NCBI GenBank assembly: GCA_022820625.1 | Contig: JAJEFE010000077.1 | Span: 20,768 to 84,767 of the forward strand | DNA from: Gammaproteobacteria bacterium | Lineage (GTDB): Bacteria > Pseudomonadota > Gammaproteobacteria > Steroidobacterales > Rariloculaceae | Direction of reading: 5' to 3' | Length of the DNA stretch: 64,000 bases | Shown here: positions 1 through 64,000 of the stretch, piece after piece | Position numbering within the stretch: position 1 is the first letter of the stretch | Layout: the number at the start of each line of letters is the position of its first letter | Program-made: the position numbers and the translations under genes | Notes under the pieces: generated by a model | The model's database searches: none | What the model was told of the DNA's origin: nothing | What the model saw: only the letters and a program-made list of their open reading frames with translations

Positions 1-170
1 CCGGGCCTGGGGCCACCGATAAGGCGCTATCAGGTTGATGCCGCACTTATCCTCCGCCCCGGAAGGATTAGCCTATGGACTGCATAAGAAAATGCTATTG
101 GGCGCTCCTCAACGCGCGCACTAAATTGGTTGTCCAATGCATTAACCGGGAAGTCGAAGAGGGACGCTTC

Positions 171-1091
171 ATGAATAGGTTGGTTCGAATCTCGCTCGTG
201 TCCGCGGTTGCACTTGTGCTTGTATCCGAGATCGCGCGGACTGAACCCTATGTCACTCTGGGACTCACGTTCGCAAGCGACGAAATAGGCGCCAGCACAA
301 GCGGTATCAACCATCCCACGCGCTGTGACCGCTTCTTGTATTCCGATCCGTCCATGGCGCCCGGTGGAGCGGAATGCCGGGATACAACGGTACGGGCATT
401 CCTGAGCGATACGTTTGATCTGGGCGCGGCGATCGCGGGCTCTGCGAGTTTCGGCTACGCCTGGGACAGGCTGAGGATTGAAGCGGAGTTTCTGAGCCGT
501 ACGCATGAGGGCGGCAGTGCGTTCCTGATCAGCGCTGTGGACAACCCCGCCTTGCAGGGCAAGGCCACGGAGTGGAGCCCGCACGATCCGCCCCACCATC
601 GGGTGTCAGATTTCAACTCAAGCCAGCTCTTCCTGAACGTGCTGTACGACTTCGGTATCGACTCCGCCTGGTCGCCCTATGTTGGAGTTGGCGCCGGTCT
701 TGCACGCGTTCGGTCGCACTACTTCGCGTCCTTTCTGCGCCGCACCCTGGCGGATGGCTATGTGGAGGCCGTGGGCGGCGATCCCGAACAGCCGGAAGAT
801 TGGCAGTTGGCGGCTGCGGGGACCTCCAGCGTGCTGGATACCCGGGTGAGCGACGATGTATTCGGCTATCAAGTTGTCGCTGGAGTGGAACGCGATCTGA
901 CCGACGGCACTTCACTGTTCCTGACCCTGCGTTGGAGTGACATCGACGACGTCAGCGACGAGGAGGTCTGGGATACGCTCCGCAGCCATGAACCCGTCCA
1001 TGCGGATGGCGTGATGCCCTTCATTGGCTACCAGGATCTCCGAGACATTGGCGGAGCATCCCTGACAGTGGGACTCAGATACGAATTCTAG
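171..1091 (+). CDS. outer-membrane beta-barrel protein (OmpA-like barrel / porin-like)
   Basis: Track ORF 75..1091. The internal ATG at 171 gives a signal peptide, MNRLVRISLVSAVALVLVSEIA. The sequence is Gly/aromatic-rich with alternating strands and ends ...GLRYEF, the aromatic C-terminus typical of OMPs. Confidence 0.6.
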   Translation: MNRLVRISLVSAVALVLVSEIARTEPYVTLGLTFASDEIGASTSGINHPTRCDRFLYSDPSMAPGGAECRDTTVRAFLSDTFDLGAAIAGSASFGYAWDRLRIEAEFLSRTHEGGSAFLISAVDNPALQGKATEWSPHDPPHHRVSDFNSSQLFLNVLYDFGIDSAWSPYVGVGAGLARVRSHYFASFLRRTLADGYVEAVGGDPEQPEDWQLAAAGTSSVLDTRVSDDVFGYQVVAGVERDLTDGTSLFLTLRWSDIDDVSDEEVWDTLRSHEPVHADGVMPFIGYQDLRDIGGASLTVGLRYEF

Positions 1092-3343
1092 CCCGCGGAC
1101 CAGGGACGAATTCGTCTGTCCCAGCCCTCGGCGTCTACGATCTCGCCAATGACGGCGGTATCCGGGTAGCCTCTCGCCTTCAATTCGCTCACACACCCCT
1201 GGACAAAGTCCCGCGGAACGCTCGCAAGCAGCCCGCCGGCGGTCTGGGGGTCGAATAACAGGGCAAACTCGCCGCGCTCGCGTAGCCTTGCGTCGGCTTC
1301 GACCTGCTCCGCGAAACGCTCGTTCTTTGGCTGAAGTGTTGAGAGAATGCCTGTCTCGACCGTGTCGATAGCCCCGGGGAGAACGGGGAGCGCGTCCAGA
1401 TCGATCAGAGCGCCGAGCGGTGCGTCGCCCAGCATCTCCAGCAGATGCCCGGCCAGTCCGAAACCTGTGATGTCGGTGCAGGCATGGGCGCCGTGCCTTC
1501 CGAGCACTTCGCCGGCGGTTCTGCACGAAAGGAGCATGGATTCGATGGCCGCCTGAAGCCACCGTCCCCGGGCCTCGCCCCGCATGTCGGCCGCGAGCAG
1601 CGTGCCGGTGCCCACCGGCTTGGTCAGCACCAGGAGGTCACCGTTCTGCAACGCCGACTTGCGAAGCGCCCGACCCGGTTCGATCAGGCCGGTGACCGTG
1701 AATCCCAGGTTCAGCTCCGCGCCTTCACCGGTGTGTCCTCCCACCAGCGAGACACCCTCCTGATCGAAGACGTACAAGGCTCCGAGCAGCATCTGCCTGA
1801 GCTCATCCACCAGTTTTTCCTCGGGCCACACCGGCAGCGTCGCCATGGTCATGGCCGCCTGGGGTTCCGCGCCCATGGCGTAAATATCGCCCAGGCAGTG
1901 ATTGGCGGTGATGCGCCCGAACAGCCAGGGGTCATCGATCATCGGCCGGAACCCATCCACCGAGAGCACCGAGAGCCTGTTCGCCGGAACGGAGATCATT
2001 GCCGCGTCGTCCGGCGCCTCCAGGCCGACGATCACGTCGTCTCTCGGAACAGTGTCGATATCCGCCAACGCGGCGGCCAGCACGTCGGCACTGACCTTCG
2101 CTCCGCAGCCTCCGCAGCGCATGTCGCCGTCAGCGGCATCTTCGATGGTGGGATCTTGAAGCGGTGCTGGAATCTGGGGGCTATTGTCCGTGGGCTCCAT
2201 TTCGGGGAGTACCTGGTATTTCTCCATGAAGCGAGAATCGATCCAGTCCTTCCATCGCCACACCCAGCGGCCCTCGGCGGACCAGGGACCACGCGAAGCC
2301 ACTGCGTAGCAATCCCCTGTGCTGACCAACTTCAGGAACCGCCGCTGGGGCCGATACTTGGTCAGGGGTCTGTTCAAAAGGTGTCGGCGCAGGTTTTCCG
2401 TCAGCGGCCGCCCCTGGCGAACCGCGAAAACGCCGGCCTTCGGGCGGGGGTTATTTGACATGGCCACCACGTCGCCGGCGCCGAACACATTGGCGTGGGA
2501 TTGCGACTGGAGGTGGTCGTTGACCAGCAAGAATCCCTGTTCGTCGACTTCGATTCCCGATTCTGCCAGCCATGGAGGGGCGCCGGCCTGGGTGACCCAG
2601 AGAATCTCGTGGAACCGAAATTCGCGCCCGGCAGCATCGACCAACATGTTCGGCGTGACCCGCGTCACCCGTGTGTCGACGTGCACCTCGATGCCCCGCT
2701 CGGCAAGAATCCTCCTGAACCGCCTCGCGACGTTTCGTGGATGCTCCAGAAGGATTCCACCGTCGGCGGTCAGGAGTTCCAGCGAGAGTCCCTCGGGCGG
2801 ATTCGACTGTGCTGTCAGCGAGTGATGAACCGCGAGACACAGTTCGACCCCGCCGGTGCCGCCGCCAACCACACCGATTCGGGCGCCGGCGCCATACTCG
2901 CCCAAGCGCTCGCGGAGGGTTTCCCAATGCCCCAGAAAGCGATTGATGGGCTTGACCGGTACCGCATGATCGCCGGCACCGTCGACCTCATGAATAGACG
3001 GCGTCGATCCGGTATTGATGGAAAGAACATCGTAGCTTACCGGCGGCCGGGTCATCAGAGACACCGTCCGCGCTTCCGGATCGATCCCGGTGACCTCATC
3101 GTGGAAAAAGCGCGCACCGGCAAACCGGGCCAGCGGTACCAGGTCGATGTGAGCCTGATCAAAGGAATAGTGACCGGCGATCAGTCCCGGCAGCATCCCG
3201 GAATAGGCTGTCTCGATGTCCCGGCTGATCAGCGTGAGCCGGACCCCTGGGATCGGCCGCATCCCGAAGGACTTCAGAACGGCAATGTGGCTGTGGCCGC
3301 CTCCCAGCAGAACCAGATCCCTGATGACTGGTACCGACTGCAT
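1088..3343 (-). CDS. selD: bifunctional FAD-dependent pyridine nucleotide-disulfide oxidoreductase / selenide, water dikinase (SelD fusion)
   Basis: 751-aa ORF. The N-terminal half has Rossmann motifs (LVLLGGGHSH, VVGGGTGGVE, FGAGD). The C-terminal half starts with the SelD signature MRCGGCGAKVS (Cys-type active site) and has a PurM-like body (GGHTGEG, TDITGFGLAGH). Confidence 0.9.
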   Translation of the reverse strand: MQSVPVIRDLVLLGGGHSHIAVLKSFGMRPIPGVRLTLISRDIETAYSGMLPGLIAGHYSFDQAHIDLVPLARFAGARFFHDEVTGIDPEARTVSLMTRPPVSYDVLSINTGSTPSIHEVDGAGDHAVPVKPINRFLGHWETLRERLGEYGAGARIGVVGGGTGGVELCLAVHHSLTAQSNPPEGLSLELLTADGGILLEHPRNVARRFRRILAERGIEVHVDTRVTRVTPNMLVDAAGREFRFHEILWVTQAGAPPWLAESGIEVDEQGFLLVNDHLQSQSHANVFGAGDVVAMSNNPRPKAGVFAVRQGRPLTENLRRHLLNRPLTKYRPQRRFLKLVSTGDCYAVASRGPWSAEGRWVWRWKDWIDSRFMEKYQVLPEMEPTDNSPQIPAPLQDPTIEDAADGDMRCGGCGAKVSADVLAAALADIDTVPRDDVIVGLEAPDDAAMISVPANRLSVLSVDGFRPMIDDPWLFGRITANHCLGDIYAMGAEPQAAMTMATLPVWPEEKLVDELRQMLLGALYVFDQEGVSLVGGHTGEGAELNLGFTVTGLIEPGRALRKSALQNGDLLVLTKPVGTGTLLAADMRGEARGRWLQAAIESMLLSCRTAGEVLGRHGAHACTDITGFGLAGHLLEMLGDAPLGALIDLDALPVLPGAIDTVETGILSTLQPKNERFAEQVEADARLRERGEFALLFDPQTAGGLLASVPRDFVQGCVSELKARGYPDTAVIGEIVDAEGWDRRIRPWSAG

Positions 3344-3462
3344 TGGTCAGGGCGCCTCATCCATAGTGAGGCGAATATACCGCTCTGGCCCGGATATCTC
3401 ACTGATATGCGGTGCCCTGAGTGAAACCTGGCCGATTTTGTTGAACGGCCGAAGCTGGTTGA

Positions 3463-4533
3463 TCAGCCCTCGTGGCGGATTTCCTCCGGCGCGCGTTGCC
3501 GGTCATTCGGCAGTACGTCGAAGTGCATCGTGAACTGGAAATCGTCCGGCGGATAGCAGATCTCGTCGTCGCACGTCTGGTAGCTGAGCACCACGTCCAC
3601 GGCGACCGACTCTTCCCGGTACGCCGGCGACAGCGACACTTCACGCGTCAGCCGAGCGGTTCCGTAATAGACCGGGACGCTCTCGTCGATGGGCTCGAGA
3701 TAGAGGATTTCGTGCTCGGGAAGCTCCAGGGCGCCTTGCAGAACGTGTTCGGTCTCGACGATGTTGAGGTCCGCGGCGACGTAGTCCGATCCCGGTGCGT
3801 AGAGGTGCATGCGTTCGGGCAGATCGATGTCCGCCACCACCAGGACCGTGTTGCCCGGTTGAATCTCATCCTGCGACGCGTAGGCGGTGAAGTCGAACTG
3901 CGGCATCTGCACTTCGATGCGGCGGCCGCCGCCGGCTCCGAACGTCTTCATGAGAACGGTCTGCGCGGTGGGCCGGATGCGGTGGCTGTCCTCGAACCAC
4001 TTGTCCGTCACGATACCGTCGGCATCGACGATGTAGGTGCCGGGAAACGCCATGCCATCGGTACGGCTGCCCGGCTCCGGGTTGGGGTTACGGATGCCGT
4101 AGGCTTCGATGATCTCGGAGTCCGGGTCGGCCAGCGTCGAGTATCGGAATCCGCCCATTCGATCTGCGAAACTCTTGAGGATTTCGACCGTGTCGTAGCT
4201 GATCGCAACCACCCCCACGCCGGCTGCCGTGTAATCGTCCAGAGAATCTTCCAACTGCACGAGTTGGGTCTTGCAGTAGGGTCACCAATCCGCCGATCGG
4301 TGGAACACCACCATGGCGCCGTTCGGGCCCATCACGTCGCCCAGACCGACCAGGTTGCCGTTCTGATCGTAGGCGGAGAAATCCGGAATGCGCTCGCCGA
4401 CTTCCGGGCCGCTGACCATGCCCCGACTGCCTGCCGGAATGTCGGTCAGGAAGTTCTGTGCAAATGCCGGAGCGATTGCCGTGGCTAAAATCATGACCAT
4501 GAGTGCGCCACGAGTGGTGAGGGAGTTGAACAT
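3463..4533 (-). CDS. candidate selenoprotein: periplasmic Prx-like/AhpC-TSA redoxin (W-U-P-Y-C) fused to a DsbD-alpha-like domain; in-frame TGA at 4282..4284
   Basis: Track ORFs 4282..4533 and 3463..4260 are in the same frame (4533-4260=273). They are separated only by TGA plus 7 sense codons. Read-through gives ...VVFHRSADW-[TGA]-PYCKTQLVQLED, the WCxxC redoxin motif with the first Cys replaced by TGA. There is an N-terminal signal peptide (MVMILATAIAPAFAQ). The C-terminal half carries SYQTCDDEICYPP (DsbD N-terminal-domain type). Confidence 0.75.
4251..4268 (-). promoter_or_regulatory. candidate bacterial SECIS hairpin downstream of TGA 4282..4284
   Basis: On the minus strand the sequence is UGA + 13 nt + CCAACU-CGUGC-AGUUGG: a 6-bp stem with a 5-nt loop containing GU. 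Confidence 0.4.
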
Positions 4534-4672
4534 GGTGTCACTTCCGCAAGGGTAGTCCGGGCAGTCTACGCGTCGGCGATAGGCTCGATCAAGGCAGCGT
4601 GCGAATTCACGGCCGGACGGCTTGACGGATTGGGCCTGCGGAGTGCGTCCGGGCTGTGCTTCGTGAGCGCCT

Positions 4673-7084
4673 TCAGACCGTATTCACCTGCAACGGCCCA
4701 TGGGACTGCGGCTGTCCGGCGGCGGCGTTGACCACCATGTCCGGGCTGACCGGCGCACGGTTGAAGTCGTAGCCGCCCAGGGCATCGGAGATCGCGCACA
4801 GCACCGCGGCGGACGCGCAGCCCTGGATTGGCTCGCCGACGCCCTTGGCGCCCACGGGGTTCTGCGGATCGGCAATATCCACGCCCGCCCACTGCATGGT
4901 GGAGGGCACATCCAGGTAGGACATGGGTTTGACCTGGTGGAAGCCGACGTTGGCCGGCAGGCCGTTCTGCGAATCGTAGACGTGGCGCTCGGTGCAGGCC
5001 ATGCCCAGGCCCATGACCGCGCCGCCCTTGACCTGGTTGGACAGGCCCTGGGGATGCAGCACCGTGCCGCAGTCGGCGACGCTCGCGTAGTCCAGGACCT
5101 CAAACCTGCCGGTCTCAAGATCGAGTTCGATCTCGATGAAGCCGCTGGCGATGGCCGGCACCACTCCTTCGTGGCGCAGGTTGTCCTTGGCGACCCCGAC
5201 CAGCCCCGTGCCCGCGAGCCCCGCCACAGCCATCCGCGTGACATCGTGGATGTCTTCCGGGGCCTCTTCGCCGGAGTAGCGCCCACCGAGTTCGATGGCG
5301 CGCTGCGCGGCGGCGGCGTAGGTCATCGACCTGGAAGGATCATCCGTGGCGAACACGGTTTCATCGCCGATATCGTAGTCCTCCGGCGCGCCGCCCAGGT
5401 CCATGGCGGCGATTTCCCTGAGTTTCTGCAGGGCATCCATGGCCGCCACGTAGTTGGTGCGCGTACAGGTGAAGGAGGTGTTGCTGCCGGTCTGGGTCGG
5501 CGCCCAGGGCAGATGCCGGCGACTGTCGCCCCGTTCGATGACGCAGTTGTCCCAGTCATACTTGAGTATCTCCGCCGCGACCCGGGAGGTGGCGGTGTGG
5601 GAGTACGTGCCGAGGTTGCCGCAGCCGGTGTGGATGTGCAGTACGCCGTCGGGCGTGATCCGCACCAGGCCGTCGTAGCTGTTGCGGCCGGCGGAGTGGT
5701 AGCACTGGCCGATCCCGATGCCGATGACCTTCGACCCGTTGCGCTGGCCGCTGCGAGCCTGTTTCTCCTCCCAGTTGAACAGTTCGGCGCCCATGACCAG
5801 CGTTTCGTCCTGGTAGGCGCTGGTGACGGGGCCCTGGCGGCCACCGATCCTGGCGTCATTTCCGGCCGAATTGATGCGCCGTATCGACAACTGGTCGATA
5901 CCCAGTTCTCGCGCGGCCTTGTCGAGGATCGGCTCGACGGCTTCGGCGATCTGGTTCTGCCCCGGGCCACGCTGGGGTCCCCGCGGCGGCGTGTTGGTCT
6001 GCACCGGAATGCCCCGGTAGCGCATCGCGAGCGGTTGGTAGAGGATGGAAACCGAGTCCGCGGCCGAATCGTTGTCGTTCCAGCCGGTGTGGGGGCCGTT
6101 CTCGTGCACGATGGACAGGTCCACGGCGAGAATGCGGCCATCCTCCCGCAGGCCCATACGAAGCCGGCCCTGGAAGCCGGCCCGAGCGATGCCGAGTCCG
6201 TATTCTTCGGCGCGGGTGATCCGCAGCATGACCGGACGGCCGGTCTGTTGGCTCAGCAGGGGGGGCACGGCCATGATCGGATACGGGCCGCCCTTGGAGC
6301 CGAATCCGCCGCCGCAGGTCTCCGCGACGTACACGAGGTCTTCCTGCTCCACGCCCAGTAACTGGCAGAGCCCGGGCACCATGGCCGTCTGGCTCTGCGA
6401 CGAGCCGTACAGGACGCACTTGCCGTTCTCCCAATACGCCATGCAGCTTCGCGGTTCCATGCAGTGGTGGGAGAGGCTGGCGGTGACGAAGCTTTCATCG
6501 ATCACCACGGCGGCCTCCTCGAAACCTCCGTCCACGTCCCCGTAGGCCCATTCGGTGATCGGCTGGCCCATGGGAAGCTGGCCCTCTTCGACGGCCGCGA
6601 AATCCCCGGCGGTCCACTTGACCGTCTGCACCGGGATGCTCCGGCCCGCCACGTTGCCGTCACTGCGGGCATTGGGCCCGCCGGGGTACAGGCTCTCCAG
6701 CGGATCGAAGGTGAAAGGCAGGGGTTCCAGGTCCAGTTCGATCAGGTCGATGGCGTCCTGGGCCGTGGTCTCGTCCACGGCGGCCACCGCGAGAATGGGT
6801 TCGCCCACGTAGCAGGGCTCGTTCGTGAGAATAGGCGTTGCCGGGGAACGGGGTGCTTGCGCGGCCGGGATGTCGTCGGCGGTCAGTACGGCATGTACGC
6901 CTTCCAGGGCCAGTGCGGCGGAGGCGTCGATGCTCCGCACCCGCGCGTGGGGCATGGGACTGGTCAGCAGCTTGCAGAACAGCATCCCCTCGGCGCGAAA
7001 ATCTTCCGCGTACTTGGCCTGCCCGGTGACCTTGCCGCGCACATCCGGCGGCACGAAATCCCTGCCAATCAGCGTGTAAGCCAT
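4673..7084 (-). CDS. xanthine dehydrogenase/aldehyde oxidase family molybdopterin-binding large subunit
   Basis: 803-aa ORF. N-terminus MAYTLIGRDFVPPDVRGKVTGQAKYAEDF... (a/b-hammerhead start). Its length and composition are typical of CoxL/XdhB-like subunits. No adjacent 2Fe-2S or FAD subunit genes. Confidence 0.85.
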   Translation of the reverse strand: MAYTLIGRDFVPPDVRGKVTGQAKYAEDFRAEGMLFCKLLTSPMPHARVRSIDASAALALEGVHAVLTADDIPAAQAPRSPATPILTNEPCYVGEPILAVAAVDETTAQDAIDLIELDLEPLPFTFDPLESLYPGGPNARSDGNVAGRSIPVQTVKWTAGDFAAVEEGQLPMGQPITEWAYGDVDGGFEEAAVVIDESFVTASLSHHCMEPRSCMAYWENGKCVLYGSSQSQTAMVPGLCQLLGVEQEDLVYVAETCGGGFGSKGGPYPIMAVPPLLSQQTGRPVMLRITRAEEYGLGIARAGFQGRLRMGLREDGRILAVDLSIVHENGPHTGWNDNDSAADSVSILYQPLAMRYRGIPVQTNTPPRGPQRGPGQNQIAEAVEPILDKAARELGIDQLSIRRINSAGNDARIGGRQGPVTSAYQDETLVMGAELFNWEEKQARSGQRNGSKVIGIGIGQCYHSAGRNSYDGLVRITPDGVLHIHTGCGNLGTYSHTATSRVAAEILKYDWDNCVIERGDSRRHLPWAPTQTGSNTSFTCTRTNYVAAMDALQKLREIAAMDLGGAPEDYDIGDETVFATDDPSRSMTYAAAAQRAIELGGRYSGEEAPEDIHDVTRMAVAGLAGTGLVGVAKDNLRHEGVVPAIASGFIEIELDLETGRFEVLDYASVADCGTVLHPQGLSNQVKGGAVMGLGMACTERHVYDSQNGLPANVGFHQVKPMSYLDVPSTMQWAGVDIADPQNPVGAKGVGEPIQGCASAAVLCAISDALGGYDFNRAPVSPDMVVNAAAGQPQSHGPLQVNTV

Positions 7085-7286
7085 GTCATTTTCCCCTTAT
7101 GAATCCGGCACAGGCGCAATGGGCCGCTTGCATGCCCCTTCAACCCCGAGATTAACACGAAAAAAGACGCACACTCATGGTGTTCCCGACCCGGTGGCGG
7201 TCCGTCCCACCCTGGTCCGGCCCTGGGTATACAATTCCGGTTGGCAGGAGTCACGATGCACGTTGATCGGTAACGCGGGAGTAGCC

Positions 7287-8495
7287 ATGTCACGGAAGTT
7301 GGAAGAGCGAGGTCATGTAGTGGAAGAACGCCGGCAAGGCGCAGCAACGCGTCGGCGGGACGTTCTCACGGGTGGCGTGGCACTTGGCGGGCTGGCCGCC
7401 ACCGCCGGCATGCCGTTCTGGTCGAAACTCGCCCTGGCCCAGGGGGAGGAAATCGTCCCGTTCACCGATGTCCCTGATACGTTCGCGGCGCCCCCCGTCG
7501 TACCCGGCGGAATCCACTTCCAGGACACGCGCTTCATCGACTCCTTCTACACGCCGGTGGGCGACTTCTACATCGTCCAGCACTACAACCAACCGGAAAT
7601 CGATGCGGAGAGTTATCGGTTACGGATCACGGGCCTTGTGGACCGCCCCATGGAACTCACCCTGGCGGATTTGCAGTCCCGGCCGAAGGTCGAAATCGAT
7701 GCCGGATTCGAGTGCGGGGGCAATCGTGCCGCGATCTTTCACGGCCTGATCGGCAATGCACGCTGGGGCGGCATCAGCCTGCGCGAACTGGTGCTTGAGG
7801 CGGGCATTCAGGACTCGGGTCTTGAGGTGGTCTTCTACGGCGCCGATGCGGGTACCGAAAGCATTCGCGAGCAGAGAGTCGAGCAGAACTTCGGCCGCAG
7901 CATGCACCGCGACGATGCGCTTCTCCCGGAGATGACGCTGGCCTGGGAAATGAACGGCGAGCCGCTGAACCTCTACCACGGAGCGCCGGTGCGGCTGATC
8001 GCTCCAGGCTGGTACGGCATATCGAACGTGAAATGGCTCACCCAGATCCACGTACAGGACCGGCGGTACATGGGCCGCTTCATGGCGCGGGACTACGTGA
8101 CACTGGCCCGCCGCGACATCGGCGGCGTGGAACGCTGGGAGGAACGCTCCGTGACCCGGATGCGGCTAAAGTCGTCCATCGTGCGCGTCACTCGCAATGC
8201 AGACGGCCACGAAATCATGGGTTTCGTGCTCAACGACGGCACACCGCTGAGTTCCGTGGAGATCCGCATTGACGATGGCGCCTGGCAGCACGCGGCCATC
8301 GACCCGGAATCCACCCAATACTCCTGGAAGCTGTTCCGCTACGCCTGGCAGGACGCCCAACCGGGCGAACATACGATCGTCTCGCGGGTCACAGACGCGA
8401 ACGGCCAGGTCCAGGCCACCGCCGACCAAATGCCCGAAAAGCCCACCCGCTGGGAGAATTACGCGCAGTTTCCCCGAACGGTGATGATCGGCTGA
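7287..8495 (+). CDS. sulfite-oxidase-family molybdopterin oxidoreductase (SorA-like), Tat-exported
   Basis: Track ORF 7083..8495. ATG at 7287 is preceded by GGGAG. Twin-arginine leader ATRRRDVLTGGVALGGLAATAG. Mo-ligand motif FECGGNRAA. C-terminal Ig-like dimerisation-type region. Confidence 0.85.
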   Translation: MSRKLEERGHVVEERRQGAATRRRDVLTGGVALGGLAATAGMPFWSKLALAQGEEIVPFTDVPDTFAAPPVVPGGIHFQDTRFIDSFYTPVGDFYIVQHYNQPEIDAESYRLRITGLVDRPMELTLADLQSRPKVEIDAGFECGGNRAAIFHGLIGNARWGGISLRELVLEAGIQDSGLEVVFYGADAGTESIREQRVEQNFGRSMHRDDALLPEMTLAWEMNGEPLNLYHGAPVRLIAPGWYGISNVKWLTQIHVQDRRYMGRFMARDYVTLARRDIGGVERWEERSVTRMRLKSSIVRVTRNADGHEIMGFVLNDGTPLSSVEIRIDDGAWQHAAIDPESTQYSWKLFRYAWQDAQPGEHTIVSRVTDANGQVQATADQMPEKPTRWENYAQFPRTVMIG

Positions 8496-8532
8496 AACGT
8501 ACGCCAGTGCCGTCCGGTATTACTGGACTCGC

Positions 8533-9732
8533 TCAGTGGCCCGAAGCCGCGGCGAGTTCCCGTTTCCGCGACAAGGTGGACTCTCTGAGCACCGGCGGCT
8601 GGATGAGTACCAGGGTGACGGCGAGGAGGGCCGTGCACAGGGTGATGACCTGGCCGTACGTGCCGCCGGTCAGGATCGAGGCGGCGACCGCGGGTCCGGC
8701 GGCGATGCCCATCATCTGCATGGCGACCGCGTAGGTCACCTGGCGGCCGCTGCGGTCGAAGCTCGCGTGGGCGCCCAGCAGGTACGGGTGCGCGGTATTC
8801 CACAGCAGGTTGAACAGGCACGCGGCAATGACAAAGCCCATGGCCGTGCGGTAGCTGCCGAGAATCAGCAGGGAGACTATGGACCCGACCAGTGCGATGG
8901 CAAGCGGCCAGGCTCTCCCGTAGCGGCTGCCGAGCACTACGGCGATCAGGGCGCCGGCGATGCCTGCGAACTGCGACAGGGTCAGGGCGTTGGCCACCTG
9001 CTGCTCGGGAATGCCGGCGTCGCGGCCGATCAGCGACATGTAGGTCCAGATGCCGAACGTGGCGACGAAGTAGAGGAACATGGCGCCCAGCGCCATGCCG
9101 CGAAGGCTCCAGGGCAGGGTGAGGCCGTCCTCGTCGACACTGGTTTGTTGTTCGCCGCGGGTGGGCACGTTGCGAACGACCGGGAGCGCAAGACCGGCAA
9201 AGGTCGCGAAGACCAGCAGGAGCCCGACGAGGCCGGCCATTGCAAAGATCGTGGGGATGGCGAAGAAGATTACGGCTGCATAGACCATGAGGGACACGAT
9301 CAGCAGTCCGAAATTCCGGTCCGCGGCGGCCGTCAGGCCGACCACCACGTAGCACAGCGGTACGATGGTGCCGTTGGCTACGCCTGTGCAGAACCGCAGC
9401 ACGCGAAACGTCTGATAGTCGTCCACCACGGTGCAAAGCAGGTTGCCGACAATGAGCACACCCAGTGCGCCGTAGAACAGATAGCGCCAGTTGACGCGGG
9501 TGACGAGAACCATCATCAGGAGGCTCTGCACGGCCTTGCCGGTGTTCTCCGCGGCCGCCACGTAGCCCCCCTGCACGGCGCTGAATCCCAGTTGGCTGAC
9601 CATGCCGTCCACGAAGGCCGGCTGCAGGATCACCGCCTGAGGGCCCACAAGGTGCAGAAACATGAGGGACAGCAGCACCGCCACGCTGTTGACGTTGACT
9701 GTCCGGTCGGGGTTTAACAGGTTCTGCAGCAA
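8533..9732 (-). CDS. MFS transporter
   Basis: 399-aa ORF, highly hydrophobic with about 12 predicted TM segments. Divergent from the P450 operon. Confidence 0.8.
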   Translation of the reverse strand: MLQNLLNPDRTVNVNSVAVLLSLMFLHLVGPQAVILQPAFVDGMVSQLGFSAVQGGYVAAAENTGKAVQSLLMMVLVTRVNWRYLFYGALGVLIVGNLLCTVVDDYQTFRVLRFCTGVANGTIVPLCYVVVGLTAAADRNFGLLIVSLMVYAAVIFFAIPTIFAMAGLVGLLLVFATFAGLALPVVRNVPTRGEQQTSVDEDGLTLPWSLRGMALGAMFLYFVATFGIWTYMSLIGRDAGIPEQQVANALTLSQFAGIAGALIAVVLGSRYGRAWPLAIALVGSIVSLLILGSYRTAMGFVIAACLFNLLWNTAHPYLLGAHASFDRSGRQVTYAVAMQMMGIAAGPAVAASILTGGTYGQVITLCTALLAVTLVLIQPPVLRESTLSRKRELAAASGH

Positions 9733-9789
9733 GTTTTCGGTCCGGTGCGAGGTGCGGGATTGCTATCGGATCCCTTTCACTTTGGTGGA

Positions 9790-9800
9790 TTGTACTACTA
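9790..9800. promoter_or_regulatory. candidate GntR/FadR-type operator TTGTACTACTA
   Basis: Near-palindrome in the divergent MFS/P450 intergenic region. It shares the 8-mer TGTACTAC with the sites at 29717, 46269 and 59064. Confidence 0.45.
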
Positions 9801-9853
9801 TAGTTCGTCCATGCGAGCGGGTTGGTCAAGACTGCGCATCATGAACCGCAATT

Positions 9854-9864
9854 TTGTTGTACAA
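9854..9864. promoter_or_regulatory. candidate GntR/FadR-type operator TTGTTGTACAA
   Basis: TTGT-N3-ACAA, 27 nt upstream of the P450 ATG. The 10-mer TTGTTGTACA is identical to the site at 46332. Confidence 0.4.
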
Positions 9865-9890
9865 AGACGAATGACATCGGGATTACCGGC

Positions 9891-11198
9891 ATGACGGTTC
9901 AGGTAGCGCAGGACCTGCCGACGCTCTCGGAGTTGGCTGATGAGCGATTCGCGCGGGATCCGGGGTTTGCCTACCGGGCCGCCCATGCGCAGCCGGGACC
10001 CGGCCTGTTCCAAATGCCCACCGGCGACGGGCTGATCGCCACGGCCCATCGGACGCTCGCGGACCTGATGCACCATCCCGCCCTGGGCGCGCAGCACCGC
10101 CGGAAACGCCGCTCGGGCGCCGGAGCCAAGGGCGCCCTGGCCCGGATGGACAGCTACAGCCCCTTCTTCATGAACGAGCCCGCGCACACGCCCATCGCGA
10201 TCGCGACCTACCGGCCCATGAGCCCCGCGCGAAACCATCCGCTGATCGAGACGATCACACACGCCGCCGAAAAGGCCCTGGACGACATGCTAGACCGCGG
10301 CGGAGTGGTCGACCTGCGGCGGGACTATGTCCAGGTCATCGTCCGCAACTTCTGGGTCCGGTTCCTGGGACTGCCGGCGGAGGCGGCGCCGCTCCTGGAG
10401 AAATGTTCCGCCGACATATTGCCCATGTTGAAGTTCGAGAATACGCCCGGGGAGGTGGAGACCGCGAACCGCGCCGCGCAGACCATGCGGGATTACGTGG
10501 AGGTGCACCATGGGACGGTCGGGGACCCGCCGGGCGGAGATTCGCCGGGCGGAGAGTCGTCAGGCGGAGATTCAACCGGCGGAGAGTCGGCGGGCGGAGA
10601 TTCAACGGGCGAGACCTTTCTCGATCACTTCGAGTCCGTGCTTGCCGACGGCGACTGGAAGGACTTGCCAAGGAACGCCGCGACGACCGCAGCGGCGATC
10701 ACCTTCGACGGCATCGACTCCGCGGCAGGAGGCGCCGCCAACGTCATCTACACGTGCCTGAGCCACCCCGACCAATGGGCGCTGCTGGTGGAGAACCCGC
10801 GACTGGTCCATGACGCGTGGCGCGAGGCGATACGCCTTGAGCCGCCGTTTTTCGGCCTTCACCGCGGGGCATATAAGGACATCGATTACGATGGAGTTCG
10901 GATCGACGCCGGCACCAATCTTCTGATGGCGTGGGGAGCGGCCAACCGCGACCCCCGGGTCTTCGAGAATCCGCACGTTTTCGATATCCGGCGGCAGAAG
11001 CGGCGCACGCTGGGGTTCGGCGGCGGCCCGCGAATCTGCAAGGGTCGCCACCTGGCCATGCTGGAGGGCGAGATTGCGCTGCGCGTGCTGCTTGAGCGGC
11101 TCGCCTCCATCGAACTGCTGGTGGACGAGCCCGACTGGGGAGGTCCGGGCATGGTTCGCGCCATCCGGTCCATTCCGGCGCGCCTGAGCCCGAAGTGA
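9891..11198 (+). CDS. cytochrome P450
   Basis: Track ORF 9822..11198; ATG at 9891. Heme-thiolate loop FGGGPRICKGRHLA. EXXR (EAIRLEPP). Contains an internal (GG[DE]Sx) repeat insert. Confidence 0.9.
   Translation: MTVQVAQDLPTLSELADERFARDPGFAYRAAHAQPGPGLFQMPTGDGLIATAHRTLADLMHHPALGAQHRRKRRSGAGAKGALARMDSYSPFFMNEPAHTPIAIATYRPMSPARNHPLIETITHAAEKALDDMLDRGGVVDLRRDYVQVIVRNFWVRFLGLPAEAAPLLEKCSADILPMLKFENTPGEVETANRAAQTMRDYVEVHHGTVGDPPGGDSPGGESSGGDSTGGESAGGDSTGETFLDHFESVLADGDWKDLPRNAATTAAAITFDGIDSAAGGAANVIYTCLSHPDQWALLVENPRLVHDAWREAIRLEPPFFGLHRGAYKDIDYDGVRIDAGTNLLMAWGAANRDPRVFENPHVFDIRRQKRRTLGFGGGPRICKGRHLAMLEGEIALRVLLERLASIELLVDEPDWGGPGMVRAIRSIPARLSPK
10530..10613 (+). repeat. in-frame 15-bp tandem repeat (about 5.6 copies) inside the P450 gene
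   Basis: ccgggcggagattcg / ccgggcggagagtcg / tcaggcggagattca / accggcggagagtcg / gcgggcggagattca / acgggcgag, encoding PGGDSPGGESSGGDSTGGESAGGDSTGE. Confidence 0.9.
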
Positions 11199-12817
11199 CA
11201 ATCGGGGACGAATCGATGCACTTCCTTGAAGAGCCCACCGTGATCCGGAATCCCAATCCTCGCGTGCCGCTGGCCGCGGTGGTCTGTTTCCGCCCCAGCG
11301 AGCCCGGCCGAACGCGAATTGACATCCGCGATCCGGACCGCCAGTGGAGCGTGGAGTTCGGCCGCGACCGGTCGCCGGCCGAGGGGCTGCCCATTCTCGG
11401 CATGCGCCCCGACCGAGACCACGAACTTCGCGTGACGCTGATCGCCGAATCCGGCGCCGAAGTGACGGCGCCCGCACCGCTGCACTACCGTACGCCCCCC
11501 TTACCGGGTGGCTACGACTTTCCCCATGGCATCCGCATCAACCGGGACGACCGCAGCCGCCGCGAGCCGGGCGTCCTGCTGCTTTCCGTGCATCGCATAC
11601 CCAGGGGGCGGTACAACGAGTGGTCGCACGAGACAGTGGACTTCGGTTTCGGGTGGGGGATCATCGTCGCCCTGGACGCCGACAACGAAGTTTGCTGGTA
11701 CTACGAGACCGACAGCTTTCTGGAAGGCATCGACCGGCTCCGGAACGGCAATCTGATCTTCCACCGCTGGGATTTCCGCACCTTCGAGATCGACATGCTC
11801 GGCAATACCGCCAACCAGTGGTATGCGGCTCGCCGGCCCCAGGGCCCGGTCTCCGGGGCCATTGCCGTGGACACCGCCGGATTGCATCACCAGCCGAAAG
11901 AGATGCCCAACGGCAATTTCCTGATCTTCACCGCGTCATCCCGGGAAATCGACGACTACTACACGGACCAGTACAACCTGGAGGCGCCCCGGCGCAGGGC
12001 CATCGTGGTCGGCGACGGCGTGGCCGAGATGGACCGCAGCTCCGGCGAGCTGCTCTGGCGCTGGTCCGCGTTCGACCGCCTCGATCCGATGCGGATCGGC
12101 TATGGAGGTACGGACGACTACTGGGCCATGCGCGGCTTTGAAGGAGCGCTGGACTGGACCCACGGCAACGGCGCCGGCTATGACGCCCGGGACGACTCGG
12201 TAGTGGTTTCGCTACGGCACCAGGATGCCATCGTCAAGGTCGACCGAGCCAGCGGCAACATCAAGTGGATACTGGGCGAGCCGACCGGTTGGGGCGAACT
12301 CGGCGACAGGGTGCTGAAGCCCGTCAACCTGGCACGCTGGCCCTATCACGGACACAACCCTCGCCTCACCCCGGAAGGCACCATCGTGTTCTTCGACAAC
12401 GGAACCTGGGGCGCCCGCCCGCCGGAGCCGCCGGTCCCGCCCGAGAAGAATTTCAGCCGCGGCGTTGAGTACCGCGTCGACGAAGACGCCATGACCGTCG
12501 AGGAGGTCTGGGCGTCGGATACGCGCCATTCCCCAACATCCCGGCATTCCCCCGACATGGGTGACGCTCACAGGCTGCCCCAGACCGGCAACATGCTCGT
12601 GATCTGGGCGCACTGCGCGGCACCCGACACCGGACAGGTCTACAGCAACAGCGACACGAGCGGCACATTCTTCAACGAGTTCCACATGCCCTCCCTGCTG
12701 CGGGAATACGCCCGAAACGGCTCATCGGAGGTCGTATTCGAACTCGAACTGTACGATCCGGACGAAACCATCAATTGGGGCATCTACGGTGGGTTGATGA
12801 TTCCGACTCTCTATTAG
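11195..12817 (+). CDS. aryl-sulfate sulfotransferase (ASST)-like beta-propeller protein, no signal peptide
   Basis: The GTG at 11195 overlaps the P450 stop (GTGA); an alternative ATG lies at 11216. Motifs LHHQPKEMPNGN, DWTHGNG and HGHNPR are shared with the paralogs at 46455 and 59125. The N-terminus starts directly at the mature-domain position of those paralogs. Confidence 0.8.
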   Translation: MTIGDESMHFLEEPTVIRNPNPRVPLAAVVCFRPSEPGRTRIDIRDPDRQWSVEFGRDRSPAEGLPILGMRPDRDHELRVTLIAESGAEVTAPAPLHYRTPPLPGGYDFPHGIRINRDDRSRREPGVLLLSVHRIPRGRYNEWSHETVDFGFGWGIIVALDADNEVCWYYETDSFLEGIDRLRNGNLIFHRWDFRTFEIDMLGNTANQWYAARRPQGPVSGAIAVDTAGLHHQPKEMPNGNFLIFTASSREIDDYYTDQYNLEAPRRRAIVVGDGVAEMDRSSGELLWRWSAFDRLDPMRIGYGGTDDYWAMRGFEGALDWTHGNGAGYDARDDSVVVSLRHQDAIVKVDRASGNIKWILGEPTGWGELGDRVLKPVNLARWPYHGHNPRLTPEGTIVFFDNGTWGARPPEPPVPPEKNFSRGVEYRVDEDAMTVEEVWASDTRHSPTSRHSPDMGDAHRLPQTGNMLVIWAHCAAPDTGQVYSNSDTSGTFFNEFHMPSLLREYARNGSSEVVFELELYDPDETINWGIYGGLMIPTLY

Positions 12818-12829
12818 TGGAGGTTTGCA

Positions 12830-14716
12830 ATGAACATCGCCAATAGTCAGATAAAGCGCCATTCCTTCGCAGCTGTATTGGTTGCAGTGCTCGGCGTGAT
12901 TTGCACGTTCCCGCTGACAGTCCGTGCGCAGGGCAACAATATTGCAGGTCTGGAAGCAGGGACAGCCTCAACGGAACCACCCGACTACGATGCGTACGAG
13001 TGGTCCCTTCCCCGCGTTCCTGTGCTGGAGGCGCTGGACCGGGACGGGGACGGGCAGTTGGATGCCCTTGAAATAGCGGCCGCTCAGGAGTCACTCATGC
13101 CTCTTGACGCCAACGGTGACCAGTTGCTGGACAGGCGTGAACTTGGCGGCCCGGGCCCGATCCCGGGCTGGCTTCGCCTGCAAACGCCCATCAAGGTCAT
13201 CGACAAGGACGGTGACGATCAAATTGACTTTGAGGAACTGGAACAAGCCACCGCTGCGCTTCGCCGCGCCGATCTGGACGGCGACTGGGTACTGAGCAAT
13301 GCGGAACTGTACGATCGACGTGCCGTGCCCCCATCTCCGGAGGGCCTGGCGAACGTCAGGCAATTGGTCGCGATGCTGGGTCGATCGGATGTAGTCTATC
13401 CGATACTGCCCGGCGAGGACCCCCGCCAGTATGAGGCCTACATGCTCTACACGGAGTCAGGATCCGCCGGCGATACCACCATTAACGCCGGAACCAAGCT
13501 GCTGGACCCGCAGGGCAACCTGGTTCATGAATGGCCATCCGAACATGGGCCGGAAGGCGTCCATTCTCATCTCCTCCCGGATGGCAATCTCCTTCGGCAA
13601 GCGGGCATTGGGGACTTCTTCGATATGCGATCCTTTCCGGTCGCGGCCCACGGAGTCCTGGAAATCGTGGCGCCGAACGGTGAGGTTCTTTGGGAGTTCA
13701 GTCACTGTATCGAGAACAACATGTGCCTGCATCATGACTTCGCTCCCATGCCAAACGGCAACGTTCTCGTAACGGAGTACAACGCGGTACCCAGAGTGGA
13801 ACTCGAATTCCACGGTCGTACGCCGCGACGGAATGAAAGGGACGTACGCTGGTTCGAACGAATTCTGGAATTGAAACCGAACCTGGAGGATGGTTCGACC
13901 GAGATCGTGTGGATGTGGTCAGATCTTGATCATATGGTCCAGGACCAATTCCCGAACCGGCCAAACTATGGCGACATACGAGAGAACCACGATCGATTCG
14001 ACATCAACTTTCCCGGTAATGCACAGAGGCACTTCCACGCGAATGGCATCGATTACGAGCCTGAGCGGGACTTGATCGTATTCAGCAGTGTCAATCACAA
14101 CGAAATCTATATCATCGACCACAGCACCACGACAGCGGAGGCAAGAACAGGCCAGGGCGGGCGTTGCGGAAAGGGCGGGAGGATACTCTTCCGATTCGGC
14201 AACCGGGCCGTGTATGGCTACGGCGACGCTGAAAGTCAGATTCTTGGCGCTCAGCATGATCCGCACTTCATAAAGGCCGACAATCTCCCCGGGCCCGGCG
14301 ACCTGACCATTCATAACAATCGGGCTGGAACCATTCCCGGGGCTGAAGCCATTGGCGCATTTGGTCTCGGTATGTCGTATTCGTCCATCGTCGAAATTGC
14401 ATTGCCGTACGACGATAACGGCTGCTTCGAACTCGCGGAGAATGGCGACCCGTACCAGACGGAAATCGTCTGGGAGTACATCGAGGAACCGCTCGGCGCC
14501 TGGCACGGCCCATTTGCCGGAGCGGCCACCCGCGTTCCAAACGGTAATACCGTCGTCATGAATTCACAGACCAAGAGAGTGTTCGAGGTCACCCCGCAAG
14601 GTGAGCGAGTTCTGGACTTTCAATTGCCCGAAACCGGTCGACCGCAAAAGCTGCAAAAGCTCAGTCTCGATTATCCGGGACTGGTGTCGTTGCTGGAAAG
14701 CCTTGAGGCGGAGTGA
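12830..14716 (+). CDS. secreted EF-hand (x4) + arylsulfotransferase-like beta-propeller fusion protein
   Basis: GGAGG RBS lies 7 nt upstream. Signal peptide AAVLVAVLGVICTFPLTVRAQ. EF-hand loops DRDGDGQLDALE, DANGDQLLDRRE, DKDGDDQIDFEE and DLDGDWVLSNAE. The C-terminal part shares HHDF, HANGIDY, PNGNT.V and FEVTP.G with 21594..23189. Confidence 0.75.
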   Translation: MNIANSQIKRHSFAAVLVAVLGVICTFPLTVRAQGNNIAGLEAGTASTEPPDYDAYEWSLPRVPVLEALDRDGDGQLDALEIAAAQESLMPLDANGDQLLDRRELGGPGPIPGWLRLQTPIKVIDKDGDDQIDFEELEQATAALRRADLDGDWVLSNAELYDRRAVPPSPEGLANVRQLVAMLGRSDVVYPILPGEDPRQYEAYMLYTESGSAGDTTINAGTKLLDPQGNLVHEWPSEHGPEGVHSHLLPDGNLLRQAGIGDFFDMRSFPVAAHGVLEIVAPNGEVLWEFSHCIENNMCLHHDFAPMPNGNVLVTEYNAVPRVELEFHGRTPRRNERDVRWFERILELKPNLEDGSTEIVWMWSDLDHMVQDQFPNRPNYGDIRENHDRFDINFPGNAQRHFHANGIDYEPERDLIVFSSVNHNEIYIIDHSTTTAEARTGQGGRCGKGGRILFRFGNRAVYGYGDAESQILGAQHDPHFIKADNLPGPGDLTIHNNRAGTIPGAEAIGAFGLGMSYSSIVEIALPYDDNGCFELAENGDPYQTEIVWEYIEEPLGAWHGPFAGAATRVPNGNTVVMNSQTKRVFEVTPQGERVLDFQLPETGRPQKLQKLSLDYPGLVSLLESLEAE

Positions 14717-14839
14717 CCGGGGAGTCCGCTACTCAGTGCGTCTTTTGATCGGTGTTGATTGAATGGCTTCCGATTCGTCTCCTCGTTCAGGTGGCCGTGG
14801 CAGTTTAGTTGCGCATCGATGGCCAGATACGGCGCGGCG

Positions 14840-15850
14840 TCAGGCCGAGTTCAGGCCGGCGCGGTCGATTCCGCCGAGCAACTGCTCGCCGGTCTCGCTG
14901 TCCACGATCAGGTCGCCCACCCGGTCGAGGCGGCCGGGATCCTCCACGGCCCTCAACCGGGCTTCCAGCCGCCGCCCGGTGTCGGCGCCGAAACGCCGCG
15001 CGGCCAGCCGCACGAGCGCTTCGCGGCGGCCCTCGGCGATCGCTTCGCGGCGGCCTTCCGCCAACAACTCCTGCCGGTGGCGCTTCAGCCAGCGCTCGTT
15101 GTTCCTCTGCAGTATCGATTGTTCGGCCATCAGTTCCTCCAATTCTCTCTCGCGCTCCGGGTTCCAATCCGGCGGACGAGACTCCGGCGCAGTCTCGTGG
15201 AACCAGTCCAGGTAGCACTGGAACAGGCGCGCTTCGTCCTCGTCCCCGAAGTCCAGCCATCCGCGCACTTCGCCGAGAAGCCGGATGGCGTCGGCATACG
15301 ACTCCGCGAACACCAGCCGCGCCAAGGCCGCCATGCGGTTGCCACGCTTGGGATATTGCGTCGCGGGGTCGCGCAAATCAAGCCGTGCGTAGCGACGACC
15401 GGTCAGCCACGGCAGCGGATGGCCGACCGGCATCCGCACCAGGCCGCTCAGGTCGTCCGGGGAACGCCACGGCCGATGTCCCGTGTACACCACGACGACC
15501 AGCGCCGGCGGGAACCGTCCATCGGCCCCGCGCGCTTCGCCGCCGAGCGATTCGTAGAGCAGCCCGATTCGCGTCGTCGCCCGAGCCGGCATGCGCCGGT
15601 CGGGCGTGGACTGGTTCTCAATCAGAATGATCGCCGAGTCACCGCCCCTGCCTTGGGCAAGCCAGCACAGATCCGCGATGCGCTTTTCGCCGCCCGCGCC
15701 GATCAACTCGGTGGGCATCTCGCGAAGGCCGGAGGCGTCCACCGCCGCGGTCCACCCCGCGGGCAGCAGCGCGAGCAGGTCCCGCACCACGCGCGGGCGG
15801 CTCAGAATGAGCTTCATGAGGCGGTCCTGATTGTCCCGCAGCGTGTCCAT
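14840..15850 (-). CDS. Rpn-family recombination-promoting nuclease / putative transposase (YhgA-like PD-(D/E)XK) with C-terminal DUF4351-like domain
   Basis: 336 aa. N-terminal DRLMKLILSRPRVVRDLL ... ADLCWL ... ILIENQSTPDRRMPAR pattern typical of the YhgA/Rpn family. C-terminal AARRFGADTGRRLEARL... Confidence 0.75.
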   Translation of the reverse strand: MDTLRDNQDRLMKLILSRPRVVRDLLALLPAGWTAAVDASGLREMPTELIGAGGEKRIADLCWLAQGRGGDSAIILIENQSTPDRRMPARATTRIGLLYESLGGEARGADGRFPPALVVVVYTGHRPWRSPDDLSGLVRMPVGHPLPWLTGRRYARLDLRDPATQYPKRGNRMAALARLVFAESYADAIRLLGEVRGWLDFGDEDEARLFQCYLDWFHETAPESRPPDWNPERERELEELMAEQSILQRNNERWLKRHRQELLAEGRREAIAEGRREALVRLAARRFGADTGRRLEARLRAVEDPGRLDRVGDLIVDSETGEQLLGGIDRAGLNSA

Positions 15851-15931
15851 CGTCGATCATCGCCCTGTCGTGCGCATCCAGGGGATACGATAAGCCCTTC
15901 CAGGAAGCCGAAAAATCGGTAAATCCGGTGA

Positions 15932-16387
15932 CTTTGCGCGGAAACTGACGAAATTCCGGCGGGGCCGGAGCACAAGAGGCTGCGGGAGGCGTTCGCGCAG
16001 TGGTTGGGGCAGTCTTGGGCCGAAGAGTACGATTCGGAGGCGGGCGCAGACGAAGCGTTGCTCGGCGAGTTGGACCGATTGGAGGCAGCGGGAGAGGTAG
16101 AAGCGATGGGGTCACTGACGGCGGAAAGGTGGAGAGAGCGCCAGCGGAAGAAAGAGGCGCAGATCCTTGCGCAGGGACGTGCGGAAGGCCTTGAATTTCA
16201 TCGTCGCCAGCTGGCGAGTCAGGCGGCACGCCGGTTCGGCGCAGACACTGGCGAACGCATGTCGGTATTGCTGGCGGGCGTATCGGAGCAGGAGCGCCTG
16301 GCGGCAGTGGGCGATGCAATTATAGATTGCGGCACAGGCGCGGAATTGCTTGCGGCAGCGCAACGCATCGTCGGCGCAGCGAATTGA
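15932..16387 (+). pseudogene. 5'-truncated Rpn-family remnant (DUF4351-like C-terminal domain only)
   Basis: The open frame begins just after a stop at 15929..15931. It encodes ...RLREAFAQWLGQSW...QAARRFGADTGERMSVLLAGVSEQERLAAVGDAIIDCGTGAELLAA. This parallels the C-terminus of the 14840..15850 product, but no nuclease domain is present. Confidence 0.55.
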
Positions 16388-16400
16388 ATCCCGCGCCAGG

Positions 16401-16673
16401 CTACCCCAACCGGCGCTCCGGTTCGCCGCGGTGGGCCGGGGCGCCCCAGGCGATCCGCATCAACGCGTCCTCGACAAGCCGGTCGCCGGCGTTGGTGCGA
16501 ATCAGATCGATAGGGCGCAGGTCGTCAAGGGTGCGGAGTTTCTTGTGGAGCCAGCCGCTTGCCTTGTCGCACTCGAGCAGTTCGGGCCCGCCCAAGAGAG
16601 CTGCTTCTTCCGCAAGGCAGTATTCCGGTTGATCCATGACGATGCCTCCACGCATCGTCTCTAAATTAGTCAT
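16401..16673 (-). CDS. DUF2384 (MbcA/ParS/Xre-type antitoxin C-terminal domain) protein, short, no adjacent RES toxin
   Basis: Motif ...WLHKKLRTLDDLRPIDLIRTNAGDRLVEDALMRIAWG matches the toxin-binding domain of the RES-partner antitoxin family. ATG at 16673; the track ORF starts at TTG 16688. Confidence 0.5.
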   Translation of the reverse strand: MTNLETMRGGIVMDQPEYCLAEEAALLGGPELLECDKASGWLHKKLRTLDDLRPIDLIRTNAGDRLVEDALMRIAWGAPAHRGEPERRLG

Positions 16674-16712
16674 GAGTAAAGTAGACAAGGGGTGAAATTA
16701 CTCATAACAAGG

Positions 16713-16730
16713 ATGTGACCCACGTCACAT
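16713..16730. promoter_or_regulatory. perfect inverted repeat ATGTGAC-N4-GTCACAT (possible operator)
   Basis: Lies between the two antitoxin-like genes, about 40 nt upstream of the DUF2384 ORF. A second inverted repeat, TGAGTAA-N18-TTACTCA (16673..16704), overlaps its start. Confidence 0.3.
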
Positions 16731-16804
16731 CGCTTTGCGGACAGTCTCGATGCCGATGAACATTCCCAGCAGGTGCCCCGGCCTGAAAATGTTGTCGCGC
16801 CGGC

Positions 16805-17116
16805 TCAACCGCCATGCGCTACGCGTTCCCGGCGTAGCGCCATGGCGTCCCGCAGTTCGTCGGTTGGTTCGGCGGGGTTGTCAAGCGCGGAGAGCACAAC
16901 GACACGGGCTTCGGCCGACAGAACTGTTCGCTCATGATTCTCGATCGTCACTCTCGCACGCTCAAGCGCCGCGCTGGTCACGAACGTTGTTTCGTCAACG
17001 CCCAAGAGCGCTGCAGCTTGCTGAAGCTGCGCCTTGACGTGCGGTTTGGTGCGCTGTTCCATTCGGGCGGTTTTCGGCTCCTCGATGTCAGCCGCCCAAT
17101 CGCGAAATTTAAACAT
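16805..17116 (-). CDS. DUF1778 / TacA-like type II antitoxin, no adjacent GNAT toxin
   Basis: These are the last 103 codons of track ORF 16805..17950; ATG at 17116. Sequence ...RTKPHVKAQLQQAAALLGVDETTFVTSAALERARVTIENHERTVLSAEARVVVLSALDNPAEP is typical of the RHH-type DUF1778 family. Confidence 0.7.
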   Translation of the reverse strand: MFKFRDWAADIEEPKTARMEQRTKPHVKAQLQQAAALLGVDETTFVTSAALERARVTIENHERTVLSAEARVVVLSALDNPAEPTDELRDAMALRRERVAHGG

Positions 17117-17199
17117 TGACCTGTCTCCATTGCTGAATTCAAACGTATCGCAGATCGCTGCACACTGTAGGGCCGAAATGGATACAGCGAACCTGATTG

Positions 17200-18630
17200 T
17201 TACCGACCAAGCGCTACACGTGTCATTGCGCGGTCTGCTGCCGCCAGTGCCTGCTCTATATCGTTCTCGGTGTGATTGGGCGAGATGAAGATCCGCCCGC
17301 CGCCGCCCATGAGTACGCCTTCCTCGCCCCAGAGCGCTCGAAAGCGCTCGAATTCGGCCGCATCGCGCTCCGCGAGATCCTCGGGGGCATAAGCAGCGGA
17401 CTTGTCGACGAAGTCGAAGTAGATGACGCCCAGGGGGCCCTGGAGCAGGCAGGGACGGTCGTGATCTGCGCAGATGGCAGCCAGTCCTTCGCTGAGTTGC
17501 CGCTGGCGTGCCTCCACGACGCGATAGCAGGCGCCGTCGTTCGCGGCCAGCGTGTCGATGGTGTGGATCGCCGCGGCGAGGCTGGGCGGGAAGGAGTTGA
17601 ATGTGCCCGGACCGAGTACGCGGTTGTCCCTGAGGAGTTGAAGAATTCCTGCCCGGCCGGCCACCGCGCTCAGGGGGAAGCCGCCTGCCAGGGCCTTGCC
17701 GAATGTGGCCAGATCGGGTGTCACTCCCAGCGCTGACTGGGCGCCGCCCAGCGCCACGCGAAATCCCGTGATGACCTCGTCGAAGCACAGCAGCACGCCA
17801 TGCTTGCTGCACAGTTCCCGGACGCCTTCGAGGTAGCCTGACCGGGGCGGGCAGCAACCGTAGTTGCATAGGATAGGCTCCATCAGGACCAACGCGATGT
17901 GGTCGCTGTGCGCTTGTAGGGTCGCTTCGAAGGCTGCCAGGTCGTTCCACGGGATCATCAGCGAGTTGCCGATCGCGCCGGGGGCGAGTCCTTCCGACAA
18001 GTAGGGGTCGGCGTCGCTTGTGACCGCCGCGGGCAGTTCGACCGGCTCGGCCCGGCCGCGGTTGCCGCCGACGCGACTGCCGTCATCGCAATCTCCGCAG
18101 GCATGGTCGCTGCGGTCGCTGCCGCCGGTCGCATCGCGGGGGGCGCCGGGAACGTTTCCAGGCACCCCGCCAAACACACCATCAAGCCAGCCATGATAAT
18201 GGCCGAAGAATCGCAGCAGGTAGGGACGCCCGGAGTACGCACGAGCCAGGCGGACGGCCAGTTGCACGGCCTCGGAACCGGAGATCCCGAACCGCACCCA
18301 CTCCGCGCAGGGGACGTGTTCGACGATCCGCTCGGCAAGTTCCACCTCCAGCACGCACTGCGACGCGCCTGAACTGATGGCCGGCAAGCGGTCCAGTTGG
18401 CGCCGGATCGCATCCTTGTAAGCGGCGTCACCGTAGCCCCAGATCGCGGGACCCATGGAGAGGATGAAGTCGATGTACCGGTTGCCGTCCGCATCGACGT
18501 AATGGAGTCCCTCCGCCCGTTCCAGGAACAGCGGTTTGGCGCCGGGCACGGCGCGAAAATTGCTCTGCCGGCCGGGCATGACACGCTCGGCCCGCTCCGC
18601 CAGGGTCCTTGTATGGGGTCCGACCGTCAT
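17200..18630 (-). CDS. class III (PLP) aminotransferase, glutamate-1-semialdehyde aminomutase-like
   Basis: 476 aa. Motifs YVDADGNRYIDF, GISGSEAVQLAVRLARAY, CFDEVITGFR and TFGKALAGG (PLP-Lys region). Confidence 0.85.
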   Translation of the reverse strand: MTVGPHTRTLAERAERVMPGRQSNFRAVPGAKPLFLERAEGLHYVDADGNRYIDFILSMGPAIWGYGDAAYKDAIRRQLDRLPAISSGASQCVLEVELAERIVEHVPCAEWVRFGISGSEAVQLAVRLARAYSGRPYLLRFFGHYHGWLDGVFGGVPGNVPGAPRDATGGSDRSDHACGDCDDGSRVGGNRGRAEPVELPAAVTSDADPYLSEGLAPGAIGNSLMIPWNDLAAFEATLQAHSDHIALVLMEPILCNYGCCPPRSGYLEGVRELCSKHGVLLCFDEVITGFRVALGGAQSALGVTPDLATFGKALAGGFPLSAVAGRAGILQLLRDNRVLGPGTFNSFPPSLAAAIHTIDTLAANDGACYRVVEARQRQLSEGLAAICADHDRPCLLQGPLGVIYFDFVDKSAAYAPEDLAERDAAEFERFRALWGEEGVLMGGGGRIFISPNHTENDIEQALAAADRAMTRVALGR

Positions 18631-18642
18631 GTGTCTACAACT

Positions 18643-20127
18643 TCAATCCCCGTAAACGAACCGCTCGATCTCGCCATGGATTCTCCTGCGGGTCTCGTCC
18701 GAGGGCGGTGCCGAGAAGCGCGACACGATGATCGTCACGACGAAGTTGACTCCAAGCGACCAGACGGCTTCATGGATGCCCAGCGGCTGGTAGATCACCA
18801 CCCGCGTGACATACAGAACAAACAGGCCGGCGATAATCCCCGCAATGACGCCGTTGCGCGTGGTGACGCGGCGGCCGGGATAGCACACGCCCAGGATGGC
18901 CGGCATGAGTTGCAGCGCGCCGGCGCCGGAGAGCGTGATCAGCGTCACCAGGAAATCGAAGGTCGACACGGAGAGCACGTAACCGACGGCCAGCAGGACG
19001 AGCACGACGCCACGGCCGAACAGTACGTAGTGCGCCTGGCTCCGTTCGGGAGCAACGAAGCGCTGGTAGATGTCACGGGTCAGCACCGTCATGTTGGAAT
19101 GCAGGATCGAGTCCAGTGTGGACATGGCCGCGGCAGTCGCGCCGGCCAGGATCAGTCCCGTAAGCCATGCGGGCGCGTATTGAAACAGAAGCTCCGGAAA
19201 GACCCGGTCCGCAATTTCCAGGTCCGGCAGCACCAGTGCGCCGCCGAGGCCCACCATTGCCGCCGGAATGTACAGCGTCATCAGGTAGATGGGCGTGGTT
19301 GCGCCCAGCAACTTGAGGGTTCTGGCCGACGCTGCGGTGTAGAAGCGGATCATCATGTGGGGCTGGAACACGATGCCGAACGAAAGCGCGATGGTCATGC
19401 CGAACCAGACGCCCGGCGTGAAGAGTCCTTCCGGCCCCGGCAGGGTCAGCAGGTCGGGGCGTTCGGTGGCGAGGCGCTGCCAGAGCTCGACGGGGCCGCC
19501 GAAGAGTTTGTAGACCAGCACGAGGCTGCCGACCCATACGGCCACGTACATCCACACGCCCTGGATCACGTCGGTCCAGTAGACGGCCCGTAACCCACCG
19601 GCGATGAGGTACGCTGCGGCGACGATCAGGAGAATCAGCGTTCCCACTTCGAACGACACCCGCCCGCCGGACGCCACCGATAGGATGTAGCCCAGCCCCT
19701 GGGACTGAACCTGGATGTAGAGGATGGTGAAAACCACCGAAACCGCGGCGGTCAGCACGCGAACCGCGTCGCTCTCGTAGAAATCCGCCAGCATGTCCGC
19801 CGGGGTGATGTAGCCGAAGCGTTTGCCCAGCGCCCAGATGCGCGTGCCCAGCGTGTAGGTGATGACGCCGACGAGAATCGTCCAGGTGCCTGCCATCCAG
19901 AAGCCGATCCCGTGGGTATAGAAAAAGCCGCCCGAACCGAGAAACGCGAACGCCGAGTGAAAAGTCGCCACCACCGTCAGGTAAAGGACGATGACCCCGG
20001 CCTGGCGGCCGTAGAGCAGGAAATCCTCCATGTTGACCGAGAGCCGCCGGTTGGCGACCGCGCCGATGACGACGGTTGCCAGCAGGTAGAGAAAGATGAG
20101 GCTGGTGGCGACGACCCAGGGTTCCAT
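18643..20127 (-). CDS. sodium:solute symporter (SSS) family transporter
   Basis: The ATG at 20127 (MEPWVVATSLIFLYLL...) overlaps the stop of the upstream small ORF by 1 nt. Polytopic and hydrophobic with an SSS-type N-terminus. The track ORF extends to 20280. Confidence 0.85.
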   Translation of the reverse strand: MEPWVVATSLIFLYLLATVVIGAVANRRLSVNMEDFLLYGRQAGVIVLYLTVVATFHSAFAFLGSGGFFYTHGIGFWMAGTWTILVGVITYTLGTRIWALGKRFGYITPADMLADFYESDAVRVLTAAVSVVFTILYIQVQSQGLGYILSVASGGRVSFEVGTLILLIVAAAYLIAGGLRAVYWTDVIQGVWMYVAVWVGSLVLVYKLFGGPVELWQRLATERPDLLTLPGPEGLFTPGVWFGMTIALSFGIVFQPHMMIRFYTAASARTLKLLGATTPIYLMTLYIPAAMVGLGGALVLPDLEIADRVFPELLFQYAPAWLTGLILAGATAAAMSTLDSILHSNMTVLTRDIYQRFVAPERSQAHYVLFGRGVVLVLLAVGYVLSVSTFDFLVTLITLSGAGALQLMPAILGVCYPGRRVTTRNGVIAGIIAGLFVLYVTRVVIYQPLGIHEAVWSLGVNFVVTIIVSRFSAPPSDETRRRIHGEIERFVYGD

Positions 20128-20351
20128 CAGACCTTCTTTCTCATTGTCCAGATCAGGACGGCGATAGTGACGACGTAGACGGCCAGGAGATACACAAACA
20201 GAAAGGGCATTCCAAAGACCCAGGGCTCGATCCGGTTGACGAGTCCGTGAACCGCGGGGGGTTGGGACAGCGCCATGCATATGACCAGCAGGACTGTGGC
20301 GATCCGGCCGGCACGTGTTCGAGGCAGATAATGTGAACGGGGTGCTTGCAC
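20127..20351 (-). CDS. small membrane protein (DUF3311-like SSS accessory subunit)
   Basis: Translationally coupled upstream of the SSS gene. Sequence ...IEPWVFGMPFLFVYLLAVYVVTIAVLIW. The real start may be the ATG at 20276. Confidence 0.5.
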   Translation of the reverse strand: MQAPRSHYLPRTRAGRIATVLLVICMALSQPPAVHGLVNRIEPWVFGMPFLFVYLLAVYVVTIAVLIWTMRKKV

Positions 20352-20412
20352 GGCGCTATCTTAACCCTCATGTATGATCGTGAAAATCGACACCCATCCG
20401 ACAGGGAATCAC

Positions 20413-21432
20413 ATGAAAACATTCGACATCCTGGCCCGGCTCGTTGTGGCGCTGTGCATCGTTATGTCCCCGGGGCTCTTCGCGCAGGACAACGGTGACG
20501 GATTGCAGATCTACTGGATCGACGTGGAGGGCGGCTCCGCGACGCTGCTTGTGACGCCGGCTGGCGAGGCGGTACTCATGGATGCGGGGTGGAATCGCGA
20601 GGACCAGCGAGACGCGCGCCGAATCGAAGCGGCCATGGCGGATGCGGGTGCCGCGGACATCGACTACTTCATTGCATCGCATTTCCACGGCGACCACGTG
20701 GGCGGCACGCCCGCCATCGCGCAACGCGTTTCGATCGGCCAGTTTCTCGATCACGGCGACAGTGTGGAGTCGGAAACCGAGCGGGGCCGGCCTGCCTGGG
20801 AGGCCTACCTGAGCGCCGCGCAGGAGAAGCGACGCACGGTCCGGCCGGGCGATACGGTGAATCTGACGGGTGTGGAATTCACCATCGTCGTGTCGGACCG
20901 TGAGATCATCGAGGGCGGCACGGGCACCAACCCGCACTGCGGCGGACCGATGGCGCCCGAGGACTTCGGCGAGAACAGCCGCAGCATCGGCTACAGGGTT
21001 ACAGTTGGCGAGTTCGAGTTCCTCGATCTCGGTGACATAACGGTGGACATCCAGCAAGCCGCGGCCTGCCCCATAAACCGTCTCGGCGTGGTGGACCTGA
21101 TTCAGGTACCGCATCACGCCCAGGGGGTTGCGGCCGAGTTGCTCTGGGCCCTGGAGCCCACGGTTGCGGTCAGCAACAATGGCGCCACCAAGGGCGGGCG
21201 AGCCGACGACCTCGCGGTGGTGCAGGGAATTCCGGGACTTGATGGGTTCTGGCAGGTTCACCACGCTACGGCTTCCTCGGCGGGCCTCAATGCGCCGCCG
21301 CAGATGACGGCCAATCTCACCGAGGACAACGATCAGGGACACTGGATCAAGGCGACCGTCGACGCAGACGGCACCAACTACACGATCATCAACGGGCGCA
21401 ATGGCTACAGCCAGACCTACGCTACCAAGTAA
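20413..21432 (+). CDS. secreted MBL-fold metallo-hydrolase
   Basis: ATG at 20413 gives signal peptide MKTFDILARLVVALCIVMSPGLFAQ. Metallo-beta-lactamase motif ASHFHGDHVGG. Confidence 0.8.
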   Translation: MKTFDILARLVVALCIVMSPGLFAQDNGDGLQIYWIDVEGGSATLLVTPAGEAVLMDAGWNREDQRDARRIEAAMADAGAADIDYFIASHFHGDHVGGTPAIAQRVSIGQFLDHGDSVESETERGRPAWEAYLSAAQEKRRTVRPGDTVNLTGVEFTIVVSDREIIEGGTGTNPHCGGPMAPEDFGENSRSIGYRVTVGEFEFLDLGDITVDIQQAAACPINRLGVVDLIQVPHHAQGVAAELLWALEPTVAVSNNGATKGGRADDLAVVQGIPGLDGFWQVHHATASSAGLNAPPQMTANLTEDNDQGHWIKATVDADGTNYTIINGRNGYSQTYATK

Positions 21433-21593
21433 CCGAACGGGCTGACTCGTCAGGTCGTCGAACTCTGTAGGGCAGGGGCCTACGCAGTCAATACGCTCGG
21501 CCCGAACAGCGTCCAACCCATGTCGTCGGCACCACGGCCGCCGGATATAAGGGTAGAATCGTCCGCAGAAAAACATTTCCAGGGGGATGCACC

Positions 21594-23189
21594 ATGAGCG
21601 TCGTTGCCCGCCAGACCCCGTACCCGGTCGGCGCGTTGCCGGTTGCCATGACGGTCGTCACGTTGGCGGGTGTCGTGAAGTTTCACAGCCCCATGGCTTA
21701 TGAGGCGTTCCAGGGTCCGACCGAACTCATCTACCACGACCCCGAGCGAGCGTACCAGGGCTATACGATGTTCACGCCCTCGCGGGGCCGGAACACGTAT
21801 CTCATCGACATGAACGGGGAGGTGGTACACACCTGGCCCATCCCCGCGAGTTGGCGCGATCCGGAGATTCGGGAGAATGCCCGGCTTCTGGACGACGGGA
21901 TGCTGGCCCGCAGCGAGACTGTCGCAGACGGCTCGACACCCGGGACCTATCAGCTCGTCGACTGGGACGGAGCGGTCGTTTGGGAGTACGTGTCCGGCCG
22001 CGAGGATCTTTCCGGTCATCACGACTTCCGGTTCATCCGCAATCCGAAGCTGGGTCAACGCACGCTCATTTATTCCGCCACCCGGGAGACGCCCCACGAG
22101 AAAATACTCGCGCTGGGCGCCGATCCCGCGTTTCGGGAGAGCTACGACTCGCGTCCCGACGGCCTGGTCGAGGTCGACATGGACGGCAATGTCGTCTGGG
22201 AGTGGAACATCAGCGACCACGTCGTGCAGGATTTCGATCCGAACCTGCCCGGCCATGGTGTCGTCAGCGAACACCCCGGCAAGCTGGACATCAACTTCGG
22301 GCCGGGCGTCAGCGGCAACTGGATTCATATGAACGGATGGGACTTCAACGAGGTTCTGGACCACGTGGCGATCAACAATTCGCGCATGAGCGAATTCTAC
22401 GTCGTCGATCACGGCGCGACGTTCGTTCCCGGCGATCCGCAGCGCAGCCGCGAACTGGCGGCAAGCGATGCCGGTGACTTCATCTACAGGTGGGGCAACC
22501 CTTGCGTATCCGATACCGGCGAATGCCCGTCGATGACCGCCGAGGGGTTTACCACCAGCAACGGCCACCAGCAGGTTTTCTTCAGCCACGATATCCAGTG
22601 GATCGACGACGGGGACTTCGGTGCGCTGGACGGGCCTGTTCCCGGTGAGGGCCACTTCCTGATCTTCAACAACGGCGCGCGGCAGCCGGGCCCCACGTTT
22701 TCGTCGGTGATCGAGATCGACCCCTATGACGGACCGATGGAAAACGGCATCTACGTCCCCGCTGCCGTCGCCGGTTACGAGCCCATGCCGGTGGGCGGCG
22801 GCATGAGCAGGCAAACCCAGAATGTTTCCAGGCAGGTGGTCTGGCGCTTCCACGGAGTCTCGCCCAACTCGTTCTACAGCCCGTACATCTCGGGAGCACA
22901 GCGGCTGCCCAACGGCAATACGCTGGTCTGTTCAGGCGCCCACGGTCACATCTTCGAGGTCACCCCGGAAGGCAACGTCGTCTGGGAGTACATCAATCCC
23001 GTGGGCGACAGGCTGGAGAACGACCGGGGCATCTATCGCACGATGACCGACAGAGCAGGCGAGGAATTCAACTCGATTTTCAAGTGTCAGCGCTATGCTC
23101 CCGATTATCCTGGCCTCAATGGCAAGGATCTGACGCCCAGGGGGAAGATCACGGAGTATTTTTCCGAAGCCGTTGAATTGAAGCCGTAG
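21594..23189 (+). CDS. arylsulfotransferase-like beta-propeller protein (second subtype)
   Basis: 531 aa. Shares HHDF, IHMNGWDF, RLPNGNTLV and FEVTPEGNVVWEY with the C-terminal part of 12830..14716. Confidence 0.65.
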   Translation: MSVVARQTPYPVGALPVAMTVVTLAGVVKFHSPMAYEAFQGPTELIYHDPERAYQGYTMFTPSRGRNTYLIDMNGEVVHTWPIPASWRDPEIRENARLLDDGMLARSETVADGSTPGTYQLVDWDGAVVWEYVSGREDLSGHHDFRFIRNPKLGQRTLIYSATRETPHEKILALGADPAFRESYDSRPDGLVEVDMDGNVVWEWNISDHVVQDFDPNLPGHGVVSEHPGKLDINFGPGVSGNWIHMNGWDFNEVLDHVAINNSRMSEFYVVDHGATFVPGDPQRSRELAASDAGDFIYRWGNPCVSDTGECPSMTAEGFTTSNGHQQVFFSHDIQWIDDGDFGALDGPVPGEGHFLIFNNGARQPGPTFSSVIEIDPYDGPMENGIYVPAAVAGYEPMPVGGGMSRQTQNVSRQVVWRFHGVSPNSFYSPYISGAQRLPNGNTLVCSGAHGHIFEVTPEGNVVWEYINPVGDRLENDRGIYRTMTDRAGEEFNSIFKCQRYAPDYPGLNGKDLTPRGKITEYFSEAVELKP

Positions 23190-23264
23190 CTGGAATGTAT
23201 CCGGTGCTCTTGCCAATTGATGCGCCATTGTCGATAGGAAAGAGCGCCAGAGTCTTGACGATGA

Positions 23265-23306
23265 CAGGATTAGCCTCATGAATAGCAGGATTAGCCTAAT
23301 GAATAG
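23265..23306 (+). repeat. 21-bp tandem duplication spanning the start codon of the next gene
   Basis: caggattagcctCatgaatag / caggattagcctAatgaatag. Each copy carries an in-frame ATG (23278 and 23299). Confidence 0.9.
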
Positions 23307-24333
23307 AAAGTGGATCTTCGCTGCCATACCCCCCTTGCTGATGCTGACCGCCCACGCGCCGTCAGCGTCCGCGCACCATTCCATGTCCGAATACGATCGA
23401 AGCGTCGTCACCGAGTTCGAGGGCGAAGTGGTCCAGCTCTCCTGGACGAACCCGCACGTGCTCCTGTGGGTGGAAACGCCGGACGAGAGCGGAGAGCCCG
23501 TGGTCTGGGAAATGGAAGGCAGCGCCGTCAGCGCACAGCGCCGCCGCGGAGTGATGGGCGGAGAGGTGAGTGTCGGCGACCATGTGCGTGTCGCTGGCTG
23601 GCCGTCGGTAGTGCGGCCCGCGCACATGCAGGTCACCAACATATTGCTCCCCGACGGCGTGGAACTCCTGGTGGGCGGCGCCAGGGAGCCTCGCTGGGCG
23701 GACTCGGCTGTCGGTGGCGAAAGAAATCTGATCGACCCCGCGAAAGCCGCGGCCGCGACCGGGGAGGGCATCTTCCGCGTATGGAGCCAGGGCTCGGGCG
23801 CCTGGTATTTCACCGGCCGTTCCGACTACGAGCTGACCGAATCCGCGGCGGCGGCCAAGGCGCAGTGGGACGACATCGAGGACAATCCCATCATGCAGTG
23901 CGTCCCGCCCGGGATGCCCGGACTCATGGGCAACCCTTATCCGATGGAATTCATCCAGCGGGACGGCTACATCGAACTGCGCTTCGAGGAGTTCGATGCA
24001 CGGCGCATCATCCACATGGAAGATGCGGGCGATCCGGCCGAAATGCCGTTCTCACACATGGGCTATTCCGTGGGCCACTGGGACGGGGACACGCTGGTGG
24101 TCAGAACGACGCGGATCAACTGGGACTACTTCGACCGGCAGGGCGCGCCGATGACGACAGACGTGGTCGTCGACGAGCGGTTCACCGCCGTGGAGAACGG
24201 CGATCGGCTCAACTACCTGATGACGGTCACCGATCCGGATATCCTGGTGCGGCCCTTCGTCTGGGACGCCTATTTCATCTGGCGCCGCGGCGAAGAAGTC
24301 AACCTCTACGATTGCACGCTGGAATACCAGTAG
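23278..24333 (+). CDS. DUF6152-like secreted protein with a long C-terminal extension
   Basis: Signal peptide, then ASAHHSMSEYDRSVVTEFEGEVVQLSWTNPHVLLWV, paralleling 63528..63920 (GHHGGAAYDGSETVEVVGKVSRFEFVNPHVLIYA). About 230 extra C-terminal residues. The start is 23278 or 23299. Confidence 0.6.
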   Translation: MNSRISLMNRKWIFAAIPPLLMLTAHAPSASAHHSMSEYDRSVVTEFEGEVVQLSWTNPHVLLWVETPDESGEPVVWEMEGSAVSAQRRRGVMGGEVSVGDHVRVAGWPSVVRPAHMQVTNILLPDGVELLVGGAREPRWADSAVGGERNLIDPAKAAAATGEGIFRVWSQGSGAWYFTGRSDYELTESAAAAKAQWDDIEDNPIMQCVPPGMPGLMGNPYPMEFIQRDGYIELRFEEFDARRIIHMEDAGDPAEMPFSHMGYSVGHWDGDTLVVRTTRINWDYFDRQGAPMTTDVVVDERFTAVENGDRLNYLMTVTDPDILVRPFVWDAYFIWRRGEEVNLYDCTLEYQ

Positions 24334-24361
24334 CCAGCAGGGGACATGCCGCATCCCTGGA

Positions 24362-26200
24362 TCAGGGGGAATACCAGATAGGGGAGGAATACGCTCGCTC
24401 CCGGATAGTCGCCTTGTAGCCTTCGAAGGGCGGCTCGCCCAGGGCGACGGCATCGAAGAGCGTATGCCTCGGCGTCGGTATTTCGATGGCTCGCGCGTAG
24501 TAGAACGCAGGCGCATCCGGGTCGAAGTCCGGGTCCTCCCAGACCGCGGACAGCTGGGTGGAACCGATGGAATTGGTGTAGGTAGCGGTTTCCAGATCCA
24601 CCGTAGTGCCTACTGGGGGCGCGTGCCCGTCGGCGTCGAGGCTGCGACCGACGGAGAGCACGACGTTGTACACCCGCTCGTGGGCGGTGCCGTCGCCGTC
24701 GAGCCAACCCTTGACGATCTGGATACGGTCCAGGTTGGCGCCGAGCGGATCCATGGCCGCATGGACCAGGAACGTAATGGTGCGGCCGGCCGGCGCCCGG
24801 GCAAGTTCGCCGCCCATGGGCACGCCGCCGCGGTAGCCCACGTCCGCGAGGTCGTTGGCTTCGGCATCTTCCGGCGCATAGTCCCACCCGCCGAAAAAGC
24901 GCAGGTGGATGCGGGGCCCGGAGGTGGCGTAGACCTCCTTGCGGCGGAACGCGTCGAATAATGCCTCGCGGGTATTTTCCCCGGCCCACACGCCGGCCAG
25001 CCCGGCGGCTTCGAAATCACGCCCGATCTTGTAGGTTCCGGGTTCGTTGCCGCCCTGCAGGGGCGCGGTCTTGGTCAACGGCGTGCCTTCGACGCCCAGC
25101 TTGCCGGAATAGGCGGCCTCGTCGGTCGTCGACAGGCCGGTGTGGATGTCGGTGGAGCCGATAAATCCGAACTTGTAGGGGTTGGCGCCCACCCGCGCCT
25201 CGATTTCCAGTCCGCGCCTGAGCGCCGCCCGGGCATATTCAGCGGCGTTGGGCGGCGGGATGTTCACGCCCGGCAGCCGGGCTCTTTCGTAGGTGCCGAA
25301 GTCCGCGAACTCGTCGTCGGGCGACAATTGCGGATGGGTTTCGGAGTCGCCCTTGGTCTGGGTGATCTCCACGATCGGCTCCCACCGGATGCGGGTTCGG
25401 GCGTACTCGCCGCTGATGGGCCGCCCGTCGGAATCCACATCCTGGAACATGCGGCCCGAACTGATATTGGAGTTGTGCGGAATCGCCAGGAAGGTTGCGC
25501 CGATGCGCTCGCCCGTCTGTTCGAGCCACCGCCAGAGGTCTTCCGGCCGTTCGCTGTGGAACGTGGAGAAGGGCAGGAATTGCCGGGCGACGTCGGCGCC
25601 TTCGCGCATGAGCACCACCCGGTGAATGGAGTTGGCGGTCGGGAAGCCGCTCCACTCCCAGCCGATCAGGCTCGTGAAAACGCCCGGTTCGTAGTGCCGG
25701 TCGGCGATTTCGATGCTGCGCTCCCAGGTGGAGCGGATGATCGGCTCCAGGTTGATTTCCTCGAAGGGTTCGTTGCGGTGCATGGAGCGGGCCATTTCCA
25801 CGAGCACCAGCCGCTCCTGGCCCGGTCTGCCGCCCATTTCCAGCAGCCGCCTGCCCGTCGCCGTATTTGCTACGCGTTCATCGCCGCTGAACAGGGCGGC
25901 CGTGATGCCCAGGTATTCGGCGTGATCGGCGACGACAAGAAAGTCCAGCGGCCGCTCCAGTTGGATTCGCCCGCCGAAACCGGGGTGGACCGCAGGCTGT
26001 CCCTTGGCAAATCGATATGCCACATCCGGATCCGCGGACCGGTTCTGCATGGTATAGGAGTCGTACGAATAGGAGCTGTGGACGTGCGTGTCGCCGAAGT
26101 ACACCTGCGTGCCTTGCCCGGATTGGGCCCAGGCAGTAACCGACAAAGTGCCGAGCAATATCCCTGTCGCGTGAACCAGGGAAAGAAGCTCGCGGCTCAT
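24362..26200 (-). CDS. DUF3604 family (PHP-like metal-dependent) secreted protein
   Basis: ATG at 26200 (MSRELLSLVHATGILLGTLSVTAWAQ). Hallmark YFGDTHVHSSYSYDS near the N-terminus. The track ORF extends to 26272. Confidence 0.75.
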   Translation of the reverse strand: MSRELLSLVHATGILLGTLSVTAWAQSGQGTQVYFGDTHVHSSYSYDSYTMQNRSADPDVAYRFAKGQPAVHPGFGGRIQLERPLDFLVVADHAEYLGITAALFSGDERVANTATGRRLLEMGGRPGQERLVLVEMARSMHRNEPFEEINLEPIIRSTWERSIEIADRHYEPGVFTSLIGWEWSGFPTANSIHRVVLMREGADVARQFLPFSTFHSERPEDLWRWLEQTGERIGATFLAIPHNSNISSGRMFQDVDSDGRPISGEYARTRIRWEPIVEITQTKGDSETHPQLSPDDEFADFGTYERARLPGVNIPPPNAAEYARAALRRGLEIEARVGANPYKFGFIGSTDIHTGLSTTDEAAYSGKLGVEGTPLTKTAPLQGGNEPGTYKIGRDFEAAGLAGVWAGENTREALFDAFRRKEVYATSGPRIHLRFFGGWDYAPEDAEANDLADVGYRGGVPMGGELARAPAGRTITFLVHAAMDPLGANLDRIQIVKGWLDGDGTAHERVYNVVLSVGRSLDADGHAPPVGTTVDLETATYTNSIGSTQLSAVWEDPDFDPDAPAFYYARAIEIPTPRHTLFDAVALGEPPFEGYKATIRERAYSSPIWYSP

Positions 26201-26315
26201 CCTCGAATATCGGCCCTTGGTGGAATGATTGCGCTTGTTCGATAAATAAGATTTAATTACGTTTGTAAGCATATGATAATAAATAGATAACAGATTGCTC
26301 CGATCGCTGTGACGC

Positions 26316-26558
26316 CTACGAGTCGGCTTCTACAACACAGACGGCCTCGCCAACCTCGGCATCCTCATCCTCTTCAACAAGAATCTCCACCAGTTTGCCG
26401 TCTCCCGGCGCTTCGACTTCCTGGACGACCTTCTCGGTTTCGATCTCGTAGAGAGGTTCGCCCCTGGAAAAGGACTCGCCGGGTTGCTTGAACCACTTGA
26501 CGATGGTGGCTTCTTCCATGTTCATCCCCACTGCGGCAAGTTTCAGTTTAACGCGCAT
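26316..26558 (-). CDS. free-standing lipoyl-attachment domain protein
   Basis: 80 aa: ...MEEATIVKWFKQPGESFSRGEPLYEIETEKVVQEVEAPGDGKLVEILV. This is a lipoyl/biotinyl-type hammerhead with the modifiable Lys in ETEK. No catalytic E2 domain. Confidence 0.75.
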   Translation of the reverse strand: MRVKLKLAAVGMNMEEATIVKWFKQPGESFSRGEPLYEIETEKVVQEVEAPGDGKLVEILVEEDEDAEVGEAVCVVEADS

Positions 26559-26673
26559 GATTGATCAGCCTCCGATGGTCGTGACAGGTCTTGGGGCTGG
26601 TTTTCGTCTGTCGTCGTTGGCCCACTCCCGGAGTCACCCCCGAACCAGCATCGCGGCGAGTTTTTGTCCGGGT

Positions 26674-27645
26674 TCATGTCTGAACCAGCGCCGCGGCGGC
26701 GGCAGTGATTCGTTCGGGATTCGGTAACAACGGTTTCTCCACGTTGGGGGCATAGGGCATCGCGATGTTCGGCACCGTGACACGCCGGACCGGCGCCTTG
26801 AGATCGTGGAAGGCCTCCTCCGCGATCACCGCGGCGATATGGCTTGCGGCGCTGCACCGGTCGCGAGCCTCGTCCACCACCACCAATCGGCCTGTCTTGG
26901 CTACCGACGCCTTGATGGTCTCGGTGTCCAGCGGCACCAGCGTGCGGCAATCGATGACTTCCGCTTCGATAGCGTCAGCCGCCAGCGCTTTGGCTGCCCG
27001 CAGCGTCGGCCGCATCATCGCACCGACGCTCACGAGCGTGACGTCGCCGCCGGACCGTCGAATGGCGGCCTGACCCAGGGGCACCAGGTGATCGCCATCC
27101 GGCACTTCGCCGCGTTGCCCGCCCCGGCCGCCTGCCTCGAGATAGAACGTCGGGTTGTTGCCCCGGATCGCCGTCTTCAACAATCCCGCCGCATCTGCCG
27201 GCGTGGACGGTACGGCGACGTTGATTCCGCCCAGGTTCATCAACGCCGGGTAGGGGGTATCGGAGTGCTGCGCCGCCGTGGAGCGCCCGCCGCCGTATCC
27301 CGCGATCACGGTGACGGGCAACATGATCTGGCCGCCGGTCATGAGCCGGATCTTCGCCATCTGGTTGGCAATGGCGTCGAATCCCGTGTAGATGAAATTG
27401 GAGAACATCATGTGCAGGATTACCCGGTATCCGGCCGCTGCCGCACCCACGGCCATGCCGGACAGCGTCGCTTCGCAGATGGGCGTGTTGCGCACCCGGT
27501 CGGGGCCGAATCGGTCCAGCAGGCCCACGGTGTCGCCGAACATGCTGATTTCCACGTCTTCACCGAAGAGGATCACGCGTTCGTCGCGCTCCATCTCTTC
27601 GGTCAGCGCATCGTTGATGGCCTGGATCAGCCGTTTCTTGGCCAT
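26674..27645 (-). CDS. 2-oxoacid/acetoin dehydrogenase E1 component beta subunit
   Basis: 323 aa. Motifs MAKKRLIQAINDALTEEMERDERVILFGEDV and RVRNTPICEATLSGMAVGAA. Confidence 0.9.
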   Translation of the reverse strand: MAKKRLIQAINDALTEEMERDERVILFGEDVEISMFGDTVGLLDRFGPDRVRNTPICEATLSGMAVGAAAAGYRVILHMMFSNFIYTGFDAIANQMAKIRLMTGGQIMLPVTVIAGYGGGRSTAAQHSDTPYPALMNLGGINVAVPSTPADAAGLLKTAIRGNNPTFYLEAGGRGGQRGEVPDGDHLVPLGQAAIRRSGGDVTLVSVGAMMRPTLRAAKALAADAIEAEVIDCRTLVPLDTETIKASVAKTGRLVVVDEARDRCSAASHIAAVIAEEAFHDLKAPVRRVTVPNIAMPYAPNVEKPLLPNPERITAAAAALVQT

Positions 27646-27653
27646 GGGACTGC

Positions 27654-28646
27654 CTATGGAGCCTGGTTGAAGAACATCAGATCCCGGACCGCGTCCGGAG
27701 CCGGTACCGCGCTGGCTTCGGCGAAAGCGCAGGCGTCCTCGACCGTGTCCAGGATGTCGCGGTCCATGGCGCCGACTTCATCCAGCGTACAGATGCCCCG
27801 CTCCACCAGCGTGCGGGTCAAACGTTCGATGGGATCGCGCCGGTTCCACTCATCGATTTCGCTGTCGTCGCGATACGTCCCGCTGAGCCAATACACCTCG
27901 CCTTCGTTATGGCCGTGGGTGCGGTAAGTCGTCGCCAGGACAAACGACGGACCGTTGCCCCGCCGTGCATGGTCCACGGCAGCGCCCGCGGCTTCCCATA
28001 CGGCGATGGCGTCGTTGCCGTCCACGCTCGTGCTGGGAATTCCGAACGCTCCGGGCCGGTCGGCGATATCGCCGGCCGTGACGGTGTCCGAAGGCGAAAA
28101 CTCGGAGAAGCCATTGTGCTCGCAGACCAGCACCAGCGGCAGCTTCCACAGTGCGCCCACATTCATCGCTTCCATGAACACGCCCTGGTTCGCCGCGCCG
28201 TCTCCGAAGAAACACACGGCCACCTGGCCCTTGTTCTCCAGTTGCGCGGCCAGCGCGGCACCCACCGTGATACCCACGCCGCCGCCGACAATGCCGTTGG
28301 CGCCGATGATTCCCCTGGAGAAATCCGCCACGTGCATGGACCCGCCCATGCCCCTGCAGATACCGGTTTCCTTGCCGTGAATCTCCGCGATCATTGCCTT
28401 CGGATCGCCGCCCTTGGCAAGAAAATGCCCGTGTCCGCGATGCGTGCTGGCGATCCAGTCGTCGTCGTTGAGGTGCGCACAGACCCCCGCCGCGACGGCC
28501 TCCTGGCCGATGTAAAGGTGAACGCCGCCGGGCAGCTTGCCGGCGTGGAAGTCGTCTCGCAGGCGTTCTTCCACGCGGCGGATCAGCAGCATGGTCCTGA
28601 GCAGGTCCAGGAATTCTTCAGTAGAAGGGGCTGATTTCGGCGTCAT
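27654..28646 (-). CDS. TPP-dependent 2-oxoacid/acetoin dehydrogenase E1 component alpha subunit
   Basis: 330 aa. Motifs STHRGHGHFLAKG and TPP motif FFGDGAANQG...LVCEHNG. Its start overlaps the upstream hydrolase stop (ATGA). Confidence 0.9.
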   Translation of the reverse strand: MTPKSAPSTEEFLDLLRTMLLIRRVEERLRDDFHAGKLPGGVHLYIGQEAVAAGVCAHLNDDDWIASTHRGHGHFLAKGGDPKAMIAEIHGKETGICRGMGGSMHVADFSRGIIGANGIVGGGVGITVGAALAAQLENKGQVAVCFFGDGAANQGVFMEAMNVGALWKLPLVLVCEHNGFSEFSPSDTVTAGDIADRPGAFGIPSTSVDGNDAIAVWEAAGAAVDHARRGNGPSFVLATTYRTHGHNEGEVYWLSGTYRDDSEIDEWNRRDPIERLTRTLVERGICTLDEVGAMDRDILDTVEDACAFAEASAVPAPDAVRDLMFFNQAP

Positions 28647-29620
28647 CGCGTGGCCCTCGAACCCGCTGCACTGCCGCCCGTATGCGCGCGAAAAAACGCC
28701 GCCGCCCGGTCGGTGACCTGATGCGCTTCAGGAATCTCCTGCGCGTTGTGAAAACCGTGCCAGAGCCCGTCCCATACGTCCAGGGTGACGTTCTCGCCGG
28801 CATCGCGCGCCCGCTGCGCCCAGATCAGGGCGTCCGACAGCAACATTTCCCTCGAGCCGGCGTCCACCAGCGTTGGAGGCAGCCCTCGCGGATCTCCGTA
28901 GATGGGTGAAATGGTGGGTTCGCGGCGGTCGGCGGTGCCGGCGTACATGCCGGCAAGCCTTTCCATGTCGGTGCTTCCCATGACGTGATCGTAGGGCGCA
29001 TTGGTCCGGTAGCTGTCGCCGCTGAGCGTGAGGTCCGCCCAGGGCGACATGCCGTAGATGGCGCCGGGCATGGGGATGCCGCGTTGCCTGGCCGCCAGCC
29101 CCATCGCCAGCACGATTCCGCCGCCCGCCGAAAGCCCCGTCCAGGCGATTCGCCCCGGCGCGTACCCCTGCTCGACGAGCCAGCAGTGAGCCGTGAGGCA
29201 GTCCTCGAACGCGGCCGGCCACGGATGCTCCGGAGCCCTGCTGTATTCCACCGAGAGCACGGGCCGTCCTGCGGCGCGTCCCATCCGCAGTGGGTGCTCG
29301 ATGACCCGCGCCGCCTCGCCGGCCACATAGCCGCCGCCGTGGGCGTAGAGGATCACGCGTTCGGAATCGTCCTGGAGCGGTGAGGTAATCCAGTACGCAC
29401 GCACACCGTTTGCGTCCACTGCGTCGACATCGAATTGCACGCCCTGTTTGCGCACCAGTTCGCAACGCTCGTCGGCAATTCGATTGATCGTCGTCCGCGC
29501 AGCGCCGTAATCGGCCAGATCGGACAAATGGTCGTCGGCGTCGCTCAGGATCGCCTGGGCTTCCCTGCTCAGGTGCGAGGGAGGCGGGAAGGGGCTGCCG
29601 CTGGTGTGTTGTGCCGTCAT
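28643..29620 (-). CDS. alpha/beta hydrolase (HSL-type esterase/lipase)
   Basis: 325 aa. Oxyanion HGGGY motif and nucleophile elbow GLSAGG. Confidence 0.85.
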   Translation of the reverse strand: MTAQHTSGSPFPPPSHLSREAQAILSDADDHLSDLADYGAARTTINRIADERCELVRKQGVQFDVDAVDANGVRAYWITSPLQDDSERVILYAHGGGYVAGEAARVIEHPLRMGRAAGRPVLSVEYSRAPEHPWPAAFEDCLTAHCWLVEQGYAPGRIAWTGLSAGGGIVLAMGLAARQRGIPMPGAIYGMSPWADLTLSGDSYRTNAPYDHVMGSTDMERLAGMYAGTADRREPTISPIYGDPRGLPPTLVDAGSREMLLSDALIWAQRARDAGENVTLDVWDGLWHGFHNAQEIPEAHQVTDRAAAFFRAHTGGSAAGSRATR

Positions 29621-29716
29621 GAATTGTCGTCCGTCGTCGCTTCGGAGTTACTTCTGCGCTGAAATGTTCTACTCTATGGTGGGTTCAAGGCTAAAATAAC
29701 CGATCAAACGGCGAAT

Positions 29717-29727
29717 TTGTACTACCA
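29717..29727. promoter_or_regulatory. candidate GntR/FadR-type operator TTGTACTACCA
   Basis: Lies in the divergent intergenic region between the hydrolase-E1 operon and the amidohydrolase operon. A weaker ATGTTCTACTC lies at 29664..29674. Confidence 0.45.
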
Positions 29728-29747
29728 TTTTGGAAAAGGAGTCCCGA

Positions 29748-31070
29748 GTGCGCGTTGACACGACAATGGCAACGATTGCGAGACTCGCCGGATTCGCCCT
29801 GCTTGTCCTGTTGTCCGGGCCGGGATTTGCTCAGGATCTCGCCATCACCAATGTACGCATCGTCGTCGGCAATGGGGAAACGTTCGATCAGGGTACGATG
29901 GTCGTTCGGGATGGACTTATCGCGTCCGTCGCCGACAGTGCCATGGAGGAGGCCGGCGTACCGGTTTTCGACGCCCGGGGCATGACCGTGATGCCCGGGT
30001 TCATCGATACCCACGTGCACACCCTGGCCTATGCCGAACAGGCGACTGATGACGATGCGCTGGCCGCATACCTGGCGGGGCCGCTGCCCGAATTGCTTCG
30101 GGAAATGCTGGCGGCCGGAGTGACGACGGCGCTGGATACCGGCGCCTATTTTCCCGCTGTGCTCGATGTACGGGAGAAACTCGAAGCGGGGGAACTTGTC
30201 GGGCCGCGTCTGCGGGTCTCCGGACCTGCCTTCGGCGCCCCGGAGGGTCACCCTGCGGCGACCATCTGCCGCAACAATCCCTATTGCCGGGAACATCTGG
30301 CCGTGCCGGTCGACGACCCCGCGCTGGCGCGCGCACGCGTCGCCGAGTTGGCCGAAGCCGGCGTAGACTTCGTCAAGGCGGTTCACCAGGCCGGCGCCCA
30401 TCTTCCCTTGATGGATGAGGAGGTCATCGCAGCCATGGCCGCCGAAGCGGATGCGCGCAATGTCCCGTTCGTCGTGCACGGCACGTTCTACTCGGGAATG
30501 GTTCGGGCGGCCGAACTCGGTGTCGACGGATTCGTTCACGTTCCCTGGCGGGATCAGGTGGATCCGGCAGAATCCAGGGCGGTGTTCGCCGACGCCGGTA
30601 TCCCGATTACGACGACCGTGTCGCTCCACGACAGTTTCGTCGATGCGCAGGGCGTCAGGAGAACCGTGATGGGAGGCACCTTTCCGCCGGCGCAGGACGG
30701 CGATCGGGCGCAGGCGGTTGCCAACGCCCGCGTGTTTTGGAACGCCGGCGTCACGCTCGCGTTCGGAACCGATCAGCAGCGGCTCAGGCCCTACGCCGAA
30801 GCGGTACTCGGCGAGGCGCGGGCACTGGCGGAAGTCCTGCCCACGGAGGAAGTGATCTCCATTTTGACGCGAAATGCGGCCGATTATCTTGGTCTGGGCG
30901 GCGAGATCGGCACACTCGAGGCAGGCAAGCGGGCCGATATGGTCATCGTTGCGGGCGACCCGCTGGACGACATAGGCGCAATCGGGGACGTTGCTGCGGT
31001 CATTCAGGCCGGACGGATCGCCTTCGATTCCGGGAACCTTGCCCGCCGGGAATCTGCACCTCGGCAATAG
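29748..31070 (+). CDS. secreted amidohydrolase-family metal hydrolase
   Basis: The GTG at 29748 lies 6 nt after AAGGAG; an alternative ATG is at 29766. Signal peptide ARLAGFALLVLLSGPGFAQ. Motif PGFIDTHVHT. Confidence 0.85.
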   Translation: MRVDTTMATIARLAGFALLVLLSGPGFAQDLAITNVRIVVGNGETFDQGTMVVRDGLIASVADSAMEEAGVPVFDARGMTVMPGFIDTHVHTLAYAEQATDDDALAAYLAGPLPELLREMLAAGVTTALDTGAYFPAVLDVREKLEAGELVGPRLRVSGPAFGAPEGHPAATICRNNPYCREHLAVPVDDPALARARVAELAEAGVDFVKAVHQAGAHLPLMDEEVIAAMAAEADARNVPFVVHGTFYSGMVRAAELGVDGFVHVPWRDQVDPAESRAVFADAGIPITTTVSLHDSFVDAQGVRRTVMGGTFPPAQDGDRAQAVANARVFWNAGVTLAFGTDQQRLRPYAEAVLGEARALAEVLPTEEVISILTRNAADYLGLGGEIGTLEAGKRADMVIVAGDPLDDIGAIGDVAAVIQAGRIAFDSGNLARRESAPRQ

Positions 31071-31081
31071 GAACGAAGCGC

Positions 31082-31996
31082 GTGTCGGGGACAAGCACCG
31101 GGGAAGCTGGCGTTGCATATGTCGACGGCCGGTTCCTGCCGCTGAGTGAGGCGACGATCCCCATCACCGACTGGGGATTTATCCGTGGCGACGCCGTATA
31201 CGACGCGGTTGTCTTTTCCGGGGGTTGCCTGTTTCGCCTTTCGGACCATGTCGAGCGTTTCGGGCACAGCATGGCCAAGTGGCGGCTGGAGATCGCGCTG
31301 TCTCCCGGCCGAATCCGGGAGATCGTTCACGAGGTGGTGCGTCGGTCGGGACTGCGCGACGGGTTGGTGTTGATCATCGCAACCCGCGGGGTGCCGCCTT
31401 CGCTCGGCATCCGCAATCCGGCGTATTTCAAGAATAGGTTCTATGCCTTTTCCCAGATCCTTCCGCCAATTGCCCCTGCCGAGAAGCTTCGGGACGGGAT
31501 GAGCGTCGTCATCAGCAAGGTCCGCAGGATTCCGGAGCAGAGCCTGGACTCGACCGCGAAGAACTTCCAGTGGGGCGACTTCACCCAGGCCCGCCTGGAA
31601 GCTCATGACCGGGGCGCGGACAACGCGCTGTTGCTCGACTACGACGGCAACGTGACAGAGGGTCCGGGATTCAATGCATTCATCGTCAGCGATGGTGTCC
31701 TGAAGACGCCTGCGCACCATCGCCTGGAAGGCATTACCCGGCGCACAGTCATCGAAATCGCCGAGCGCAGCGGTCGTCGGTGGGAAGAGGCGGATATTGC
31801 GCTGGCCGAATTGAAGCGCGCCGACGAGGTGTTCCTTTGTTCCTCAGCCGGTGGAGTTTTTCCGGTGATCCGTGTGGATGACGAGATCATAGGGGATGGC
31901 GCTTGCGGGCCGGTCACGGCATCGATCCTTGACGAGTACTGGCGGCTTCGTGTCGATCCTGAATGGGTGGAAAAGGTAGACTACGGTGACGACTAG
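31082..31996 (+). CDS. class IV aminotransferase (branched-chain / D-amino-acid aminotransferase family)
   Basis: GTG at 31082 in frame with track ORF 30737..31996. Sequence ...AYVDGRFLPLSEATIPITDWGFIRGDAVYD...TAKNFQWGDF...NVTEGPGFNAF...GITR. Confidence 0.8.
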   Translation: MSGTSTGEAGVAYVDGRFLPLSEATIPITDWGFIRGDAVYDAVVFSGGCLFRLSDHVERFGHSMAKWRLEIALSPGRIREIVHEVVRRSGLRDGLVLIIATRGVPPSLGIRNPAYFKNRFYAFSQILPPIAPAEKLRDGMSVVISKVRRIPEQSLDSTAKNFQWGDFTQARLEAHDRGADNALLLDYDGNVTEGPGFNAFIVSDGVLKTPAHHRLEGITRRTVIEIAERSGRRWEEADIALAELKRADEVFLCSSAGGVFPVIRVDDEIIGDGACGPVTASILDEYWRLRVDPEWVEKVDYGDD

Positions 31997-32085
31997 CGTG
32001 CATGTCTCGGCTGTGTTCGTTGGACGAGCGCAGATCATCCTAATGCTGATCGGCGCGCTAACCTCCATTTGAGAAAGGAACTCGC

Positions 32086-32748
32086 GTGGCCACAGCGAAA
32101 GAAATAGCCTTCGAACGGATACGGAACTCGATCTTTTCGGGCAAATTCCAGCCCGGATACCAACTCAAGGAAGAGGAGTTGGCGAATTCACTGAACGTCA
32201 GCCGCACGCCGGTGCGTGAAGCGCTGCGGATGCTGGCGGACCAGGGCTTGATCGAAATCCGCTCCAACCGGCGTTCCTACGTGGCCGACGTCACCGAGGC
32301 GCAGTTCGAGGAACTCATGGATATTCTCTCGTTCCTCGAGAGCTACAGTGCAGCCCGGGCCGCGCGGCGAATCTCGAAGGAAGCGCTGGAGGAACTCAGG
32401 CAACTGAACGCCGAGATCGAAGAGGCCGTCGATGACGATCCGCGATTCCTGCAGCTTAACTCCCGGTTTCATCGGGCCATACACCGCGCGGCGGGCAGTC
32501 ACAAGCTCTACGAACTGATCGACCGGATCATCGACTTCCACCACAATCTCTACTTCAAGTTCGGCCAGATACCGGCCAGGCACAACCCGCTCAGCGTGGT
32601 CGAGCACCGGAACATCATCGAGGCGCTGGAGGACGGGGACGAGGAATACGCGGCGCTGATGATGAAGGCACACAACGAATCGGTCAGGCGTGCATTTCGG
32701 CAATATTGGCGCGAACGCGGCGAACTTTCGGACGCGAAGAGCACTTGA
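32086..32748 (+). CDS. GntR-family transcriptional regulator, FadR subfamily (FCD domain)
   Basis: GTG at 32086 after GAAAGGAA. Winged HTH ...YQLKEEELANSLNVSRTPVREALRMLADQGLIEI. All-helical C-terminal domain with the H/H pattern (RFHRAIH, EHRNIIEAL). Confidence 0.9.
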   Translation: MATAKEIAFERIRNSIFSGKFQPGYQLKEEELANSLNVSRTPVREALRMLADQGLIEIRSNRRSYVADVTEAQFEELMDILSFLESYSAARAARRISKEALEELRQLNAEIEEAVDDDPRFLQLNSRFHRAIHRAAGSHKLYELIDRIIDFHHNLYFKFGQIPARHNPLSVVEHRNIIEALEDGDEEYAALMMKAHNESVRRAFRQYWRERGELSDAKST

Positions 32749-32750
32749 CG

Positions 32751-34385
32751 GTGACAGGCCCGCGGCGGTCCGGGGCGACTTTGTCAACGCCCAATTTTCT
32801 GTTCTTCATCACCGACCAGCAGCGCTGGGATCATGTCGGCTATGCCGGCAATGAGATCGTGCAGACCCCGAACATCGATCGTATCGCCACGGGCGGTTCG
32901 TGGCTGTCGCGATTCTACGTATCGTCGCCGACTTGCATGAGCAATCGCGCGACATTCATGACCGGGCGCATTCCACGGGTCAACGGCGTGCGTTACAACG
33001 GGATTCCGCTGGATCTGGATTCCGTCACCTTCGTCGATCTGCTCCTCGCGGCCGGCTATCGCACGGCGCTTGTCGGCAAGAGTCACCTGCAGGGCATGAC
33101 GTCGGAGTCGGCCAAGGTTCCGCGTGAAGTGTACCCGGACGGGCTCAGGCTGCCGCCCGACGCATTGGCCGAGGCGCGTCGGACACCCTACACACGCGAA
33201 GACTATGAGTGGGAGATGAGCCAGGAGTGGGTCCGCCCCGGTCACCCGGACAACATCCGCACGCCGTTCTACGGTTTCGAGGATGTAGCCTTCTGCCTTG
33301 GGCACGGCGACCTGGTCACCGGACACTACTCCGCGTGGCTCAGAAAAAAGGCGCCCGGTCTTGACTTTCAGCCGGGGCTTGCAGGTGCGCGGGCCGTCAG
33401 CGAGGTGCGGGCGGCCCAGGTCTACCAGCCGGCCGTTCCGGAAGATCTCTATCCGACCCGATTTGTCCAGGAGGAGACCGTCGCGTGGCTCGAGGGCCAC
33501 GCCGAGCGCGGAGAGGGCAGGCCCTTCTTCGTGCAATGTTCGTTCCCGGACCCGCACCACCCGTTCACACCGCCGGGCCGTTACTACGGCATGTACGACG
33601 CGGATGAGGTTGAACTTCCACCGTCGTTCCATACACCCACGCGCGATGCAACGCCGCCGCTTGCAAGGCTCTGGGACGAGTACGAGCGCGGTACCGAAAC
33701 GACACGCTGGACGTATCCCTTCGTCACCGGCGAACGGCGGGCGCGCGACATGCTGGCCAAGACCTACGGCCAGATCACGATGATCGACGATGCCGTCGGC
33801 GCGGTACTCGATACGCTGAATCGAGTGGGCCTGGCCGAAAATACCGTGATCTGTTTCCTGTCGGATCACGGCGAGTATCTCGGCGATCACGGCCTGATGC
33901 TCAAGGGGCCGATGCAGTACCAGAGCATCGTGCGCACACCCTTTGCCTGGCGCGATCCGGACCCGGCGTACAACCGCGGGCATCTCGAAGAAATGGGATC
34001 AATGCTGGATCTCGCCCGAACCGTGCTGAGCCGGGCGGGGCTCCAACCGTACAACGGCGTGCAGGGCGTCGATCTCTGCCCGCTGCTCAGGGGCGAGTCG
34101 GCGATGCGCGACGAGGTCCTGGTGGAGTACACCACCCAGTACCCTTACCTCGGGTTCGACGACCTGGTAACGGTCTCGACACTGATTGACCGTCAATGGC
34201 GGATTTCAGTCTGGCAGAACCGTGACTGGGGCGAACTTTATGACCTCTCGAACGACCCCCACGAACTGACGAACCTCTGGGACGATCCGGAGTCGGCAAC
34301 GGTCAAGGAATCGTTGTTGATCCGTCTCGTCCACTCGCTGCAGAACCACGCCGATACCTCGCCGTATCCTCTTTCGGTGTCCTGA
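32751..34385 (+). CDS. sulfatase-family protein (arylsulfatase-like), no signal peptide, variant CMSNR active-site motif
   Basis: Motifs PNFLFFITDQQRWD and SSPTCMSNRATFMTGR. Start uncertain: GTG 32751, TTG 32745 or TTG 32706. Immediately follows the GntR stop. Confidence 0.85.
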   Translation: MTGPRRSGATLSTPNFLFFITDQQRWDHVGYAGNEIVQTPNIDRIATGGSWLSRFYVSSPTCMSNRATFMTGRIPRVNGVRYNGIPLDLDSVTFVDLLLAAGYRTALVGKSHLQGMTSESAKVPREVYPDGLRLPPDALAEARRTPYTREDYEWEMSQEWVRPGHPDNIRTPFYGFEDVAFCLGHGDLVTGHYSAWLRKKAPGLDFQPGLAGARAVSEVRAAQVYQPAVPEDLYPTRFVQEETVAWLEGHAERGEGRPFFVQCSFPDPHHPFTPPGRYYGMYDADEVELPPSFHTPTRDATPPLARLWDEYERGTETTRWTYPFVTGERRARDMLAKTYGQITMIDDAVGAVLDTLNRVGLAENTVICFLSDHGEYLGDHGLMLKGPMQYQSIVRTPFAWRDPDPAYNRGHLEEMGSMLDLARTVLSRAGLQPYNGVQGVDLCPLLRGESAMRDEVLVEYTTQYPYLGFDDLVTVSTLIDRQWRISVWQNRDWGELYDLSNDPHELTNLWDDPESATVKESLLIRLVHSLQNHADTSPYPLSVS

Positions 34386-34405
34386 CCGGGCAGGGCCATT
34401 CGGGA

Positions 34406-35725
34406 ATGAAGATCAATATCACCGGCGTCATTGAAGAGAGCCGTGTCGGCCCGCTCCACGTCCTGATCATCGCGATCGGCTTTCTCATCATGGTCATGGA
34501 CGGTTACGACCTGGTCGCAATGGGGGCCACGGTACCGAGTATTTCAGGGGAGTGGGGGCTCGACCCCGCGGAGTTCGCCTGGGCGTTGTCCTCTGCCCTG
34601 ATCGGCGTGCTGTTCGGTTCCAGCGCGGCCGGCGCCATGGGGGACTGGATCGGCCGCCGCTGGACCATCGTCATCATGCTCGTGATCTCCGGTGTGTCCA
34701 TGTGCGTAACCCCGCTGGTGAACACGATGAACGAACTGATCGCGTTTCGTTTCGTGACCGGGATCGGCGTGGGTGGGTGCATTCCGGTGACGTTGGCGTA
34801 TACGCTGGAGTTCATGCCGCGCAAGGTCCGCAATGGACTGACGGCATTCATGTATTCCGGCGCTGCCATGGGCACCACGGTCGCCGGGTTCGTCGGACCG
34901 ACGCTGATCGGCCTCGGAGGCTGGCCCTATGTGTTCTACTTCGGCGGACTGATCCCGCTGATACTGGCTGTCGTCGTGGTGGCGGTGATGCCCGAATCGC
35001 TGCGATTTCTCGTCAACCGCGGCTGTGCGCCCGAAACCGCAGGCGCGCTGCTGGGCCGGGTCGACACGTCCTTTGCCCACAAGCCGGAATTCGAATACAC
35101 CCATGGCGAAGTCACGCACAAGGGCAGCCCGATTCGCGAATTGTTCGGTGGACGGCAGACCGCGATTACGCTGGTCGTCTGGCTTGCGTTCCTGGGAAAC
35201 CAGTCCCTGGTCTTCCTGTTGGGGCTGTGGATGCCGACGCTCTTCACGGCTGTCGGGATTTCCATCGATACTGCGTTGTACGTACTGGCCCTGTACGCTC
35301 TCGGCGGGGTCGTCGGCGGCACTCTTTTCGGCGTCATCGGCGACCGCATCTCGCCGGCGCAGGTACTGATCGCGACCTACCTGCTCGCCGCGGTCTGCGT
35401 CTTCGCGCTGGGGTTCTCGGTCAGTTCCACGGCGCTGTTGATCCTGGTGGCCATCTGCACCGGGTTCAGCGTCATCGGCTCATCCCTGTTGCTGGGTACG
35501 ATGACGACCGGCCTGTATCCGACGCGGGCACGTTCCACGGGAATCGGCTGGGCCCTGGCCGTCGGCCGTTTCGGTTCGATCGCCAGTCCGCTGATCGGTG
35601 GCGCCTTGCTCGCGCAAGGCTTCGGTACGCAGACCATATTTGCCATTGGCGCGATCCCGGCGCTGCTGTGCGCGGCAAGCGTTTTTGCGATTGGCCGGCT
35701 TACGAAGCCGCTCAGCACCGGTTAG
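34406..35725 (+). CDS. MFS transporter, aromatic-acid:H+ symporter-like
   Basis: 439 aa. N-terminus ...GPLHVLIIAIGFLIMVMDGYDLVAMGATVPSI and GDWIGRR loop, resembling the PcaK/BenK-type family. Confidence 0.8.
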   Translation: MKINITGVIEESRVGPLHVLIIAIGFLIMVMDGYDLVAMGATVPSISGEWGLDPAEFAWALSSALIGVLFGSSAAGAMGDWIGRRWTIVIMLVISGVSMCVTPLVNTMNELIAFRFVTGIGVGGCIPVTLAYTLEFMPRKVRNGLTAFMYSGAAMGTTVAGFVGPTLIGLGGWPYVFYFGGLIPLILAVVVVAVMPESLRFLVNRGCAPETAGALLGRVDTSFAHKPEFEYTHGEVTHKGSPIRELFGGRQTAITLVVWLAFLGNQSLVFLLGLWMPTLFTAVGISIDTALYVLALYALGGVVGGTLFGVIGDRISPAQVLIATYLLAAVCVFALGFSVSSTALLILVAICTGFSVIGSSLLLGTMTTGLYPTRARSTGIGWALAVGRFGSIASPLIGGALLAQGFGTQTIFAIGAIPALLCAASVFAIGRLTKPLSTG

Positions 35726-35938
35726 ATTTACTTATGGGGAGACCAAGTATTTCTGACTGCCCCGTGGGATCAGCGGGATTCTTCCCTATGGTATCCTGCC
35801 AATGGGTTGAGTTCGGCCATTCGAGCGACGGGAGTGCGCAGCGCGTGAGAAAAAAACAACACTGGCTGGAATCGCATCTCTGCTCCAGGAATTCATTCCG
35901 AATGTAAACATCATGCCTGCTAGGGAGGTATAGGTCTC

Positions 35939-38911
35939 ATGATGCGTTCACTGGTAATTTTCTCCGGTCTGTTCGCCGTTGCGGCGACAGCACAGGAATC
36001 CGATGCACCGCCGGCTGAAGAACTGGTTATCGAGCAGATCATCGTCACCGCAACCCGGCGCGAGGAATCGGTCACCGACGTGCCGCTGGCCGTGTCGGCG
36101 TACGACGCCCAGCGGATTGAACTCAGCCGGGTGACGGACATCATGGAGTTGATGCGCGTCGCTCCGAGCTTCCATGTCGCCTCCGGACAGGCGGAATCCG
36201 TCGGCGTTACGGCGCGAATTCGAGGCGTGGGAACCAACAGCGACAACCCGGGACTGGAATCGTCCGTCGGCATGTACGTGGACGGGGTGTACCGCAATCG
36301 GGCTACGGTGGGACTGACCGAACTGGGCGCCATCGAGCGCATCGAGGTGCTCCGGGGACCGCAGGGCACGCTGTTCGGCCGCAACAGCTCGGCCGGCGTC
36401 GTCAGCATCATTACCGCGCTGCCGGATCCCGATGGTTCGGGCTACGCCGATCTCAGTATCGGTTCCTACGGTACGAATCGGGTCGAGGCCGGTGTCAGCG
36501 GCAGCATCGGGCAGGACGCCTCGGCGCGGCTGGATGCAGTACTCTTCCAGCGCGACGGGTTTCTGGAAGACCTCAACTACGACCGAAATTTCAACAATCG
36601 CGACCGCACGTTCATTCGCGGGCAGATGGTATTCGAACCTTCCGATACGGTGCGCCTGCGCGTGATCGGCGACTACACCGACCGCGATGAAAACTGCTGT
36701 GCGGCCGTGGGCCTGATCGAAGGGCCCACGTCGGCTGCGATCCACCAGATAGCGCAGCTCCAGACTCGGAATCCGAATACCGTGGGTATCGCCTTCGATC
36801 CATTTGCCCGCGGGGCCACGGTCACGGAGACCTCCGGTTACTACCAGTCCGTCAAGGAGGGCGGCGTGTCTCTGGAGGTCGATGCGGATCTGCCGTTCGC
36901 CCGCCTGGTGAGCGTGACGGCGAAACGCGACTGGGAAACATCACGCGAAATGGACATCGACTTTTCGGCGATGGACATGGGGGAAAGGCCCCACGGCCAA
37001 TTCAACCTGGGCTTCGAGACATTTTCCCAGGAAATCCGCCTCAATGGCCAGTCCGGGCCGCTCGACTGGCTGGTAGGCGCCTACTATGCCGACGAGTATC
37101 TGCCGTACGAAGACGCGCTTGATTTCGGTTTGGGCTACAGTTTCTACGCGAACGGGATTGCCTCCCAGGCCGCGGCCGGGATCGGCGCCGGATTCGATGG
37201 ATTCCGCCAGCTTGCGCAGATTGACGCGCTGGAGGCGGGTGCGGCTGGAATCGCCCAGGGTGCCGCGCAATTGTCCGGGGGGCTGGCGGGACTGTCTGCC
37301 GGCCTGTCGCAGTTGGGCGCCGCGCTGGCGCCGTTCGCGCCGCTTCTGCCGCCCGGATTCCCGTTGCCGACGGTGCCGACAATCCCGATGGCTCCGACAC
37401 TGTCGGCCATGTTGCCGTCCTTCCCGGGCTTTGGGTTCAATCCCTGGCCGGGATACGAAGGTATAGCCGGCGCCAATCTGCACGGGCACGGCGCAAGGGA
37501 CTCGTACGAACAGGAATCCCAGTCGTGGGCGCTGTTTACGCACAACACGCTGGAATTGCAGAACGACTTCGAGCTGACGCTGGGCTTGCGCTATACCGTT
37601 GAAGACAAGTCCATGACGGCGAACCTTGTCTCCACGGATCAGGTGTGCCTGCCGTTCAGCCAGCAGTTCCTCGGTTCGCTGCAATCCACCCAGGGCTACT
37701 TCGCCGGCGTGCACGCCTATGCGGAGGCGTTGGGCGCTTATTCGGCACAACTGCAGACGCTGTCGGTGCCGACGGCGGAACTGCAGGCGTTCGCCACCCG
37801 ACTCGGTCAGTTGGCCGGCGCGTTGCCGCCGCAATTGGCAGGCATGCTGCCGCCAGGACTGAACCAGCAACTGGCAGGGCTTGCGCAGGGCGCAGCGCAG
37901 CTCGAGCAGGCTTCGCAGGGTATCCAGTCCGGGGCAGCCCAGTTGCTTCCTGGACTCCCGCAAGTGGTCGCGGGCGGCCAACAATTGCTCACGGACCCTG
38001 CCTTGGTCGAGGGTCTGGGCGCCATCGTGGCTCTGGGTTGCAACCCGTTTGCCGATCCTACCCGGGATGGAAGATACGTCGGCGACCTCGCCGAGGATGA
38101 GGCTACGGGGACTTTGCGGCTGTCCCGGAGTATCGGCGATCACCTGGTATACGGCGGCTATTCCCGGGGCTACAAGGCCGGCGGATTCAACATGGATCGA
38201 AGCGGCCTGTCCAGCCCGATTCTGTCGGGATTGGTGGGGACACCCCAATTCCCCGGCATCGACCAATGGATATTCCTCCCGGAAACGGTCGATACCTACG
38301 AGGTGGGTGCCAAGTTCAGCCTCGACGACTGGCGCGGACTGCTGGATGTCAGCCTGTTCTACGAGGATTTCGAGGGCTACCAGCTCACGGCGTTCACGGG
38401 TTTCGCGTTCGAAGCGCTAAACGTCCCGGAAGTGACATCGAAGGGCGTTGAGGTCGAGGCGCGCGGCGTGGTCAACAACAACGTCGAGATCTTCGGCGGT
38501 CTGACCTACGCGGACGTGCGATTCGGCAGCGGTCCGGAACACGGCTTCCGTGCCGGCCGGCAACTGACGCACGCTCCGAAGGTGACGGGCGTCGGTGGTT
38601 TCACCGTACGCTTCCCGCTGGGCCCCCTTGCGGGCGCTTTTCATATCGACGCGCGCTACACCGGTGATCACAACACCGGCGCCAACCTGGATCCCCTGAA
38701 GCACCAGGATGCCTACACGGTGGTCAATGCCCGGTTGATCTTCAATTCTGCGGGTGGAATGAACCCGTGGACCGTGGATTTCTGGGGACAGAACATCACC
38801 GGTACGGACTATTCCGTGACCATCTTCGACGCCCCGTTGCAGACCGGCACCTACAATTCCTTCATCGGGGATCCGCAGGTGTACGGTGTCAGTCTCCGCT
38901 ACGACTTTTAG
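35939..38911 (+). CDS. TonB-dependent receptor (990 aa) with two low-complexity heptad-like inserts
   Basis: Signal peptide. TonB-box/plug region EQIIVTATRREESVTDVPLAVS. C-terminal ...GVSLRYDF. Confidence 0.9.
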   Translation: MMRSLVIFSGLFAVAATAQESDAPPAEELVIEQIIVTATRREESVTDVPLAVSAYDAQRIELSRVTDIMELMRVAPSFHVASGQAESVGVTARIRGVGTNSDNPGLESSVGMYVDGVYRNRATVGLTELGAIERIEVLRGPQGTLFGRNSSAGVVSIITALPDPDGSGYADLSIGSYGTNRVEAGVSGSIGQDASARLDAVLFQRDGFLEDLNYDRNFNNRDRTFIRGQMVFEPSDTVRLRVIGDYTDRDENCCAAVGLIEGPTSAAIHQIAQLQTRNPNTVGIAFDPFARGATVTETSGYYQSVKEGGVSLEVDADLPFARLVSVTAKRDWETSREMDIDFSAMDMGERPHGQFNLGFETFSQEIRLNGQSGPLDWLVGAYYADEYLPYEDALDFGLGYSFYANGIASQAAAGIGAGFDGFRQLAQIDALEAGAAGIAQGAAQLSGGLAGLSAGLSQLGAALAPFAPLLPPGFPLPTVPTIPMAPTLSAMLPSFPGFGFNPWPGYEGIAGANLHGHGARDSYEQESQSWALFTHNTLELQNDFELTLGLRYTVEDKSMTANLVSTDQVCLPFSQQFLGSLQSTQGYFAGVHAYAEALGAYSAQLQTLSVPTAELQAFATRLGQLAGALPPQLAGMLPPGLNQQLAGLAQGAAQLEQASQGIQSGAAQLLPGLPQVVAGGQQLLTDPALVEGLGAIVALGCNPFADPTRDGRYVGDLAEDEATGTLRLSRSIGDHLVYGGYSRGYKAGGFNMDRSGLSSPILSGLVGTPQFPGIDQWIFLPETVDTYEVGAKFSLDDWRGLLDVSLFYEDFEGYQLTAFTGFAFEALNVPEVTSKGVEVEARGVVNNNVEIFGGLTYADVRFGSGPEHGFRAGRQLTHAPKVTGVGGFTVRFPLGPLAGAFHIDARYTGDHNTGANLDPLKHQDAYTVVNARLIFNSAGGMNPWTVDFWGQNITGTDYSVTIFDAPLQTGTYNSFIGDPQVYGVSLRYDF

Positions 38912-39003
38912 ATTGCCGTAGCCTGGCGCTCCGTGAGGCAGAACCGGGCTGGGCCGGCCCGGCCCGGTAATGCCACCTCGAGCGAATCGCCGTGGACGCA
39001 TCG

Positions 39004-39024
39004 ATAGCAATGTCCATTTGCTAT
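39004..39024. terminator. hairpin between convergent genes (ATAGCAA-N7-TTGCTAT)
   Basis: Perfect 7-bp inverted repeat between the TBDR stop (38911) and the acyl-CoA dehydrogenase stop (39035). No clear U-tract. Confidence 0.3.
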
Positions 39025-39034
39025 TGAATGGAAG

Positions 39035-40192
39035 TCAGGATGTAGTCCGAAGCAGGGATCGTGCAATGATCGATCGCTGAATTTCGCTGGTCCCTTCATA
39101 AATTGACGTTACGCGTACGTCGCGTGCGTAGCGTTCCAGCGGGCATTCCTGAACGTAGCCGTAGCCGCCAAGCATCTGGATAGCCGTATAACAGGCGCGA
39201 TTCGCCGCCTCGGACGCAAACACTTTCGCCATGGACGCCTCTCTGGCGTAGGACAGGCCGGACTCCTTGCGGTAAGCGGCGCTCATGATCAAGAGGCGCG
39301 CGGCCTCAAGTTCCGTATAGGCGTCGGCAAGCTGCCAGCGCAATCCCTGGAAATCGCTGATCGGGCGGCCGAATTGCCGGCGCTCCACGATGTAATCGCG
39401 CGCGTAATCCATCGCTGCCAGTCCGATGCCCAGCGCGAGAGAGGCTATGCCTATGCGCCCGCCAGCCAATTCTCTCATTGCAATTCGATATCCGTCATTC
39501 TCTTTGCCGAGCATTGCATCGGCCGGCAATCTACACCGATTGAACCCAACCGCGTTGGTAGCCGAGCCGCGCTGGCCCATTTTCTTCTCGGCCTTGCTGA
39601 TCGACACTCCCGGCGTGGACGGTTCCACGAGGAAGCAGGAGATTCCCTTGCCGGACGGAGCTTGCCGGTTCGTGACAGCCCAGACAACCAACACGCCGGC
39701 ATACTCCGCACTGGAAATCCACATCTTTTCGCCGGTGACGATCCACTCGTCGCCATCCCGTACCGCGGTTGTTTTCATGGATGCCGGATCGGAGCCCGCT
39801 CCGGTTTCCGACAGGCAGAAGGCCGCGGCCCTGTATTGACCGGAGCAAATCCGGGGCAGGTATCGCTCCTTTTGCGGACTGCTTCCAACGGCCTGGATGA
39901 CTTCCGCAACCATATTGGTCACCGAGGTCGTGACTGCGGTCGACGCGCACGCCCTGGCGAGTTCCGTGATGGCAAGGCTGAATGCGACCGTACCGGCTTG
40001 CGCGCCGCCAAACTCTGCGTCGACGTTCAGTCCCATGAAGCCGAGTTCGGCGAGTTCGCGGAGATTGTCAAGAAACTGGCCGGTTTCGCGATTCCGGTCC
40101 AGAGCCGCGGCGACCGGCGCCAACTCACTCGTTGCGAATCGTTCTGCCGCCTCCTGGATAATGCGTTGTTCTTCGGTCAGCGAGAAGTCCAT
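39035..40192 (-). CDS. acyl-CoA dehydrogenase
   Basis: 385 aa. Sequence MDFSLTEEQRIIQE..., SETGAGSDPASMKT, and C-terminal YEGTSEIQRSIIAR. Confidence 0.9.
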   Translation of the reverse strand: MDFSLTEEQRIIQEAAERFATSELAPVAAALDRNRETGQFLDNLRELAELGFMGLNVDAEFGGAQAGTVAFSLAITELARACASTAVTTSVTNMVAEVIQAVGSSPQKERYLPRICSGQYRAAAFCLSETGAGSDPASMKTTAVRDGDEWIVTGEKMWISSAEYAGVLVVWAVTNRQAPSGKGISCFLVEPSTPGVSISKAEKKMGQRGSATNAVGFNRCRLPADAMLGKENDGYRIAMRELAGGRIGIASLALGIGLAAMDYARDYIVERRQFGRPISDFQGLRWQLADAYTELEAARLLIMSAAYRKESGLSYAREASMAKVFASEAANRACYTAIQMLGGYGYVQECPLERYARDVRVTSIYEGTSEIQRSIIARSLLRTTS

Positions 40193-40239
40193 AAGACCCT
40201 ATTTCGACATTGTGTCCGACACCCAGGTCTGAAGCGGGG

Positions 40240-43200
40240 CTACATGTTGCGGCGGTATTCGCCGCCCACGGCATAAAGGGCATGGGAGATCTGGCCAAGT
40301 GAACTGCACCTGACCGTGTCCATGAGTTCCGCGAAGACATTGCCCCGCGCCCGCGCGACCTGCTGAAGGTTTTCCAGCGCCGTGGCCGACCCTTCCGCGT
40401 GCGCGGCCTGGAACGCCCTGACGTTGCGGATCTGTGCCCGCTTTTCTTCCACGGTGGAGCGAATGAGTTCCCTGCCGCGGGACTCGTCCTCCTGTCCGGC
40501 CTCGGGCAGGAAGGTGTTGACGCCGACAATGGGAAACGATCCGTCATGCTTGCGGCTTTCGTAGTAGAGGCTCTCGTCCTGGATCTTGCCGCGTTGGTAC
40601 ATCCTGTCCATGGCGCCGAGCACGCCTCCGCGTTCGGAGATTCGCTCGAATTCCCGGTAGACAGCTTCCTCCACCAGGTCCGTCAGTTCATCGGCGATGA
40701 ACGAACCCTGCAAGGCGTTTTCGCAGTAGTTGAGCCCCAGTTCCCTGGCGATGATCAACTGGATGGCCACGGCACGGCGCACCGAATGCTCGGTGGGCGT
40801 CGTGATGGCTTCGTCGAAGGCGTTGGTGTGCAGGCTGTTGCAGTTGTCGAGGAGCGCGTACAGCGCCTGCAGGGTCGTGCGGATGTCGTTGAAGGAGATT
40901 TCCTGGGCGTGCAGGCTGCGGCCGGACGTCTGGATGTGGTACTTGAGCATCTGGCTGCGGGCGTTGGCGCCGTATCGCTCCCGCATGGCGCGTGCCCAGA
41001 TGCGCCGTGCCACCCGGCCGATGACCGTGTATTCCGGGTCCATGCCATTGGAGAAGAAGAAGCTCAGGTTGGGCGCGAAAGCGTCGATGTCCATGCCGCG
41101 GGCCAGGTAGTACTCGACGATGGTGAAGCCGTTGGCCAGCGTGAAGGCGAGCTGGCTGATGGGATTGGCGCCTGCTTCGGCGATGTGATAGCCGCTGATG
41201 GATACGCTGTAGTAGTTGGCGACGCAATTGTCGATAAAGTACTGCTGCACGTCGCCCATCATCTTCATGGCGAATTCGGTGGAGAAGATGCAGGTGTTCT
41301 GCGCCTGGTCTTCCTTGAGGATGTCTGCCTGGACCGTTCCCCGGACCGATGCCAGCGTGGCCGCGCGTATCTTCTCGTAGGTCTCCGCGGGGACGAGCCG
41401 GTCGCCCGAGATCCCGAGCAGCGCGAGGCCGAGTCCGTCGTTGCCGGAAGGCAACTCGCCCGCATATCGCGGTCGCTCCCGGTCGGCGAACCAGGATTCG
41501 ATCTTTTTCTCCGCCTTTGTCCACGCGCCAGTTTCCCGCAGGTGTTTCTCCACCTGCTGATCGATCGCCGCGTTCATGAAGAACGCCAGGATCATTGGCG
41601 CGGGGCCGTTGATGGTCATGGACACGGAGGTCGCCGAATCGCAGAGGTCGAAACCCGAATACAGCTTCTTCATGTCATCCACGGTGGCGATGGAAACGCC
41701 CGAATTGCCGACCTTGCCGTAGATGTCCGGACGCTCGTGGGGATCCTCTCCATACAGCGTCACAGAATCGAATGCAGTGGAGAGACGCGATGCTTCGTGC
41801 CCGCGGGCCAGGTAGTGGAAGCGCCGGTTGGTCCGCTCCGGCGTCCCCTCGCCGGCAAACATCCGGGTCGGTTCCTCTGCGGCGCGCCGGTAGGGATAGA
41901 CTCCGGCTGTGTAGGGATAGGACCCGGGCAGGTTCTCCTTCATCAGGAACGTGAGCCGGTCGCCCCAGTCCCGCAGGTTCGGAACGGCGATCTTGGGTAT
42001 GTTCAGTCCGCTCAGGGATTGCCGGTAGTTGCTGCCCGTCACTTCCTTGCCGCGCACCCGGTAGCTGTAGTGCTCGTCCCGAGTTGTCTTTCTGCGTTCG
42101 GGCCAGGTTTCGAGCAGGTCGAGGGCTTCTGCGTCGAGTTCGTCGAGGGTCTCCTGGTAACGTCGCCGCAGCGCGGTTATCGAAGGATCCGACCCGCCCG
42201 AGAGCGCGGCCTGTCCAAAGCTGCCGAAAGGCTCCGGCAACTCGGAATCGCCGAGTTCCCGCAGCGCTTCATGGAGGTGCTGCAATCGACTTGCCGCTTT
42301 CGCACGGACCCGGACGGTTTCGTTGATTTCGCGTCCCTGTTCGCTGATTTCGGCGAGGTACCGAATTCGGTTTCCGGGTATGAGCGCCATCGCTCGCGGG
42401 GGGTCGGTGGGTACGTCCAACCCGGGATCCCACTGCGCGGCATCCAGCGAGAGCTTGTCGGCGACACGCCGGCAGAGTTCGATGAACATCCGTGTGAGCC
42501 CGGGATCGCCGAATTGGCTCGCAATGGTCGGGTAGACCGGGATGTCGTCGTCGGCGACATGAAACTGCAGCCGGTTTCTCTTCCACTGTTTGCGTATATC
42601 CCTCAGTGCATCCTCGGCGCTGCGCTGGTCGTACTTGTTGAGCACGACGAGGCCGGCGTAGTCGAGCATGTCGATCTTTTCGAGTTGGCTGGCCGCACCG
42701 TAATCGCCGGTCATGACGTAAAGGGAGAAGTCCACCACATCCACGATCTCGGTGTCGCTCTGACCGATGCCCGCGGTTTCCACCAGCACCAGATCGAATC
42801 CCAGCGACTGCATGAACAGTATCTGGTCGCCCAGCACGCGGCTGGTGGCCAGGTGCTGACGGCGCGTCGCGAGGGAACGCATGAAGACCCTGGGCGAGCG
42901 CAGTGAATTCAGGCGGATGCGGTCGGCCAGCAGCGCTCCGCCGGTGCGCCGGCGCGTCGGATCCACGGCGAGCACGGCCACGCGCATGGCCGGGAAGCAG
43001 GCGAGCAGGCGGTTGAGGATCTCGTCGGTGACGCTGCTCTTGCCTGCACCGCCAGTCCCGGTGATGCCGATCACGGGCACCGCAGCCGAGGCGCCACTCC
43101 AGCGTTTGCGCAGCGCTGCCATTTCGGCTGTGCCGAACAGCCCGCACTCGATGGCGGACATCGTACGTGCGACCGCCACCTCGTCTTCCAGGCCTTCCGC

Positions 43201-43767
43201 GGCCCCTGGCGCGGCCGTAGCAGAGGCCAGGGTCAATTGTGTGCCGGTCCGGGCGTCAGTCTCCGAAACAGGCGAGGCGACCGAAACACGATGGGCCCGG
43301 GTGCGCTCGATCAGGTCGCCGATCATGGCATCAAGCCCCAGGGACATGCCGTCGTTGGGGTGGTAGATGCGTTCCACCCCGTACGCCATGAGTTCGTCGA
43401 TCTCGTCCGGCGTGATCGTTCCCCCGCCGCCGCCGAAGACGCGGATGTGTCCCGCGCCAAACTCCTCGAGCCGGTCGATCATGTAACGGAAGAACTCCAT
43501 GTGGCCGCCCTGATAGGAGCTCACGGCGATGCCGTCGGCGTCCTCCTGGATCGCGGCGCGCACGATCTCGTCCACGCCGCGATTGTGGCCGAGATGGATG
43601 ACCTCGACGCCATGGTTCTGAATCAGCCGCCGCATGATGTTGATCGCCGCGTCATGCCCGTCGAACAGGGAAGCCGCAGTGATGAAGCGAAGCGGCAGGG
43701 TGGTATCGCCCCCCAGGGAATCCGGAAGTTTTCCGGTTGCGGAATCAGGTCTGGGTACCGCGATCAT
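40240..43767 (-). CDS. icmF: fused isobutyryl-CoA mutase (B12-binding domain + MeaB-like GTPase + mutase catalytic domain)
   Basis: 1175 aa. N-terminal B12 domain ([13 protein letters not shown], DxHxxG-type). P-loop [13 protein letters not shown]-terminal methylmalonyl-CoA-mutase-like barrel. Confidence 0.85.
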
Positions 43768-43814
43768 GTCGTCCAGCCGTCCTGCCTCGCACGTGCGCTC
43801 GAAGGCGGGGAATG

Positions 43815-43859
43815 GCCGGCTGTGAACCGGTCGAGCCGGCGCATTACTCTGCCGTAATG
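43815..43859 (-). terminator. two adjacent hairpins downstream of the TBDR gene
   Basis: GCCGGCT-N12-AGCCGGC (43815..43840) and CATTAC-N6-GTAATG (43842..43859), between the TBDR stop (43922) and the icmF start (43767). No U-tract. Confidence 0.25.
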
Positions 43860-43921
43860 CTTAGATTCCTGAAATGGGCAACCGTTCCCGGGCCGCTTCC
43901 CCAGTCACTACGACGGTGTGG

Positions 43922-46186
43922 TCAGAAAAACCACTGCCCCTGCAAAGCGAGCTGCCGCGGACGCTTGAGCAGGGCGAAATGTGCCTGGTTGCCGGCCAGC
44001 GGGTTTGACGCATTCCACTCCTTCACGAATACGTTGCTGAGGTTGCGTCCCACCAGCGCGACGCGCCACCGACCGTCTCCGCCTCCCACGCCGATACGTC
44101 CGTCCAGCATCGCATAGGAATCCTGGTACGTGTTCGGATCCGCATTGGAGTTGATGACGTATTCGGTGGTAAAGAACACGTCCGCGCGCCAGAAGAATTC
44201 CAGGTTGTTCTGCAGCGGGCGGTTGTAGTTCAGGCCGATCGTGCCGGAGATGTCGGGGGCGAATTGCAGCGGCGTGCCCGACTGGTCCTGGATGCGGTTG
44301 ATGCAGCCCTCTGCCTCTGTTTGAAACGGGTAGCAGGCCCCGGTAGTAAACACGTCGAAATTGGCGTCCAGCAGACTCAGGTAGGCGCTGACGGTGAGAT
44401 TCTCGGTTGCGGCCCAGTCGAAGTCCGCCTCCAGGCCCTGGGATAGCGCCGACCCGGCGTTCTGGGTGACGAACGTAAGTGCGTCGGCATCGAACGTCGC
44501 GACCTGCAGGTTGTCGATTTCGCTGCGAAACAGCGCCAGGTTGAGCCGCGCCGCGCCGTCGGCCAGCGTGCTCTTGGCGCCCAGTTCGTAAGCGACGACG
44601 TTTTCGGCATCGATCGGGCGGTCGAGCGCCGGAACGCCCGGCTGGTGGTTGTTGGCCCCGGCCTTGAAGCCTTTCTTGTAGCTGGCGTACAGCATCCTGT
44701 CGTCATCGGGAAACCATTCGGCCGTGATGGATGGCTGGAAGGCCGATTCGGTGTATTGCTGGTTGCGAGTGAACGTCATGCCCGCATTCTGGGGATTGTC
44801 CATCCACGGCCGTGTGGCAACGACCATGACCCGCCAGTCCTGCGCGTATACGTTGACCTTGTCGACCTCGGTATAACGTCCCGCCAGCTTCAGGTTGACG
44901 GAATCCCCGGCCTGAAACTCGACCTCGCCGAACGCCGCCCAGGAGTCGCCGTCCTCGTCGTTGTCCCTGATGACGAGCATCGCCATGGGGCCATTCGGGA
45001 ATATCGAGTTCCGGGTAAAGTTGATGTTGTTGTTCGAATCCATGTACACGCCGGCGAGCCAGTTCAGGGGTCCGTCGGCATTCGACGTGAAGCGCAATTC
45101 CTGACTGAACTGGTCGTATTCCTCGACGAAGTTCGCGACACCGAAGTCGGTTTCGCTGTGGGACGGATCCGCGAAAAACATGTTGGTGAAGTCGTAGTAG
45201 CCAGTGATCGAATTCACCGTGAAGGCATCGAGATCCCAGTCGATGCCGAGCATCGTCGAGGTCATCTCGAAATCGTAGAAGTTGTTGTCGCCCGCGGTGA
45301 CGAACAGTTCGCCCACGCGGATGAAGAAATTGTCCGGATGATTCGCCGGGTCGGCCCAGCTCGACCGGGTTTCGTTGAAGATGCAGTCTTCGAGATTCCG
45401 GTCGATCACCGCCTCCCATGCCGGCGAGCAGTTGACGGTCTGGGTGTTGCGGCCCTCCCAGAAGACGTTCATGGTTTCGAGCTTTGCATACACTTCCACG
45501 TTGTCGGCAGGGTTCCAGACGGCGCTGATCCGCGCCAGTTCGTCTTCCTGGGTCGGTTCCTTGCGGCCGTTGGCCATGTTGTTGACCCAGCCGTCCAGGC
45601 GGCGGACCTTGGCGGCGGCGCGGACGCCGAAGGTGTCGCTGAGGGGGCCACCGGCGGCGGCCGTGAGAACGGTTTCGTCGTGTTCGAATTCCCGATAGAG
45701 ATCGATGTAGCCTTCGAACTCATTGCCGGGGCGGCGGGAAGTGACATTGATGGCGCCGGCCGTTGCGTTCTTGCCGAGATACGTCGGCTGCGGACCCTTG
45801 AGTACTTCGAGCCGTTCGACGTCCAGGTAGGCGATGCGCGTGCCGCGCGCACGGCCCCAGTAAACGCCGTCGATGTAGAACGGCGCCGAATTCTCGAAAC
45901 CGAAGTTGCCGCTGGACTGGCCGACCCCGCGGATGAAGGCGTTGTCGTTCATGCCGCCCTGGGCAATGTTGACCCCGGGAATGTTCATGTCGTAGAAGTT
46001 GCTGATGGAGTAGTCCGTCAACAGGACGCCATCCACCGTGTTGATCGCCAGCGGGACCTCCTGCAGGGATTCCTCCCGCTTGGTCGCCGTGACGACGATT
46101 TCCTCAAGTTGCTGGCCCGCGGCGGGCAGCGCGAACACGCCGCAACCCGCGGCCAATATCAGTAAACGCGTGCATCGTGAATGCAT
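43922..46186 (-). CDS. TonB-dependent receptor
   Basis: ATG at 46186 preceded by GGGGAGAAG. Signal peptide LLILAAGCGVFALPAAGQ. Plug EEIVVTATKREESLQEVPLAIN. C-terminal ...LQGQWFF. Confidence 0.9.
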   Translation of the reverse strand: MHSRCTRLLILAAGCGVFALPAAGQQLEEIVVTATKREESLQEVPLAINTVDGVLLTDYSISNFYDMNIPGVNIAQGGMNDNAFIRGVGQSSGNFGFENSAPFYIDGVYWGRARGTRIAYLDVERLEVLKGPQPTYLGKNATAGAINVTSRRPGNEFEGYIDLYREFEHDETVLTAAAGGPLSDTFGVRAAAKVRRLDGWVNNMANGRKEPTQEDELARISAVWNPADNVEVYAKLETMNVFWEGRNTQTVNCSPAWEAVIDRNLEDCIFNETRSSWADPANHPDNFFIRVGELFVTAGDNNFYDFEMTSTMLGIDWDLDAFTVNSITGYYDFTNMFFADPSHSETDFGVANFVEEYDQFSQELRFTSNADGPLNWLAGVYMDSNNNINFTRNSIFPNGPMAMLVIRDNDEDGDSWAAFGEVEFQAGDSVNLKLAGRYTEVDKVNVYAQDWRVMVVATRPWMDNPQNAGMTFTRNQQYTESAFQPSITAEWFPDDDRMLYASYKKGFKAGANNHQPGVPALDRPIDAENVVAYELGAKSTLADGAARLNLALFRSEIDNLQVATFDADALTFVTQNAGSALSQGLEADFDWAATENLTVSAYLSLLDANFDVFTTGACYPFQTEAEGCINRIQDQSGTPLQFAPDISGTIGLNYNRPLQNNLEFFWRADVFFTTEYVINSNADPNTYQDSYAMLDGRIGVGGGDGRWRVALVGRNLSNVFVKEWNASNPLAGNQAHFALLKRPRQLALQGQWFF

Positions 46187-46268
46187 GACTTCTCCCCTGG
46201 ATTTGCGGCGGCAATTCTCTCGTACAGTGTTGGAACAAGGCAACAGAGGCTCTTGGTGAAGAAAAAAC

Positions 46269-46279
46269 TTGTACTACAA
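46269..46279. promoter_or_regulatory. candidate GntR/FadR-type operator, perfect palindrome TTGTACTACAA
   Basis: TTGTA-C-TACAA, 83 nt upstream of the TBDR ATG, in an AT-rich stretch. Confidence 0.5.
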
Positions 46280-46331
46280 AATTTAGAAAATAGCAAGGTT
46301 TTCACACCAATTATGGCGATTGACCTGCACA

Positions 46332-46342
46332 TTGTTGTACAG
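46332..46342. promoter_or_regulatory. candidate GntR/FadR-type operator TTGTTGTACAG
   Basis: Second site in the same promoter region. It shares TTGTTGTACA with 9854..9864. Confidence 0.4.
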
Positions 46343-46358
46343 GGCGCCGTCTGTGTCC

Positions 46359-46379
46359 GGCGCTACTATCTGTAGCGCC
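46359..46379 (-). terminator. hairpin GGCGCTAC-N5-GTAGCGCC downstream of the ASST gene
   Basis: Perfect 8-bp stem about 76 nt after the stop of 46455..48167. No U-tract. Confidence 0.3.
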
Positions 46380-46454
46380 GCCAAGTCCCCACCGCGCGGC
46401 CGTTGGTGCGGCGAATGCGTGCGGACTAACCTCAGACATTTCGCCGCAATTGAT

Positions 46455-48167
46455 CTAATGCGCTGCAGGCAAGTCCGGCCGGTGATAGACGTCCGGGCTC
46501 CTGAATCCGCCGTAGAGTTCCCAGTGGTTCAAATCGAAGTAGGGGACAGCCTCCATCCGGAACACCACGTCGTCACCGTCGTATTCGACGACGCGTCCGC
46601 CATAGGGGAGGTCTCCGGTTGAACGGCGGGTCTCGTCCATGCTGTCCTGCGTGATGTTCTCCAGTTGCGGCAGGCAGAAGGCGAAGATGACGAGGTAGTT
46701 GTCGGTGACCGGCAAGCGCCAGGCGTCGCTCATGGCGTTGGCGAAGCAGGCGTCCTCGTGGACGCTGTCGCCCGAGGTCCACACTTGTCGAACGGTCATG
46801 TTCTCTTCGTCCACTTCGTATTCGACGCCGCGGCTGAAGTTCTCCGGCAGCGGCAGGCGCGGCTCGAAGGGCATGGCGCCGCCGTGGGCGCGGTTGTCGA
46901 ACAGGATCACCGTGCCGGCGTGGGTCATGCGCGGGTTGTGCTGATAGCCGGGCCACAACAGGTCGCCGACCGGCGTGAGCAGTTTGTCCTGGAGGTTCTC
47001 CGGCCAGCCGTCGTGGCGTCCGAGAATCCACTTGATGTCGCGGGTCTGGTAATCCACCTTGACGATGGCATTCTGGTTTCGCAGCGATACCAGGACCGAG
47101 TCGTCCGAGGAGTCGTAGCTCAGTCCGTTGGCGTGGGTCCAGTCCATGTAGTCGGGGAAGCCGCGCACCCACCAGTAACTCCAGAAGGTGTCGTAGCCCA
47201 CCCGGAAGGGGTCCAGGGTGCCGTAGGTGTCCCAGGTCCAGACGGTTTCACCCTCGGGCGTGAACTGCACGACGGTATCGGCCATGACGATCTGGTCGGT
47301 ACGCGGTGCGTTCGGGTCGCTGTCGCTGCTGTAGTAGTCCTCGATGAGGTACCCGTTGGCGGAGAAGGCCAGGAAATCGCCGTTGGGCATCTCGTGGGGC
47401 TGGTGATGCAGGGTCTGCTGGCCGAGAATGGGAATGGCATCGGGATTCTCGGGCGGGGGGAAGGGCCTTTCCTCGGCGTAGAACTGCCGTACGACGTTGC
47501 CCAGCAGGTCGATTTCCACGGTGGAGAAGTCCGTGCGGTGCATGAGTATGTTGCCGTTGGAGAGGCGGGCGATTCCTGCCGTCCTGAAGTCCGAGTTGTA
47601 GTACCAGATGACGTCGCCGCGCGCATCGAGCGCCAGCAGCATGCCCCAATCCTCGGAAAAATCCCGCTGCCTTTCGGTCAGCCAGTGGGCGCGCCCCAGG
47701 GCCCGCCGGCGCACGCTCAGGAAGGTCACTCCGGGTTCCATGCGCTCGGGGATCGAGATCTGGATGTCCAGATCGGGGAATTCCAGCGGGTTGGCGGGCA
47801 GGTCCGGCGTGATATGGGGCCAGGTTTCCGTGTGTTGTTCGCCGTCTGCCCCGGTGATCGCGAGCGTAATCGTGTGTTCGCGCCCCGGCCGCATGCCTGC
47901 GACCGGCAACAAGTAGCGTCCATCCCGGGCGATCCCGGCGTCGAATTCCGCCTCCCAGCTGTTCGCGCCGTCGCTGATGGACAGCCGGGATTCCGCCGCC
48001 TGATCGAGACTGAACCCGATCGCCGCCGCAAGGGGCACGCGGCCGGTCGGGTTGGCGGTGAGCGTGGGCGCTTCCACGAAGCTCAGTTGCGCCCATCCGG
48101 TGCCCAGGGGCAACGCAAACAGCGCGGCCGTCGTGATGATCCGAAGCCATGATTGTCTGATGTCCAT
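46455..48167 (-). CDS. secreted aryl-sulfate sulfotransferase (ASST)-like beta-propeller protein
   Basis: 570 aa. Signal peptide ITTAALFALPLGTGWAQ. Motifs LHHQPHEMPNGD, DWTHANG and YQHNPR. Confidence 0.8.
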   Translation of the reverse strand: MDIRQSWLRIITTAALFALPLGTGWAQLSFVEAPTLTANPTGRVPLAAAIGFSLDQAAESRLSISDGANSWEAEFDAGIARDGRYLLPVAGMRPGREHTITLAITGADGEQHTETWPHITPDLPANPLEFPDLDIQISIPERMEPGVTFLSVRRRALGRAHWLTERQRDFSEDWGMLLALDARGDVIWYYNSDFRTAGIARLSNGNILMHRTDFSTVEIDLLGNVVRQFYAEERPFPPPENPDAIPILGQQTLHHQPHEMPNGDFLAFSANGYLIEDYYSSDSDPNAPRTDQIVMADTVVQFTPEGETVWTWDTYGTLDPFRVGYDTFWSYWWVRGFPDYMDWTHANGLSYDSSDDSVLVSLRNQNAIVKVDYQTRDIKWILGRHDGWPENLQDKLLTPVGDLLWPGYQHNPRMTHAGTVILFDNRAHGGAMPFEPRLPLPENFSRGVEYEVDEENMTVRQVWTSGDSVHEDACFANAMSDAWRLPVTDNYLVIFAFCLPQLENITQDSMDETRRSTGDLPYGGRVVEYDGDDVVFRMEAVPYFDLNHWELYGGFRSPDVYHRPDLPAAH

Positions 48168-48200
48168 CGATTGAACTCCTGGTCAGTTCGAAGAGAATTG

Positions 48201-49214
48201 TCAGTAAATGATCGACAGTTTCCCGATCATGCTGCGCGCCTCCAGCTTTGCATGCGCCTGGCGCAGCGTCGCGGCGGAAAGCCCGTGCAGGGTCCTGGTG
48301 AGGGTGCTGCGGATCTCGCCGGCCTCGACCCTGTCGGCAAGCTGCTCGAGAATCCGGTGCTGGCGCCGCATTGTATCGGTTGCGAAGATGGGCCGCGTCG
48401 ACATGTGCTCCCACGCAAACGTCACGCTCTTGAGCATGAGCTTGCGAAGATCCACCGGCCGTTCGGAGCCGACGATGCAGGCGATCTTGCCTTCCGGCGC
48501 AATCAGCTCGGCCATTGCGTCCCAGTGTTCGGCCGTGTCGGCGCAGTTCAGGATGTAGTCGACGTGCTCGAATCCCGCTTCCCGCACGGAGTCCACGAGG
48601 GAGTGGTGATTGGCGACCCGGTCCGCGCCCATCTCCAGGCACCAGTCACGGCTGGCAGGCCGCGATGCCGAGGCGATCACCTTCATCCCGGCCAGGCGTT
48701 TGGCCAGTTGAATCGCGATGGAACCAACGCCTCCGGCCCCGCCAATGATGAGTAAGGTGTGCGAAGTGCCCGGTGACTGCGAAATTCCGAGCCGTTCGAA
48801 GAGCGCTTCCCACGCGGTAATCGCCGTGAGCGGGAGCGCGGCGGCTTCCGCCGGTTCCAGGTTCTTCGGGCGGCGGCCCACGATGCGTTCGTCCATGACC
48901 TGGTACTCGGCATTGCTTCCCGAACGGTCGATGCTGCCGGCGTACCAGACCTTGTCGCCAGGGCCGAAAAGATGTGCTTCCGGGCCTGCCTCAGTAACGG
49001 TCCCGGCAGCGTCAAAGCCCAGAATCAGGGGTCGTTCGAGCGGCTCTTCGGTGGCGGCTCGGCGCCGCCGCAACGTGTCCACGGGATTGACCGACACGGC
49101 CTCGACCCTGATCAGGAGTTCGCGGGGACCCGGCACGGGAACCGGCGTCTCGTAGTCCATGAGGCAACGTTGATCCTCCACGGGCAGGGAGCGTGTAAAG
49201 GCCACGGCTCTCAT
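48201..49214 (-). CDS. zinc-binding alcohol dehydrogenase family / quinone-oxidoreductase-like MDR protein
   Basis: 337 aa. Motifs ...LIRVEAVSVNPVD... and IIGGAGGVGSIAIQLAK. Confidence 0.85.
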   Translation of the reverse strand: MRAVAFTRSLPVEDQRCLMDYETPVPVPGPRELLIRVEAVSVNPVDTLRRRRAATEEPLERPLILGFDAAGTVTEAGPEAHLFGPGDKVWYAGSIDRSGSNAEYQVMDERIVGRRPKNLEPAEAAALPLTAITAWEALFERLGISQSPGTSHTLLIIGGAGGVGSIAIQLAKRLAGMKVIASASRPASRDWCLEMGADRVANHHSLVDSVREAGFEHVDYILNCADTAEHWDAMAELIAPEGKIACIVGSERPVDLRKLMLKSVTFAWEHMSTRPIFATDTMRRQHRILEQLADRVEAGEIRSTLTRTLHGLSAATLRQAHAKLEARSMIGKLSIIY

Positions 49215-49480
49215 CGCACCCGATTTCCTTCCGACAGCAGTTGGTCAGCGTATATTGTCGCACGGAAACATCGGGCAAACGCTCCAAAAGTTGAACAGAC
49301 TGCAATCGGGGCCTTAGCTGCCATATGGGAAAACAATTAATTTTCAGTAAGTTAGAAAAACGCGTCTTCAGGGACGATTGAACACACGAAACAAATGTAC
49401 AACAATACGGAGTCCGGCAAAAGATTGGCCGAAAAAAGATTCGGTGCGTTCGCCGAACCATTCGGCAAGGGATCCCACGG

Positions 49481-50590
49481 ATGGCATATTTCGCAACCGC
49501 AGCGATCGTTCGCGAACCTGGCGGACAATTCTCGCTGGAGCGGGTGGAACTCGATGCCCTGCGCGAATACGAAGTTCTTGTTCGTATCGAAGCATGCGGG
49601 ATCTGTCATACCGATGCGAAGTTCCAGAGCCGCGTTCCATTGCCCGGCGTCTTCGGGCACGAAGGCGCGGGCGTCGTGGAGGAAACCGGTGGTGCCGTCA
49701 CTTCCGTGCGTGCGGGCGACCGGGTCATCATTTCCTATCCCTGGTGCGGGGCCTGCCCATACTGCGAACGGGCGGAACCGTTCAAGTGCGAGAACATCCC
49801 GGCGCTCAAGTTTGCCGGGCAACGCAGTGACGGCAGCCGCACCGTGCGGCTGAATGGGGAGGCTGTGAGCAGCGCTTTTTTCCAGCAGTCTTCATTTGCG
49901 ACGCGCGCCATTGCGCTCGAGCACGCACTTGTTCCCGCGGCCAACAGTATGGCCCCGGAAATGCTGGCCGCGCTGCCTTGCGGGGTACAGACGGGTGCCG
50001 GTGCGGTGATGAATACCTTCGCAATGGGTCCCGAGGACAGTCTGGTGGTGTTCGGGGTCGGTACGGTGGGCCTTAGCGCGATCATGGCAGCCCGGGTAGC
50101 GGGCGTTTCCACAAGAATTGCCGTGGACATCAACCTCTCGCGGCTGGCTCGTGCCAGGGACCTCGGCGCGACTCATGCTCTTGACGCCAGCGAGGACGAT
50201 GTGCCGCGCCGTGTGTGGGAATGGCTGCCTCGCGGGGCCAGTCATGCCCTGGAAAGTTCGATCACGGCATCGGCCCTTGACGATGCGGTGCGGTGCCTCG
50301 GCCAGGGCGGCAAGGTCGGAATATTCAGCGGACCACCGCCGGGCGAAGAGTTCCGTTTCTCCACCCGCGAACTGTTCCAGCGGGTCGGGAGCTTGCACGG
50401 CATCATCCAGGGGTCGGCGGTACCGGGCGAATTCCTGCCGTGGCTCATGGAATTGCAGCGTGCCGGCCGGTTTCCCTACGAGCGGCTGATCAGCACTTAC
50501 GACTTCGCGGACATCAATCGCGCATTCGCGGATCTTGAAGATGGTATCGCGATCAAGCCTGTCCTGGTGTTTCCGCAGGAACAACCATGA
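49481..50590 (+). CDS. NAD-dependent aryl/benzyl-alcohol-dehydrogenase-like Zn-ADH
   Basis: 369 aa. Motifs EACGICHTD, GHEGAGVVEE, structural-Zn CGACPYC and VFGVGTVGLSA. Confidence 0.85.
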   Translation: MAYFATAAIVREPGGQFSLERVELDALREYEVLVRIEACGICHTDAKFQSRVPLPGVFGHEGAGVVEETGGAVTSVRAGDRVIISYPWCGACPYCERAEPFKCENIPALKFAGQRSDGSRTVRLNGEAVSSAFFQQSSFATRAIALEHALVPAANSMAPEMLAALPCGVQTGAGAVMNTFAMGPEDSLVVFGVGTVGLSAIMAARVAGVSTRIAVDINLSRLARARDLGATHALDASEDDVPRRVWEWLPRGASHALESSITASALDDAVRCLGQGGKVGIFSGPPPGEEFRFSTRELFQRVGSLHGIIQGSAVPGEFLPWLMELQRAGRFPYERLISTYDFADINRAFADLEDGIAIKPVLVFPQEQP

Positions 50591-51363
50591 GCCGCTTCCG
50601 GAACAAGGCCGCGATCGTGACCGGGGCGGCATCGGGGATCGGCCTGGCGACCGCGGAACGACTCGCGGCGGAAGGGGCCAGTGTGCTGCTGACGGATCTG
50701 AGCGAACAGGCTGGATCCGAGGCGGCGTGTCGGCTCGGGGCCACGGCCAGGTTCAGGGCGCACGATGCCGCCTCCGAGTCGGATTGGGAGTCCGTGGTTG
50801 CCGACTGCGTGAATGAATTCGGGCGTCTGGACGTGCTCGTCAACAACGCAGGCGTCGCCTTTCTTGCCGGTCAGCTTCCGCCGGAGGATTTGACGCTGGA
50901 GGAATGGAACCGGGTCAATGCGGTCAATGCCGCAGGCGTGATGCTGGGCTGCAAACATGCGATCCGGACCATGAAGGCCACCGGCGGCGGCGCCATCGTC
51001 AATATCGCCTCGGTGGCCGCGACGGTGGCTTCTCCGCTGGCGGTACCGTACGGCGCCAGCAAGGCTGCCGTCGTGCAACTGACCAAGACTGTGGCGTTCG
51101 ATTGTGCGCGGCGCGGCTACGAAATCCGCTGCAATGCGGTCCTGCCCGGGACGATCGAAACCACCCTCTACAAGACCTTCAGCGAAGAACAACGCGCCGC
51201 CAATGCCAGGAGCGTGCCCGTTGGCCGCCTGGGTACGCCCGAAGACGTGGCAATGGCGGTGGCATTTCTGGCAAGCGACGACGCCCGCTACATTACGGGC
51301 GCCCAGCTTGCGGTGGATGGCGGGTTATCCGCCGTAAATCCCATGCGGGCGGACGACGGGTAG
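50587..51363 (+). CDS. SDR-family oxidoreductase
   Basis: 258 aa. Motifs TGAASGIGLA, NNAG and YGASKAA. Overlaps the ADH stop by 4 nt. Confidence 0.9.
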   Translation: MSRFRNKAAIVTGAASGIGLATAERLAAEGASVLLTDLSEQAGSEAACRLGATARFRAHDAASESDWESVVADCVNEFGRLDVLVNNAGVAFLAGQLPPEDLTLEEWNRVNAVNAAGVMLGCKHAIRTMKATGGGAIVNIASVAATVASPLAVPYGASKAAVVQLTKTVAFDCARRGYEIRCNAVLPGTIETTLYKTFSEEQRAANARSVPVGRLGTPEDVAMAVAFLASDDARYITGAQLAVDGGLSAVNPMRADDG

Positions 51364-51387
51364 CAGACTGAACCAACGGAGGACATC

Positions 51388-52830
51388 GTGACATTGGAAG
51401 GTCGTCACTGGATCGGCGGGGAGTGGGTCGGATCGGCCGGGGGCGCCGAGGCCGAGAGCGAGAACCCGAGTACCGGGGAACGGCTTGGCCGGTTCGCCGA
51501 CGCCGGGCTCGCCGACGCCGACGCCGCAATCGGCATCGCGCGCGAGACGTTCGAGACGTCTTCGTGGGCACACCAGCCCCGGGTGCGAGCCCAGGTGTTG
51601 CTGCAGTTCGCCGATCGCCTGGAAAGTCGAAAGGCCGATATCGCCCGGGCGCTGGCACGGGAAAACGGCAAGCTCATCGGCGAAGCCACGCACGAGGTAG
51701 CCGCGGGCATCTCGGAGCTACGCTACTACGCCGGGCTCGCGCGGAACATCTTCGGCCGCGTCACCGAGGTGGACCACCATCAGTATTCCATGCTGGCCCG
51801 GGAACCCATGGGCGTTGCCGGCATCATCGTGCCCTGGAACGCGCCGATCACGTTGCTGATCCGGTCGCTGGCCCCTTGCATGGCGGCAGGATGCACGGCG
51901 GTGGTCAAGGCCGCGCCGCAAACCGCCCTGGTGAACGCCGAAGTTTTCGCGATGCTGGCGGACATCGACGGACTGCCCCCAGGCGTCGTCAACATGCTGG
52001 CGGAGACGGGCAGCGACGTGGCCAGGCGGCTCGTGACCTCGCCGGAAGTAGACGTGATCTCCTATACCGGCAGCACGGAAGTAGGCAAGCGGATCATGGC
52101 GGCCGGCGCCGATACGCTCAAACGCATGAACCTGGAACTGGGCGGCAGCGCGCCCTGTGTCGTCTTTGCCGATGCCGACCTGGATGCGGCTGCCGCGGGC
52201 ATCGCCCGCACGGGAATGGCCCACGCGGGCCAGGTCTGTGTGGCCGCAAGTCGCGTGCTTGCGGAGGAGTCCGTCGCAGGGGCGCTGCAGGCGCGCCTGG
52301 CGGAGCGGCTCGGCGCCTTGCGTCTCGGCGTCGCCGACGACCCCCGCAGCGGCCTCGGGCCGCTCATCGACCGGGCCAGTCAGGCGCGTATGGAACGATT
52401 GGTGGACGAGGCACGAGGTCTTGGCGAGATGATTCTCACCGGCAGTGCTCCCGTCGGAGCGCTTTCCTCCGGATGCTTCATCGGTCCCAGCCTGGTACGA
52501 GTGGAAGACTCCGGCCACGCACTCCTGGACCAGGAAATCTTCGGTCCGCTCCTTACCGTGGATACCTTTGCAGACGAGGAGGAGGCGGTGGCGCAAGCCA
52601 ACGACACTCGCTTCGGCCTGGCCGCCAGCGTGTGGACGACTGACCAGCAGCGCGGCCTGCGCCTGGCGTCCCGGATCAAGAGCGGTACGGTCTGGATCAA
52701 CGCCCACATGAAGCTGCACGCTGAAATCGAGACCGGAGGCTACCGCGAGAGCGGAATCGGACGCTTGCACGGCGTGGAGGGGCTGGATGAATTCCTCCAG
52801 ACCAAGCACATTTCCTGGCAGACGGCGTAA
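51388..52830 (+). CDS. NAD(P)-dependent aldehyde dehydrogenase
   Basis: GTG at 51388 after ACGGAGGA. 480 aa. Motifs LELGGSAP and EEIFGP-like QEIFGP; catalytic Cys region HAGQVCVAASR. Confidence 0.9.
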   Translation: MTLEGRHWIGGEWVGSAGGAEAESENPSTGERLGRFADAGLADADAAIGIARETFETSSWAHQPRVRAQVLLQFADRLESRKADIARALARENGKLIGEATHEVAAGISELRYYAGLARNIFGRVTEVDHHQYSMLAREPMGVAGIIVPWNAPITLLIRSLAPCMAAGCTAVVKAAPQTALVNAEVFAMLADIDGLPPGVVNMLAETGSDVARRLVTSPEVDVISYTGSTEVGKRIMAAGADTLKRMNLELGGSAPCVVFADADLDAAAAGIARTGMAHAGQVCVAASRVLAEESVAGALQARLAERLGALRLGVADDPRSGLGPLIDRASQARMERLVDEARGLGEMILTGSAPVGALSSGCFIGPSLVRVEDSGHALLDQEIFGPLLTVDTFADEEEAVAQANDTRFGLAASVWTTDQQRGLRLASRIKSGTVWINAHMKLHAEIETGGYRESGIGRLHGVEGLDEFLQTKHISWQTA

Positions 52831-52958
52831 CTGCCGGGCATCCACCGTCACGGCGCCGGGGCTTGCACGGAACTGAAAGATGTTGAAACTCCACCATCAC
52901 GGTTCTTCCGTCTGCGCCGCCGCCGAAATCGAATCTTCACATCGCTGAATGCAGGAAG

Positions 52959-53933
52959 ATGACGACGCGAAGCCAGTCCATGAGACGTGAGGAGTACATC
53001 GATCTCTACCGGACCATGGTCCGGATCCGCGTTTTCGAGGAGACCGTGCGCCGCTACCATATCGCCGGCAAGGCGCCCGGCCTGGTACACCTGTGCACGG
53101 GGCAGGAGGCAGTGCCAGCCGGTTTCATTTCCGTGCTCAGGCCGGACGACTTCATCACCATCTACCATCGCGGCCACGGTCATTGCATCGCCAAGGGATC
53201 TTCGCTGGAGGCGCTTCTGGGCGAGCTGTTGCATCGCCGGGGTGGGGTGAACCTGGGGCGGGCGGGCGAACCGCACCTGTGCGATCCTGCCACCAACAAC
53301 ATCGGTTCCACCGGAATTGTCGGCGGCAGCGTGCCCCTGGCAGCCGGGGCGGCGCTGGCTGCCCAGCTTCGCGGCACTGACCAGGTGTCGGTGAGCTTCT
53401 TCGGTGACGGCGTGCTCAACCAGGGCGTGATGTTCGAGGTGCTGAACATGGCGGCCATCTGGTCCCTGCCGGTGGTCTTCGTCTGCGAGGACAACCGCTA
53501 CGGCGAGTTCACCGAAAGCGCGACGGTGACGGCAGGGGAACGCTACCAGGATCGCGGCGCCGTCTTCGGAATTCCCTCGGATACCCTGGACGGAATGGAT
53601 GTGCTGGCGGTTTGCGAGGCCGCCGAGTCGGCGGTGGGCCGGGCACGGCGCGGCGAGGGACCGAGTTTTCTGGTATTCGAAACCTACCGGTTCACCGGCC
53701 ATCACGTGAGCGACCAGCAGGAATACAAGGACAGCGAGGAGATTCGCGCCTGGAAAGCACGCGACCCGATCCCGAACTACGCCCGCTGGCTTGCGGAGAA
53801 AGGCCACATGGATGACGCGGCCATCGCCCGCATACACTCCGAAATCGACGACGAAGTGGAGGCGGCCGCCAAGGTCGCCGATTCGATGCCTCACCCCGGA
53901 CCCGAGGATCTCGGGACACATGTGTTTGCCTAG
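52959..53933 (+). CDS. TPP-dependent 2-oxoacid/acetoin dehydrogenase E1 alpha subunit (pair 1)
   Basis: 324 aa. Motifs YHRGHGHCIAKG and FFGDGVLNQG...FVCEDNRYG. Confidence 0.9.
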   Translation: MTTRSQSMRREEYIDLYRTMVRIRVFEETVRRYHIAGKAPGLVHLCTGQEAVPAGFISVLRPDDFITIYHRGHGHCIAKGSSLEALLGELLHRRGGVNLGRAGEPHLCDPATNNIGSTGIVGGSVPLAAGAALAAQLRGTDQVSVSFFGDGVLNQGVMFEVLNMAAIWSLPVVFVCEDNRYGEFTESATVTAGERYQDRGAVFGIPSDTLDGMDVLAVCEAAESAVGRARRGEGPSFLVFETYRFTGHHVSDQQEYKDSEEIRAWKARDPIPNYARWLAEKGHMDDAAIARIHSEIDDEVEAAAKVADSMPHPGPEDLGTHVFA

Positions 53934-53956
53934 GCGGCAGCCCATGCCCGTGCGCC

Positions 53957-54943
53957 ATGCAGCAGACTGAGCGGCAGATCAGCCTGAAAGCGGCGGTCAT
54001 CGAGGCCATCGCCGAGGAATTCAGGCGCGACCCCGAGACGTTCTACATCGGCGAGGACGTGGGCGTGGCCGAGGGCATCTTCAAGCAGACCCAGGGATTG
54101 CACGCAGAATTCGGCGACAGGCGCGTGATCGATACGCCCATTTCGGAAGCCGGAATGTTCGGCCTGACGGTGGGGGCTGCGGTCGCCGGCATGCGGCCCA
54201 TCGTGGAGATCATGTTCAGCGATTTCCTGACGCTGGTGATGGATCAACTGGTCAACCACGCCGCCAAGATTCATTACCTTTCAGGCGGGGGGTTCAGGGT
54301 ACCGCTGGTGCTGCGGACCGCCATCGGCGTGGGAGGCGTTCTTGGCTCCACCCACTCGCAGACTCTGTACGCCTGGCCGGCGCATGTCCCCGGCCTCAAG
54401 CTCGCGGCCCCGTCCACGCCTGCGGACGCCAAGGGCCTGATGACGGCGGCAATCCGCGACGATAACCCGGTCCTGTACTTTGAGGACCGCATGACCTACA
54501 ACCTCAAGGGGCCGGTGCCGGAGGGCGAGCACATTGTCGAACTGGGTGTGGCCGACATCAAGCGCAAGGGCAGCGACGTGACGCTGATCGCGTTTTCCCG
54601 CATGGTGCACGTGGCGCTGGAGGCGGCGGACGCGCTTGCCGCGAAGGGCATCAGCGCGGAGGTGGTGGATCCGCGATCCATCGTCCCTCTGGATACCGAA
54701 ACGCTGATTGATTCGGTGGCCAGGACCGGCCGCGCCGTGGTGATCGACGGCGGACACGAGCTCTACGGTATCGGCGCCGAGGTTGCCGCGACCGTTGCCG
54801 AGGGCGCCTTCGACTACCTCGATGCACCGGTGATGCGGATCGGCGCACCCCACAACCCGGTACCGTGCAGCAAGCCGCTGGAAGCGATGATGGTGCCGAG
54901 TGCCGATCAGGTCGTGGCGAAGGTCGAACGGATGTACGGATGA
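53957..54943 (+). CDS. E1 beta subunit (pair 1)
   Basis: 328 aa. Motifs FYIGEDVG and RVIDTPISEAGMFGLTVGAA. Confidence 0.9.
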   Translation: MQQTERQISLKAAVIEAIAEEFRRDPETFYIGEDVGVAEGIFKQTQGLHAEFGDRRVIDTPISEAGMFGLTVGAAVAGMRPIVEIMFSDFLTLVMDQLVNHAAKIHYLSGGGFRVPLVLRTAIGVGGVLGSTHSQTLYAWPAHVPGLKLAAPSTPADAKGLMTAAIRDDNPVLYFEDRMTYNLKGPVPEGEHIVELGVADIKRKGSDVTLIAFSRMVHVALEAADALAAKGISAEVVDPRSIVPLDTETLIDSVARTGRAVVIDGGHELYGIGAEVAATVAEGAFDYLDAPVMRIGAPHNPVPCSKPLEAMMVPSADQVVAKVERMYG

Positions 54944-55020
54944 GAACGAATGCGTGAAACGACTCGAGGCGGACAGGCGCGCAGGCGGACATATGCCGGC
55001 CGCTACGGAACCATTGACCA

Positions 55021-56037
55021 ATGATTGACAGCGTACAGGCACTGGCCATTTTCGAATCGATGCTGCTGATCCGCCGCTTTGAAGAGACGGTAATCGATCT
55101 CTGGGCGACCGTGGAAACCGAAAGCCACCGCCACGTCTACATCGGCCAGGAGGCGGTGGGCGCGACAATCATGGAACTGCTGCGCGAAGACGACCTGATC
55201 CTGACCACCCACCGCAACCATGGCCACGTGCTCGCCCGAGGCGCCGATCCCGGCCGCGCACTGGCCGAGATCCTCGGTCGGGCGAACGGCTTCAACAAGG
55301 GGCGCGGCGGCAGCGCCGGGCTGACGGTTCGCGAGGCGGGATTCCTGGCCACCACGGGCCAGGTGGGCGGCGGCATCGGTCTGGGCATCGGCGCCGCGCA
55401 GGCCCAGAAGATCAGGGGCAGGGGCGGGATCTGCGTGACCTTCTTCGGCGACGGCGGGCTGGAAGAAGGGATCGGCTTCGAGGCCATGAACATCGCCGCG
55501 CTGTATCGCCTGCCGGTGCTGCTGGTATGCGAGAACAACAGCGTCGGAGTCACCACGGGCCGCGCCCAGAACGAATGGTCGTCGTCCTCCATGGCGGCCG
55601 AGACCCTGGGGGACATCCCCCGAGCGCTGGGAATCGCCACGGAAGTGGTTGCCGGGGAAAGCGTGACCGACGTCCACGAGGCAGCGAGCCGGCTGATCGG
55701 CGATCTGCGCGAGGGCAGGGCGCCCGCCTTCATCGAGATGCGTACCCGGCGCTGGCCCGGGTCCCGCAGCTTCAACCCGCAACTGGTGACCGGTGTGACC
55801 AATCTCGACGATATCTGGGAGCCTGTTTCGGTGACTGGCGAATATTCCGACTGGATCAATCGGTACGATCCGGTCATCGGCTATGGCAGAGATCTGTTCC
55901 GTCAAGGCCGGGTGAGTCGCAGCGAGATCGTCGCCATGAACGAGCGAGTCGGCCGAACCGTAGAGGCGGCCCGTGAGTTTGCGCTCGCCAGTCCGCTGCC
56001 GTCGGCCGAAAGCGGACTCGCGGGTACGTTCGCATGA
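55021..56037 (+). CDS. TPP-dependent E1 alpha subunit (pair 2)
   Basis: 338 aa. Motifs THRNHGHVLARG and FFGDGGLEEG...LVCENNSVG. Confidence 0.85.
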   Translation: MIDSVQALAIFESMLLIRRFEETVIDLWATVETESHRHVYIGQEAVGATIMELLREDDLILTTHRNHGHVLARGADPGRALAEILGRANGFNKGRGGSAGLTVREAGFLATTGQVGGGIGLGIGAAQAQKIRGRGGICVTFFGDGGLEEGIGFEAMNIAALYRLPVLLVCENNSVGVTTGRAQNEWSSSSMAAETLGDIPRALGIATEVVAGESVTDVHEAASRLIGDLREGRAPAFIEMRTRRWPGSRSFNPQLVTGVTNLDDIWEPVSVTGEYSDWINRYDPVIGYGRDLFRQGRVSRSEIVAMNERVGRTVEAAREFALASPLPSAESGLAGTFA

Positions 56038-56056
56038 TGGCCGGGGGAGATTCGCG

Positions 56057-57034
56057 ATGGCGAGGATGACGTTTGCCGCGGCCATGGTGGACGCCGTCGT
56101 GGCGCGGATGCACGACGATCCGACCATGACGCTGATCGGCAGCGCTTACCTGCTGGGACCTACGGCAGAGCATCCGGAGTTGAACGCGGTACGGGAGCGC
56201 TACGCGGATCGGATCATCGACGAACCGCCCATCGCGGAGTCCGCCGTAGCGGGGCTTGCCATCGGTTCGGCCATGAGCGGTTGCCGCGCGCTGGCACACT
56301 TCGGTCTTGCGGCATTCGCCGTCGAGGCCTGGTCACAGTTCATTCACGAGGCGGGCGTGGCGCATCATCAGTCCGGCGGACAGATCACCGTCCCCGCCGT
56401 CTTCGTCATGATGCACGGCATCATGCCCATCGAGCACTCCCAGCACAGCCGCAGTCCCTACGCCATGCTGGCCAACTGTCCGGGGATCCAGATCGTGCTG
56501 GCGTCCACACCCGCCGATATCAAGGGCCTGATGACGACCGCGCTGAGAAGCGATAATCCCACTGTGGTCATGAACCACCCGTTACTGATGGCAATGGAAG
56601 GCGAAGTCCCGGACGGTGATTTCTCCATCCCGTTCGGCCAGGCGGAGGTCAGGCGGGCGGGCGACGATGTCACCATAGTGGCTACGTCGCACAAGGTGCA
56701 CGTAGCGCTGGAGGCGGCCGAGAGGCTGGCTGCCGATGGCGTTTCTGCCGAGGTCGTCGACCCGCGCACCATCGTGCCCCTGGACCGCGCTGCCATCCTG
56801 GCGTCGGTATGCAAGACCGGCCGTGTGGTGGTGGTGGACGACAGCCCTCGCACGTGCGGATTCGGCGCCGAGATCGGGGCGTTGGTCGCGGAGTCCGCCT
56901 TCGACGATCTCAAGGCGGCGGTCGTGCGGCTGTCGCCTCCGGACACCCCCATACCGAGAGGTACCGTCGCCCAGACGCCGTTCCGGACAACGCCGGAGAA
57001 GGTGGTGGGCGCCGTGCGCTCCGTTCTTTGGTGA
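56057..57034 (+). CDS. E1 beta subunit (pair 2)
   Basis: ATG at 56057 after GGGGGAGA; the track ORF starts at 55973. Motif RIIDEPPIAESAVAGLAIGSA. Confidence 0.85.
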   Translation: MARMTFAAAMVDAVVARMHDDPTMTLIGSAYLLGPTAEHPELNAVRERYADRIIDEPPIAESAVAGLAIGSAMSGCRALAHFGLAAFAVEAWSQFIHEAGVAHHQSGGQITVPAVFVMMHGIMPIEHSQHSRSPYAMLANCPGIQIVLASTPADIKGLMTTALRSDNPTVVMNHPLLMAMEGEVPDGDFSIPFGQAEVRRAGDDVTIVATSHKVHVALEAAERLAADGVSAEVVDPRTIVPLDRAAILASVCKTGRVVVVDDSPRTCGFGAEIGALVAESAFDDLKAAVVRLSPPDTPIPRGTVAQTPFRTTPEKVVGAVRSVLW

Positions 57035-57091
57035 GAGGCCCGCAATTGGATACCCTCCGTGAGATATTCGCAATGAGAGGTCCGCAATTCC

Positions 57092-58423
57092 ATGACCCGT
57101 GAAATCCTGATGCCGGCGCTGACGCCAACCATGGAGGAGGGAACACTGGCCCGCTGGCACGTGCGTCCCGGCGACTCGGTTGAGGCGGGCCAGGTGATCG
57201 CCGAGATCGAGACGGACAAGTCCGTGCTGGAACTGGAGGCGTTGGAGGATGGCGAGATCGGCGAGTTGATGGTGGAGGAGGGCGCCGAGGGCGTGCCCGT
57301 GGACCGGGTCATCGCCACCTTACTGGAGGCACACGAGTCATCTGACTCCGAGGAGGCCGACCCGGCACCGCCCGCCGAACTCGCAGACGAAGCCGTTGCA
57401 TCCGGCATCGGGCGCCCCGAGTCCGGTTCGTCGTCGAAACCGCGGTCGCAGGGGGCGGCGTCGACGCCCGTCATACCATCGTCGGGAGGGCGGCGGAACC
57501 GCGTACCCGCGAGTCCGGCGGCCCGGCGTCTTGCACGCGAGCGCGGCATCGATATTGCCGCGCTGATGGGCACAGGCCCGCGCGGCCGGATCGTCGCCGC
57601 CGATGTCGAAGCTGCATTGCCGGCGCTGTCTTCCGACGACGGATCGACGGCAGTTGCTGCCACCGGAACGCCGCCGGCCGAGTTGGAAATACCGTTTGAA
57701 GAAAGGCCGCTCTCCACCCTGGGCAAGACCATGGCACGGCGGATGGCCGAGTCCAAGGCGACCATTCCCCACTTTCATTGCAGTATCGACGTCTGTGTTG
57801 ATGCTGCATTGAGCCTGCGGGCTGAACTCAACGCATCCGGGGATGGTCCCAAATTGTCACTGAACGACCTGGTGGTGCACGCCGTGGCCCGGGCTCTGCA
57901 GGATACGCCCCGGATGAATGTCCAATACCGGGATGACCGCCTGATCCGGTTCCGGCGCGTGGATATCGCGGTTGCCGTCGCCCTGGACGAGGGTCTGGTG
58001 ACGCCGGTGTTGCGTGGTGCGGAGACATTGCCGCTGCCCAAACTGGCCTCGCGGATGCGGGACCTGAACGAGCGGGCGCGTGCAAGACAACTGGACGTCG
58101 AAGACTACCGGGGCGGTACTTTCACCGTATCCAACGTAGGAATGTTTGGCATCCGCCAGAGCTGGCCGATCATCAATCCGCCGCATGCGGGCACACTCGG
58201 CGTCGGCGCGGCCGTGCCCCGGCCGGTGGCGATCGCCGGCGACGATGGCACGCGTGTCGACGTTGCTACCATGATGAGCCTGACCCTGGCCGCCGATCAC
58301 CGCGCCGTGGACGGTGTGATTTCCGGCCAGTTTCTCCGCCGCCTGAAGGAAGCGCTCGAGCATCCCGAAGCGCTACCCGACTCGGGGGAACGTGCTCAAT
58401 CGCCGAACACGAGCGACGGGTAG
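57092..58423 (+). CDS. dihydrolipoamide acyltransferase (E2)
   Basis: 443 aa. Lipoyl domain (AEIETDKSV), Ala/Pro/Ser linker, E3/E1-binding domain (ASPAARRLARERGIDI) and catalytic domain with DHRAVDG. Confidence 0.9.
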   Translation: MTREILMPALTPTMEEGTLARWHVRPGDSVEAGQVIAEIETDKSVLELEALEDGEIGELMVEEGAEGVPVDRVIATLLEAHESSDSEEADPAPPAELADEAVASGIGRPESGSSSKPRSQGAASTPVIPSSGGRRNRVPASPAARRLARERGIDIAALMGTGPRGRIVAADVEAALPALSSDDGSTAVAATGTPPAELEIPFEERPLSTLGKTMARRMAESKATIPHFHCSIDVCVDAALSLRAELNASGDGPKLSLNDLVVHAVARALQDTPRMNVQYRDDRLIRFRRVDIAVAVALDEGLVTPVLRGAETLPLPKLASRMRDLNERARARQLDVEDYRGGTFTVSNVGMFGIRQSWPIINPPHAGTLGVGAAVPRPVAIAGDDGTRVDVATMMSLTLAADHRAVDGVISGQFLRRLKEALEHPEALPDSGERAQSPNTSDG

Positions 58424-58941
58424 CCTTTCTCCGCGACCAGTGCGGCCGCCTTGCGCATGGGATCGCGGGTGTGGTGGCGGCCGGCGCCATGACCCTCCAC
58501 GAGGCGGTTGACCATATTGAAATGCGCGCAGACGCAGATGGCGTCCGACAGCGCCTTTTCGCTCCAGCCGGCCGCGAACACGGCATCGGCGTCCTCCTGG
58601 GTCATGGCCGAGGGTGTGTACGTGAGTTTCTCCACGTAGCGCAACAGGGCCTTGAAACTCTCCTCAACAGGTGCGGTGTCCAGGTTCGCCAACGCCTGGT
58701 CGATCAGTGAATCGTCTGCTCCGGATGCTGCCGCGACCGCGGCATGCCCATGGAATCAGTGCGGGCAGTCGTTCAGGCCGGACACGTACGAGCCGATGAA
58801 CTCCCGCTGCGCCGGAGTCAGCTCGGATGGATCGCGCAGGATGCGCTGGGACTGCTTCGGAAGCCCCCGCAACCGGTCGGCGCGGGCGCGAACGATGTCG
58901 GGCTGGCCGGCGTCTTCATGCAGGAATTTTACGAATGGCAT
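58396..58941 (-). CDS. candidate selenoprotein: AhpD/carboxymuconolactone-decarboxylase-family peroxidase-related protein (C-P-H-U); in-frame TGA at 58756..58758
   Basis: Track ORFs 58756..58941 and 58396..58692 are in the same frame (58941-58692=249). Read-through gives ...FIGSYVSGLNDCPH-[TGA]-FHGHAAVAAA..., the AhpD-type CxxC with the second Cys replaced by TGA. The combined length of 181 aa is typical of the family. Confidence 0.7.
58730..58743 (-). promoter_or_regulatory. candidate bacterial SECIS hairpin downstream of TGA 58756..58758
   Basis: On the minus strand the sequence is UGA + 12 nt + GCCGC-GGUC-GCGGC: a 5-bp GC stem with a GGUC apical loop. The loop and spacing resemble the E. 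coli fdhF SECIS as I remember it. Confidence 0.45.
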
Positions 58942-59063
58942 CGCTCGGAACTCCTCTTGGTTGAACAGTATGTAACGAGACTCTTGAGATCAACGCTAAA
59001 AGTACATTACTTTCAATATGTTAGGTATAAGCCCTCAAACAGGCAGTTGTGATCTCATCAAAA

Positions 59064-59074
59064 CTGTACTACAT
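59064..59074. promoter_or_regulatory. candidate GntR/FadR-type operator CTGTACTACAT
   Basis: The core TGTACTACA is a perfect palindrome. It lies 51 nt upstream of the ASST ATG at 59125. Confidence 0.45.
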
Positions 59075-59124
59075 TTCCTGCATTAAGGACAGGCGTGCCG
59101 GGAAAATGTGAACGAGGGGTATCG

Positions 59125-60879
59125 ATGGAACGCAGGCGCAGTGTGATTTGGGAATTCGGTTGGCTGTTTCTCTTTCCCTGGCTGGTAGCATCGCCCGGCG
59201 AACTGGTGGCTCAGGGCGTCGCCGAGGGACTTTCCTTTACGTCGCCGCCACGGATGGAGCAAAACCCCAATCCCGCCGTGCCGCTTGCGGCCGTGCTGTC
59301 CTTCGAGTCTCGCGACGCCGTCGCCACTCGGGTGGATTTCGACGACGGTGAGCGAACCTGGAGCATCGATTTCGACCGCGTTCCCGTTGGAGGGGAGATC
59401 CTGCCCATCCTGGGGATGCGGCCGGGTCGCCGGCACGAGATCCGCGTCACTATCTTTGACAGTGCGGAAGGCTCGAAGCAGTGGGACGGTGAACTCGGAT
59501 ACACGACGCCGCCATTGCCGGTGGACCGTTACCTCATGCCGGACTACGACGTCCGCGTGGCGCAGCCGGAACGCATGGAGCCCGGGGTGACCATCCTGAG
59601 CGTGCGCCGGTCGCTGCTGTTGCGGCCCCAGGATCGCAATCCCGCGCAACAGGCCTTCGTCACCCGCTACGGACTGCTGCTGGCGCTGGACAACGAGGGA
59701 GAGGTGGTCTGGTACTACCGGTCCGATGACCGGATCGCGGGCATCGACCGGCTCGCCAACGGCAACATCATCTTCCACATGGCATCGTTCGAGGCCGTGG
59801 AGATGGACATGCTCGGCAACCGGCTGCGAAGCTGGTATGCCGAGGAACGTCCGCGCGGTCCGTCCACCGCCCCCGGCGCGGTCCCCATACGGGGCGCGCA
59901 GACCCTGCACCATCAGCCCCACGAGGTCCGCGACGGCTCCTTCCTGTCGTTCTCGGCGAACTGGCGGGTGATCGAGAACTGGTACACCAACGAATTCGAT
60001 CCTACCCCGAGACGAGAACAGAAGGTGATGGGCGACACCATCCTGGAGTTCGACAAGGCCGGCAACATTCTCTGGAGCTGGAACGCCTTCGACTACCTCG
60101 ACACCGGTATGATCGGCTACGAAGCCTTCAACCCCTACTGGGTCACCCGCGGCTTCCCCGACACCTGGGACTGGAGTCACGGCAACGGCGTCGCCTACGA
60201 TCCGCGTGACGACTCCGTGGTGGCGAGCTTCAAGCTGCTGGACGCGATCATCAAGATCGACCGCGAAAGCAAGGAGATCAAGTGGATCTTCGGCGATCAC
60301 GTCGGCTGGGAGGGGGCGCTGCGGGAGAAACTGCTGACTCCGGTCGGCGAGGATTTTCGCTGGCCCTGGCACCAGCACAATCCGCGCTGGACCCACGCCG
60401 GCACGCTGATGGTGTTCAACAACAACCGCGGCCAGGCCAAGCCCTTCGACGGTCGGCCGCACGCCCCGTTCGAGGACACGCACAGCTATTCGGTGGAGTA
60501 CGAAATCGACGAGGCCGAAGGGACGGTGCGCCAGGTCTGGATTGCCGAGCCCGAACTGACCGGGGACGCCTGCAACAGCATGGCCATGAGCGATGCGCAT
60601 CGACTGCCGCTCACCGACAACATCCTCGAGATCAATGCGCTGTGCATACCGGCCGGCACCTCGGGCGTCACCTGGGACATCTGGGACCGTTCCCAGCGGT
60701 ATCTTGCAGAAGTGCCACACGGCGGCCGAGTGCGGGAATTTACGCGAACCGACCCCGCCGAAGTCGTTTTCGACGTTTCCTTCAGGGATCCCCACGACGC
60801 GCTGGCATGGCAGGTGTACGGCGGGTTCCGCACGCCGAGCCTTTACCCGGATGAGGGCGCAGGCGGGACGGACCGGTAG
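59125..60879 (+). CDS. secreted aryl-sulfate sulfotransferase (ASST)-like beta-propeller protein
   Basis: ATG at 59125 after GAGGGG. Signal peptide WEFGWLFLFPWLVASPGELVAQ. Motifs LHHQPHEVRDGS, DWSHGNG and HQHNPR. Confidence 0.8.
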   Translation: MERRRSVIWEFGWLFLFPWLVASPGELVAQGVAEGLSFTSPPRMEQNPNPAVPLAAVLSFESRDAVATRVDFDDGERTWSIDFDRVPVGGEILPILGMRPGRRHEIRVTIFDSAEGSKQWDGELGYTTPPLPVDRYLMPDYDVRVAQPERMEPGVTILSVRRSLLLRPQDRNPAQQAFVTRYGLLLALDNEGEVVWYYRSDDRIAGIDRLANGNIIFHMASFEAVEMDMLGNRLRSWYAEERPRGPSTAPGAVPIRGAQTLHHQPHEVRDGSFLSFSANWRVIENWYTNEFDPTPRREQKVMGDTILEFDKAGNILWSWNAFDYLDTGMIGYEAFNPYWVTRGFPDTWDWSHGNGVAYDPRDDSVVASFKLLDAIIKIDRESKEIKWIFGDHVGWEGALREKLLTPVGEDFRWPWHQHNPRWTHAGTLMVFNNNRGQAKPFDGRPHAPFEDTHSYSVEYEIDEAEGTVRQVWIAEPELTGDACNSMAMSDAHRLPLTDNILEINALCIPAGTSGVTWDIWDRSQRYLAEVPHGGRVREFTRTDPAEVVFDVSFRDPHDALAWQVYGGFRTPSLYPDEGAGGTDR

Positions 60880-60946
60880 CCGCCCGCTCGCATCTTCCTG
60901 CAGGTGGACGGCGGAGCAACTGAACTCTTGCTGTCGCCACCGGCGA

Positions 60947-61447
60947 CTAATTTTCGGCGTTGGCTCGCACCCGCGCCTCCAGACCCGCTCGCCGGCGCGC
61001 GTCGATGAGTTCGATGCGGGGGCCGCCGGGCACCTTGTGGTAGGCGAATCGCGAAATCCGGTCTTCGATCTCGTCGTAGGTCAGTTCGAGGGGAAACCCG
61101 GCGGCGCTCAGGCGAGCTGACGTGGCATCGAAGTCGTCGGCCCAGTACGCCATGTGGTGCAGGACGATGCGGTCCGGTGTGTACCAGAGCGTGCCTTCAG
61201 GGGCGCAAATGAGTTCCAGGTCGGGCGGTCCCTCGACGGTCCAGCAGGCCTGGAGTGGCACCGAGACCTGCCTGCCATCGATGCGCAGCGGCATCGCGCC
61301 GTTTCCCATGGGCGCCCAGCGGCAACCGAAGAAACTGGTGAACAGCGACTTGGCCCGCTCCATGTCCGGCACTGCGATGCCGATGTGGGCCAGCGGTCCG
61401 ATACTCCGGCCGGCATTGACGTTCAGTGGGTCAGGAATCATCTGCAA
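60947..61447 (-). CDS. VOC-family (glyoxalase/bleomycin-resistance/dioxygenase fold) protein
   Basis: 166 aa. Sequence ...LAHIGIAVPDMERAKSLF... and HHMAYWADDFDA.... Confidence 0.7.
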   Translation of the reverse strand: MQMIPDPLNVNAGRSIGPLAHIGIAVPDMERAKSLFTSFFGCRWAPMGNGAMPLRIDGRQVSVPLQACWTVEGPPDLELICAPEGTLWYTPDRIVLHHMAYWADDFDATSARLSAAGFPLELTYDEIEDRISRFAYHKVPGGPRIELIDARRRAGLEARVRANAEN

Positions 61448-61467
61448 TTGCTCTTTTGGTGCTTCAT

Positions 61468-63228
61468 CTATTGCTCCTGAGATTGTTCGTACACCGTGCG
61501 GCCCTCGAAGATCGTGGTCAACACCTGGGTCTCGGCAATGTCCCGCACGGGAATCTCGAACAGGTTCCGGTCGAGAACGATCAGGTCCGCGGACTTGCCC
61601 ACTTCGATGGAGCCGGCGATCTCTTCCACCTTTAAGGCCCTGGTGCCGTTGATGGTCACGATCTCAATCGCCGTTTCCAGGTCCACTGCCTGCTCGGGCC
61701 ACTTGGTTTCCTGTGGATTCTCCAGGTAGGGGTCCTGCCGCGTGAGCAGCGCTTCGACCCCAGGCCACGGATTCGGCGTCGGCACCACCGCCGGCCAGTC
61801 CGAACCGAAGGCCGGTGCTGCGCCGGACTCCACCAGGGAGCGAATGGGAAACGAGAATACGGCCCGTTCGCGGCCGATGGTCGCCGTCTGCGCTTCGACC
61901 ACCCCCGGAACGGGATACCAGAGGATCGGCGCCAGTTCGGGGATCGCATTGAGCTCGGCGAACCGGCCGACGTCATCGGCGTGCATGAGTCCGGCATGGC
62001 TGATCTCGTGGCGTAGCCCGGATGGCCCGTTTGCGGCCCGCGCCGCCTCGATGGCGTCCAGGCCCTGGCGCAATGCACCGTCGCCGACGGCATGCATCTT
62101 GACGGTCAGCCCCTGGGCGTCGAAGTTGATGACATCCTCCGCCAGGGTGGCCGAATCGTGCAGTGGTTCACCGCGAAAGCCGGCCGGAAATGCGTCGTGG
62201 GGCAGGTACGGCTCCAGCATGTACGCGGTTCGCGACGGAGCGATTCCGTCGAGGAAAATCTTGATGAAATCCGGGTTGACACGCTCGCTCCGGTAAGAGT
62301 CCCGCTGTTCGATGTTGAGCAGGTGATCCTCGTGGCTCTGAATCCAGGCGCGCTTCCAGATGAGGCTCGCGGCGACGCGGGCAGTGAGCCGGCCGGATTG
62401 GTCGAGCGCGTTGTATGCCCTCAGGGCACCGGCCTCGGCGATCGCGTCCTTGAAGCCGGTCACGCCGTATCGATTCAACATCGCCACTATCCACGCGAGG
62501 GCTTCCTCGTACTGTTCCGGGGAGTAGTCGGGGAGCGTCGAAATGGCATTGTAGGCCGCATCGTCGATGAGAATCCCGATGGGCATGCCTTCGCTGTCGC
62601 GAACGATGGCACCGCCCGGTGGATCGGTCGTGTCAGGACCGATGTCCAGCCGTTGCAGCGCGAGGGAATTCACCCAGGCGTTGTGGACGGTGGAATCCAT
62701 GAGGAATACCGGGTTGTCCGGCGCAACGGTGTCCAGGAGTTCAGCGTCGATCGATTGGTCGAGCGTGGCAAGCCCCACCGCCCATTGGCCCCCGCGGACC
62801 CACTCGCCGGATTCGGCCTCGGACACACAGCCGGCAACATGCTCGAGAATCTCCTCGACGGTGGAGGTGAACGGAAAGCTGCAGTCGTATAGTGCGGCCA
62901 TGGCACCGTCCACGGGATGGATGTGGATATCGAACATTCCGGGCATGGCCATTCGGCCCTGGAGATCGGTCACCTCGGTGTCCTGACCGACGAGGGCGTT
63001 CATTTCGTCGTTGGTGCCGACGGCGACGAACCTGCCATCGGCGATGGCCACTGCCTCGGCCCACGGCTGGGCGCCGTTGACCGTGTAGATCGCGCCGTTG
63101 CGCAGGACTCTGTCGGCGGGATCCACAGGCGTTGTGCCCTGGCCAGGTGGCGGTGCTTCGCCCGCCGGTCGGCAAGCGCCCAACAGCACTGCCGGGAGTA
63201 CGATGTAATGGCAACGAAACGGCTTCAC
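61468..63228 (-). CDS. amidohydrolase-3 family (YtcJ-like) metal-dependent hydrolase, lipoprotein
   Basis: 586 aa. Lipobox LLGAC. Motifs PGMFDIHIHP, VKMHAVGDGA and GSDWP. Confidence 0.85.
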   Translation of the reverse strand: MKPFRCHYIVLPAVLLGACRPAGEAPPPGQGTTPVDPADRVLRNGAIYTVNGAQPWAEAVAIADGRFVAVGTNDEMNALVGQDTEVTDLQGRMAMPGMFDIHIHPVDGAMAALYDCSFPFTSTVEEILEHVAGCVSEAESGEWVRGGQWAVGLATLDQSIDAELLDTVAPDNPVFLMDSTVHNAWVNSLALQRLDIGPDTTDPPGGAIVRDSEGMPIGILIDDAAYNAISTLPDYSPEQYEEALAWIVAMLNRYGVTGFKDAIAEAGALRAYNALDQSGRLTARVAASLIWKRAWIQSHEDHLLNIEQRDSYRSERVNPDFIKIFLDGIAPSRTAYMLEPYLPHDAFPAGFRGEPLHDSATLAEDVINFDAQGLTVKMHAVGDGALRQGLDAIEAARAANGPSGLRHEISHAGLMHADDVGRFAELNAIPELAPILWYPVPGVVEAQTATIGRERAVFSFPIRSLVESGAAPAFGSDWPAVVPTPNPWPGVEALLTRQDPYLENPQETKWPEQAVDLETAIEIVTINGTRALKVEEIAGSIEVGKSADLIVLDRNLFEIPVRDIAETQVLTTIFEGRTVYEQSQEQ

Positions 63229-63527
63229 TTCAGGTGCCCCTCCATGGATTGGGTACAGGGTATCCGCGATGACCGATCTTGATTCGACATATAGCGCATA
63301 CCGGGTGCGTCTGCAAAGTGGGCTCGCCGGAATTCTAAGTTAGACTTGCCGGGAGAGAACGAATAACGGCTATCCGCCAGGCCGAGCACATCGCCGAGAG
63401 AATGAGTCAGCGGGAGCTTTGATCGCAGAGCCGGCACAGGTCTGGAACACACTCATGACGTTCAAAGTACAATAGGCCGCTGACGGGACATCTACGTTGT
63501 ATGGAGTTCGCTCCGGAGGTCAACCAT

Positions 63528-63920
63528 ATGAACACCAGAGTCGCTGGCATTTTCCTGGCAAGTTTATTGCTGGTCGTAATGACCGGGGCATTTGGGCACC
63601 ACGGCGGTGCCGCCTATGACGGTTCGGAGACCGTCGAAGTTGTCGGCAAGGTAAGCCGATTCGAGTTCGTCAATCCCCACGTCCTGATTTATGCGAACGT
63701 CATGGACGAGGAAGGCAATACCGTCGAGTGGTCCGGCGAACTGACGAGCCCCAACCGTCTCGCCCGCAGCGAGCGCAGCGCCGTCAGGTGGCACAAGGAT
63801 ATTTTCCAGCCCGGCGACGACATCACCCTGATCGGCAACCCGGCCCGAAGCGGCGCGCCCTCATTGCGCTTGCAGGAAGTGCTGAACGGAGACGGCGTGA
63901 AGATGATCGGCGGCAGTTGA
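63528..63920 (+). CDS. DUF6152-like small secreted protein
   Basis: ATG at 63528 after GGAGG. Signal peptide, then GHHGGAAYDGSETVEVVGKVSRFEFVNPHVLIYA. Confidence 0.6.
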   Translation: MNTRVAGIFLASLLLVVMTGAFGHHGGAAYDGSETVEVVGKVSRFEFVNPHVLIYANVMDEEGNTVEWSGELTSPNRLARSERSAVRWHKDIFQPGDDITLIGNPARSGAPSLRLQEVLNGDGVKMIGGS

Positions 63921-64000
63921 TTGGAACAATCGCCGCACTTTCCCCCTTTCCGGATGTTATAACTGTGGTTATAATTTGTTCCGGGCAATCCGGGAGCGTG

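Follow-up and report, generated by a model that had tools for sequence, protein, structure and literature searches.

Gene structure and neighbourhood of the TGA-containing locus

On the minus strand of the window (the whole 64-kb stretch of DNA that was analysed), a single frame runs from an ATG at 4533..4531 to a stop TGA at 3465..3463 and comprises 356 codons plus stop. The sole internal stop of this frame is a TGA at 4284..4282 (codon 84). A first, sequence-only reading had regarded the two open reading frames called here, 4282..4533 and 3463..4260, as one candidate selenoprotein gene split in error. Both are indeed in frame and are separated by the TGA and seven sense codons (PYCKTQL, 4281..4261), and the read-through product is the one reported before, with ...VVFHRSADW-U-PYCKTQLVQLEDSLDDY... 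around the TGA and YQTCDDEICYPP close to the C-terminus. The features of the locus are the following:

1088..3343, minus strand: Pyr_redox_2/SelD fusion, the downstream neighbour, given for context only (TIGR03169 484 bits, TIGR00476 selD 276 bits, both above cut-off)
3463..4533, minus strand: read-through gene (orthologue matches cover residues 1-356 and run through the TGA; two Pfam domains)
3535..3858, minus strand: DsbD-alpha-like (DsbD_N) beta-sandwich, residues 226-333 (PF11412, 34.9 bits vs a cut-off of 25)
3556..3573, minus strand: Cys pair C321-x4-C326 in YQTCDDEICYPP, invariant in the alignments of Sec and Cys forms
4006..4401, minus strand: AhpC/TSA (Prx-like, thioredoxin-fold) domain, residues 45-176 (PF00578, E=1.6e-28)
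4251..4267, minus strand: candidate SECIS hairpin (stem 4267..4262/4256..4251, loop CGUGC 4261..4257)
4273..4284, minus strand: redox motif U84-P-Y-C87, a thioredoxin-type UxxC preceded by W83 (homologue alignment)
4282..4284, minus strand: in-frame TGA, read as Sec codon U84 (TGA/Cys pattern at the homologous codon)
4459..4533, minus strand: predicted Sec-type signal peptide MFNSLTTRGALMVMILATAIAPAFA, cleavage before QNF (read from sequence)
4673..7084, minus strand: xanthine-dehydrogenase-family molybdopterin-binding subunit, the upstream neighbour (Pfam)

The signal peptide shows a basic n-region, a hydrophobic core and an A-x-A site, and its ...ALAQNF junction is kept in orthologues; the protein is probably exported to the periplasm.

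Downstream, the SelD fusion starts after a gap of 119 nt, close to the 120 nt given earlier, and its identity was confirmed by Pfam and NCBIfam. This SelD is a Cys form with the motif MRCGGCGAK (C-G-G-C-G-A-K). For the upstream xanthine dehydrogenase-like gene no NCBIfam equivalog scored above cut-off; a selenium-dependent molybdenum hydroxylase was considered and rejected (TIGR03311, 180 bits vs a cut-off of 830). Genes for DsbD/CcdA/ScsB, YqeB/YqeC or SelU were found neither in the window nor in three other neighbourhoods of the gene. A crude scan of the window for further genes with in-frame TGA returned out-of-frame noise only and missed the true case.

Conservation and decoding of the in-frame TGA

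The homologous codon was compared in 145 loci, where it is TGA in 79, TGC in 48, TGT in 17 and TAA in one (L238). All 15 gammaproteobacterial genome loci carry TGA at codon 84, with a protein identity of 70-92% that continues through the TGA, and TGA-bearing loci extend to metagenome clades just 31-39% identical to the window protein. Opposite the TGA, homologues have the Cys of the redox site (65 loci) and never Trp or Gly. Full-length Cys homologues (336-380 aa) show RSADW-C-PYCK at this place and share the two-domain architecture of the Sec forms. Codon comparison shows purifying selection on either side of the TGA in one common frame, with 285 synonymous vs 98 non-synonymous codon differences upstream and 256 vs 121 downstream. 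Two observations had been named beforehand as speaking against a selenoprotein, namely homologues in which the halves are independent genes and relatives with TAA, TAG or a frameshift at the position. Neither is the pattern seen: the Cys homologues are single genes with both domains and Cys at the TGA, and a single TAA is set against 79 TGA.

The sequence-only reading had also pointed to a hairpin CCAACU-CGUGC-AGUUGG behind the TGA, placed at 4251..4268 and 13 nt downstream. The hairpin is present, but spans 4267..4251 and begins 14 nt past the UGA, at positions 18-34 with the U of UGA as position 1. It can be drawn with a stem 18-23/29-34 and the loop CGUGC or, alternatively, with a 7-bp stem and the loop GUG. 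Across homologues this very hairpin is the one supported by covariation. Its five core pairs are kept in 67 of the 68 distinct Sec sequences vs 21 of the 65 Cys sequences, and pair counts across Sec forms gave 92% paired positions vs 16-50% in slid controls. Compensatory changes occur at pair 21-31 (GC 49, AU 10, GU 2, no mismatches) and at pair 18-34 (CG 33, GC 17, UG 5), and an RNAalifold consensus of 61 Sec-form sequences independently gave the identical stem. In the window the hairpin is built on a rare CAA/UUG codon pair (usage 21% and 10%). A stem-loop right after the UGA with a small, G-containing apical loop is the published criterion for a bacterial SECIS (PMC1088965), and such a stem-loop is found here.

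In the RNA of the window the hairpin is not the minimum-energy fold (-6.5 kcal/mol vs -11.5 for an overlapping alternative), and a 60-nt segment containing it folds no better than shuffled sequences (z = -0.24). Since the fold of the own sequence is weak, the weight of the hairpin comes from the comparison across homologues, and part of its conservation is to be placed at the protein level because it overlaps the conserved peptide QLV[QE]L. An Rfam search of the whole window found nothing at gathering score and no SECIS family; around the TGA there was a 10.9-bit chance match. The single-sequence minimum-energy hairpin ACUGCA/UGCAGU, 4 nt past the UGA, was rejected, as among the 68 Sec sequences it can be formed by the window only; a compensatory change in L011 had at first seemed to back it. 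In relatives, no Sec-containing FdhA that could serve to compare SECIS shapes was found upstream of selA. Among the Cys forms, some still bear the hairpin.

Selenocysteine machinery was searched in the window and in relatives. The window contains SelD, but neither selA, selB nor tRNA-Sec. A genome without any Sec-decoding genes had likewise been named beforehand as contrary evidence; in relatives these genes are present, as 14 of 15 assemblies with the Sec form carry tRNA-Sec together with SelA/SelB, including the closest one, OY761822.1, whose protein is 92% identical. A DNA pattern derived from tRNA-Sec matched 33 contigs, every one of this lineage; ARAGORN called a tRNA-SeC in 32 of them, the remaining contig being cut at its end. 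By tblastn, SelA and/or SelB lay next to the tRNA-Sec gene wherever the fetched stretch reached. Operons of selA, selB and selC were seen in relatives, the sequences found including SelA/SelB of L082 and a 93-nt tRNA-Sec, and the contig of one orthologue also carries selB and tRNA-SeC. The metagenome-assembled genome of L007, which has the Sec form, gave no match for tRNA-Sec. A regular expression for the SelB G motif had no match in the window or in the early loci. An alignment search with SelB gave mostly weak matches to the G domain (29-34% identity over residues 4 to about 340) in unrelated phyla, which are presumably other translational GTPases.

Two other readings of the TGA have to be weighed against these data. 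If it were a real stop, the locus would be a pseudogene or two genes, with an 83-residue exported peptide followed by a 265-residue remnant from GTG 4260, separately translated or untranslated. Gene callers and public databases do list about 90 clusters of 263-267 aa that start just past the TGA, TGA is the commonest stop of the window, and L238 has a TAA at the position. The downstream piece would, however, have no signal peptide, no first half of the thioredoxin fold and no active site. With the TGA kept in 79 loci over wide divergence, one-frame purifying selection on both sides of it and Cys homologues that are single genes, we consider a real stop extremely improbable. Decoding of the TGA as something other than Sec, by readthrough with a near-cognate Trp or Cys tRNA or in a reassigned code, has nothing specific in its favour. 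TGA is an ordinary stop in the source organism, ending 18 of the 37 window ORFs (ORFs picked by length and GC3), the homologous residue is the redox-site Cys rather than Trp or Gly, the hairpin is position-specific and contrasts between Sec and Cys forms, and relatives contain the full Sec machinery; decoding of this kind is hardly credible. The comparison of homologues thus makes it very probable that the two ORFs are one gene in which the in-frame TGA encodes selenocysteine. SelB and tRNA-Sec would decode UGA-84, steered by the short hairpin from 14 nt downstream, whose G-U-containing apical loop would lie some 22 nt away from the UGA.

Two redox domains in one polypeptide

The N-terminal domain was assigned by Pfam (PF00578 99.6 bits, PF08534 64.3 bits), and its sequence matches in the PDB are BCP, AhpE and ResA. 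An AF2 model of the Cys homologue P0092, covering both domains (pTM 0.86), matches the folds of BcpB, Bcp4 and ResA; Foldseek with this two-domain model returned thioredoxin-fold matches only. A separate AF2 model was made of window residues 205-356 (the C-terminal 152), with a pLDDT of 94.6. The top Foldseek matches of the latter are the nDsbD structures 6dnv, 6dps and 3pfu and the ScsB-alpha structure 6c29 (E down to 3.5e-6); the nDsbD matches are from N. meningitidis and E. coli, that of ScsB-alpha is from P. mirabilis. TM scores are 0.61-0.68 when normalised to the nDsbD targets; for ScsB-alpha they are 0.39 normalised to that longer chain and 0.61 normalised to the query. Together with the Pfam score above cut-off and the conserved Cys pair, beside which Q319 and P329 are likewise invariant across the aligned Sec and Cys forms, the fold match bears out the DsbD-alpha-type C-terminal domain proposed from the sequence.

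The description of the N-terminal half as a Prx-like redoxin holds for the AhpC-TSA domain and the WUxxC site, but the protein is not a true peroxiredoxin, because U84 takes the place of the N-terminal Cys of thioredoxins, opposite the Prx Thr/Ser, and not that of the peroxidatic Cys. Aligned to PrxQ of A. pernix (2cx3), the protein has Ser80 opposite Pro42, U84 opposite Ser46, C87 opposite the peroxidatic Cys49 and Pro164 opposite Arg122. Of the four catalytic residues of Prx, three are thus missing (Pro replaced by Ser80, Thr by U84, Arg by Pro164), and the Pro-x3-Thr/Ser-x2-Cys motif with a conserved Arg that marks a peroxiredoxin proper is not found. Pro164 is invariant and occupies the thioredoxin-type cis-Pro position. 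All NCBIfam peroxiredoxin models scored far under their cut-offs, the best with 50 bits vs 140. What is found instead is an AhpC/TSA or Redoxin fold with a W-U-P-Y-C site, the features by which Prx-like UxxC selenoproteins are recognised.

Alpha domains of DsbD swap disulfides with thioredoxin-fold domains, as in the pairs of nDsbD with CcmG, DsbC and cDsbD. By analogy, the U84/C87 and C321/C326 centres may exchange electrons inside one polypeptide, which would be held reduced by a membrane transporter of the DsbD/ScsB/CcdA type encoded elsewhere. Its role would be that of a selenol/thiol:disulfide reductase of the periplasm and not of a true peroxidase. We give such a relay about an even chance of being correct; export, donor, substrate and the direction of electron flow are inferred. 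A precedent is the ScsB pathway, in which ScsB keeps the periplasmic Prx-like1 protein PrxL reduced and peroxidase activity of PrxL was undetectable (PMC3322552).

Alternatively, the same selenoprotein could work as a genuine peroxiredoxin of the periplasm, with peroxides reduced at U84/C87 and the DsbD-alpha domain needed only to recycle it. Selenols are fast-reacting with peroxides, BCP/PrxQ and AhpE are among the best matches by sequence and fold, and Cys homologues are named 'peroxiredoxin' in their sources; there is also a Prx pathway in the periplasm that ScsB feeds (PMC3322552). The replaced catalytic residues, with an invariant Pro164 where the Arg would be, the low NCBIfam scores and the lack of detectable peroxidase activity in the analogous PrxL all argue against it, and we regard a peroxidase as unlikely. 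Selenium handling is a further alternative: by reducing or carrying selenium species in the periplasm, the protein would feed the adjacent Ndh-SelD, so that the gene order would be functional. The gammaproteobacterial lineage, and it alone, conserves the order molybdenum enzyme, Sec-redoxin, SelD fusion; outside it, the neighbours of both Sec and Cys forms are unrelated, and SelD is not among them. Several genomes of the lineage have additional genes or gaps of 0.8-1.9 kb between Sec-redoxin and SelD fusion, the 119-nt gap of the window holds a promoter-like site, and SelD is cytoplasmic, whereas the Sec-redoxin bears a signal peptide. A role in selenium supply is therefore quite improbable. 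The fusion might also be read as a Rosetta stone, showing that Prx-like1 redoxins such as PrxL are obligate partners of DsbD-alpha-type domains and that the Sec form is a self-contained, high-reactivity reductase module, in the Rariloculaceae-related lineage tied to selenium supply, e.g. if it reduced selenium species in the periplasm ahead of the adjacent Ndh-SelD; taken as a whole, this broader reading is speculative and improbable too.

The covalent link of a Prx-like UxxC domain to a DsbD-alpha domain leads to a testable hypothesis on periplasmic Prx-like1 proteins, by which these would pass electrons to and from alpha domains without an intermediary. Switches between Sec and Cys are numerous within this one well-aligned family, hairpin-bearing Cys forms included, and offer a good natural data set on the conditions under which Sec takes the place of Cys and on the smallest hairpin that SelB binds in non-enteric bacteria.

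Relation to known selenoproteins and DsbD-type systems

Knowledge of UxxC 'Prx-like' selenoproteins goes back to 2004-2005. Described examples are the 'Prx-like protein' of the Sargasso Sea (PMC1088965) and 'Prx-like 1' (pfam00578) of the GOS data (PMC2398784), and a 'Redoxin family protein' (PF08534, UxxC) is among the selenoproteins of a 2026 review (PMC13188914); reference sequences are WP_010940744.1 (Geobacter Prx-like) and HEU0032618.1 ('Redoxin family'). The protein encoded here belongs to this known kind of bacterial selenoprotein and has an additional, proposed electron-relay domain. It shares with the kind the AhpC/TSA thioredoxin fold, Sec as the first residue of UxxC (not the TxxU of Sec-peroxiredoxins), widespread Cys homologues and a bacterial SECIS directly past the UGA. 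Unlike the published members as described, it has at its C-terminus a DsbD_N domain that brings a conserved Cys pair of its own. Fusions reported for GOS Prx-like selenoproteins involve PP2C, Secretin_N-like, Unknown_2 and Unknown_3 with CxxC, and no DsbD_N (PMC2398784). The earlier statement that the fusion was not known to have been described agrees with the literature searched, in which a Sec-form DsbD_N fusion was not found, and with NCBIfam, of which no model reaches cut-off, although an absence of matches is not proof. The subfamily is spread over marine, sediment, soil and freshwater metagenomes. As the Sec-form entries examined are split or truncated (the fragment clusters include some called 'redoxin domain-containing protein' and others called 'hypothetical protein') and no NCBIfam model reaches cut-off, it probably goes uncounted in selenoproteome surveys.

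The neighbouring gene matches the known Ndh-SelD fusion (TIGR03169 plus selD, C-G-G-C at the SelD active site), a family described together with its CxxC at this site (PMC2398784).

PrxL of Caulobacter crescentus (CDD PRX_like1, cd02969) is an exported protein with two redox Cys and without the Prx catalytic residues (PMC3322552). By description it resembles the present protein in its export, predicted for the latter, and in the missing Prx residues, and the alpha domain of its donor ScsB is related to DsbD-alpha. PrxL is, however, a single-domain Cys protein whose alpha partner resides in a membrane transporter, whereas the window protein has a fused alpha-like domain and a Sec nucleophile.

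The C-terminal domain resembles the DsbD/ScsB hubs in its fold, which is that of nDsbD/ScsB-alpha, and in a YQxC...C.PP Cys pair, spaced C-x4-C in the window protein; the Cys pair of E. coli nDsbD, C103/C109, is C-x5-C. Unlike DsbD and ScsB, the 356-aa protein has no transmembrane beta domain to connect the alpha domain with cytoplasmic thioredoxin, and is therefore soluble; behind the signal peptide it has just two domains, both soluble, in the order thioredoxin fold then alpha. It is thus a protein with a DsbD-type domain, but not a DsbD.

Reading frame of a probable Sec-redoxin gene and conservation of its in-frame TGA

The Sec-redoxin gene contains a single internal stop, TGA 4284..4282 at codon 84 (U84), and its start codon is preceded by GGAAGTG at a distance of 6-12 nt. 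Both mechanical ORFs, 4282..4533 and 3463..4260, lie in a single frame, with seven sense codons (PYCKTQL) between the TGA and the GTG taken as start by the ORF lister. The redox motif of the read-through product is HRSADW-U-PYCKTQL, and YQTCDDEICYPP is found near its C-terminus. The coordinates of the sequence-only reading held apart from small corrections: the hairpin downstream of the TGA occupies 4267..4251, starting 14 nt past it.

Features of the Sec-redoxin gene and its product
ATG 4533 to TGA 3465..3463, minus strand: Sec-redoxin gene, 356-residue read-through product
N-terminus: signal-peptide-like segment as read from the sequence, MFNSLTTRGALMVMILATAIAPAFA followed by QNF
Residues 45-176: AhpC-TSA (Pfam, E=1.6e-28)
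Pfam match to Redoxin
Residues 226-333: DsbD_N (Pfam, 34.9 bits against a cut-off of 25)

The protein search retrieved about 90 clusters of 263-267-aa proteins, 50-84% identical, whose first residue lies right past the TGA, as well as full-length homologues (336-380 aa, 35-43% identical) in which both Pfam domains recur and a Cys stands opposite the TGA (RSADW-C-PYCKTQL). In 15 species-level gammaproteobacterial genomes, including several 'Candidatus Rariloculaceae' chromosomes, the match spanned residues 1-356 at 70-92% identity, and all 15 had TGA at the homologous codon. Among 145 motif-bearing loci from genomes and metagenome contigs, the codon at the U84 position was TGA in 79, TGC in 48, TGT in 17 and TAA in one. 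The TGA-bearing loci reach clades just 31-39% identical to the window protein; thus, the Sec state is widespread and no lineage quirk. Within 54 codons on either side of the TGA, summed over the 15 genomes with the window as reference, synonymous differences exceeded non-synonymous ones both upstream (285 vs 98) and downstream (256 vs 121). Since 18 of 37 window ORFs end in TGA, this triplet is no general sense codon. In the metagenome homologue L238, TAA replaces TGA (codon at ~2131) and the flanking peptide is otherwise intact (FRSADW*PFCKVQLVELQQ), which may reflect a pseudogene or a sequencing error.

Candidate SECIS hairpin and Sec-decoding machinery

With the U of UGA as position 1, the candidate SECIS stem joins positions 18-23 to 29-34, enclosing the loop CGUGC in the gamma clade; outside this clade C24-G28 pairs too, resulting in a 7-bp stem with the loop GUG. 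The same stem was predicted by RNAalifold from 61 distinct Sec sequences. In pair counting, 92% of the cells were paired vs 16-50% when the 3' arm was slid by 1-3 columns, and none of 500 shuffles scored as high as the real alignment in pairing or covariation. Pair 21-31 was GC in 49, AU in 10 and GU in 2 cases, with no mismatches, and pair 18-34 was CG in 33, GC in 17 and UG in 5. The AU state (CAA...UUG) occurred among gamma-clade members as well as in clades far from them; the window's CAA...UUG consists of two minority codons (usage 21% and 10%).

The Cys forms, with TGC or TGT instead of TGA, encode a similar peptide and served as key control. The five core pairs were kept in 67 of 68 Sec forms vs 21 of 65 Cys forms; the Leu/Val codons varied freely in Cys forms, whereas CUC-GUG was near-invariant in Sec forms. 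A complete SECIS-type hairpin was present in two TGC loci, L031 (codon at 2037, CAGCUCGUGGAGCUG) and L249 (codon at 2977, CAACUCGUCGAGUUG). Both resemble genes in which Sec gave way to Cys only recently, leaving a 'fossil' SECIS; retention of the hairpin is expected in that case.

The loop G-U is located at positions 25-26, not far from G23/U24 in the fdhF element of E. coli. The hairpin also has the small apical loop containing G that is used as a criterion for bacterial SECIS elements (PMC1088965), and no Rfam family matched it. For the window sequence alone its energy was just -6.5 kcal/mol. A rival fold at 4254-4280 (minus; ACUGCA/UGCAGU plus flanking pairs, -11.5 kcal/mol) overlaps the SECIS stem and might compete with it in the window organism; among 68 Sec sequences, only the window's own is able to form it.

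The 64-kb window itself has no tRNA genes, selA or selB. In the orthologue locus L011, the 3' part of selB (matching SelB-wing_3, Beta-barrel_SelB and GTP_EFTU_D2) is followed by tRNA-SeC, ~7 kb from the redoxin gene. In L082, L083 and L084, selA (463 aa), selB (633-636 aa) and tRNA-SeC are consecutive, the L082 contig stopping before the tRNA; L082 and L083 come from the same MAGs as the orthologue loci L013 and L012, respectively, and L084 from a more distant gammaproteobacterial MAG. A compact selA-selB-tRNA-Sec operon occurs in the lineage (L082, L083, L084, L165-L196), with a highly conserved tRNA-Sec of 93 nt (three aligned copies, mean column identity 96%). Its D and anticodon arms supplied a 34-nt pattern that, scanned over 185,579 species genomes, matched only 33 contigs, all labelled Gammaproteobacteria, Proteobacteria or Rariloculaceae-related lineage except two labelled Rhodospirillaceae; the pattern works as a lineage marker. 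Of the 15 Sec-form loci, 14 come from assemblies represented among these contigs, including OY761822.1 (protein 92% identical to the window's). ARAGORN called tRNA-SeC in 32 of the 33, and tblastn placed SelA and/or SelB next to the tRNA gene in all cases in which the retrieved sequence extended far enough.

Altogether, none of the three findings that the sequence-only reading had named as counter-evidence was obtained: Sec-decoding genes are present in the relatives, the two halves are joined in full-length Cys homologues, and TGA, not TAA, TAG or a frameshift, prevails at this position. Judged from sequence, this is very probably a genuine selenoprotein gene.

Gene neighbourhood

Genes flanking the Sec-redoxin gene
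7084..4673, minus strand: xanthine-dehydrogenase-family molybdopterin subunit (Pfam), upstream
3343..1088, minus strand: SelD fusion (pyridine-nucleotide-disulfide oxidoreductase + SelD), next gene, gap 119 nt

The downstream SelD fusion on the same strand, already noticed without database searches, exceeded the NCBIfam cut-offs of both TIGR03169 (484 bits) and TIGR00476 (276 bits), and its active site reads C-G-G-C-G-A-K. An Ndh-SelD fusion with CxxC has been described before (PMC2398784). The 119-nt gap contains a sigma-70-like promoter match (3374-3402, minus, GTGAGA-17-TATATT), and no terminator-like site was found in it. The Mo-enzyme/redoxin/SelD fusion order is conserved in the gamma lineage only; extra genes or kilobase gaps break it in several genomes, and other clades have unrelated neighbours around the redoxin gene. 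L282 (ENA KELL22-1 scaffold_949) encodes an identical 265-aa C-terminal product with the SelD fusion still downstream, and a restriction/methylase-type gene (N6_Mtase, Eco57I) takes the place of the Mo-enzyme; thus, the upstream context varies even in near-identical strains.

The Mo-enzyme gene (4673-7084, minus) forms a divergent pair with a sulfite-oxidase family gene (7083-8495, plus, Oxidored_molyb), their starts overlapping by 2 nt. Neither reached an NCBIfam equivalog cut-off, and no FAD or 2Fe-2S subunit genes adjoin the former. DUF6152 proteins are encoded twice in the window (23278-24333 and 63501-63920), directly between the Mo-enzyme and Sec-redoxin genes in locus L080 (8626-9654), and near selB/tRNA-Sec in L011 (8113-8502). 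Five arylsulfotransferase (ASST) paralogues (11195-12817, 12830-14716, 21594-23189, 46455-48167, 59095-60879), a sulfatase (32706-34385), TonB-dependent receptors (35939-38911, 43922-46243) and MFS transporters look like a sulfated-compound utilisation island. A 1175-aa B12-binding, MeaB GTPase and methylmalonyl-CoA-mutase fusion of IcmF-type architecture (40240-43767, minus) adjoins an acyl-CoA dehydrogenase gene.

Domain architecture, possible function and relation to known proteins

The N-terminal domain matched BCP/PrxQ, AhpE and ResA in sequence and fold; no NCBIfam model reached its cut-off for the Sec-redoxin (best BCP, 50 bits vs 140).

Alignment of A. pernix PrxQ (2cx3) to the window protein
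Pro42: Ser80
Ser46: U84
Peroxidatic Cys49: Cys87
Catalytic Arg122: Pro164, invariant

According to this alignment, the window protein retains just one of the four Prx catalytic residues; the motif is a thioredoxin-type W-C/U-x-x-C with a cis-Pro-type position. Residues 205-356 were modelled by AF2 as an all-beta sandwich (pLDDT 94.6), with N. meningitidis and E. coli nDsbD and P. mirabilis ScsB-alpha as closest PDB folds (E down to 3.5e-6, TM up to 0.68). C321 and C326 are invariant in Sec and Cys forms alike. The confident whole-protein model of the full-length Cys homologue P0092 (pLDDT 91.7, pTM 0.86) hints that the two domains are fixed relative to each other.

In DsbD, the alpha domain swaps disulfides with thioredoxin-fold domains and proteins. 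By analogy, the best reading seems to be a periplasmic relay, in which electrons would be exchanged between C321/C326 and U84/C87, with Sec as the more reactive nucleophile. Re-reduction of the Sec-redoxin would come from a membrane system of the DsbD/ScsB/CcdA type whose genes would lie at another locus; none of the neighbourhoods examined contained a gene for DsbD or CcdA. For a domain that resembles BCP/PrxQ and AhpE and lacks most of the Prx catalytic residues, we consider a peroxidase role unlikely. A role in selenium handling, with the SelD fusion as conserved neighbour in the gamma lineage only, appears highly improbable.

Sec-containing Prx-like UxxC redoxins are already known, as is mis-annotation of selenoprotein genes in general; the entries for Sec forms found by protein search, NCBI ones included, are truncated proteins. 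The DsbD_N fusion in Sec form was not found in the literature searched: the selenoprotein literature turned up by term search has no mention of PF11412 or DsbD_N, and DsbD_N is missing from the Prx-like fusions listed for GOS (PMC2398784). As the C-terminal domain would be missed in short reads, the fusion may be hidden within entries named 'Prx-like 1' or 'Redoxin family protein'. The family is useful as a data set for comparing Sec with Cys forms and their SECIS elements, and the redoxin/DsbD_N fusion gives a Rosetta-stone hint for PrxL-type proteins.

'Prx-like' selenoproteins have a thioredoxin-like UxxC, not the TxxU of Sec-Prx (PMC1088965), and 'Prx-like 1' selenoproteins in GOS (pfam00578) comprise 225 sequences (PMC2398784); the Sec-redoxin motif fits this published description (PMC1088965, PMC2398784, table in PMC13188914). 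In Caulobacter, the exported Prx-like1 protein PrxL, with undetectable peroxidase activity, is held reduced by ScsB (PMC3322552). There, the ScsB/PrxL-type pair consists of separate proteins, whereas in the Sec-redoxin fusion it is a single polypeptide.

Follow-up and report, generated by a model that had tools for sequence, protein, structure and literature searches.

A recurrent FadR-subfamily palindrome marks a predicted regulon of aryl-sulfate, transporter and aromatic-oxidation genes in a Gammaproteobacterium

Atu1419 of Agrobacterium fabrum is a GntR/FCD repressor of hydroxycinnamate degradation. DgoR of E. coli, a GntR/FadR-subfamily protein, represses D-galactonate catabolism from sites that overlap the promoter (PMC11705089). 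The DgoR operators are IR1, TTGTAGTACAA, and IR2, TTGTACTACAT (PMC11705089); both were read directly in NC_000913, where the centres of the two repeats are about 28 bp apart. Tetrameric DNA binding has been described for Atu1419 (PMC11705089) and is a precedent for separated sites that cooperate. FadR-subfamily regulons have been surveyed by comparative genomics (Suvorova, Korostelev and Gelfand 2015; RegPrecise; PMC4494728). The consensus is an AT-rich TKGT/ACMA palindrome with 3 nt separating GT from AC, the sites lie in divergent intergenic regions and are often doubled, and the regulators are often autoregulated (PMC4494728). The string 'sulfat' is absent from the main text of that paper, and full-text literature searches found nothing connecting ASST genes with a GntR regulator. 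The control mechanism proposed here is ordinary; the gene set it would control, comprising aryl-sulfate, transporter and aromatic-oxidation genes, is previously undescribed.

The window analysed is a single stretch of 64,000 nt from a sponge symbiont. The 8-mer TGTACTAC occurs in it four times (positions 9791, 29718, 46270 and 59065) against 0.17 expected, always between genes and on the + strand, and none of 100 shuffles of the window gave four matches. The original prediction had claimed these four intergenic occurrences of an AT-rich 8-mer, and its coordinates and strings were all correct. The broader form TGT-WSW-ACA (TGTWSWACA) is found six times versus 0.38 expected, and six of the eight matches to TGT-N3-ACA are intergenic, with intergenic DNA making up 11% of the window. 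The sites read TTGT-ACT-ACAA, TTGT-TGT-ACAA and ATGT-ACA-ACAA and fit TKGT/ACMA boxes with a 3-nt spacer. In this, and in their location in divergent intergenic regions, they resemble the regulons of the FadR-subfamily survey (PMC4494728). The site consensus is wTGT-WSW-ACAw, an AT-flanked palindrome with the ideal form TTGTA-S-TACAA. In the orthologous promoters of relatives the TTGT/ACAA arms are constant, and the centre is variable (ACT, ACA, TGT or TCT).

Sites were scored with a count matrix of 27 distant sites, trained only on distant ortholog loci. The matrix has AT-rich flanks (about 70-87% A/T at positions +/-5 to +/-8, in loci of 47-61% GC), and its top six matches in the window are the six main window sites, all of them intergenic. 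With the P450 gene taken to begin at the ATG at 9891, a start confirmed by a match to MTVQVAQD in relatives, all main sites are intergenic. The distance from site to start codon is 20-90 nt in five intergenic regions of the window. Gene families below were assigned with Pfam.

An MFS transporter gene (8533..9732, - strand) diverges from a putative operon of P450, ASST and ASST with EF-hand (9891..14716, + strand). Site S1a, TTGTACTACTA (9790..9800, 14.8 bits), lies between them inside a block conserved in L018-L020, and its version in L023 is TTGTACAACTA. S1a overlaps TTCACT-17-TATAGT (9776..9804, + strand), a sigma-70-like promoter candidate for the P450-ASST-ASST operon by consensus match only (9/12). 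S1b, TTGTTGTACAA (9854..9864, 19.8 bits), is 64 bp from S1a and 27 nt upstream of the P450 ATG. Its block, ATTTTGTTGTACAAAGACGAAT, is conserved in relatives, while the DNA separating S1a from S1b varies. The next region separates an abhydrolase_3, E1 alpha and E1 beta operon (26674..29620, - strand) from a string of amidohydrolase, class-IV aminotransferase, GntR regulator, sulfatase and MFS genes (29748..35725, + strand). S2, TTGTACTACCA (29717..29727, 16.6 bits), is located here, 20 nt upstream of the amidohydrolase GTG at 29748. It is kept in L004, L005, L006 and L008, and the L007 intergenic region has TGTACAACA in its place. A weaker intergenic site, ATGTTCTACTC (29664..29674, 13.7 bits), lies 53 bp from S2.

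The perfect palindrome S3a, TTGTACTACAA (46269..46279, 19.3 bits), precedes the gene of a TonB-dependent receptor (TBDR; 43922..46186, - strand) by 83 nt, counted to its ATG at 46186. It forms a conserved island, ATTTTGTAGTACA, within the diverged L002 promoter. S3b, TTGTTGTACAG (46332..46342, 12.2 bits), is 63 bp away and reads TTGTTCTACAG in L002, with the arms retained and the centre altered. The matrix's top match, ATGTACAACAA (49395..49405, 23.5 bits), lies between a quinone-oxidoreductase-like dehydrogenase (QOR) and ASST operon (46455..49214, - strand) and an operon of Zn-ADH, SDR, ALDH, two E1 alpha/beta pairs and E2 (49481..58423, + strand). L001 (7837) and L002 (2800) both keep it, and a weak candidate, AAGTTGAACAG (49288..49298, 9.9 bits), is 107 bp from it. 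S4, CTGTACTACAT (59064..59074, 21.2 bits), is 51 nt upstream of the ATG (59125) of a fifth ASST gene (59125..60879, + strand). The S4 sequence is identical in L024 and L030, and L025 and L026 have ATGTACAACAA at the same place amid otherwise diverged flanks. Another weak candidate, TGGTTGAACAG (58958..58968, 10.5 bits), lies 106 bp upstream of S4, and its L025 counterpart, TGGTTGTACAG, is nearer to the consensus. The operon boundaries given here are predicted ones. Genes of the same families stand nearby without a site, namely an ASST at 21594, a TBDR at 35939, DUF3604 and an amidohydrolase/DUF6152 pair (63229-63500).

Much of the original prediction about these sites was borne out. The 10-mer TTGTTGTACA, said to be shared by second sites at 9854..9864 and 46332..46342, is present at 9854 and 46332, the stated distances to the TBDR (83 nt) and ASST (51 nt) start codons are correct, and S1a/S1b, S2, S3a/S3b, S4 and the 49395 site are kept in orthologous promoters of related genomes. 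Three sites had been described as weaker. That description suits 29664..29674, which is moderate in score, but 49395..49405 is the strongest of all, and 49254..49264 is not supported, as it is missing from the 30 best window matches of the independent matrix. A proposed half-site at 63463..63475 is likewise unsupported and falls outside those 30.

Two or three sites are present at most promoters. Neighbouring sites are separated by 52-53, 63-65, 73-77 or about 106 bp, and these spacings are helically phased. In the combined set, which includes partly orthologous promoters, the 10.5-bp phasing (n=38, R=0.63) was reached by none of 20,000 random distance sets; in the hold-out set alone it is not significant (n=8, R=0.54, p ~0.1).

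The original prediction of a FadR-type regulator at 32086..32748 agrees with the domains of the 220-aa product of this + strand gene, the candidate cognate regulator. PF00392 (GntR winged HTH) covers residues 8-66 (E=1.1e-18) and PF07729 (FCD) residues 76-197 (E=8.5e-22). It is the sole regulator gene found in the window. Its orthologs (P0001-P0060) are 46-91% identical to it, after which identity drops to 42% or less. The wHTH is strongly conserved across the orthologs, and His129, His174 and His196 are conserved in them. The protein matches PDB chain 6z74 (E=7e-11), which we take to be Atu1419. Like Atu1419, it would be an FCD-type GntR protein controlling aromatic-acid catabolism; unlike in Atu1419, to which it is distantly related in sequence, the evidence for cooperating sites here is the statistical one of helical phasing.

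The resemblance to DgoR is closer in the operators than in the protein. IR1 is identical to the reverse complement of the 46269 site, and IR2 matches sites in L014 and is one base off the 59064 site. Both systems have the GntR wHTH and FCD architecture and more than one palindrome per promoter, and some taxa have the regulator gene within the operon under its control. Unlike DgoR, which acts on dgoKADT from one promoter with closely placed repeats, the regulator here would act at five promoters, with pairs 52-53, 63-65 or about 106 bp apart, on ASST, sulfatase, TBDR, P450 and aromatic-oxidation genes. Orthology to DgoR was rejected, given 26% identity, an NCBIfam search that reached no equivalog, and no dgo genes in the window or the ortholog loci. 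The protein would resemble DgoR in how it works without being its ortholog.

The regulator is the third gene of the co-directional amidohydrolase string, which is headed by the 29717 site. The 89-bp gap directly before the gene showed neither a motif site, as originally noted, nor a terminator-like or promoter-like site. The predicted operon that contains the regulator does have a motif site. The co-directional genes and short gaps suggest co-transcription from 29748 to 35725. Since the regulator lies within a string headed by this site, and the gap before it showed no terminator-like or promoter-like site, it is probably autoregulated through the 29717 site, provided that the string is co-transcribed.

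The motif travels with orthologs of the regulator in other marine Gammaproteobacteria. In 11 distant loci carrying an ortholog (seven loci and four hold-out loci), the same gene families flank the ortholog and the strict motif occurs 47 times versus about 4 expected, an 11-fold over-representation, at a density about 20-27 times higher between genes than within them. The seven loci have 27 occurrences versus 1.7 expected; of their sites scoring at least 9 bits, 44 fall between genes (11.7 kb of sequence) and 17 within coding DNA (121.6 kb). The distant loci have about 10 times more coding than intergenic sequence. The four hold-out loci have 20 occurrences versus 1.8 expected; matches there number 20 between genes and 8 in coding DNA. 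The original prediction would have failed had coding DNA or the remaining intergenic regions been equally rich in the motif, and they are not; it survived each of the computational tests it had named for its refutation. Sites are present upstream of TBDRs in most ortholog loci that contain one, and a site lies directly upstream of the regulator-containing operon in L014, L015, L016 and L121. The loci were retrieved via the regulator, and therefore its presence beside the sites is partly by construction, an effect that the controls reduce but do not remove. These controls showed no enrichment around 80 paralogous FCD-GntR genes (26 observed versus 18.8 expected) or in ASST loci without an ortholog (1 versus 1.0), and non-orthologous GntR loci gave 1 match versus 0.33 expected. 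The proposal that one FadR-type regulator coordinates the scattered operons is supported by this pattern, in which the motif co-occurs with orthologs of 32086..32748 and not with paralogs or ASST genes alone.

The motif lies between genes, is conserved, is co-inherited with the regulator orthologs and is identical to a proven FadR-family operator. On this sequence evidence, it is probably the operator of a FadR-subfamily (GntR wHTH and FCD) factor, and most probably of the 32086..32748 product. The recurrence could alternatively be non-regulatory, a result of AT-rich promoter composition, chance, a duplicated promoter or a mobile repeat. Intergenic DNA in the window is 45-55% GC versus 63%, which favours AT-rich words, and the ASST genes are paralogs whose promoters were possibly copied along. 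But shuffling within local blocks, with local composition kept, still leaves 7 matches of at least 14 bits versus 0.38 expected, and about 20 further intergenic regions of the window are without the motif. Against duplication, the longest stretch common to the five site-bearing regions is at most 15 bp and is confined to the motif itself. The sites remain islands amid diverging flanks, with arms kept and centre changed, and the motif is enriched in unrelated taxa of 47-64% GC. A non-regulatory origin is therefore strongly disfavoured and highly improbable.

Many FadR-subfamily proteins recognise near-identical TTGT-N3-ACAA sites, so the assignment of the sites to the local regulator is by co-occurrence only. 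DgoR binds exactly the same 11-mer at 26% identity, and therefore the motif alone does not identify the protein. The sites might be real FadR-type operators but belong to another GntR/FCD regulator, for instance a DgoR-like paralog, whose gene lies beyond the window, with the local protein controlling something else; the empty gap before the regulator gene and a second GntR/FCD gene within locus L123 would fit this. It is made unlikely by the enrichment, which tracks the local regulator's orthologs through the 11 distant loci and is absent around the paralogs, by the conserved ortholog wHTH, which matches a conserved motif, and by the site preceding the ortholog-containing operon in several taxa. 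The local protein could also be an activator or dual regulator, as FadR is an activator at fabA, with the upstream member of each phased pair activating. Many sites lie 20-90 nt from start codons, S1a overlaps the -10/spacer candidate, and DgoR, the closest characterised case with the same operator, is a repressor with promoter-overlapping sites, all of which speaks against activation. Several sites are 100-250 nt upstream of start codons, and in four of the five window regions no site is overlapped by a promoter-like match, which leaves activation a small probability.

With the local regulator as a repressor, each palindrome would be bound by one dimer, one wHTH per TTGT/ACAA arm, by analogy with DgoR and FadR. 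Repression by promoter occlusion would be the likeliest mode because the sites are 20-90 nt upstream of starts and one overlaps a -10/spacer candidate. A recognisable sigma-70-like promoter is present in one of the five site-bearing regions, and therefore occlusion is inferred from position alone. The two or three helix-phased sites per promoter suggest that dimers on one DNA face cooperate, by a loop or as a dimer of dimers. A small-molecule effector bound to the FCD domain would lift the repression.

The predicted regulon would comprise the divergent MFS and P450-ASST-ASST genes under S1a/S1b, the abhydrolase-E1 operon and the divergent amidohydrolase-aminotransferase-GntR-sulfatase-MFS genes, including the regulator itself, the TonB-dependent receptor, the QOR-ASST and ADH-SDR-ALDH-E1-E1-E2 operons, and the fifth ASST. 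It appears to be real and is well supported computationally, with binding as a prediction. Together with the protocatechuate 4,5-cleavage genes present in distant loci, it reads as a system for the uptake, desulfation and oxidation of sulfated aromatics. More tentatively, and with somewhat less than an even chance, the regulator and its phased pairs define a conserved and undescribed system of sulfated-aromatic utilisation in marine and sponge-associated Gammaproteobacteria. Its parts would then be TonB-dependent uptake, periplasmic aryl-sulfotransferases and sulfatases, MFS import, and alcohol, aldehyde and 2-oxoacid dehydrogenases feeding protocatechuate 4,5-cleavage. The switch would be a single loop-forming FCD-GntR repressor that responds to an aromatic acid or the corresponding sulfate ester, and the expansion to five ASST paralogs in the sponge symbiont would reflect adaptation to sulfated phenolics from the host. 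The ADH-SDR-ALDH-E1-E2 gene set adjoins the regulator in L012, L013 and L124.

The 8-mer TGTACTAC occurs four times in the 64-kb window (9791, 29718, 46270 and 59065), always on the + strand, against an expectation of 0.17 from dinucleotide-preserving shuffles, and none of 100 shuffles reached four. The 11-mers and second sites of the original prediction were found at the places and with the letters quoted there. All four TGTACTAC sites also lie between genes, as had been claimed, on a gene map made from GC3-biased ORFs and Pfam. Site 9790 is flanked by an MFS gene (-) and a P450 gene (+), and site 29717 by an abhydrolase-E1 operon (-) and an amidohydrolase gene (+). The site at 46269 is upstream of a TonB-dependent receptor (TBDR) gene on the - strand (ATG at 46186), and the site at 59064 is upstream of an aryl-sulfotransferase (ASST) gene (ATG at 59125). 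Because the P450 starts at ATG 9891 (MTVQVAQD...), a start that is kept in relatives, the site at 9854 is intergenic as well. All good sites share the pattern TTGT, 3 nt, ACAA, with a W-S-W centre (ACT, AGT, TGT, ACA or TCT). Of the eight TGT-N3-ACA occurrences in the window, six lie within the non-coding 11%, and the strict form TGTWSWACA was observed six times versus 0.38 expected.

Repeat elements and promoter duplication are ruled out by BLAST among the five site-bearing intergenic regions, since they have at most 15 bp in common, at the motif alone. A sigma-70 -10/-35 or alternative-sigma element was also rejected: the motif is palindromic, paired and found in either orientation relative to genes, and the one region with a sigma-70-like match has the motif in the spacer. 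The FadR-subfamily consensus of Suvorova et al. is an AT-rich palindrome of TKGT and ACMA boxes with 3 nt between GT and AC (PMC4494728), and the window motif fits it exactly. The experimentally defined operators of DgoR, the E. coli FadR-subfamily repressor of D-galactonate catabolism, are IR1 TTGTAGTACAA and IR2 TTGTACTACAT (PMC11705089), and both can be read in the dgo promoter sequence of MG1655. The window site at 46269 is IR1 in reverse complement.

The sites are preserved in related genomes. The closest relatives are MAGs labelled Candidatus Rariloculaceae or unclassified Gammaproteobacteria/Proteobacteria, and the SB0676 bins presumably come from a marine sponge. In L002, the locus of a 92%-identical relative, the TBDR intergenic region has mostly diverged, and the islands that are kept are ATTTTGTAGTACA (site 46269) and CTGTA[C/G]AACAA (site 46332), the latter with an altered centre and unchanged arms. 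Site 29717 is kept in four relatives (L004, L005, L006 and L008), and the more distant L007 has TGTACAACA in its place in the same intergenic region. Sites 9790 and 9854 each lie inside a fully conserved block with variable DNA between them; L023 reads TTGTACAACTA at 9790. Site 59064 appears as CTGTACTACAT in L024 and L030, and L025 and L026 carry ATGTACAACAA at its position within otherwise diverged flanks. Fixed arms around a free centre are what a dimeric half-site reader predicts. The site at 49395, which had been rated weak, is kept in L001 and L002 and is the best-ranked position of an independent matrix. Conservation in orthologous promoters, a check proposed with the original prediction, extends to the TBDR promoter, 29717, 9790/9854, 59064 and 49395.

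A single recognisable regulator is encoded in the window, a 220-aa protein with a GntR wHTH and an FCD domain (32086..32748, +); a Pfam search that included the remaining ORFs found no second regulator gene. It falls below every NCBIfam equivalog cut-off. A search of 5.8 billion proteins returned a sharp set of orthologs (46-91% identical), with the next matches at 42% at most. Seven distant ortholog loci, in which the regulator is 48-63% identical and the GC content is 47-61%, were scanned with flanks of up to 10 kb. Two belong to MAGs, one of Acidibacter (L009) and one of Pseudomonadales (L014), and five come from metagenomes (L012, L013, L015, L016 and L017). In all seven, the regulator is surrounded by gene families also present in the window, including sulfatase, ASST, TBDR, MFS, Zn-ADH, ALDH, SDR, doubled E1 alpha/beta with E2, class-III aminotransferase, abhydrolase_3 and DUF3604. 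These neighborhoods also encode a ~1050-aa fusion of MFS and spermine-synthase-like parts. We counted 27 strict motifs in the seven loci versus 1.7 expected. Their intergenic DNA (11.7 kb) has 44 matrix matches of at least 9 bits, and their coding DNA (121.6 kb) has 17. Sites precede TBDR and MFS genes, ASST operons and ADH/ALDH divergons, and in L014, L015 and L016 the operon containing the regulator also has a site upstream.

Circularity was avoided by training a matrix on the distant-locus sites only and then running it on the window. Its six best positions (49400, 59069, 9859, 46274, 29722 and 9795) are all intergenic. Further matches that had been proposed at 49254 and 63463 did not score with this matrix, and the window scan gave no predicted site at the ASST gene at 21594, the TBDR gene at 35939, the DUF3604 gene or the amidohydrolase/DUF6152 pair. 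Within the ASST5 reading frame (60410-60424, centre 60417), a motif-like TGGTGTTCAACAACA scores 14.7 bits and is kept in L025 and L026; its conservation may reflect a site or protein-coding constraint alike. Four further ortholog loci (L121-L124), taken as a hold-out after the hypothesis was fixed, contained 20 strict sites versus 1.8 expected, with 20 intergenic versus 8 coding matches. All three control sets were flat for the motif: non-orthologous GntR loci (1 observed versus 0.33 expected), ASST loci of taxa without an ortholog (1 versus 1.0), and 80 loci (652 kb) around 29-38%-identical FCD-GntR paralogs (26 versus 18.8). The paralog loci came from a metagenome scan with the ortholog alignment, which gave no orthologs among the matches listed.

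The orthologs share a strongly conserved wHTH, which agrees with the conservation of the motif. His129, His174 and His196 of the FCD domain are also conserved, and we take them to be likely metal or effector ligands. The window regulator has the S-R...R-E recognition-helix residues in common with DgoR. The two proteins are only 26% identical and dgo genes are absent nearby, so the regulator would work like DgoR without being a DgoR. Every computational test put forward with the GntR/FadR operator reading has supported it. We consider it highly probable that the sites are operators of a FadR-type regulator, and the protein encoded at 32086..32748 is their likely binder. In the hold-out locus L123, a second GntR/FCD gene (12279-12935) lies directly downstream of the sulfatase gene and may encode a paralogous co-regulator.

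The sites are 20-90 nt upstream of start codons. The P450 promoter region has a TTCACT-17-TATAGT match, with the site located in its spacer and at the border of its -10; the other four site-bearing intergenic regions contain no consensus promoter. This position, together with the DgoR analogy, suggests that repressor bound at a site would occlude the promoter and that an effector would relieve repression. A repressing role is, on these grounds, fairly probable. A FadR-type repressor acting on a palindrome like that of DgoR would be a textbook mechanism. Most promoters have two or three sites, whose centre-to-centre distances cluster at 52-53, 63-65, 73-77, 85-87 and 104-107 bp. At a period of 10.5 bp, the Rayleigh R was 0.65 in the discovery set (n=30) and 0.54 in the hold-out set (n=8, p ~0.1). 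In the combined set (n=38, R=0.63), none of 20000 random distance sets was as high, with some promoters being orthologous and hence not independent. A universal pair spacing of 63-65 bp was abandoned because it was not repeated in the hold-out loci (52-55, 73-78 and 85 bp), and the weaker claim of helical phasing was kept. The phasing suggests cooperative binding on the same face of the DNA, and the DgoR paper names a precedent, the tetrameric FCD-GntR protein Atu1419 (PMC11705089).

The original prediction had reported no site upstream of the regulator gene itself. This gene is the third of five co-directional genes, with amidohydrolase and aminotransferase genes before it, sulfatase and MFS genes after it and site 29717 at the head of the string. 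The 89-bp gap before the regulator gene contains no terminator-like or promoter-like site. We therefore infer co-transcription, which makes autoregulation plausible.

The window encodes five ASST (PF05935) paralogs, at 11195-12817, 12830-14716 (also with EF-hand matches), 21594-23189, 46455-48167 and 59125-60879, and all except the one at 21594 are behind predicted operator sites. None of the pathway enzymes reached a specific NCBIfam equivalog cut-off; generic subfamily models alone passed. LigA/LigB, PrpF, RraA-like, Amidohydro_2 and GFO/MocA genes, which we take to be the genes for 4,5-cleavage of protocatechuate, are found beside regulator orthologs in L016 (115-1351), L122 (12391-16306) and L124 (12994-18503) and point to an aromatic substrate. 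FAD-dependent aromatic hydroxylases are present in L016, L017 and L122. Given the periplasmic-type ASSTs, sulfatases, TBDRs, ADH/ALDH and cleavage genes, the most economical reading is that sulfated phenolics would be taken up and desulfated, after which their side chains would be oxidised and their rings cleaved.

To our knowledge, there is no established physiological pathway or regulator for the catabolic ASSTs of Gram-negative bacteria. The literature searched gave no link between ASST and a GntR regulator, and nothing relevant on Rariloculaceae or on ASST in sponge symbionts. The regulon is of a well-known kind, the FadR-subfamily GntR type with a DgoR-type operator. What is newly described is its content, an ASST/sulfatase/TBDR aromatic system that is kept across marine Gammaproteobacteria, with an expansion in one sponge symbiont. 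This undescribed content and the phased multi-site architecture give the system moderate interest. ASST paralogs, sulfatase, transporters, P450 and dehydrogenase complexes over 50 kb would become one functional unit, which with its regulator and motif is also found in unrelated marine lineages, and annotators gain a means of grouping ASST-system genes. The system is small enough to be open to testing (a 220-aa protein, an 11-bp site and few candidate effectors), and the substrates of ASST-rich loci in unculturable sponge symbionts could become identifiable.

Several neighboring genes deserve mention. A fused MFS/spermine-synthase-like protein of ~1000-1100 aa, absent from the window, adjoins the TBDR in nearly every ortholog locus (L012 4233-7385; L013 1646-4804; L014 2550-5747; L015 from 18256; L016 from 18461; L017 4304-7291; L121 2417-5638; L122 1-2291) and is also present in L008 (4910-8227); the MFS fusion is usual, not universal. 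Two DUF6152 genes (23278-24333 and 63501-63920) and one DUF3604 gene (24362-26272) are among the ASST/amidohydrolase genes, and DUF3604 has a predicted operator site ahead in L014 and L121 and none in the window. Downstream of the regulated TBDR are an IcmF-like fused mutase with B12-binding, MeaB and methylmalonyl-CoA-mutase domains (40240-43767, -) and an acyl-CoA dehydrogenase (39035-40192, -). Both may belong to the regulon, since in L014 and L121 a predicted operator site coincides with the acyl-CoA dehydrogenase start or closely precedes it. A 751-aa protein with no regulon link (1088-3343, -) fuses pyridine-nucleotide-disulfide oxidoreductase to AIR-synthase-related (SelD-like) domains. 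A YhgA-like transposase gene (PF04754; 14840-15850, -) is followed by 1.35 kb without a recognisable gene (15851-17199). An exact-protein look-up with the genes at the window's ends, meant to extend it, matched no record.

Gene content shifts fast between close relatives. The window segments concerned in the comparison with L001 are 48246-49246 and 57120-60960, and L001 has neither the quinone-oxidoreductase-like gene nor the E2+ASST5 segment. Between ASST4 and the TBDR, L002 contains an insertion of 5.3 kb (4664-10001) with a RES-domain gene and an additional TBDR, the latter preceded by a site pair of its own (4735/4798). In both L007 and L008 an insertion follows E1 alpha, with a predicted operator site at the insertion border; that of L008 (2369-8415) encodes a TBDR and the MFS/spermine-synthase-like protein. 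The operator seems to come along with, or to be acquired by, new cargo.

Follow-up and report, generated by a model that had tools for sequence, protein, structure and literature searches.

Gene content of the P450-ASST locus

The window, i.e. the whole 64,000-nt stretch of DNA that was analysed, comes from a member of a sponge-associated Ca. Rariloculaceae genus. It contains a cytochrome P450 gene (9891..11198, + strand; 435 aa, ATG 9891 to TGA 11196-11198) followed on the same strand by a gene for a leaderless aryl-sulfate sulfotransferase (ASST), here called ASSTcyt (11216..12817, +; 533 aa). A spacer of 17 nt (11199..11215, +) with a Shine-Dalgarno-like GGGGA at 11204-11208 separates the P450 stop from the ASSTcyt start. 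An MFS transporter gene (8533..9732, -; PF07690, 63 bits) is divergent from the P450 gene. Both the P450 ORF and the divergent MFS gene had been recognised in an earlier, sequence-only reading of this DNA. A sigma-70-like promoter match upstream of the P450 gene (9776..9804, +; TTCACT-17-TATAGT, 9/12, by consensus match only) is the sole promoter-like site found from the MFS gene to the 3' end of ASSTcyt. Since the P450 and ASSTcyt genes lie 17 nt apart on one strand, with this site upstream of the former, they are probably co-transcribed.

Twelve nucleotides downstream of ASSTcyt is a gene (12830..14716, +) for an exported EF-hand protein whose beta-propeller is distantly ASST-like; this product has an N-terminal hydrophobic leader, EF-hand matches and a PF05935 match of 33.6 bits. 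Two mutually overlapping ORFs, 14759-15922(+) and 15639-16319(-), have no family match. Further on are a class-III aminotransferase gene (17200..18630, -; PF00202), resembling GSA-aminomutase and D-phenylglycine aminotransferase, and a sodium:solute symporter gene (18643..20280, -; PF00474) that forms the island border. PDB matches of the aminotransferase were GSAM (E 2e-69), D-phenylglycine aminotransferase (E 4e-52) and beta-phenylalanine aminotransferase (E 2e-38). Elsewhere the window encodes sulfatases, MFS proteins, TonB receptors and dehydrogenases; a biosynthetic core gene (PKS, NRPS, terpene or other) was not seen among the window genes scanned. The MFS protein could not be assigned to a family or a transport direction: NCBIfam matches were far below cut-off, there was no PDB relative, its Atlas clusters were generic, and no exporter signature was found.

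Two secreted ASST paralogs are also encoded in the window, as had been noted earlier. One (46455..48167, -; 42-44% identical) adjoins a TonB-dependent receptor gene. The other (59125..60879, +; 43-44% identical) belongs to an ORF that opens at GTG 59095, and the Met preceding its leader is residue 11. Both have N-terminal hydrophobic leaders. The peptide with which the N-terminus of ASSTcyt had been compared, LSFTSPPRMEQNPNPAVPLAAV, comes after the leader of the 59095-60879(+) paralog.

ASSTcyt starts at ATG 11216 and has no leader

The ASST-family ORF runs from GTG 11195 to 12817, and the overlap of this GTG with the P450 stop had been read as the functional start. In the G001 and G015 orthologs the P450 stop is TAA, and therefore the GTG does not exist there. 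In G006, the P450-ASST spacer is 133 nt long and an in-frame TGA lies 8 codons upstream of the ATG. By comparison, ATG 11216, 17 nt past the P450 stop and with GGGGA upstream, is conserved: all six ASSTcyt orthologs have ATG-CAY-TTC after a purine-rich stretch, and an MH(F/L) N-terminus is found in 14/14 listed members, from many assemblies, of a cluster of at least 90% identity. Because GTG 11195 is not conserved and ATG 11216 is kept, GTG 11195 can be ruled out and the real layout is the spacer at 11199-11215. The spacers at the six orthologous P450-ASST loci measure 17, 17, 17, 17, 23 and 133 nt. Thus, the assignment of the product to the ASST family stands and its GTG start does not; the peptide given in the sequence-only reading (MHFLEE...) itself begins at ATG 11216.

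In ASSTcyt the conserved NPNP motif is reached after just 11 residues. Upstream in the same frame there is neither a start codon ahead of GTG 11195 nor a hydrophobic segment, and the frames upstream of ASSTcyt are either the P450 C-terminus or lack a start. Leaders were called from alignment position and hydrophobicity. A signal peptide hidden by a frameshift or assembly error, which would have undone the proposal that ASSTcyt lacks one, was looked for and is ruled out by the agreement of six orthologs with gap-free contigs from three sponge-metagenome studies. In runs X2 and X3, individual contigs extend unbroken across 9700-13000, and two further studies (X5 record 24 and X10 record 4) supply contigs that bridge the P450-ASST junction, likewise gap-free. 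As all of these contigs cross the junction, the sequence is no assembly artefact. The leaderless state of ASSTcyt is genuine and, given the absence of a recognisable leader, the protein is probably cytoplasmic.

ASSTcyt has the catalytic residues and fold of an ASST

ASSTcyt matches PF05935 with 202.1 bits (cut-off 24.2) and PF14269 with 47.4 bits (cut-off 27). For the N-terminal domain profile PF17425, ASSTcyt scores 18.2, under the cut-off of 24.2, and a 72% identical ortholog on a metagenome contig (L034) scores 33 bits, over it. His225, His316, Arg334 and His380 of ASSTcyt align to His252, His356, Arg374 and His436 of E. coli ASST; the reference chain in this alignment, 4P04, is an H436N mutant, as named in the PDB titles. 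We take His436 to be the residue that is sulfurylated, and His252, His356 and Arg374 to complete the catalytic set. The three catalytic His are invariant in 124/124 homologs, and the position of Arg334 is occupied by Arg in 103 of the 124 and by Lys in 20. An AF2 model of ASSTcyt (pLDDT 86, pTM 0.87) has the N-terminal Ig-like domain and beta-propeller of the ASST fold, and its best nine Foldseek matches were all E. coli ASST chains (TM 0.68-0.71; 3ELQ 0.70). On these residues and this fold, we propose that ASSTcyt is an active PAPS-independent aryl-sulfate sulfotransferase.

The periplasmic ASST of uropathogenic E. coli CFT073 (3ELQ, 3ETS, 4P04) likewise belongs to PF05935, combines an N-terminal beta-sandwich with a beta-propeller and has the same catalytic set, so that a sulfo-histidine, PAPS-independent ping-pong mechanism is expected for ASSTcyt. 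However, the two proteins are only ~20% identical, and ASSTcyt differs in having no signal peptide, in lacking the Cys418-Cys424 loop and in its probable P450 operon. Signal-peptide export, a feature of the characterised proteobacterial enzymes and not of the profile, is thus missing in ASSTcyt. The loop that bears both cysteines is an alignment gap, and ASSTcyt has 3 Cys in total. The ASSTcyt neighbours scanned include no dsbL/dsbI-type partner genes. According to the available portion of a 2026 review (PMC13426309), a disulfide has been confirmed only for the E. coli enzyme.

The P450 is related to CYP199 but lacks its carboxylate-binding residues

The P450 matches PF00067 with 64.8 bits (cut-off 22.8) over residues 309-403 only; TIGR04515 aligns with residues 39-406 at a score under its cut-off. 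FGGGPRICKG, EAIR and GIDS are invariant in the 8 P450 orthologs, and we take these to be the Cys-ligand loop (FxxGxRxCxG), the EXXR motif and the I-helix acid-alcohol pair, respectively. The profile match and all three motifs place the protein in the P450 family. Its best-scoring solved relatives, with the same three motifs, are CYP199A2 (2FR7; E 1e-30, with the main stretch at C-terminal residues 260-434) and CYP199A4 (4DNZ; E 1e-25), which are para-substituted benzoate hydroxylase/O-demethylase P450s. However, Arg246 and Ser247 of CYP199A2, which we assume bind the carboxylate, are replaced by Ala268 and Ala269, and the N-terminal half is divergent with a variable GG(D/E)S insert. This insert is encoded by a 15-nt tandem repeat (10531..10611, +; 5.4 copies, TRF) whose GG(D/E)Sx units vary in copy number. 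Among the 8 orthologs aligned, the repeat is seen only in G000, G001, G013 and G015, at differing lengths, and a contig from run X10 has 30 additional bases at 10513. The structure model of the P450, built on an 8-row alignment, reached a pLDDT of 36.9.

Distribution of ASSTcyt and its neighbours

ASSTcyt belongs to a leaderless clade of 16 rows in the ASST tree (SH-like support 100). About one third of close homologs (40/121) are leaderless, and this state recurs at a minimum of 4 to 7 points of that tree. ASSTcyt is present in 6/85 genomes of the family Rariloculaceae, and in 6/17 genomes of the one genus. A synteny survey of the ASSTcyt clade and of orthologs of the 9891..11198 P450 showed that the adjacency is not unique to one genome: the two genes are neighbours in all six ASST-bearing genomes of the genus, at ASST identities down to 83%, and five of the six ASSTcyt copies are within 17-23 nt of the P450. 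The P450 occurs without an ASST in two other genomes of the genus (G016 and G010), where it is intact with all motifs kept, and a remnant of it remains in G012.

The MFS and class-III aminotransferase genes co-vary with ASSTcyt, being found in 6/6 genomes with it and in 0/3 without it (G016, G010 and G012). MFS orthologs are at the locus in G001, G013, G015 and G006, and 8 kb off in G011. In G016 and G010, where the ASST, MFS and aminotransferase genes are missing, the symporter gene adjoins the P450 gene. The EF-hand gene adjoins ASSTcyt in G015, is not adjacent in G011 and G006, and had no match within the G001 locus read. In G013 and G001, 6-7 kb of inserted DNA comes after ASSTcyt, in the former between it and the EF-hand gene. 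Toxin-antitoxin-like genes lie downstream of ASSTcyt in G001, and TonB receptor, sulfatase, GST and LysR genes in G013. The region 3' of ASSTcyt is a hot spot for insertions.

Outside the genus, members of the clade have genes for uptake transporters, LysR regulators, amidohydrolases and aminotransferases as neighbours. No P450 ortholog was found in the four other genomes with ASSTcyt-clade members, and in L034 the 3.7 kb upstream and the 4 kb downstream of the ASSTcyt ortholog contain no P450 gene. The L034 locus does include orthologs of the aminotransferase (54%) and the MFS protein (58%) in adjoining genes, the latter 2.3 kb from the ASST gene, as well as an alanine-racemase-like gene and class-IV aminotransferase, amidohydrolase_2, VOC and SDR genes. 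A second MFS and aminotransferase pair is found in G001. Paracoccaceae loci contain LysR, ASSTcyt, a TctCBA importer, amidohydrolase_2, a second leaderless ASST, ALDH and Fe-ADH. Partners vary from lineage to lineage (MFS and aminotransferase, TctCBA, or an XDH-type hydroxylase), so that the clade as a whole has no one conserved pathway. Distant homologs of ASSTcyt (P0013, P0015 and P0016; 69-72%) and of the P450 (P0184, P0185 and P0180; 46-49%) are on contigs of equal size (1,064,377 nt; 81,334/81,718 nt; 131,490 nt), suggesting that they share contigs in three further lineages. P450-ASST fusion proteins were also considered as a sign of coupling; neither of the two longer relatives has a P450 domain, and they carry little weight.

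A possible role in the use of imported aryl sulfates

The explanation that we prefer, with a probability of roughly 0.45, is that ASSTcyt is the cytoplasmic sulfo-transfer step of an accessory island that imports and degrades sulfated phenolics, with the P450 in the same pathway. ASSTcyt would be an active, PAPS-independent enzyme of a distinct leaderless clade that stays in the cytoplasm, and its gene would have been inserted directly behind a pre-existing P450 gene in one sponge-associated Ca. Rariloculaceae genus. The two genes, and here also the exported EF-hand ASST-like gene, would be transcribed from the promoter region at ~9776-9804. The island, consisting of the MFS, P450, ASSTcyt and class-III aminotransferase genes beside the Na+/solute symporter gene, would serve to import and then degrade sulfated phenolic compounds, possibly amino-bearing ones. 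His380 would accept the sulfuryl group of an imported aryl sulfate and hand it to another phenol (ping-pong), which would free or mask a phenolic hydroxyl. The P450 would hydroxylate or O-demethylate the same aromatic scaffold, and the amine would be removed by the aminotransferase. Net desulfation by a transferase requires an acceptor.

The link of the P450 to ASSTcyt may, however, be historical only. An ASST-MFS-aminotransferase module could have come to lie beside an older P450, leaving the two genes co-transcribed in unrelated pathways. The intact P450 genes without an ASST, the remnant in G012, the ASSTcyt orthologs outside the genus that have no P450 ortholog in four other clade-bearing genomes or nearby in L034, the insertion hot spot and the 133-nt spacer of G006 all fit such a history. 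We nevertheless regard it as doubtful, as every ASSTcyt copy in the genus sits directly behind the P450, five of the six at 17-23 nt, and distant homologs of both seem to share contigs in three further lineages. Less probable again is the scheme favoured in the sequence-only reading, a phase I/phase II/efflux detoxification in which the P450 hydroxylates an aromatic compound, the resulting phenol is sulfated by the cytoplasmic ASST, and the sulfate ester leaves the cell through the MFS protein. The gene order, the 17-nt spacer and the divergent MFS gene suit this scheme, and phenol sulfation by ASSTs is documented in the available review text (PMC13426309). However, an ASST requires an aryl-sulfate donor and no donor-forming genes were found on the contig; the P450 persists intact where there is no ASST; relatives of ASSTcyt adjoin TctCBA binding-protein-dependent importers, LysR genes and catabolic enzymes; the MFS protein has no recognised exporter signature; and the MFS and aminotransferase pairing in L034 and G001 fits amine uptake rather than efflux.

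The same reading had offered, as an alternative, a biosynthetic tailoring pair that decorates a secondary metabolite. The precedent would be Cpz4 of caprazamycin biosynthesis (9KF4, 9KF6), an ASST-fold enzyme to which the available review text assigns an established intracellular metabolic role (PMC13426309). Cpz4 9KF4 is the second-best structural match to ASSTcyt (TM 0.53), but the sequence match is weak (E 1e-7) and Cpz4 belongs to an antibiotic gene cluster. Sulfation there presumably takes two steps, with the donor made inside the cluster by a PAPS-dependent sulfotransferase and a type III PKS. At the ASSTcyt locus no such linked pair is present: the genome (95% complete) has no match to the type III PKS profile PF02797, and none of its five PAPS-type sulfotransferase genes (PF13469) is on the ASSTcyt contig (C118). 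With transporters, regulators and catabolic enzymes as neighbours, and the window genes scanned devoid of biosynthetic core genes, we consider a tailoring pair very improbable.

Implications for the ASST family

The view that characterised bacterial ASSTs are periplasmic, from which the sequence-only reading set out, holds for the E. coli enzyme and is too strong as a general statement. In addition to the biosynthetic Cpz4, leaderless ASSTs have been noted in surveys, namely SwASST11 of Sutterella wadsworthensis and a statement that cites Baek et al. (PMC10932419). As described there, the earlier leaderless ASSTs are single sequences with no clade, context or function attached, whereas ASSTcyt has a supported clade and a conserved neighbourhood. 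According to the 2026 review (PMC13426309), both what bacterial ASSTs do physiologically and which substrates they use in nature remain poorly understood; the word 'cytoplasm' is absent from its text. Our literature search found no description of a P450-ASST operon, as the earlier reading had supposed, and no work on ASSTs of sponge symbionts.

A leaderless ASST beside a P450 suggests that this family, mainly known from the periplasm, also acts intracellularly on imported sulfated phenols. From the leaderless clade, the conserved uptake and catabolic neighbours and the probable P450 operon in one genus, it follows that the ASSTcyt locus provides a concrete, testable context for the cellular function of ASSTs, and it points to sponge sulfated phenolics as likely substrates. 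A disulfide-free cytoplasmic ASST may also be an easier biocatalyst to produce than the periplasmic enzymes. It is conceivable, if on balance unlikely, that bacteria widely process imported aryl sulfates by a hitherto unrecognised step of PAPS-independent sulfuryl transfer in the cytoplasm, with the leaderless third of this ASST subfamily encoded among uptake and catabolic genes and the step wired to a P450 in sponge symbionts. If true, this would be the first defined physiological role of an ASST outside antibiotic biosynthesis, and the P450 of the sponge symbionts would make or consume the phenol of ASSTcyt.

Gene start and missing leader of the P450-linked sulfotransferase

The P450 gene runs from ATG 9891 to TGA 11196–11198 on the plus strand (435 codons; PF00067, 64.8 bits). 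It is followed on the same strand by an ASST-family open reading frame from GTG 11195 to 12817 (PF05935, 202 bits). In the window sequence GTG 11195 overlaps the P450 TGA, and the sequence-only reading had claimed an overlap of P450 stop and ASST start. The peptide it quoted (MHFLEEPTVIRNPNP...) begins at ATG 11216, 21 nt past the GTG, and GGGGA at 11204–11208 precedes this ATG. We compared the junction in the window and in five orthologous loci of related genomes. In G001 and G015 the P450 stop is TAA, so that the GTG is absent in both. The spacer between the genes is 23 nt in G011 and 133 nt in G006, where an in-frame TGA lies eight codons 5' of the ATG. ATG-CAY-TTC after a purine-rich stretch is kept at all six loci, and the N-terminus is MH(F/L) in 14 of the 14 listed members of the protein cluster (at least 90%), whose calls come from many independent assemblies. 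Because the GTG is lost in two genomes and these start features are conserved, we place the predicted ASST start at ATG 11216, with a 17-nt spacer to the P450 gene and no overlap.

The product, ASSTcyt, has only 11 residues before the conserved NPNP motif, at which, by alignment, the mature domains of its paralogs begin. Both paralogs in the window (46455–48167, minus strand; 59095–60879, plus strand) carry hydrophobic N-terminal leaders of about 27–40 residues before this motif, in agreement with their claimed secreted state, and a third paralog on contig C84 of the same genome has a lipoprotein-like leader. The in-frame stretch 5' of ASSTcyt contains no start codon ahead of GTG 11195 and no hydrophobic segment, and the remaining upstream frames encode the P450 C-terminus. 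Alignment and hydrophobicity thus predict that ASSTcyt has no signal peptide, as had been claimed.

An assembly error at the junction is unlikely because contigs of separate studies cross it without gaps. Single contigs from sequencing runs X2 and X3 span 9700–13000 with 15 substitutions and zero gaps, and X5 record 24 (9703–11925) and X10 record 4 (10962–11844), from two studies other than that of X2/X3, bridge the junction gap-free. Together with the six orthologous loci and the upstream frames, these contigs speak against a signal peptide hidden by sequencing or assembly error. The datasets that share large portions of the window are all sponge metagenomes.

Catalytic residues and fold

By alignment, His225, His316, Arg334 and His380 of ASSTcyt correspond to His252, His356, Arg374 and His436 of E. 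coli ASST (3ELQ); this chain numbering is consistent with 4P04, the H436N mutant entry. All 124 aligned homologs keep the three histidines; the Arg334 position is Arg in 103, Lys in 20 and Pro in one. We modelled the protein with AlphaFold from 14 clade members (pLDDT 86), and the top nine Foldseek matches of the model are E. coli ASST chains (TM 0.68–0.71), followed by Cpz4. Profile, catalytic residues and modelled fold place ASSTcyt in the ASST family, and it looks like a working ASST enzyme. Unlike characterised proteobacterial ASSTs, ASSTcyt is predicted to lack export, Dsb partners and the disulfide loop, the E. coli Cys418–Cys424 loop being a gap in the alignment. Like Cpz4 it is predicted to work inside the cell, whereas the context of the two differs.

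A leaderless clade among leader-bearing relatives

Among the best 120 homologs listed, the first 15 are of leaderless size (519–564 aa; 55–95% identity); the others, none above 50% identity, mostly run 26–60 residues longer. Of 124 alignment rows, 43 begin 20 or fewer residues ahead of NPNP; dropping three of these as apparent truncated gene calls leaves a leaderless share of 40/121. In a FastTree phylogeny of the 121 rows, with seven rows of ambiguous N-terminus unlabelled, ASSTcyt falls in a 16-row clade (15 leaderless, one with an odd N-terminal extension) with SH-like support of 100, surrounded by clades that carry leaders. Along the tree the leaderless/leader label changes at least seven times, four of these changes being forced by starred branches. 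The leaderless state of ASSTs is not new in itself: an earlier study describes ASSTs with and without signal peptides, and among 17 Sutterella ASSTs it found one that lacks a signal peptide (PMC10932419).

Extent of the P450–ASST adjacency

The window genome is a 95%-complete MAG. At E <= 1e-160, ASSTcyt orthologs occur in 6/17 genomes of the genus, 6/85 of the family and 1/14 genera. All six have a P450 ortholog directly upstream. Two genomes of the genus (G016 and G010) have a P450 ortholog and no ASST; it is full-length with every motif kept, and sits between molybdoenzyme genes and a Na+/solute symporter. A third, G012, retains only a P450 remnant, the last ~95 codons.

To look beyond the genus, we ran two clade-specific peptide patterns against one genome per GTDB species, which gave 10 loci: five from the genus, one leader-bearing relative (44%) and four clade members at 62–66% identity, three of them in Paracoccaceae MAGs and one in an unclassified gammaproteobacterial MAG. 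No P450 flanks any of these four, and their genomes contain no ortholog of the window P450 (best match 36%, C-terminal part). At one of the loci, L029, the visible upstream sequence is 179 nt, and a different gene ends there 13 nt 5' of the ASST start. The Paracoccaceae MAGs L032 and L033 have an ASST match in several pieces and different frames, perhaps because of pseudogenes or assembly errors. One contig from a metagenome scan was informative: L034 carries an ASSTcyt ortholog (72%), and neither the 3.7 kb upstream nor the 4 kb downstream of it contains a P450.

In three cases, homologs of ASSTcyt (69–72%) and of the P450 (46–49%) matched equal-sized contigs and are likely co-resident: P0013 with P0184 (1,064,377 nt), P0015/P0191 with P0185/P0194 (81,334 nt and 81,718 nt) and P0016 with P0180 (131,490 nt).

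The P450

Eight orthologs, down to 52% identity, share an unchanged Cys-ligand loop FGGGPRICKG, EAIR and I-helix GIDS. Among solved structures CYP199A2 and CYP199A4 match best, the main aligned stretch being residues 260–434 only. In contrast to CYP199A2, the P450 has Ala/Ala at the positions aligned to the carboxylate-binding Arg246/Ser247 pair. A 15-nt tandem repeat within the gene (10531–10611) encodes GG(D/E)Sx units; it is confined to the four closest genomes, with differing copy numbers, and is absent from more distant orthologs. A contig of run X10 has 30 extra bases at 10513, in the repeat region.

Co-varying genes and neighbourhoods

Within the genus, all six ASSTcyt genomes have orthologs of both the MFS transporter and a class-III aminotransferase; neither turned up in G016, G010 or G012 (95–100% complete). 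L034 repeats the trio, as ASSTcyt, an SDR gene on the opposite strand, the aminotransferase (54% identical to that of the window) and the MFS gene (58%); the stop of the aminotransferase gene and the start of the MFS gene overlap. An alanine-racemase-like gene and genes for a class-IV aminotransferase, an amidohydrolase_2 and a VOC protein flank these genes. G001 has a second aminotransferase–MFS pair elsewhere in its genome. The best solved relatives of the aminotransferase are glutamate-1-semialdehyde aminomutases, then D-phenylglycine and beta-phenylalanine aminotransferases.

Paracoccaceae neighbours include LysR, a TctCBA tripartite importer, amidohydrolase_2, a second leaderless ASST, an aldehyde dehydrogenase and an Fe-alcohol dehydrogenase. 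In the Paracoccaceae MAG locus L030, the second ASST (13852–15570; 40% identical) is leaderless and in the same cluster, and two predicted cytoplasmic ASSTs therefore flank the importer and amidohydrolase_2 genes. A three-subunit XDH/CODH-type molybdenum hydroxylase lies 3' of the ASST in L029. LysR adjoins ASSTcyt in G011; in G013, LysR, GST, sulfatase and TonB-dependent receptor genes separate it from the EF-hand gene. In the window, this gene (12830–14716) starts 12 nt after ASSTcyt and encodes an exported protein that combines EF-hand calcium-binding motifs with an ASST-like propeller of distant similarity (PF05935, 33.6 bits). Another gene of distant ASST similarity (21594–23189) lies beside DUF6152 and DUF3604 genes, a trio also found in G006 (L019).

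Between 14759 and 17200 there are no clear genes, only two overlapping ORFs on opposite strands without a family match; the ORF at 16805–17950 (minus strand) has a TacA-like antitoxin domain at its C-terminal end. At that place G001 carries PemK/MazF-like and NYN-domain genes, which suggests an insertion hot spot downstream of the ASST.

The rest of the window is catabolic, with a sulfatase, TonB receptors, dehydrogenases and 2-oxoacid dehydrogenase components; among the scanned window genes there were no PKS, NRPS or terpene genes. A GntR regulator, the sulfatase (32706–34385) and an MFS transporter lie in a row at 32086–35725. The sulfatase may be cytoplasmic too, as no hydrophobic leader precedes its domain start. 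Its active-site stretch is C-M-S-N-R; the usual sulfatase motif is C-x-P-x-R.

Proposed role

The ASSTcyt clade is conserved, predicted to be leaderless and, by alignment, catalytically equipped. ASSTcyt is tightly linked to a same-strand P450 in one genus. Its distribution is accessory and patchy, relatives occur in another bacterial class, the MFS transporter and aminotransferase co-vary with it, and uptake and catabolic neighbours recur. We propose that ASSTcyt would work in the cytoplasm, on aryl sulfates or phenols taken up from outside the cell. From the MFS gene to the end of the ASST gene, a promoter-like match occurs only at 9776–9804, in the divergent region, from which P450 and ASSTcyt are probably transcribed together; the P450 may act on the same scaffold.

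The sequence-only reading had instead suggested that the P450 hydroxylates, the ASST sulfates and the MFS transporter exports a product. This scheme fits poorly. ASST needs an aryl-sulfate donor, and the locus is not linked to genes that would make one; all five PAPS-type sulfotransferase genes of the genome lie on other contigs, and a genome search found no type III PKS. ASSTcyt relatives adjoin binding-protein-dependent importers, and the P450 ortholog is intact without an ASST in two genomes. On contig C149 of the same genome, about 6 kb separate another P450 (36350–36841 matched) from a gene for a PAPS-type sulfotransferase (Sulfotransfer_3, 43129–43701). ASSTcyt is paired with a P450 in a narrow group only and the significance of the pairing is tentative, and a purely historical adjacency of P450 and ASST is a serious rival to a shared scaffold.

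Full-text literature searches found no described P450–ASST operon, in line with the sequence-only reading. A 2026 review describes the physiological roles of ASSTs as poorly understood, and the word 'cytoplasm' is absent from its text (PMC13426309). The ASSTcyt clade and its gene contexts make the physiological role of ASSTs testable.
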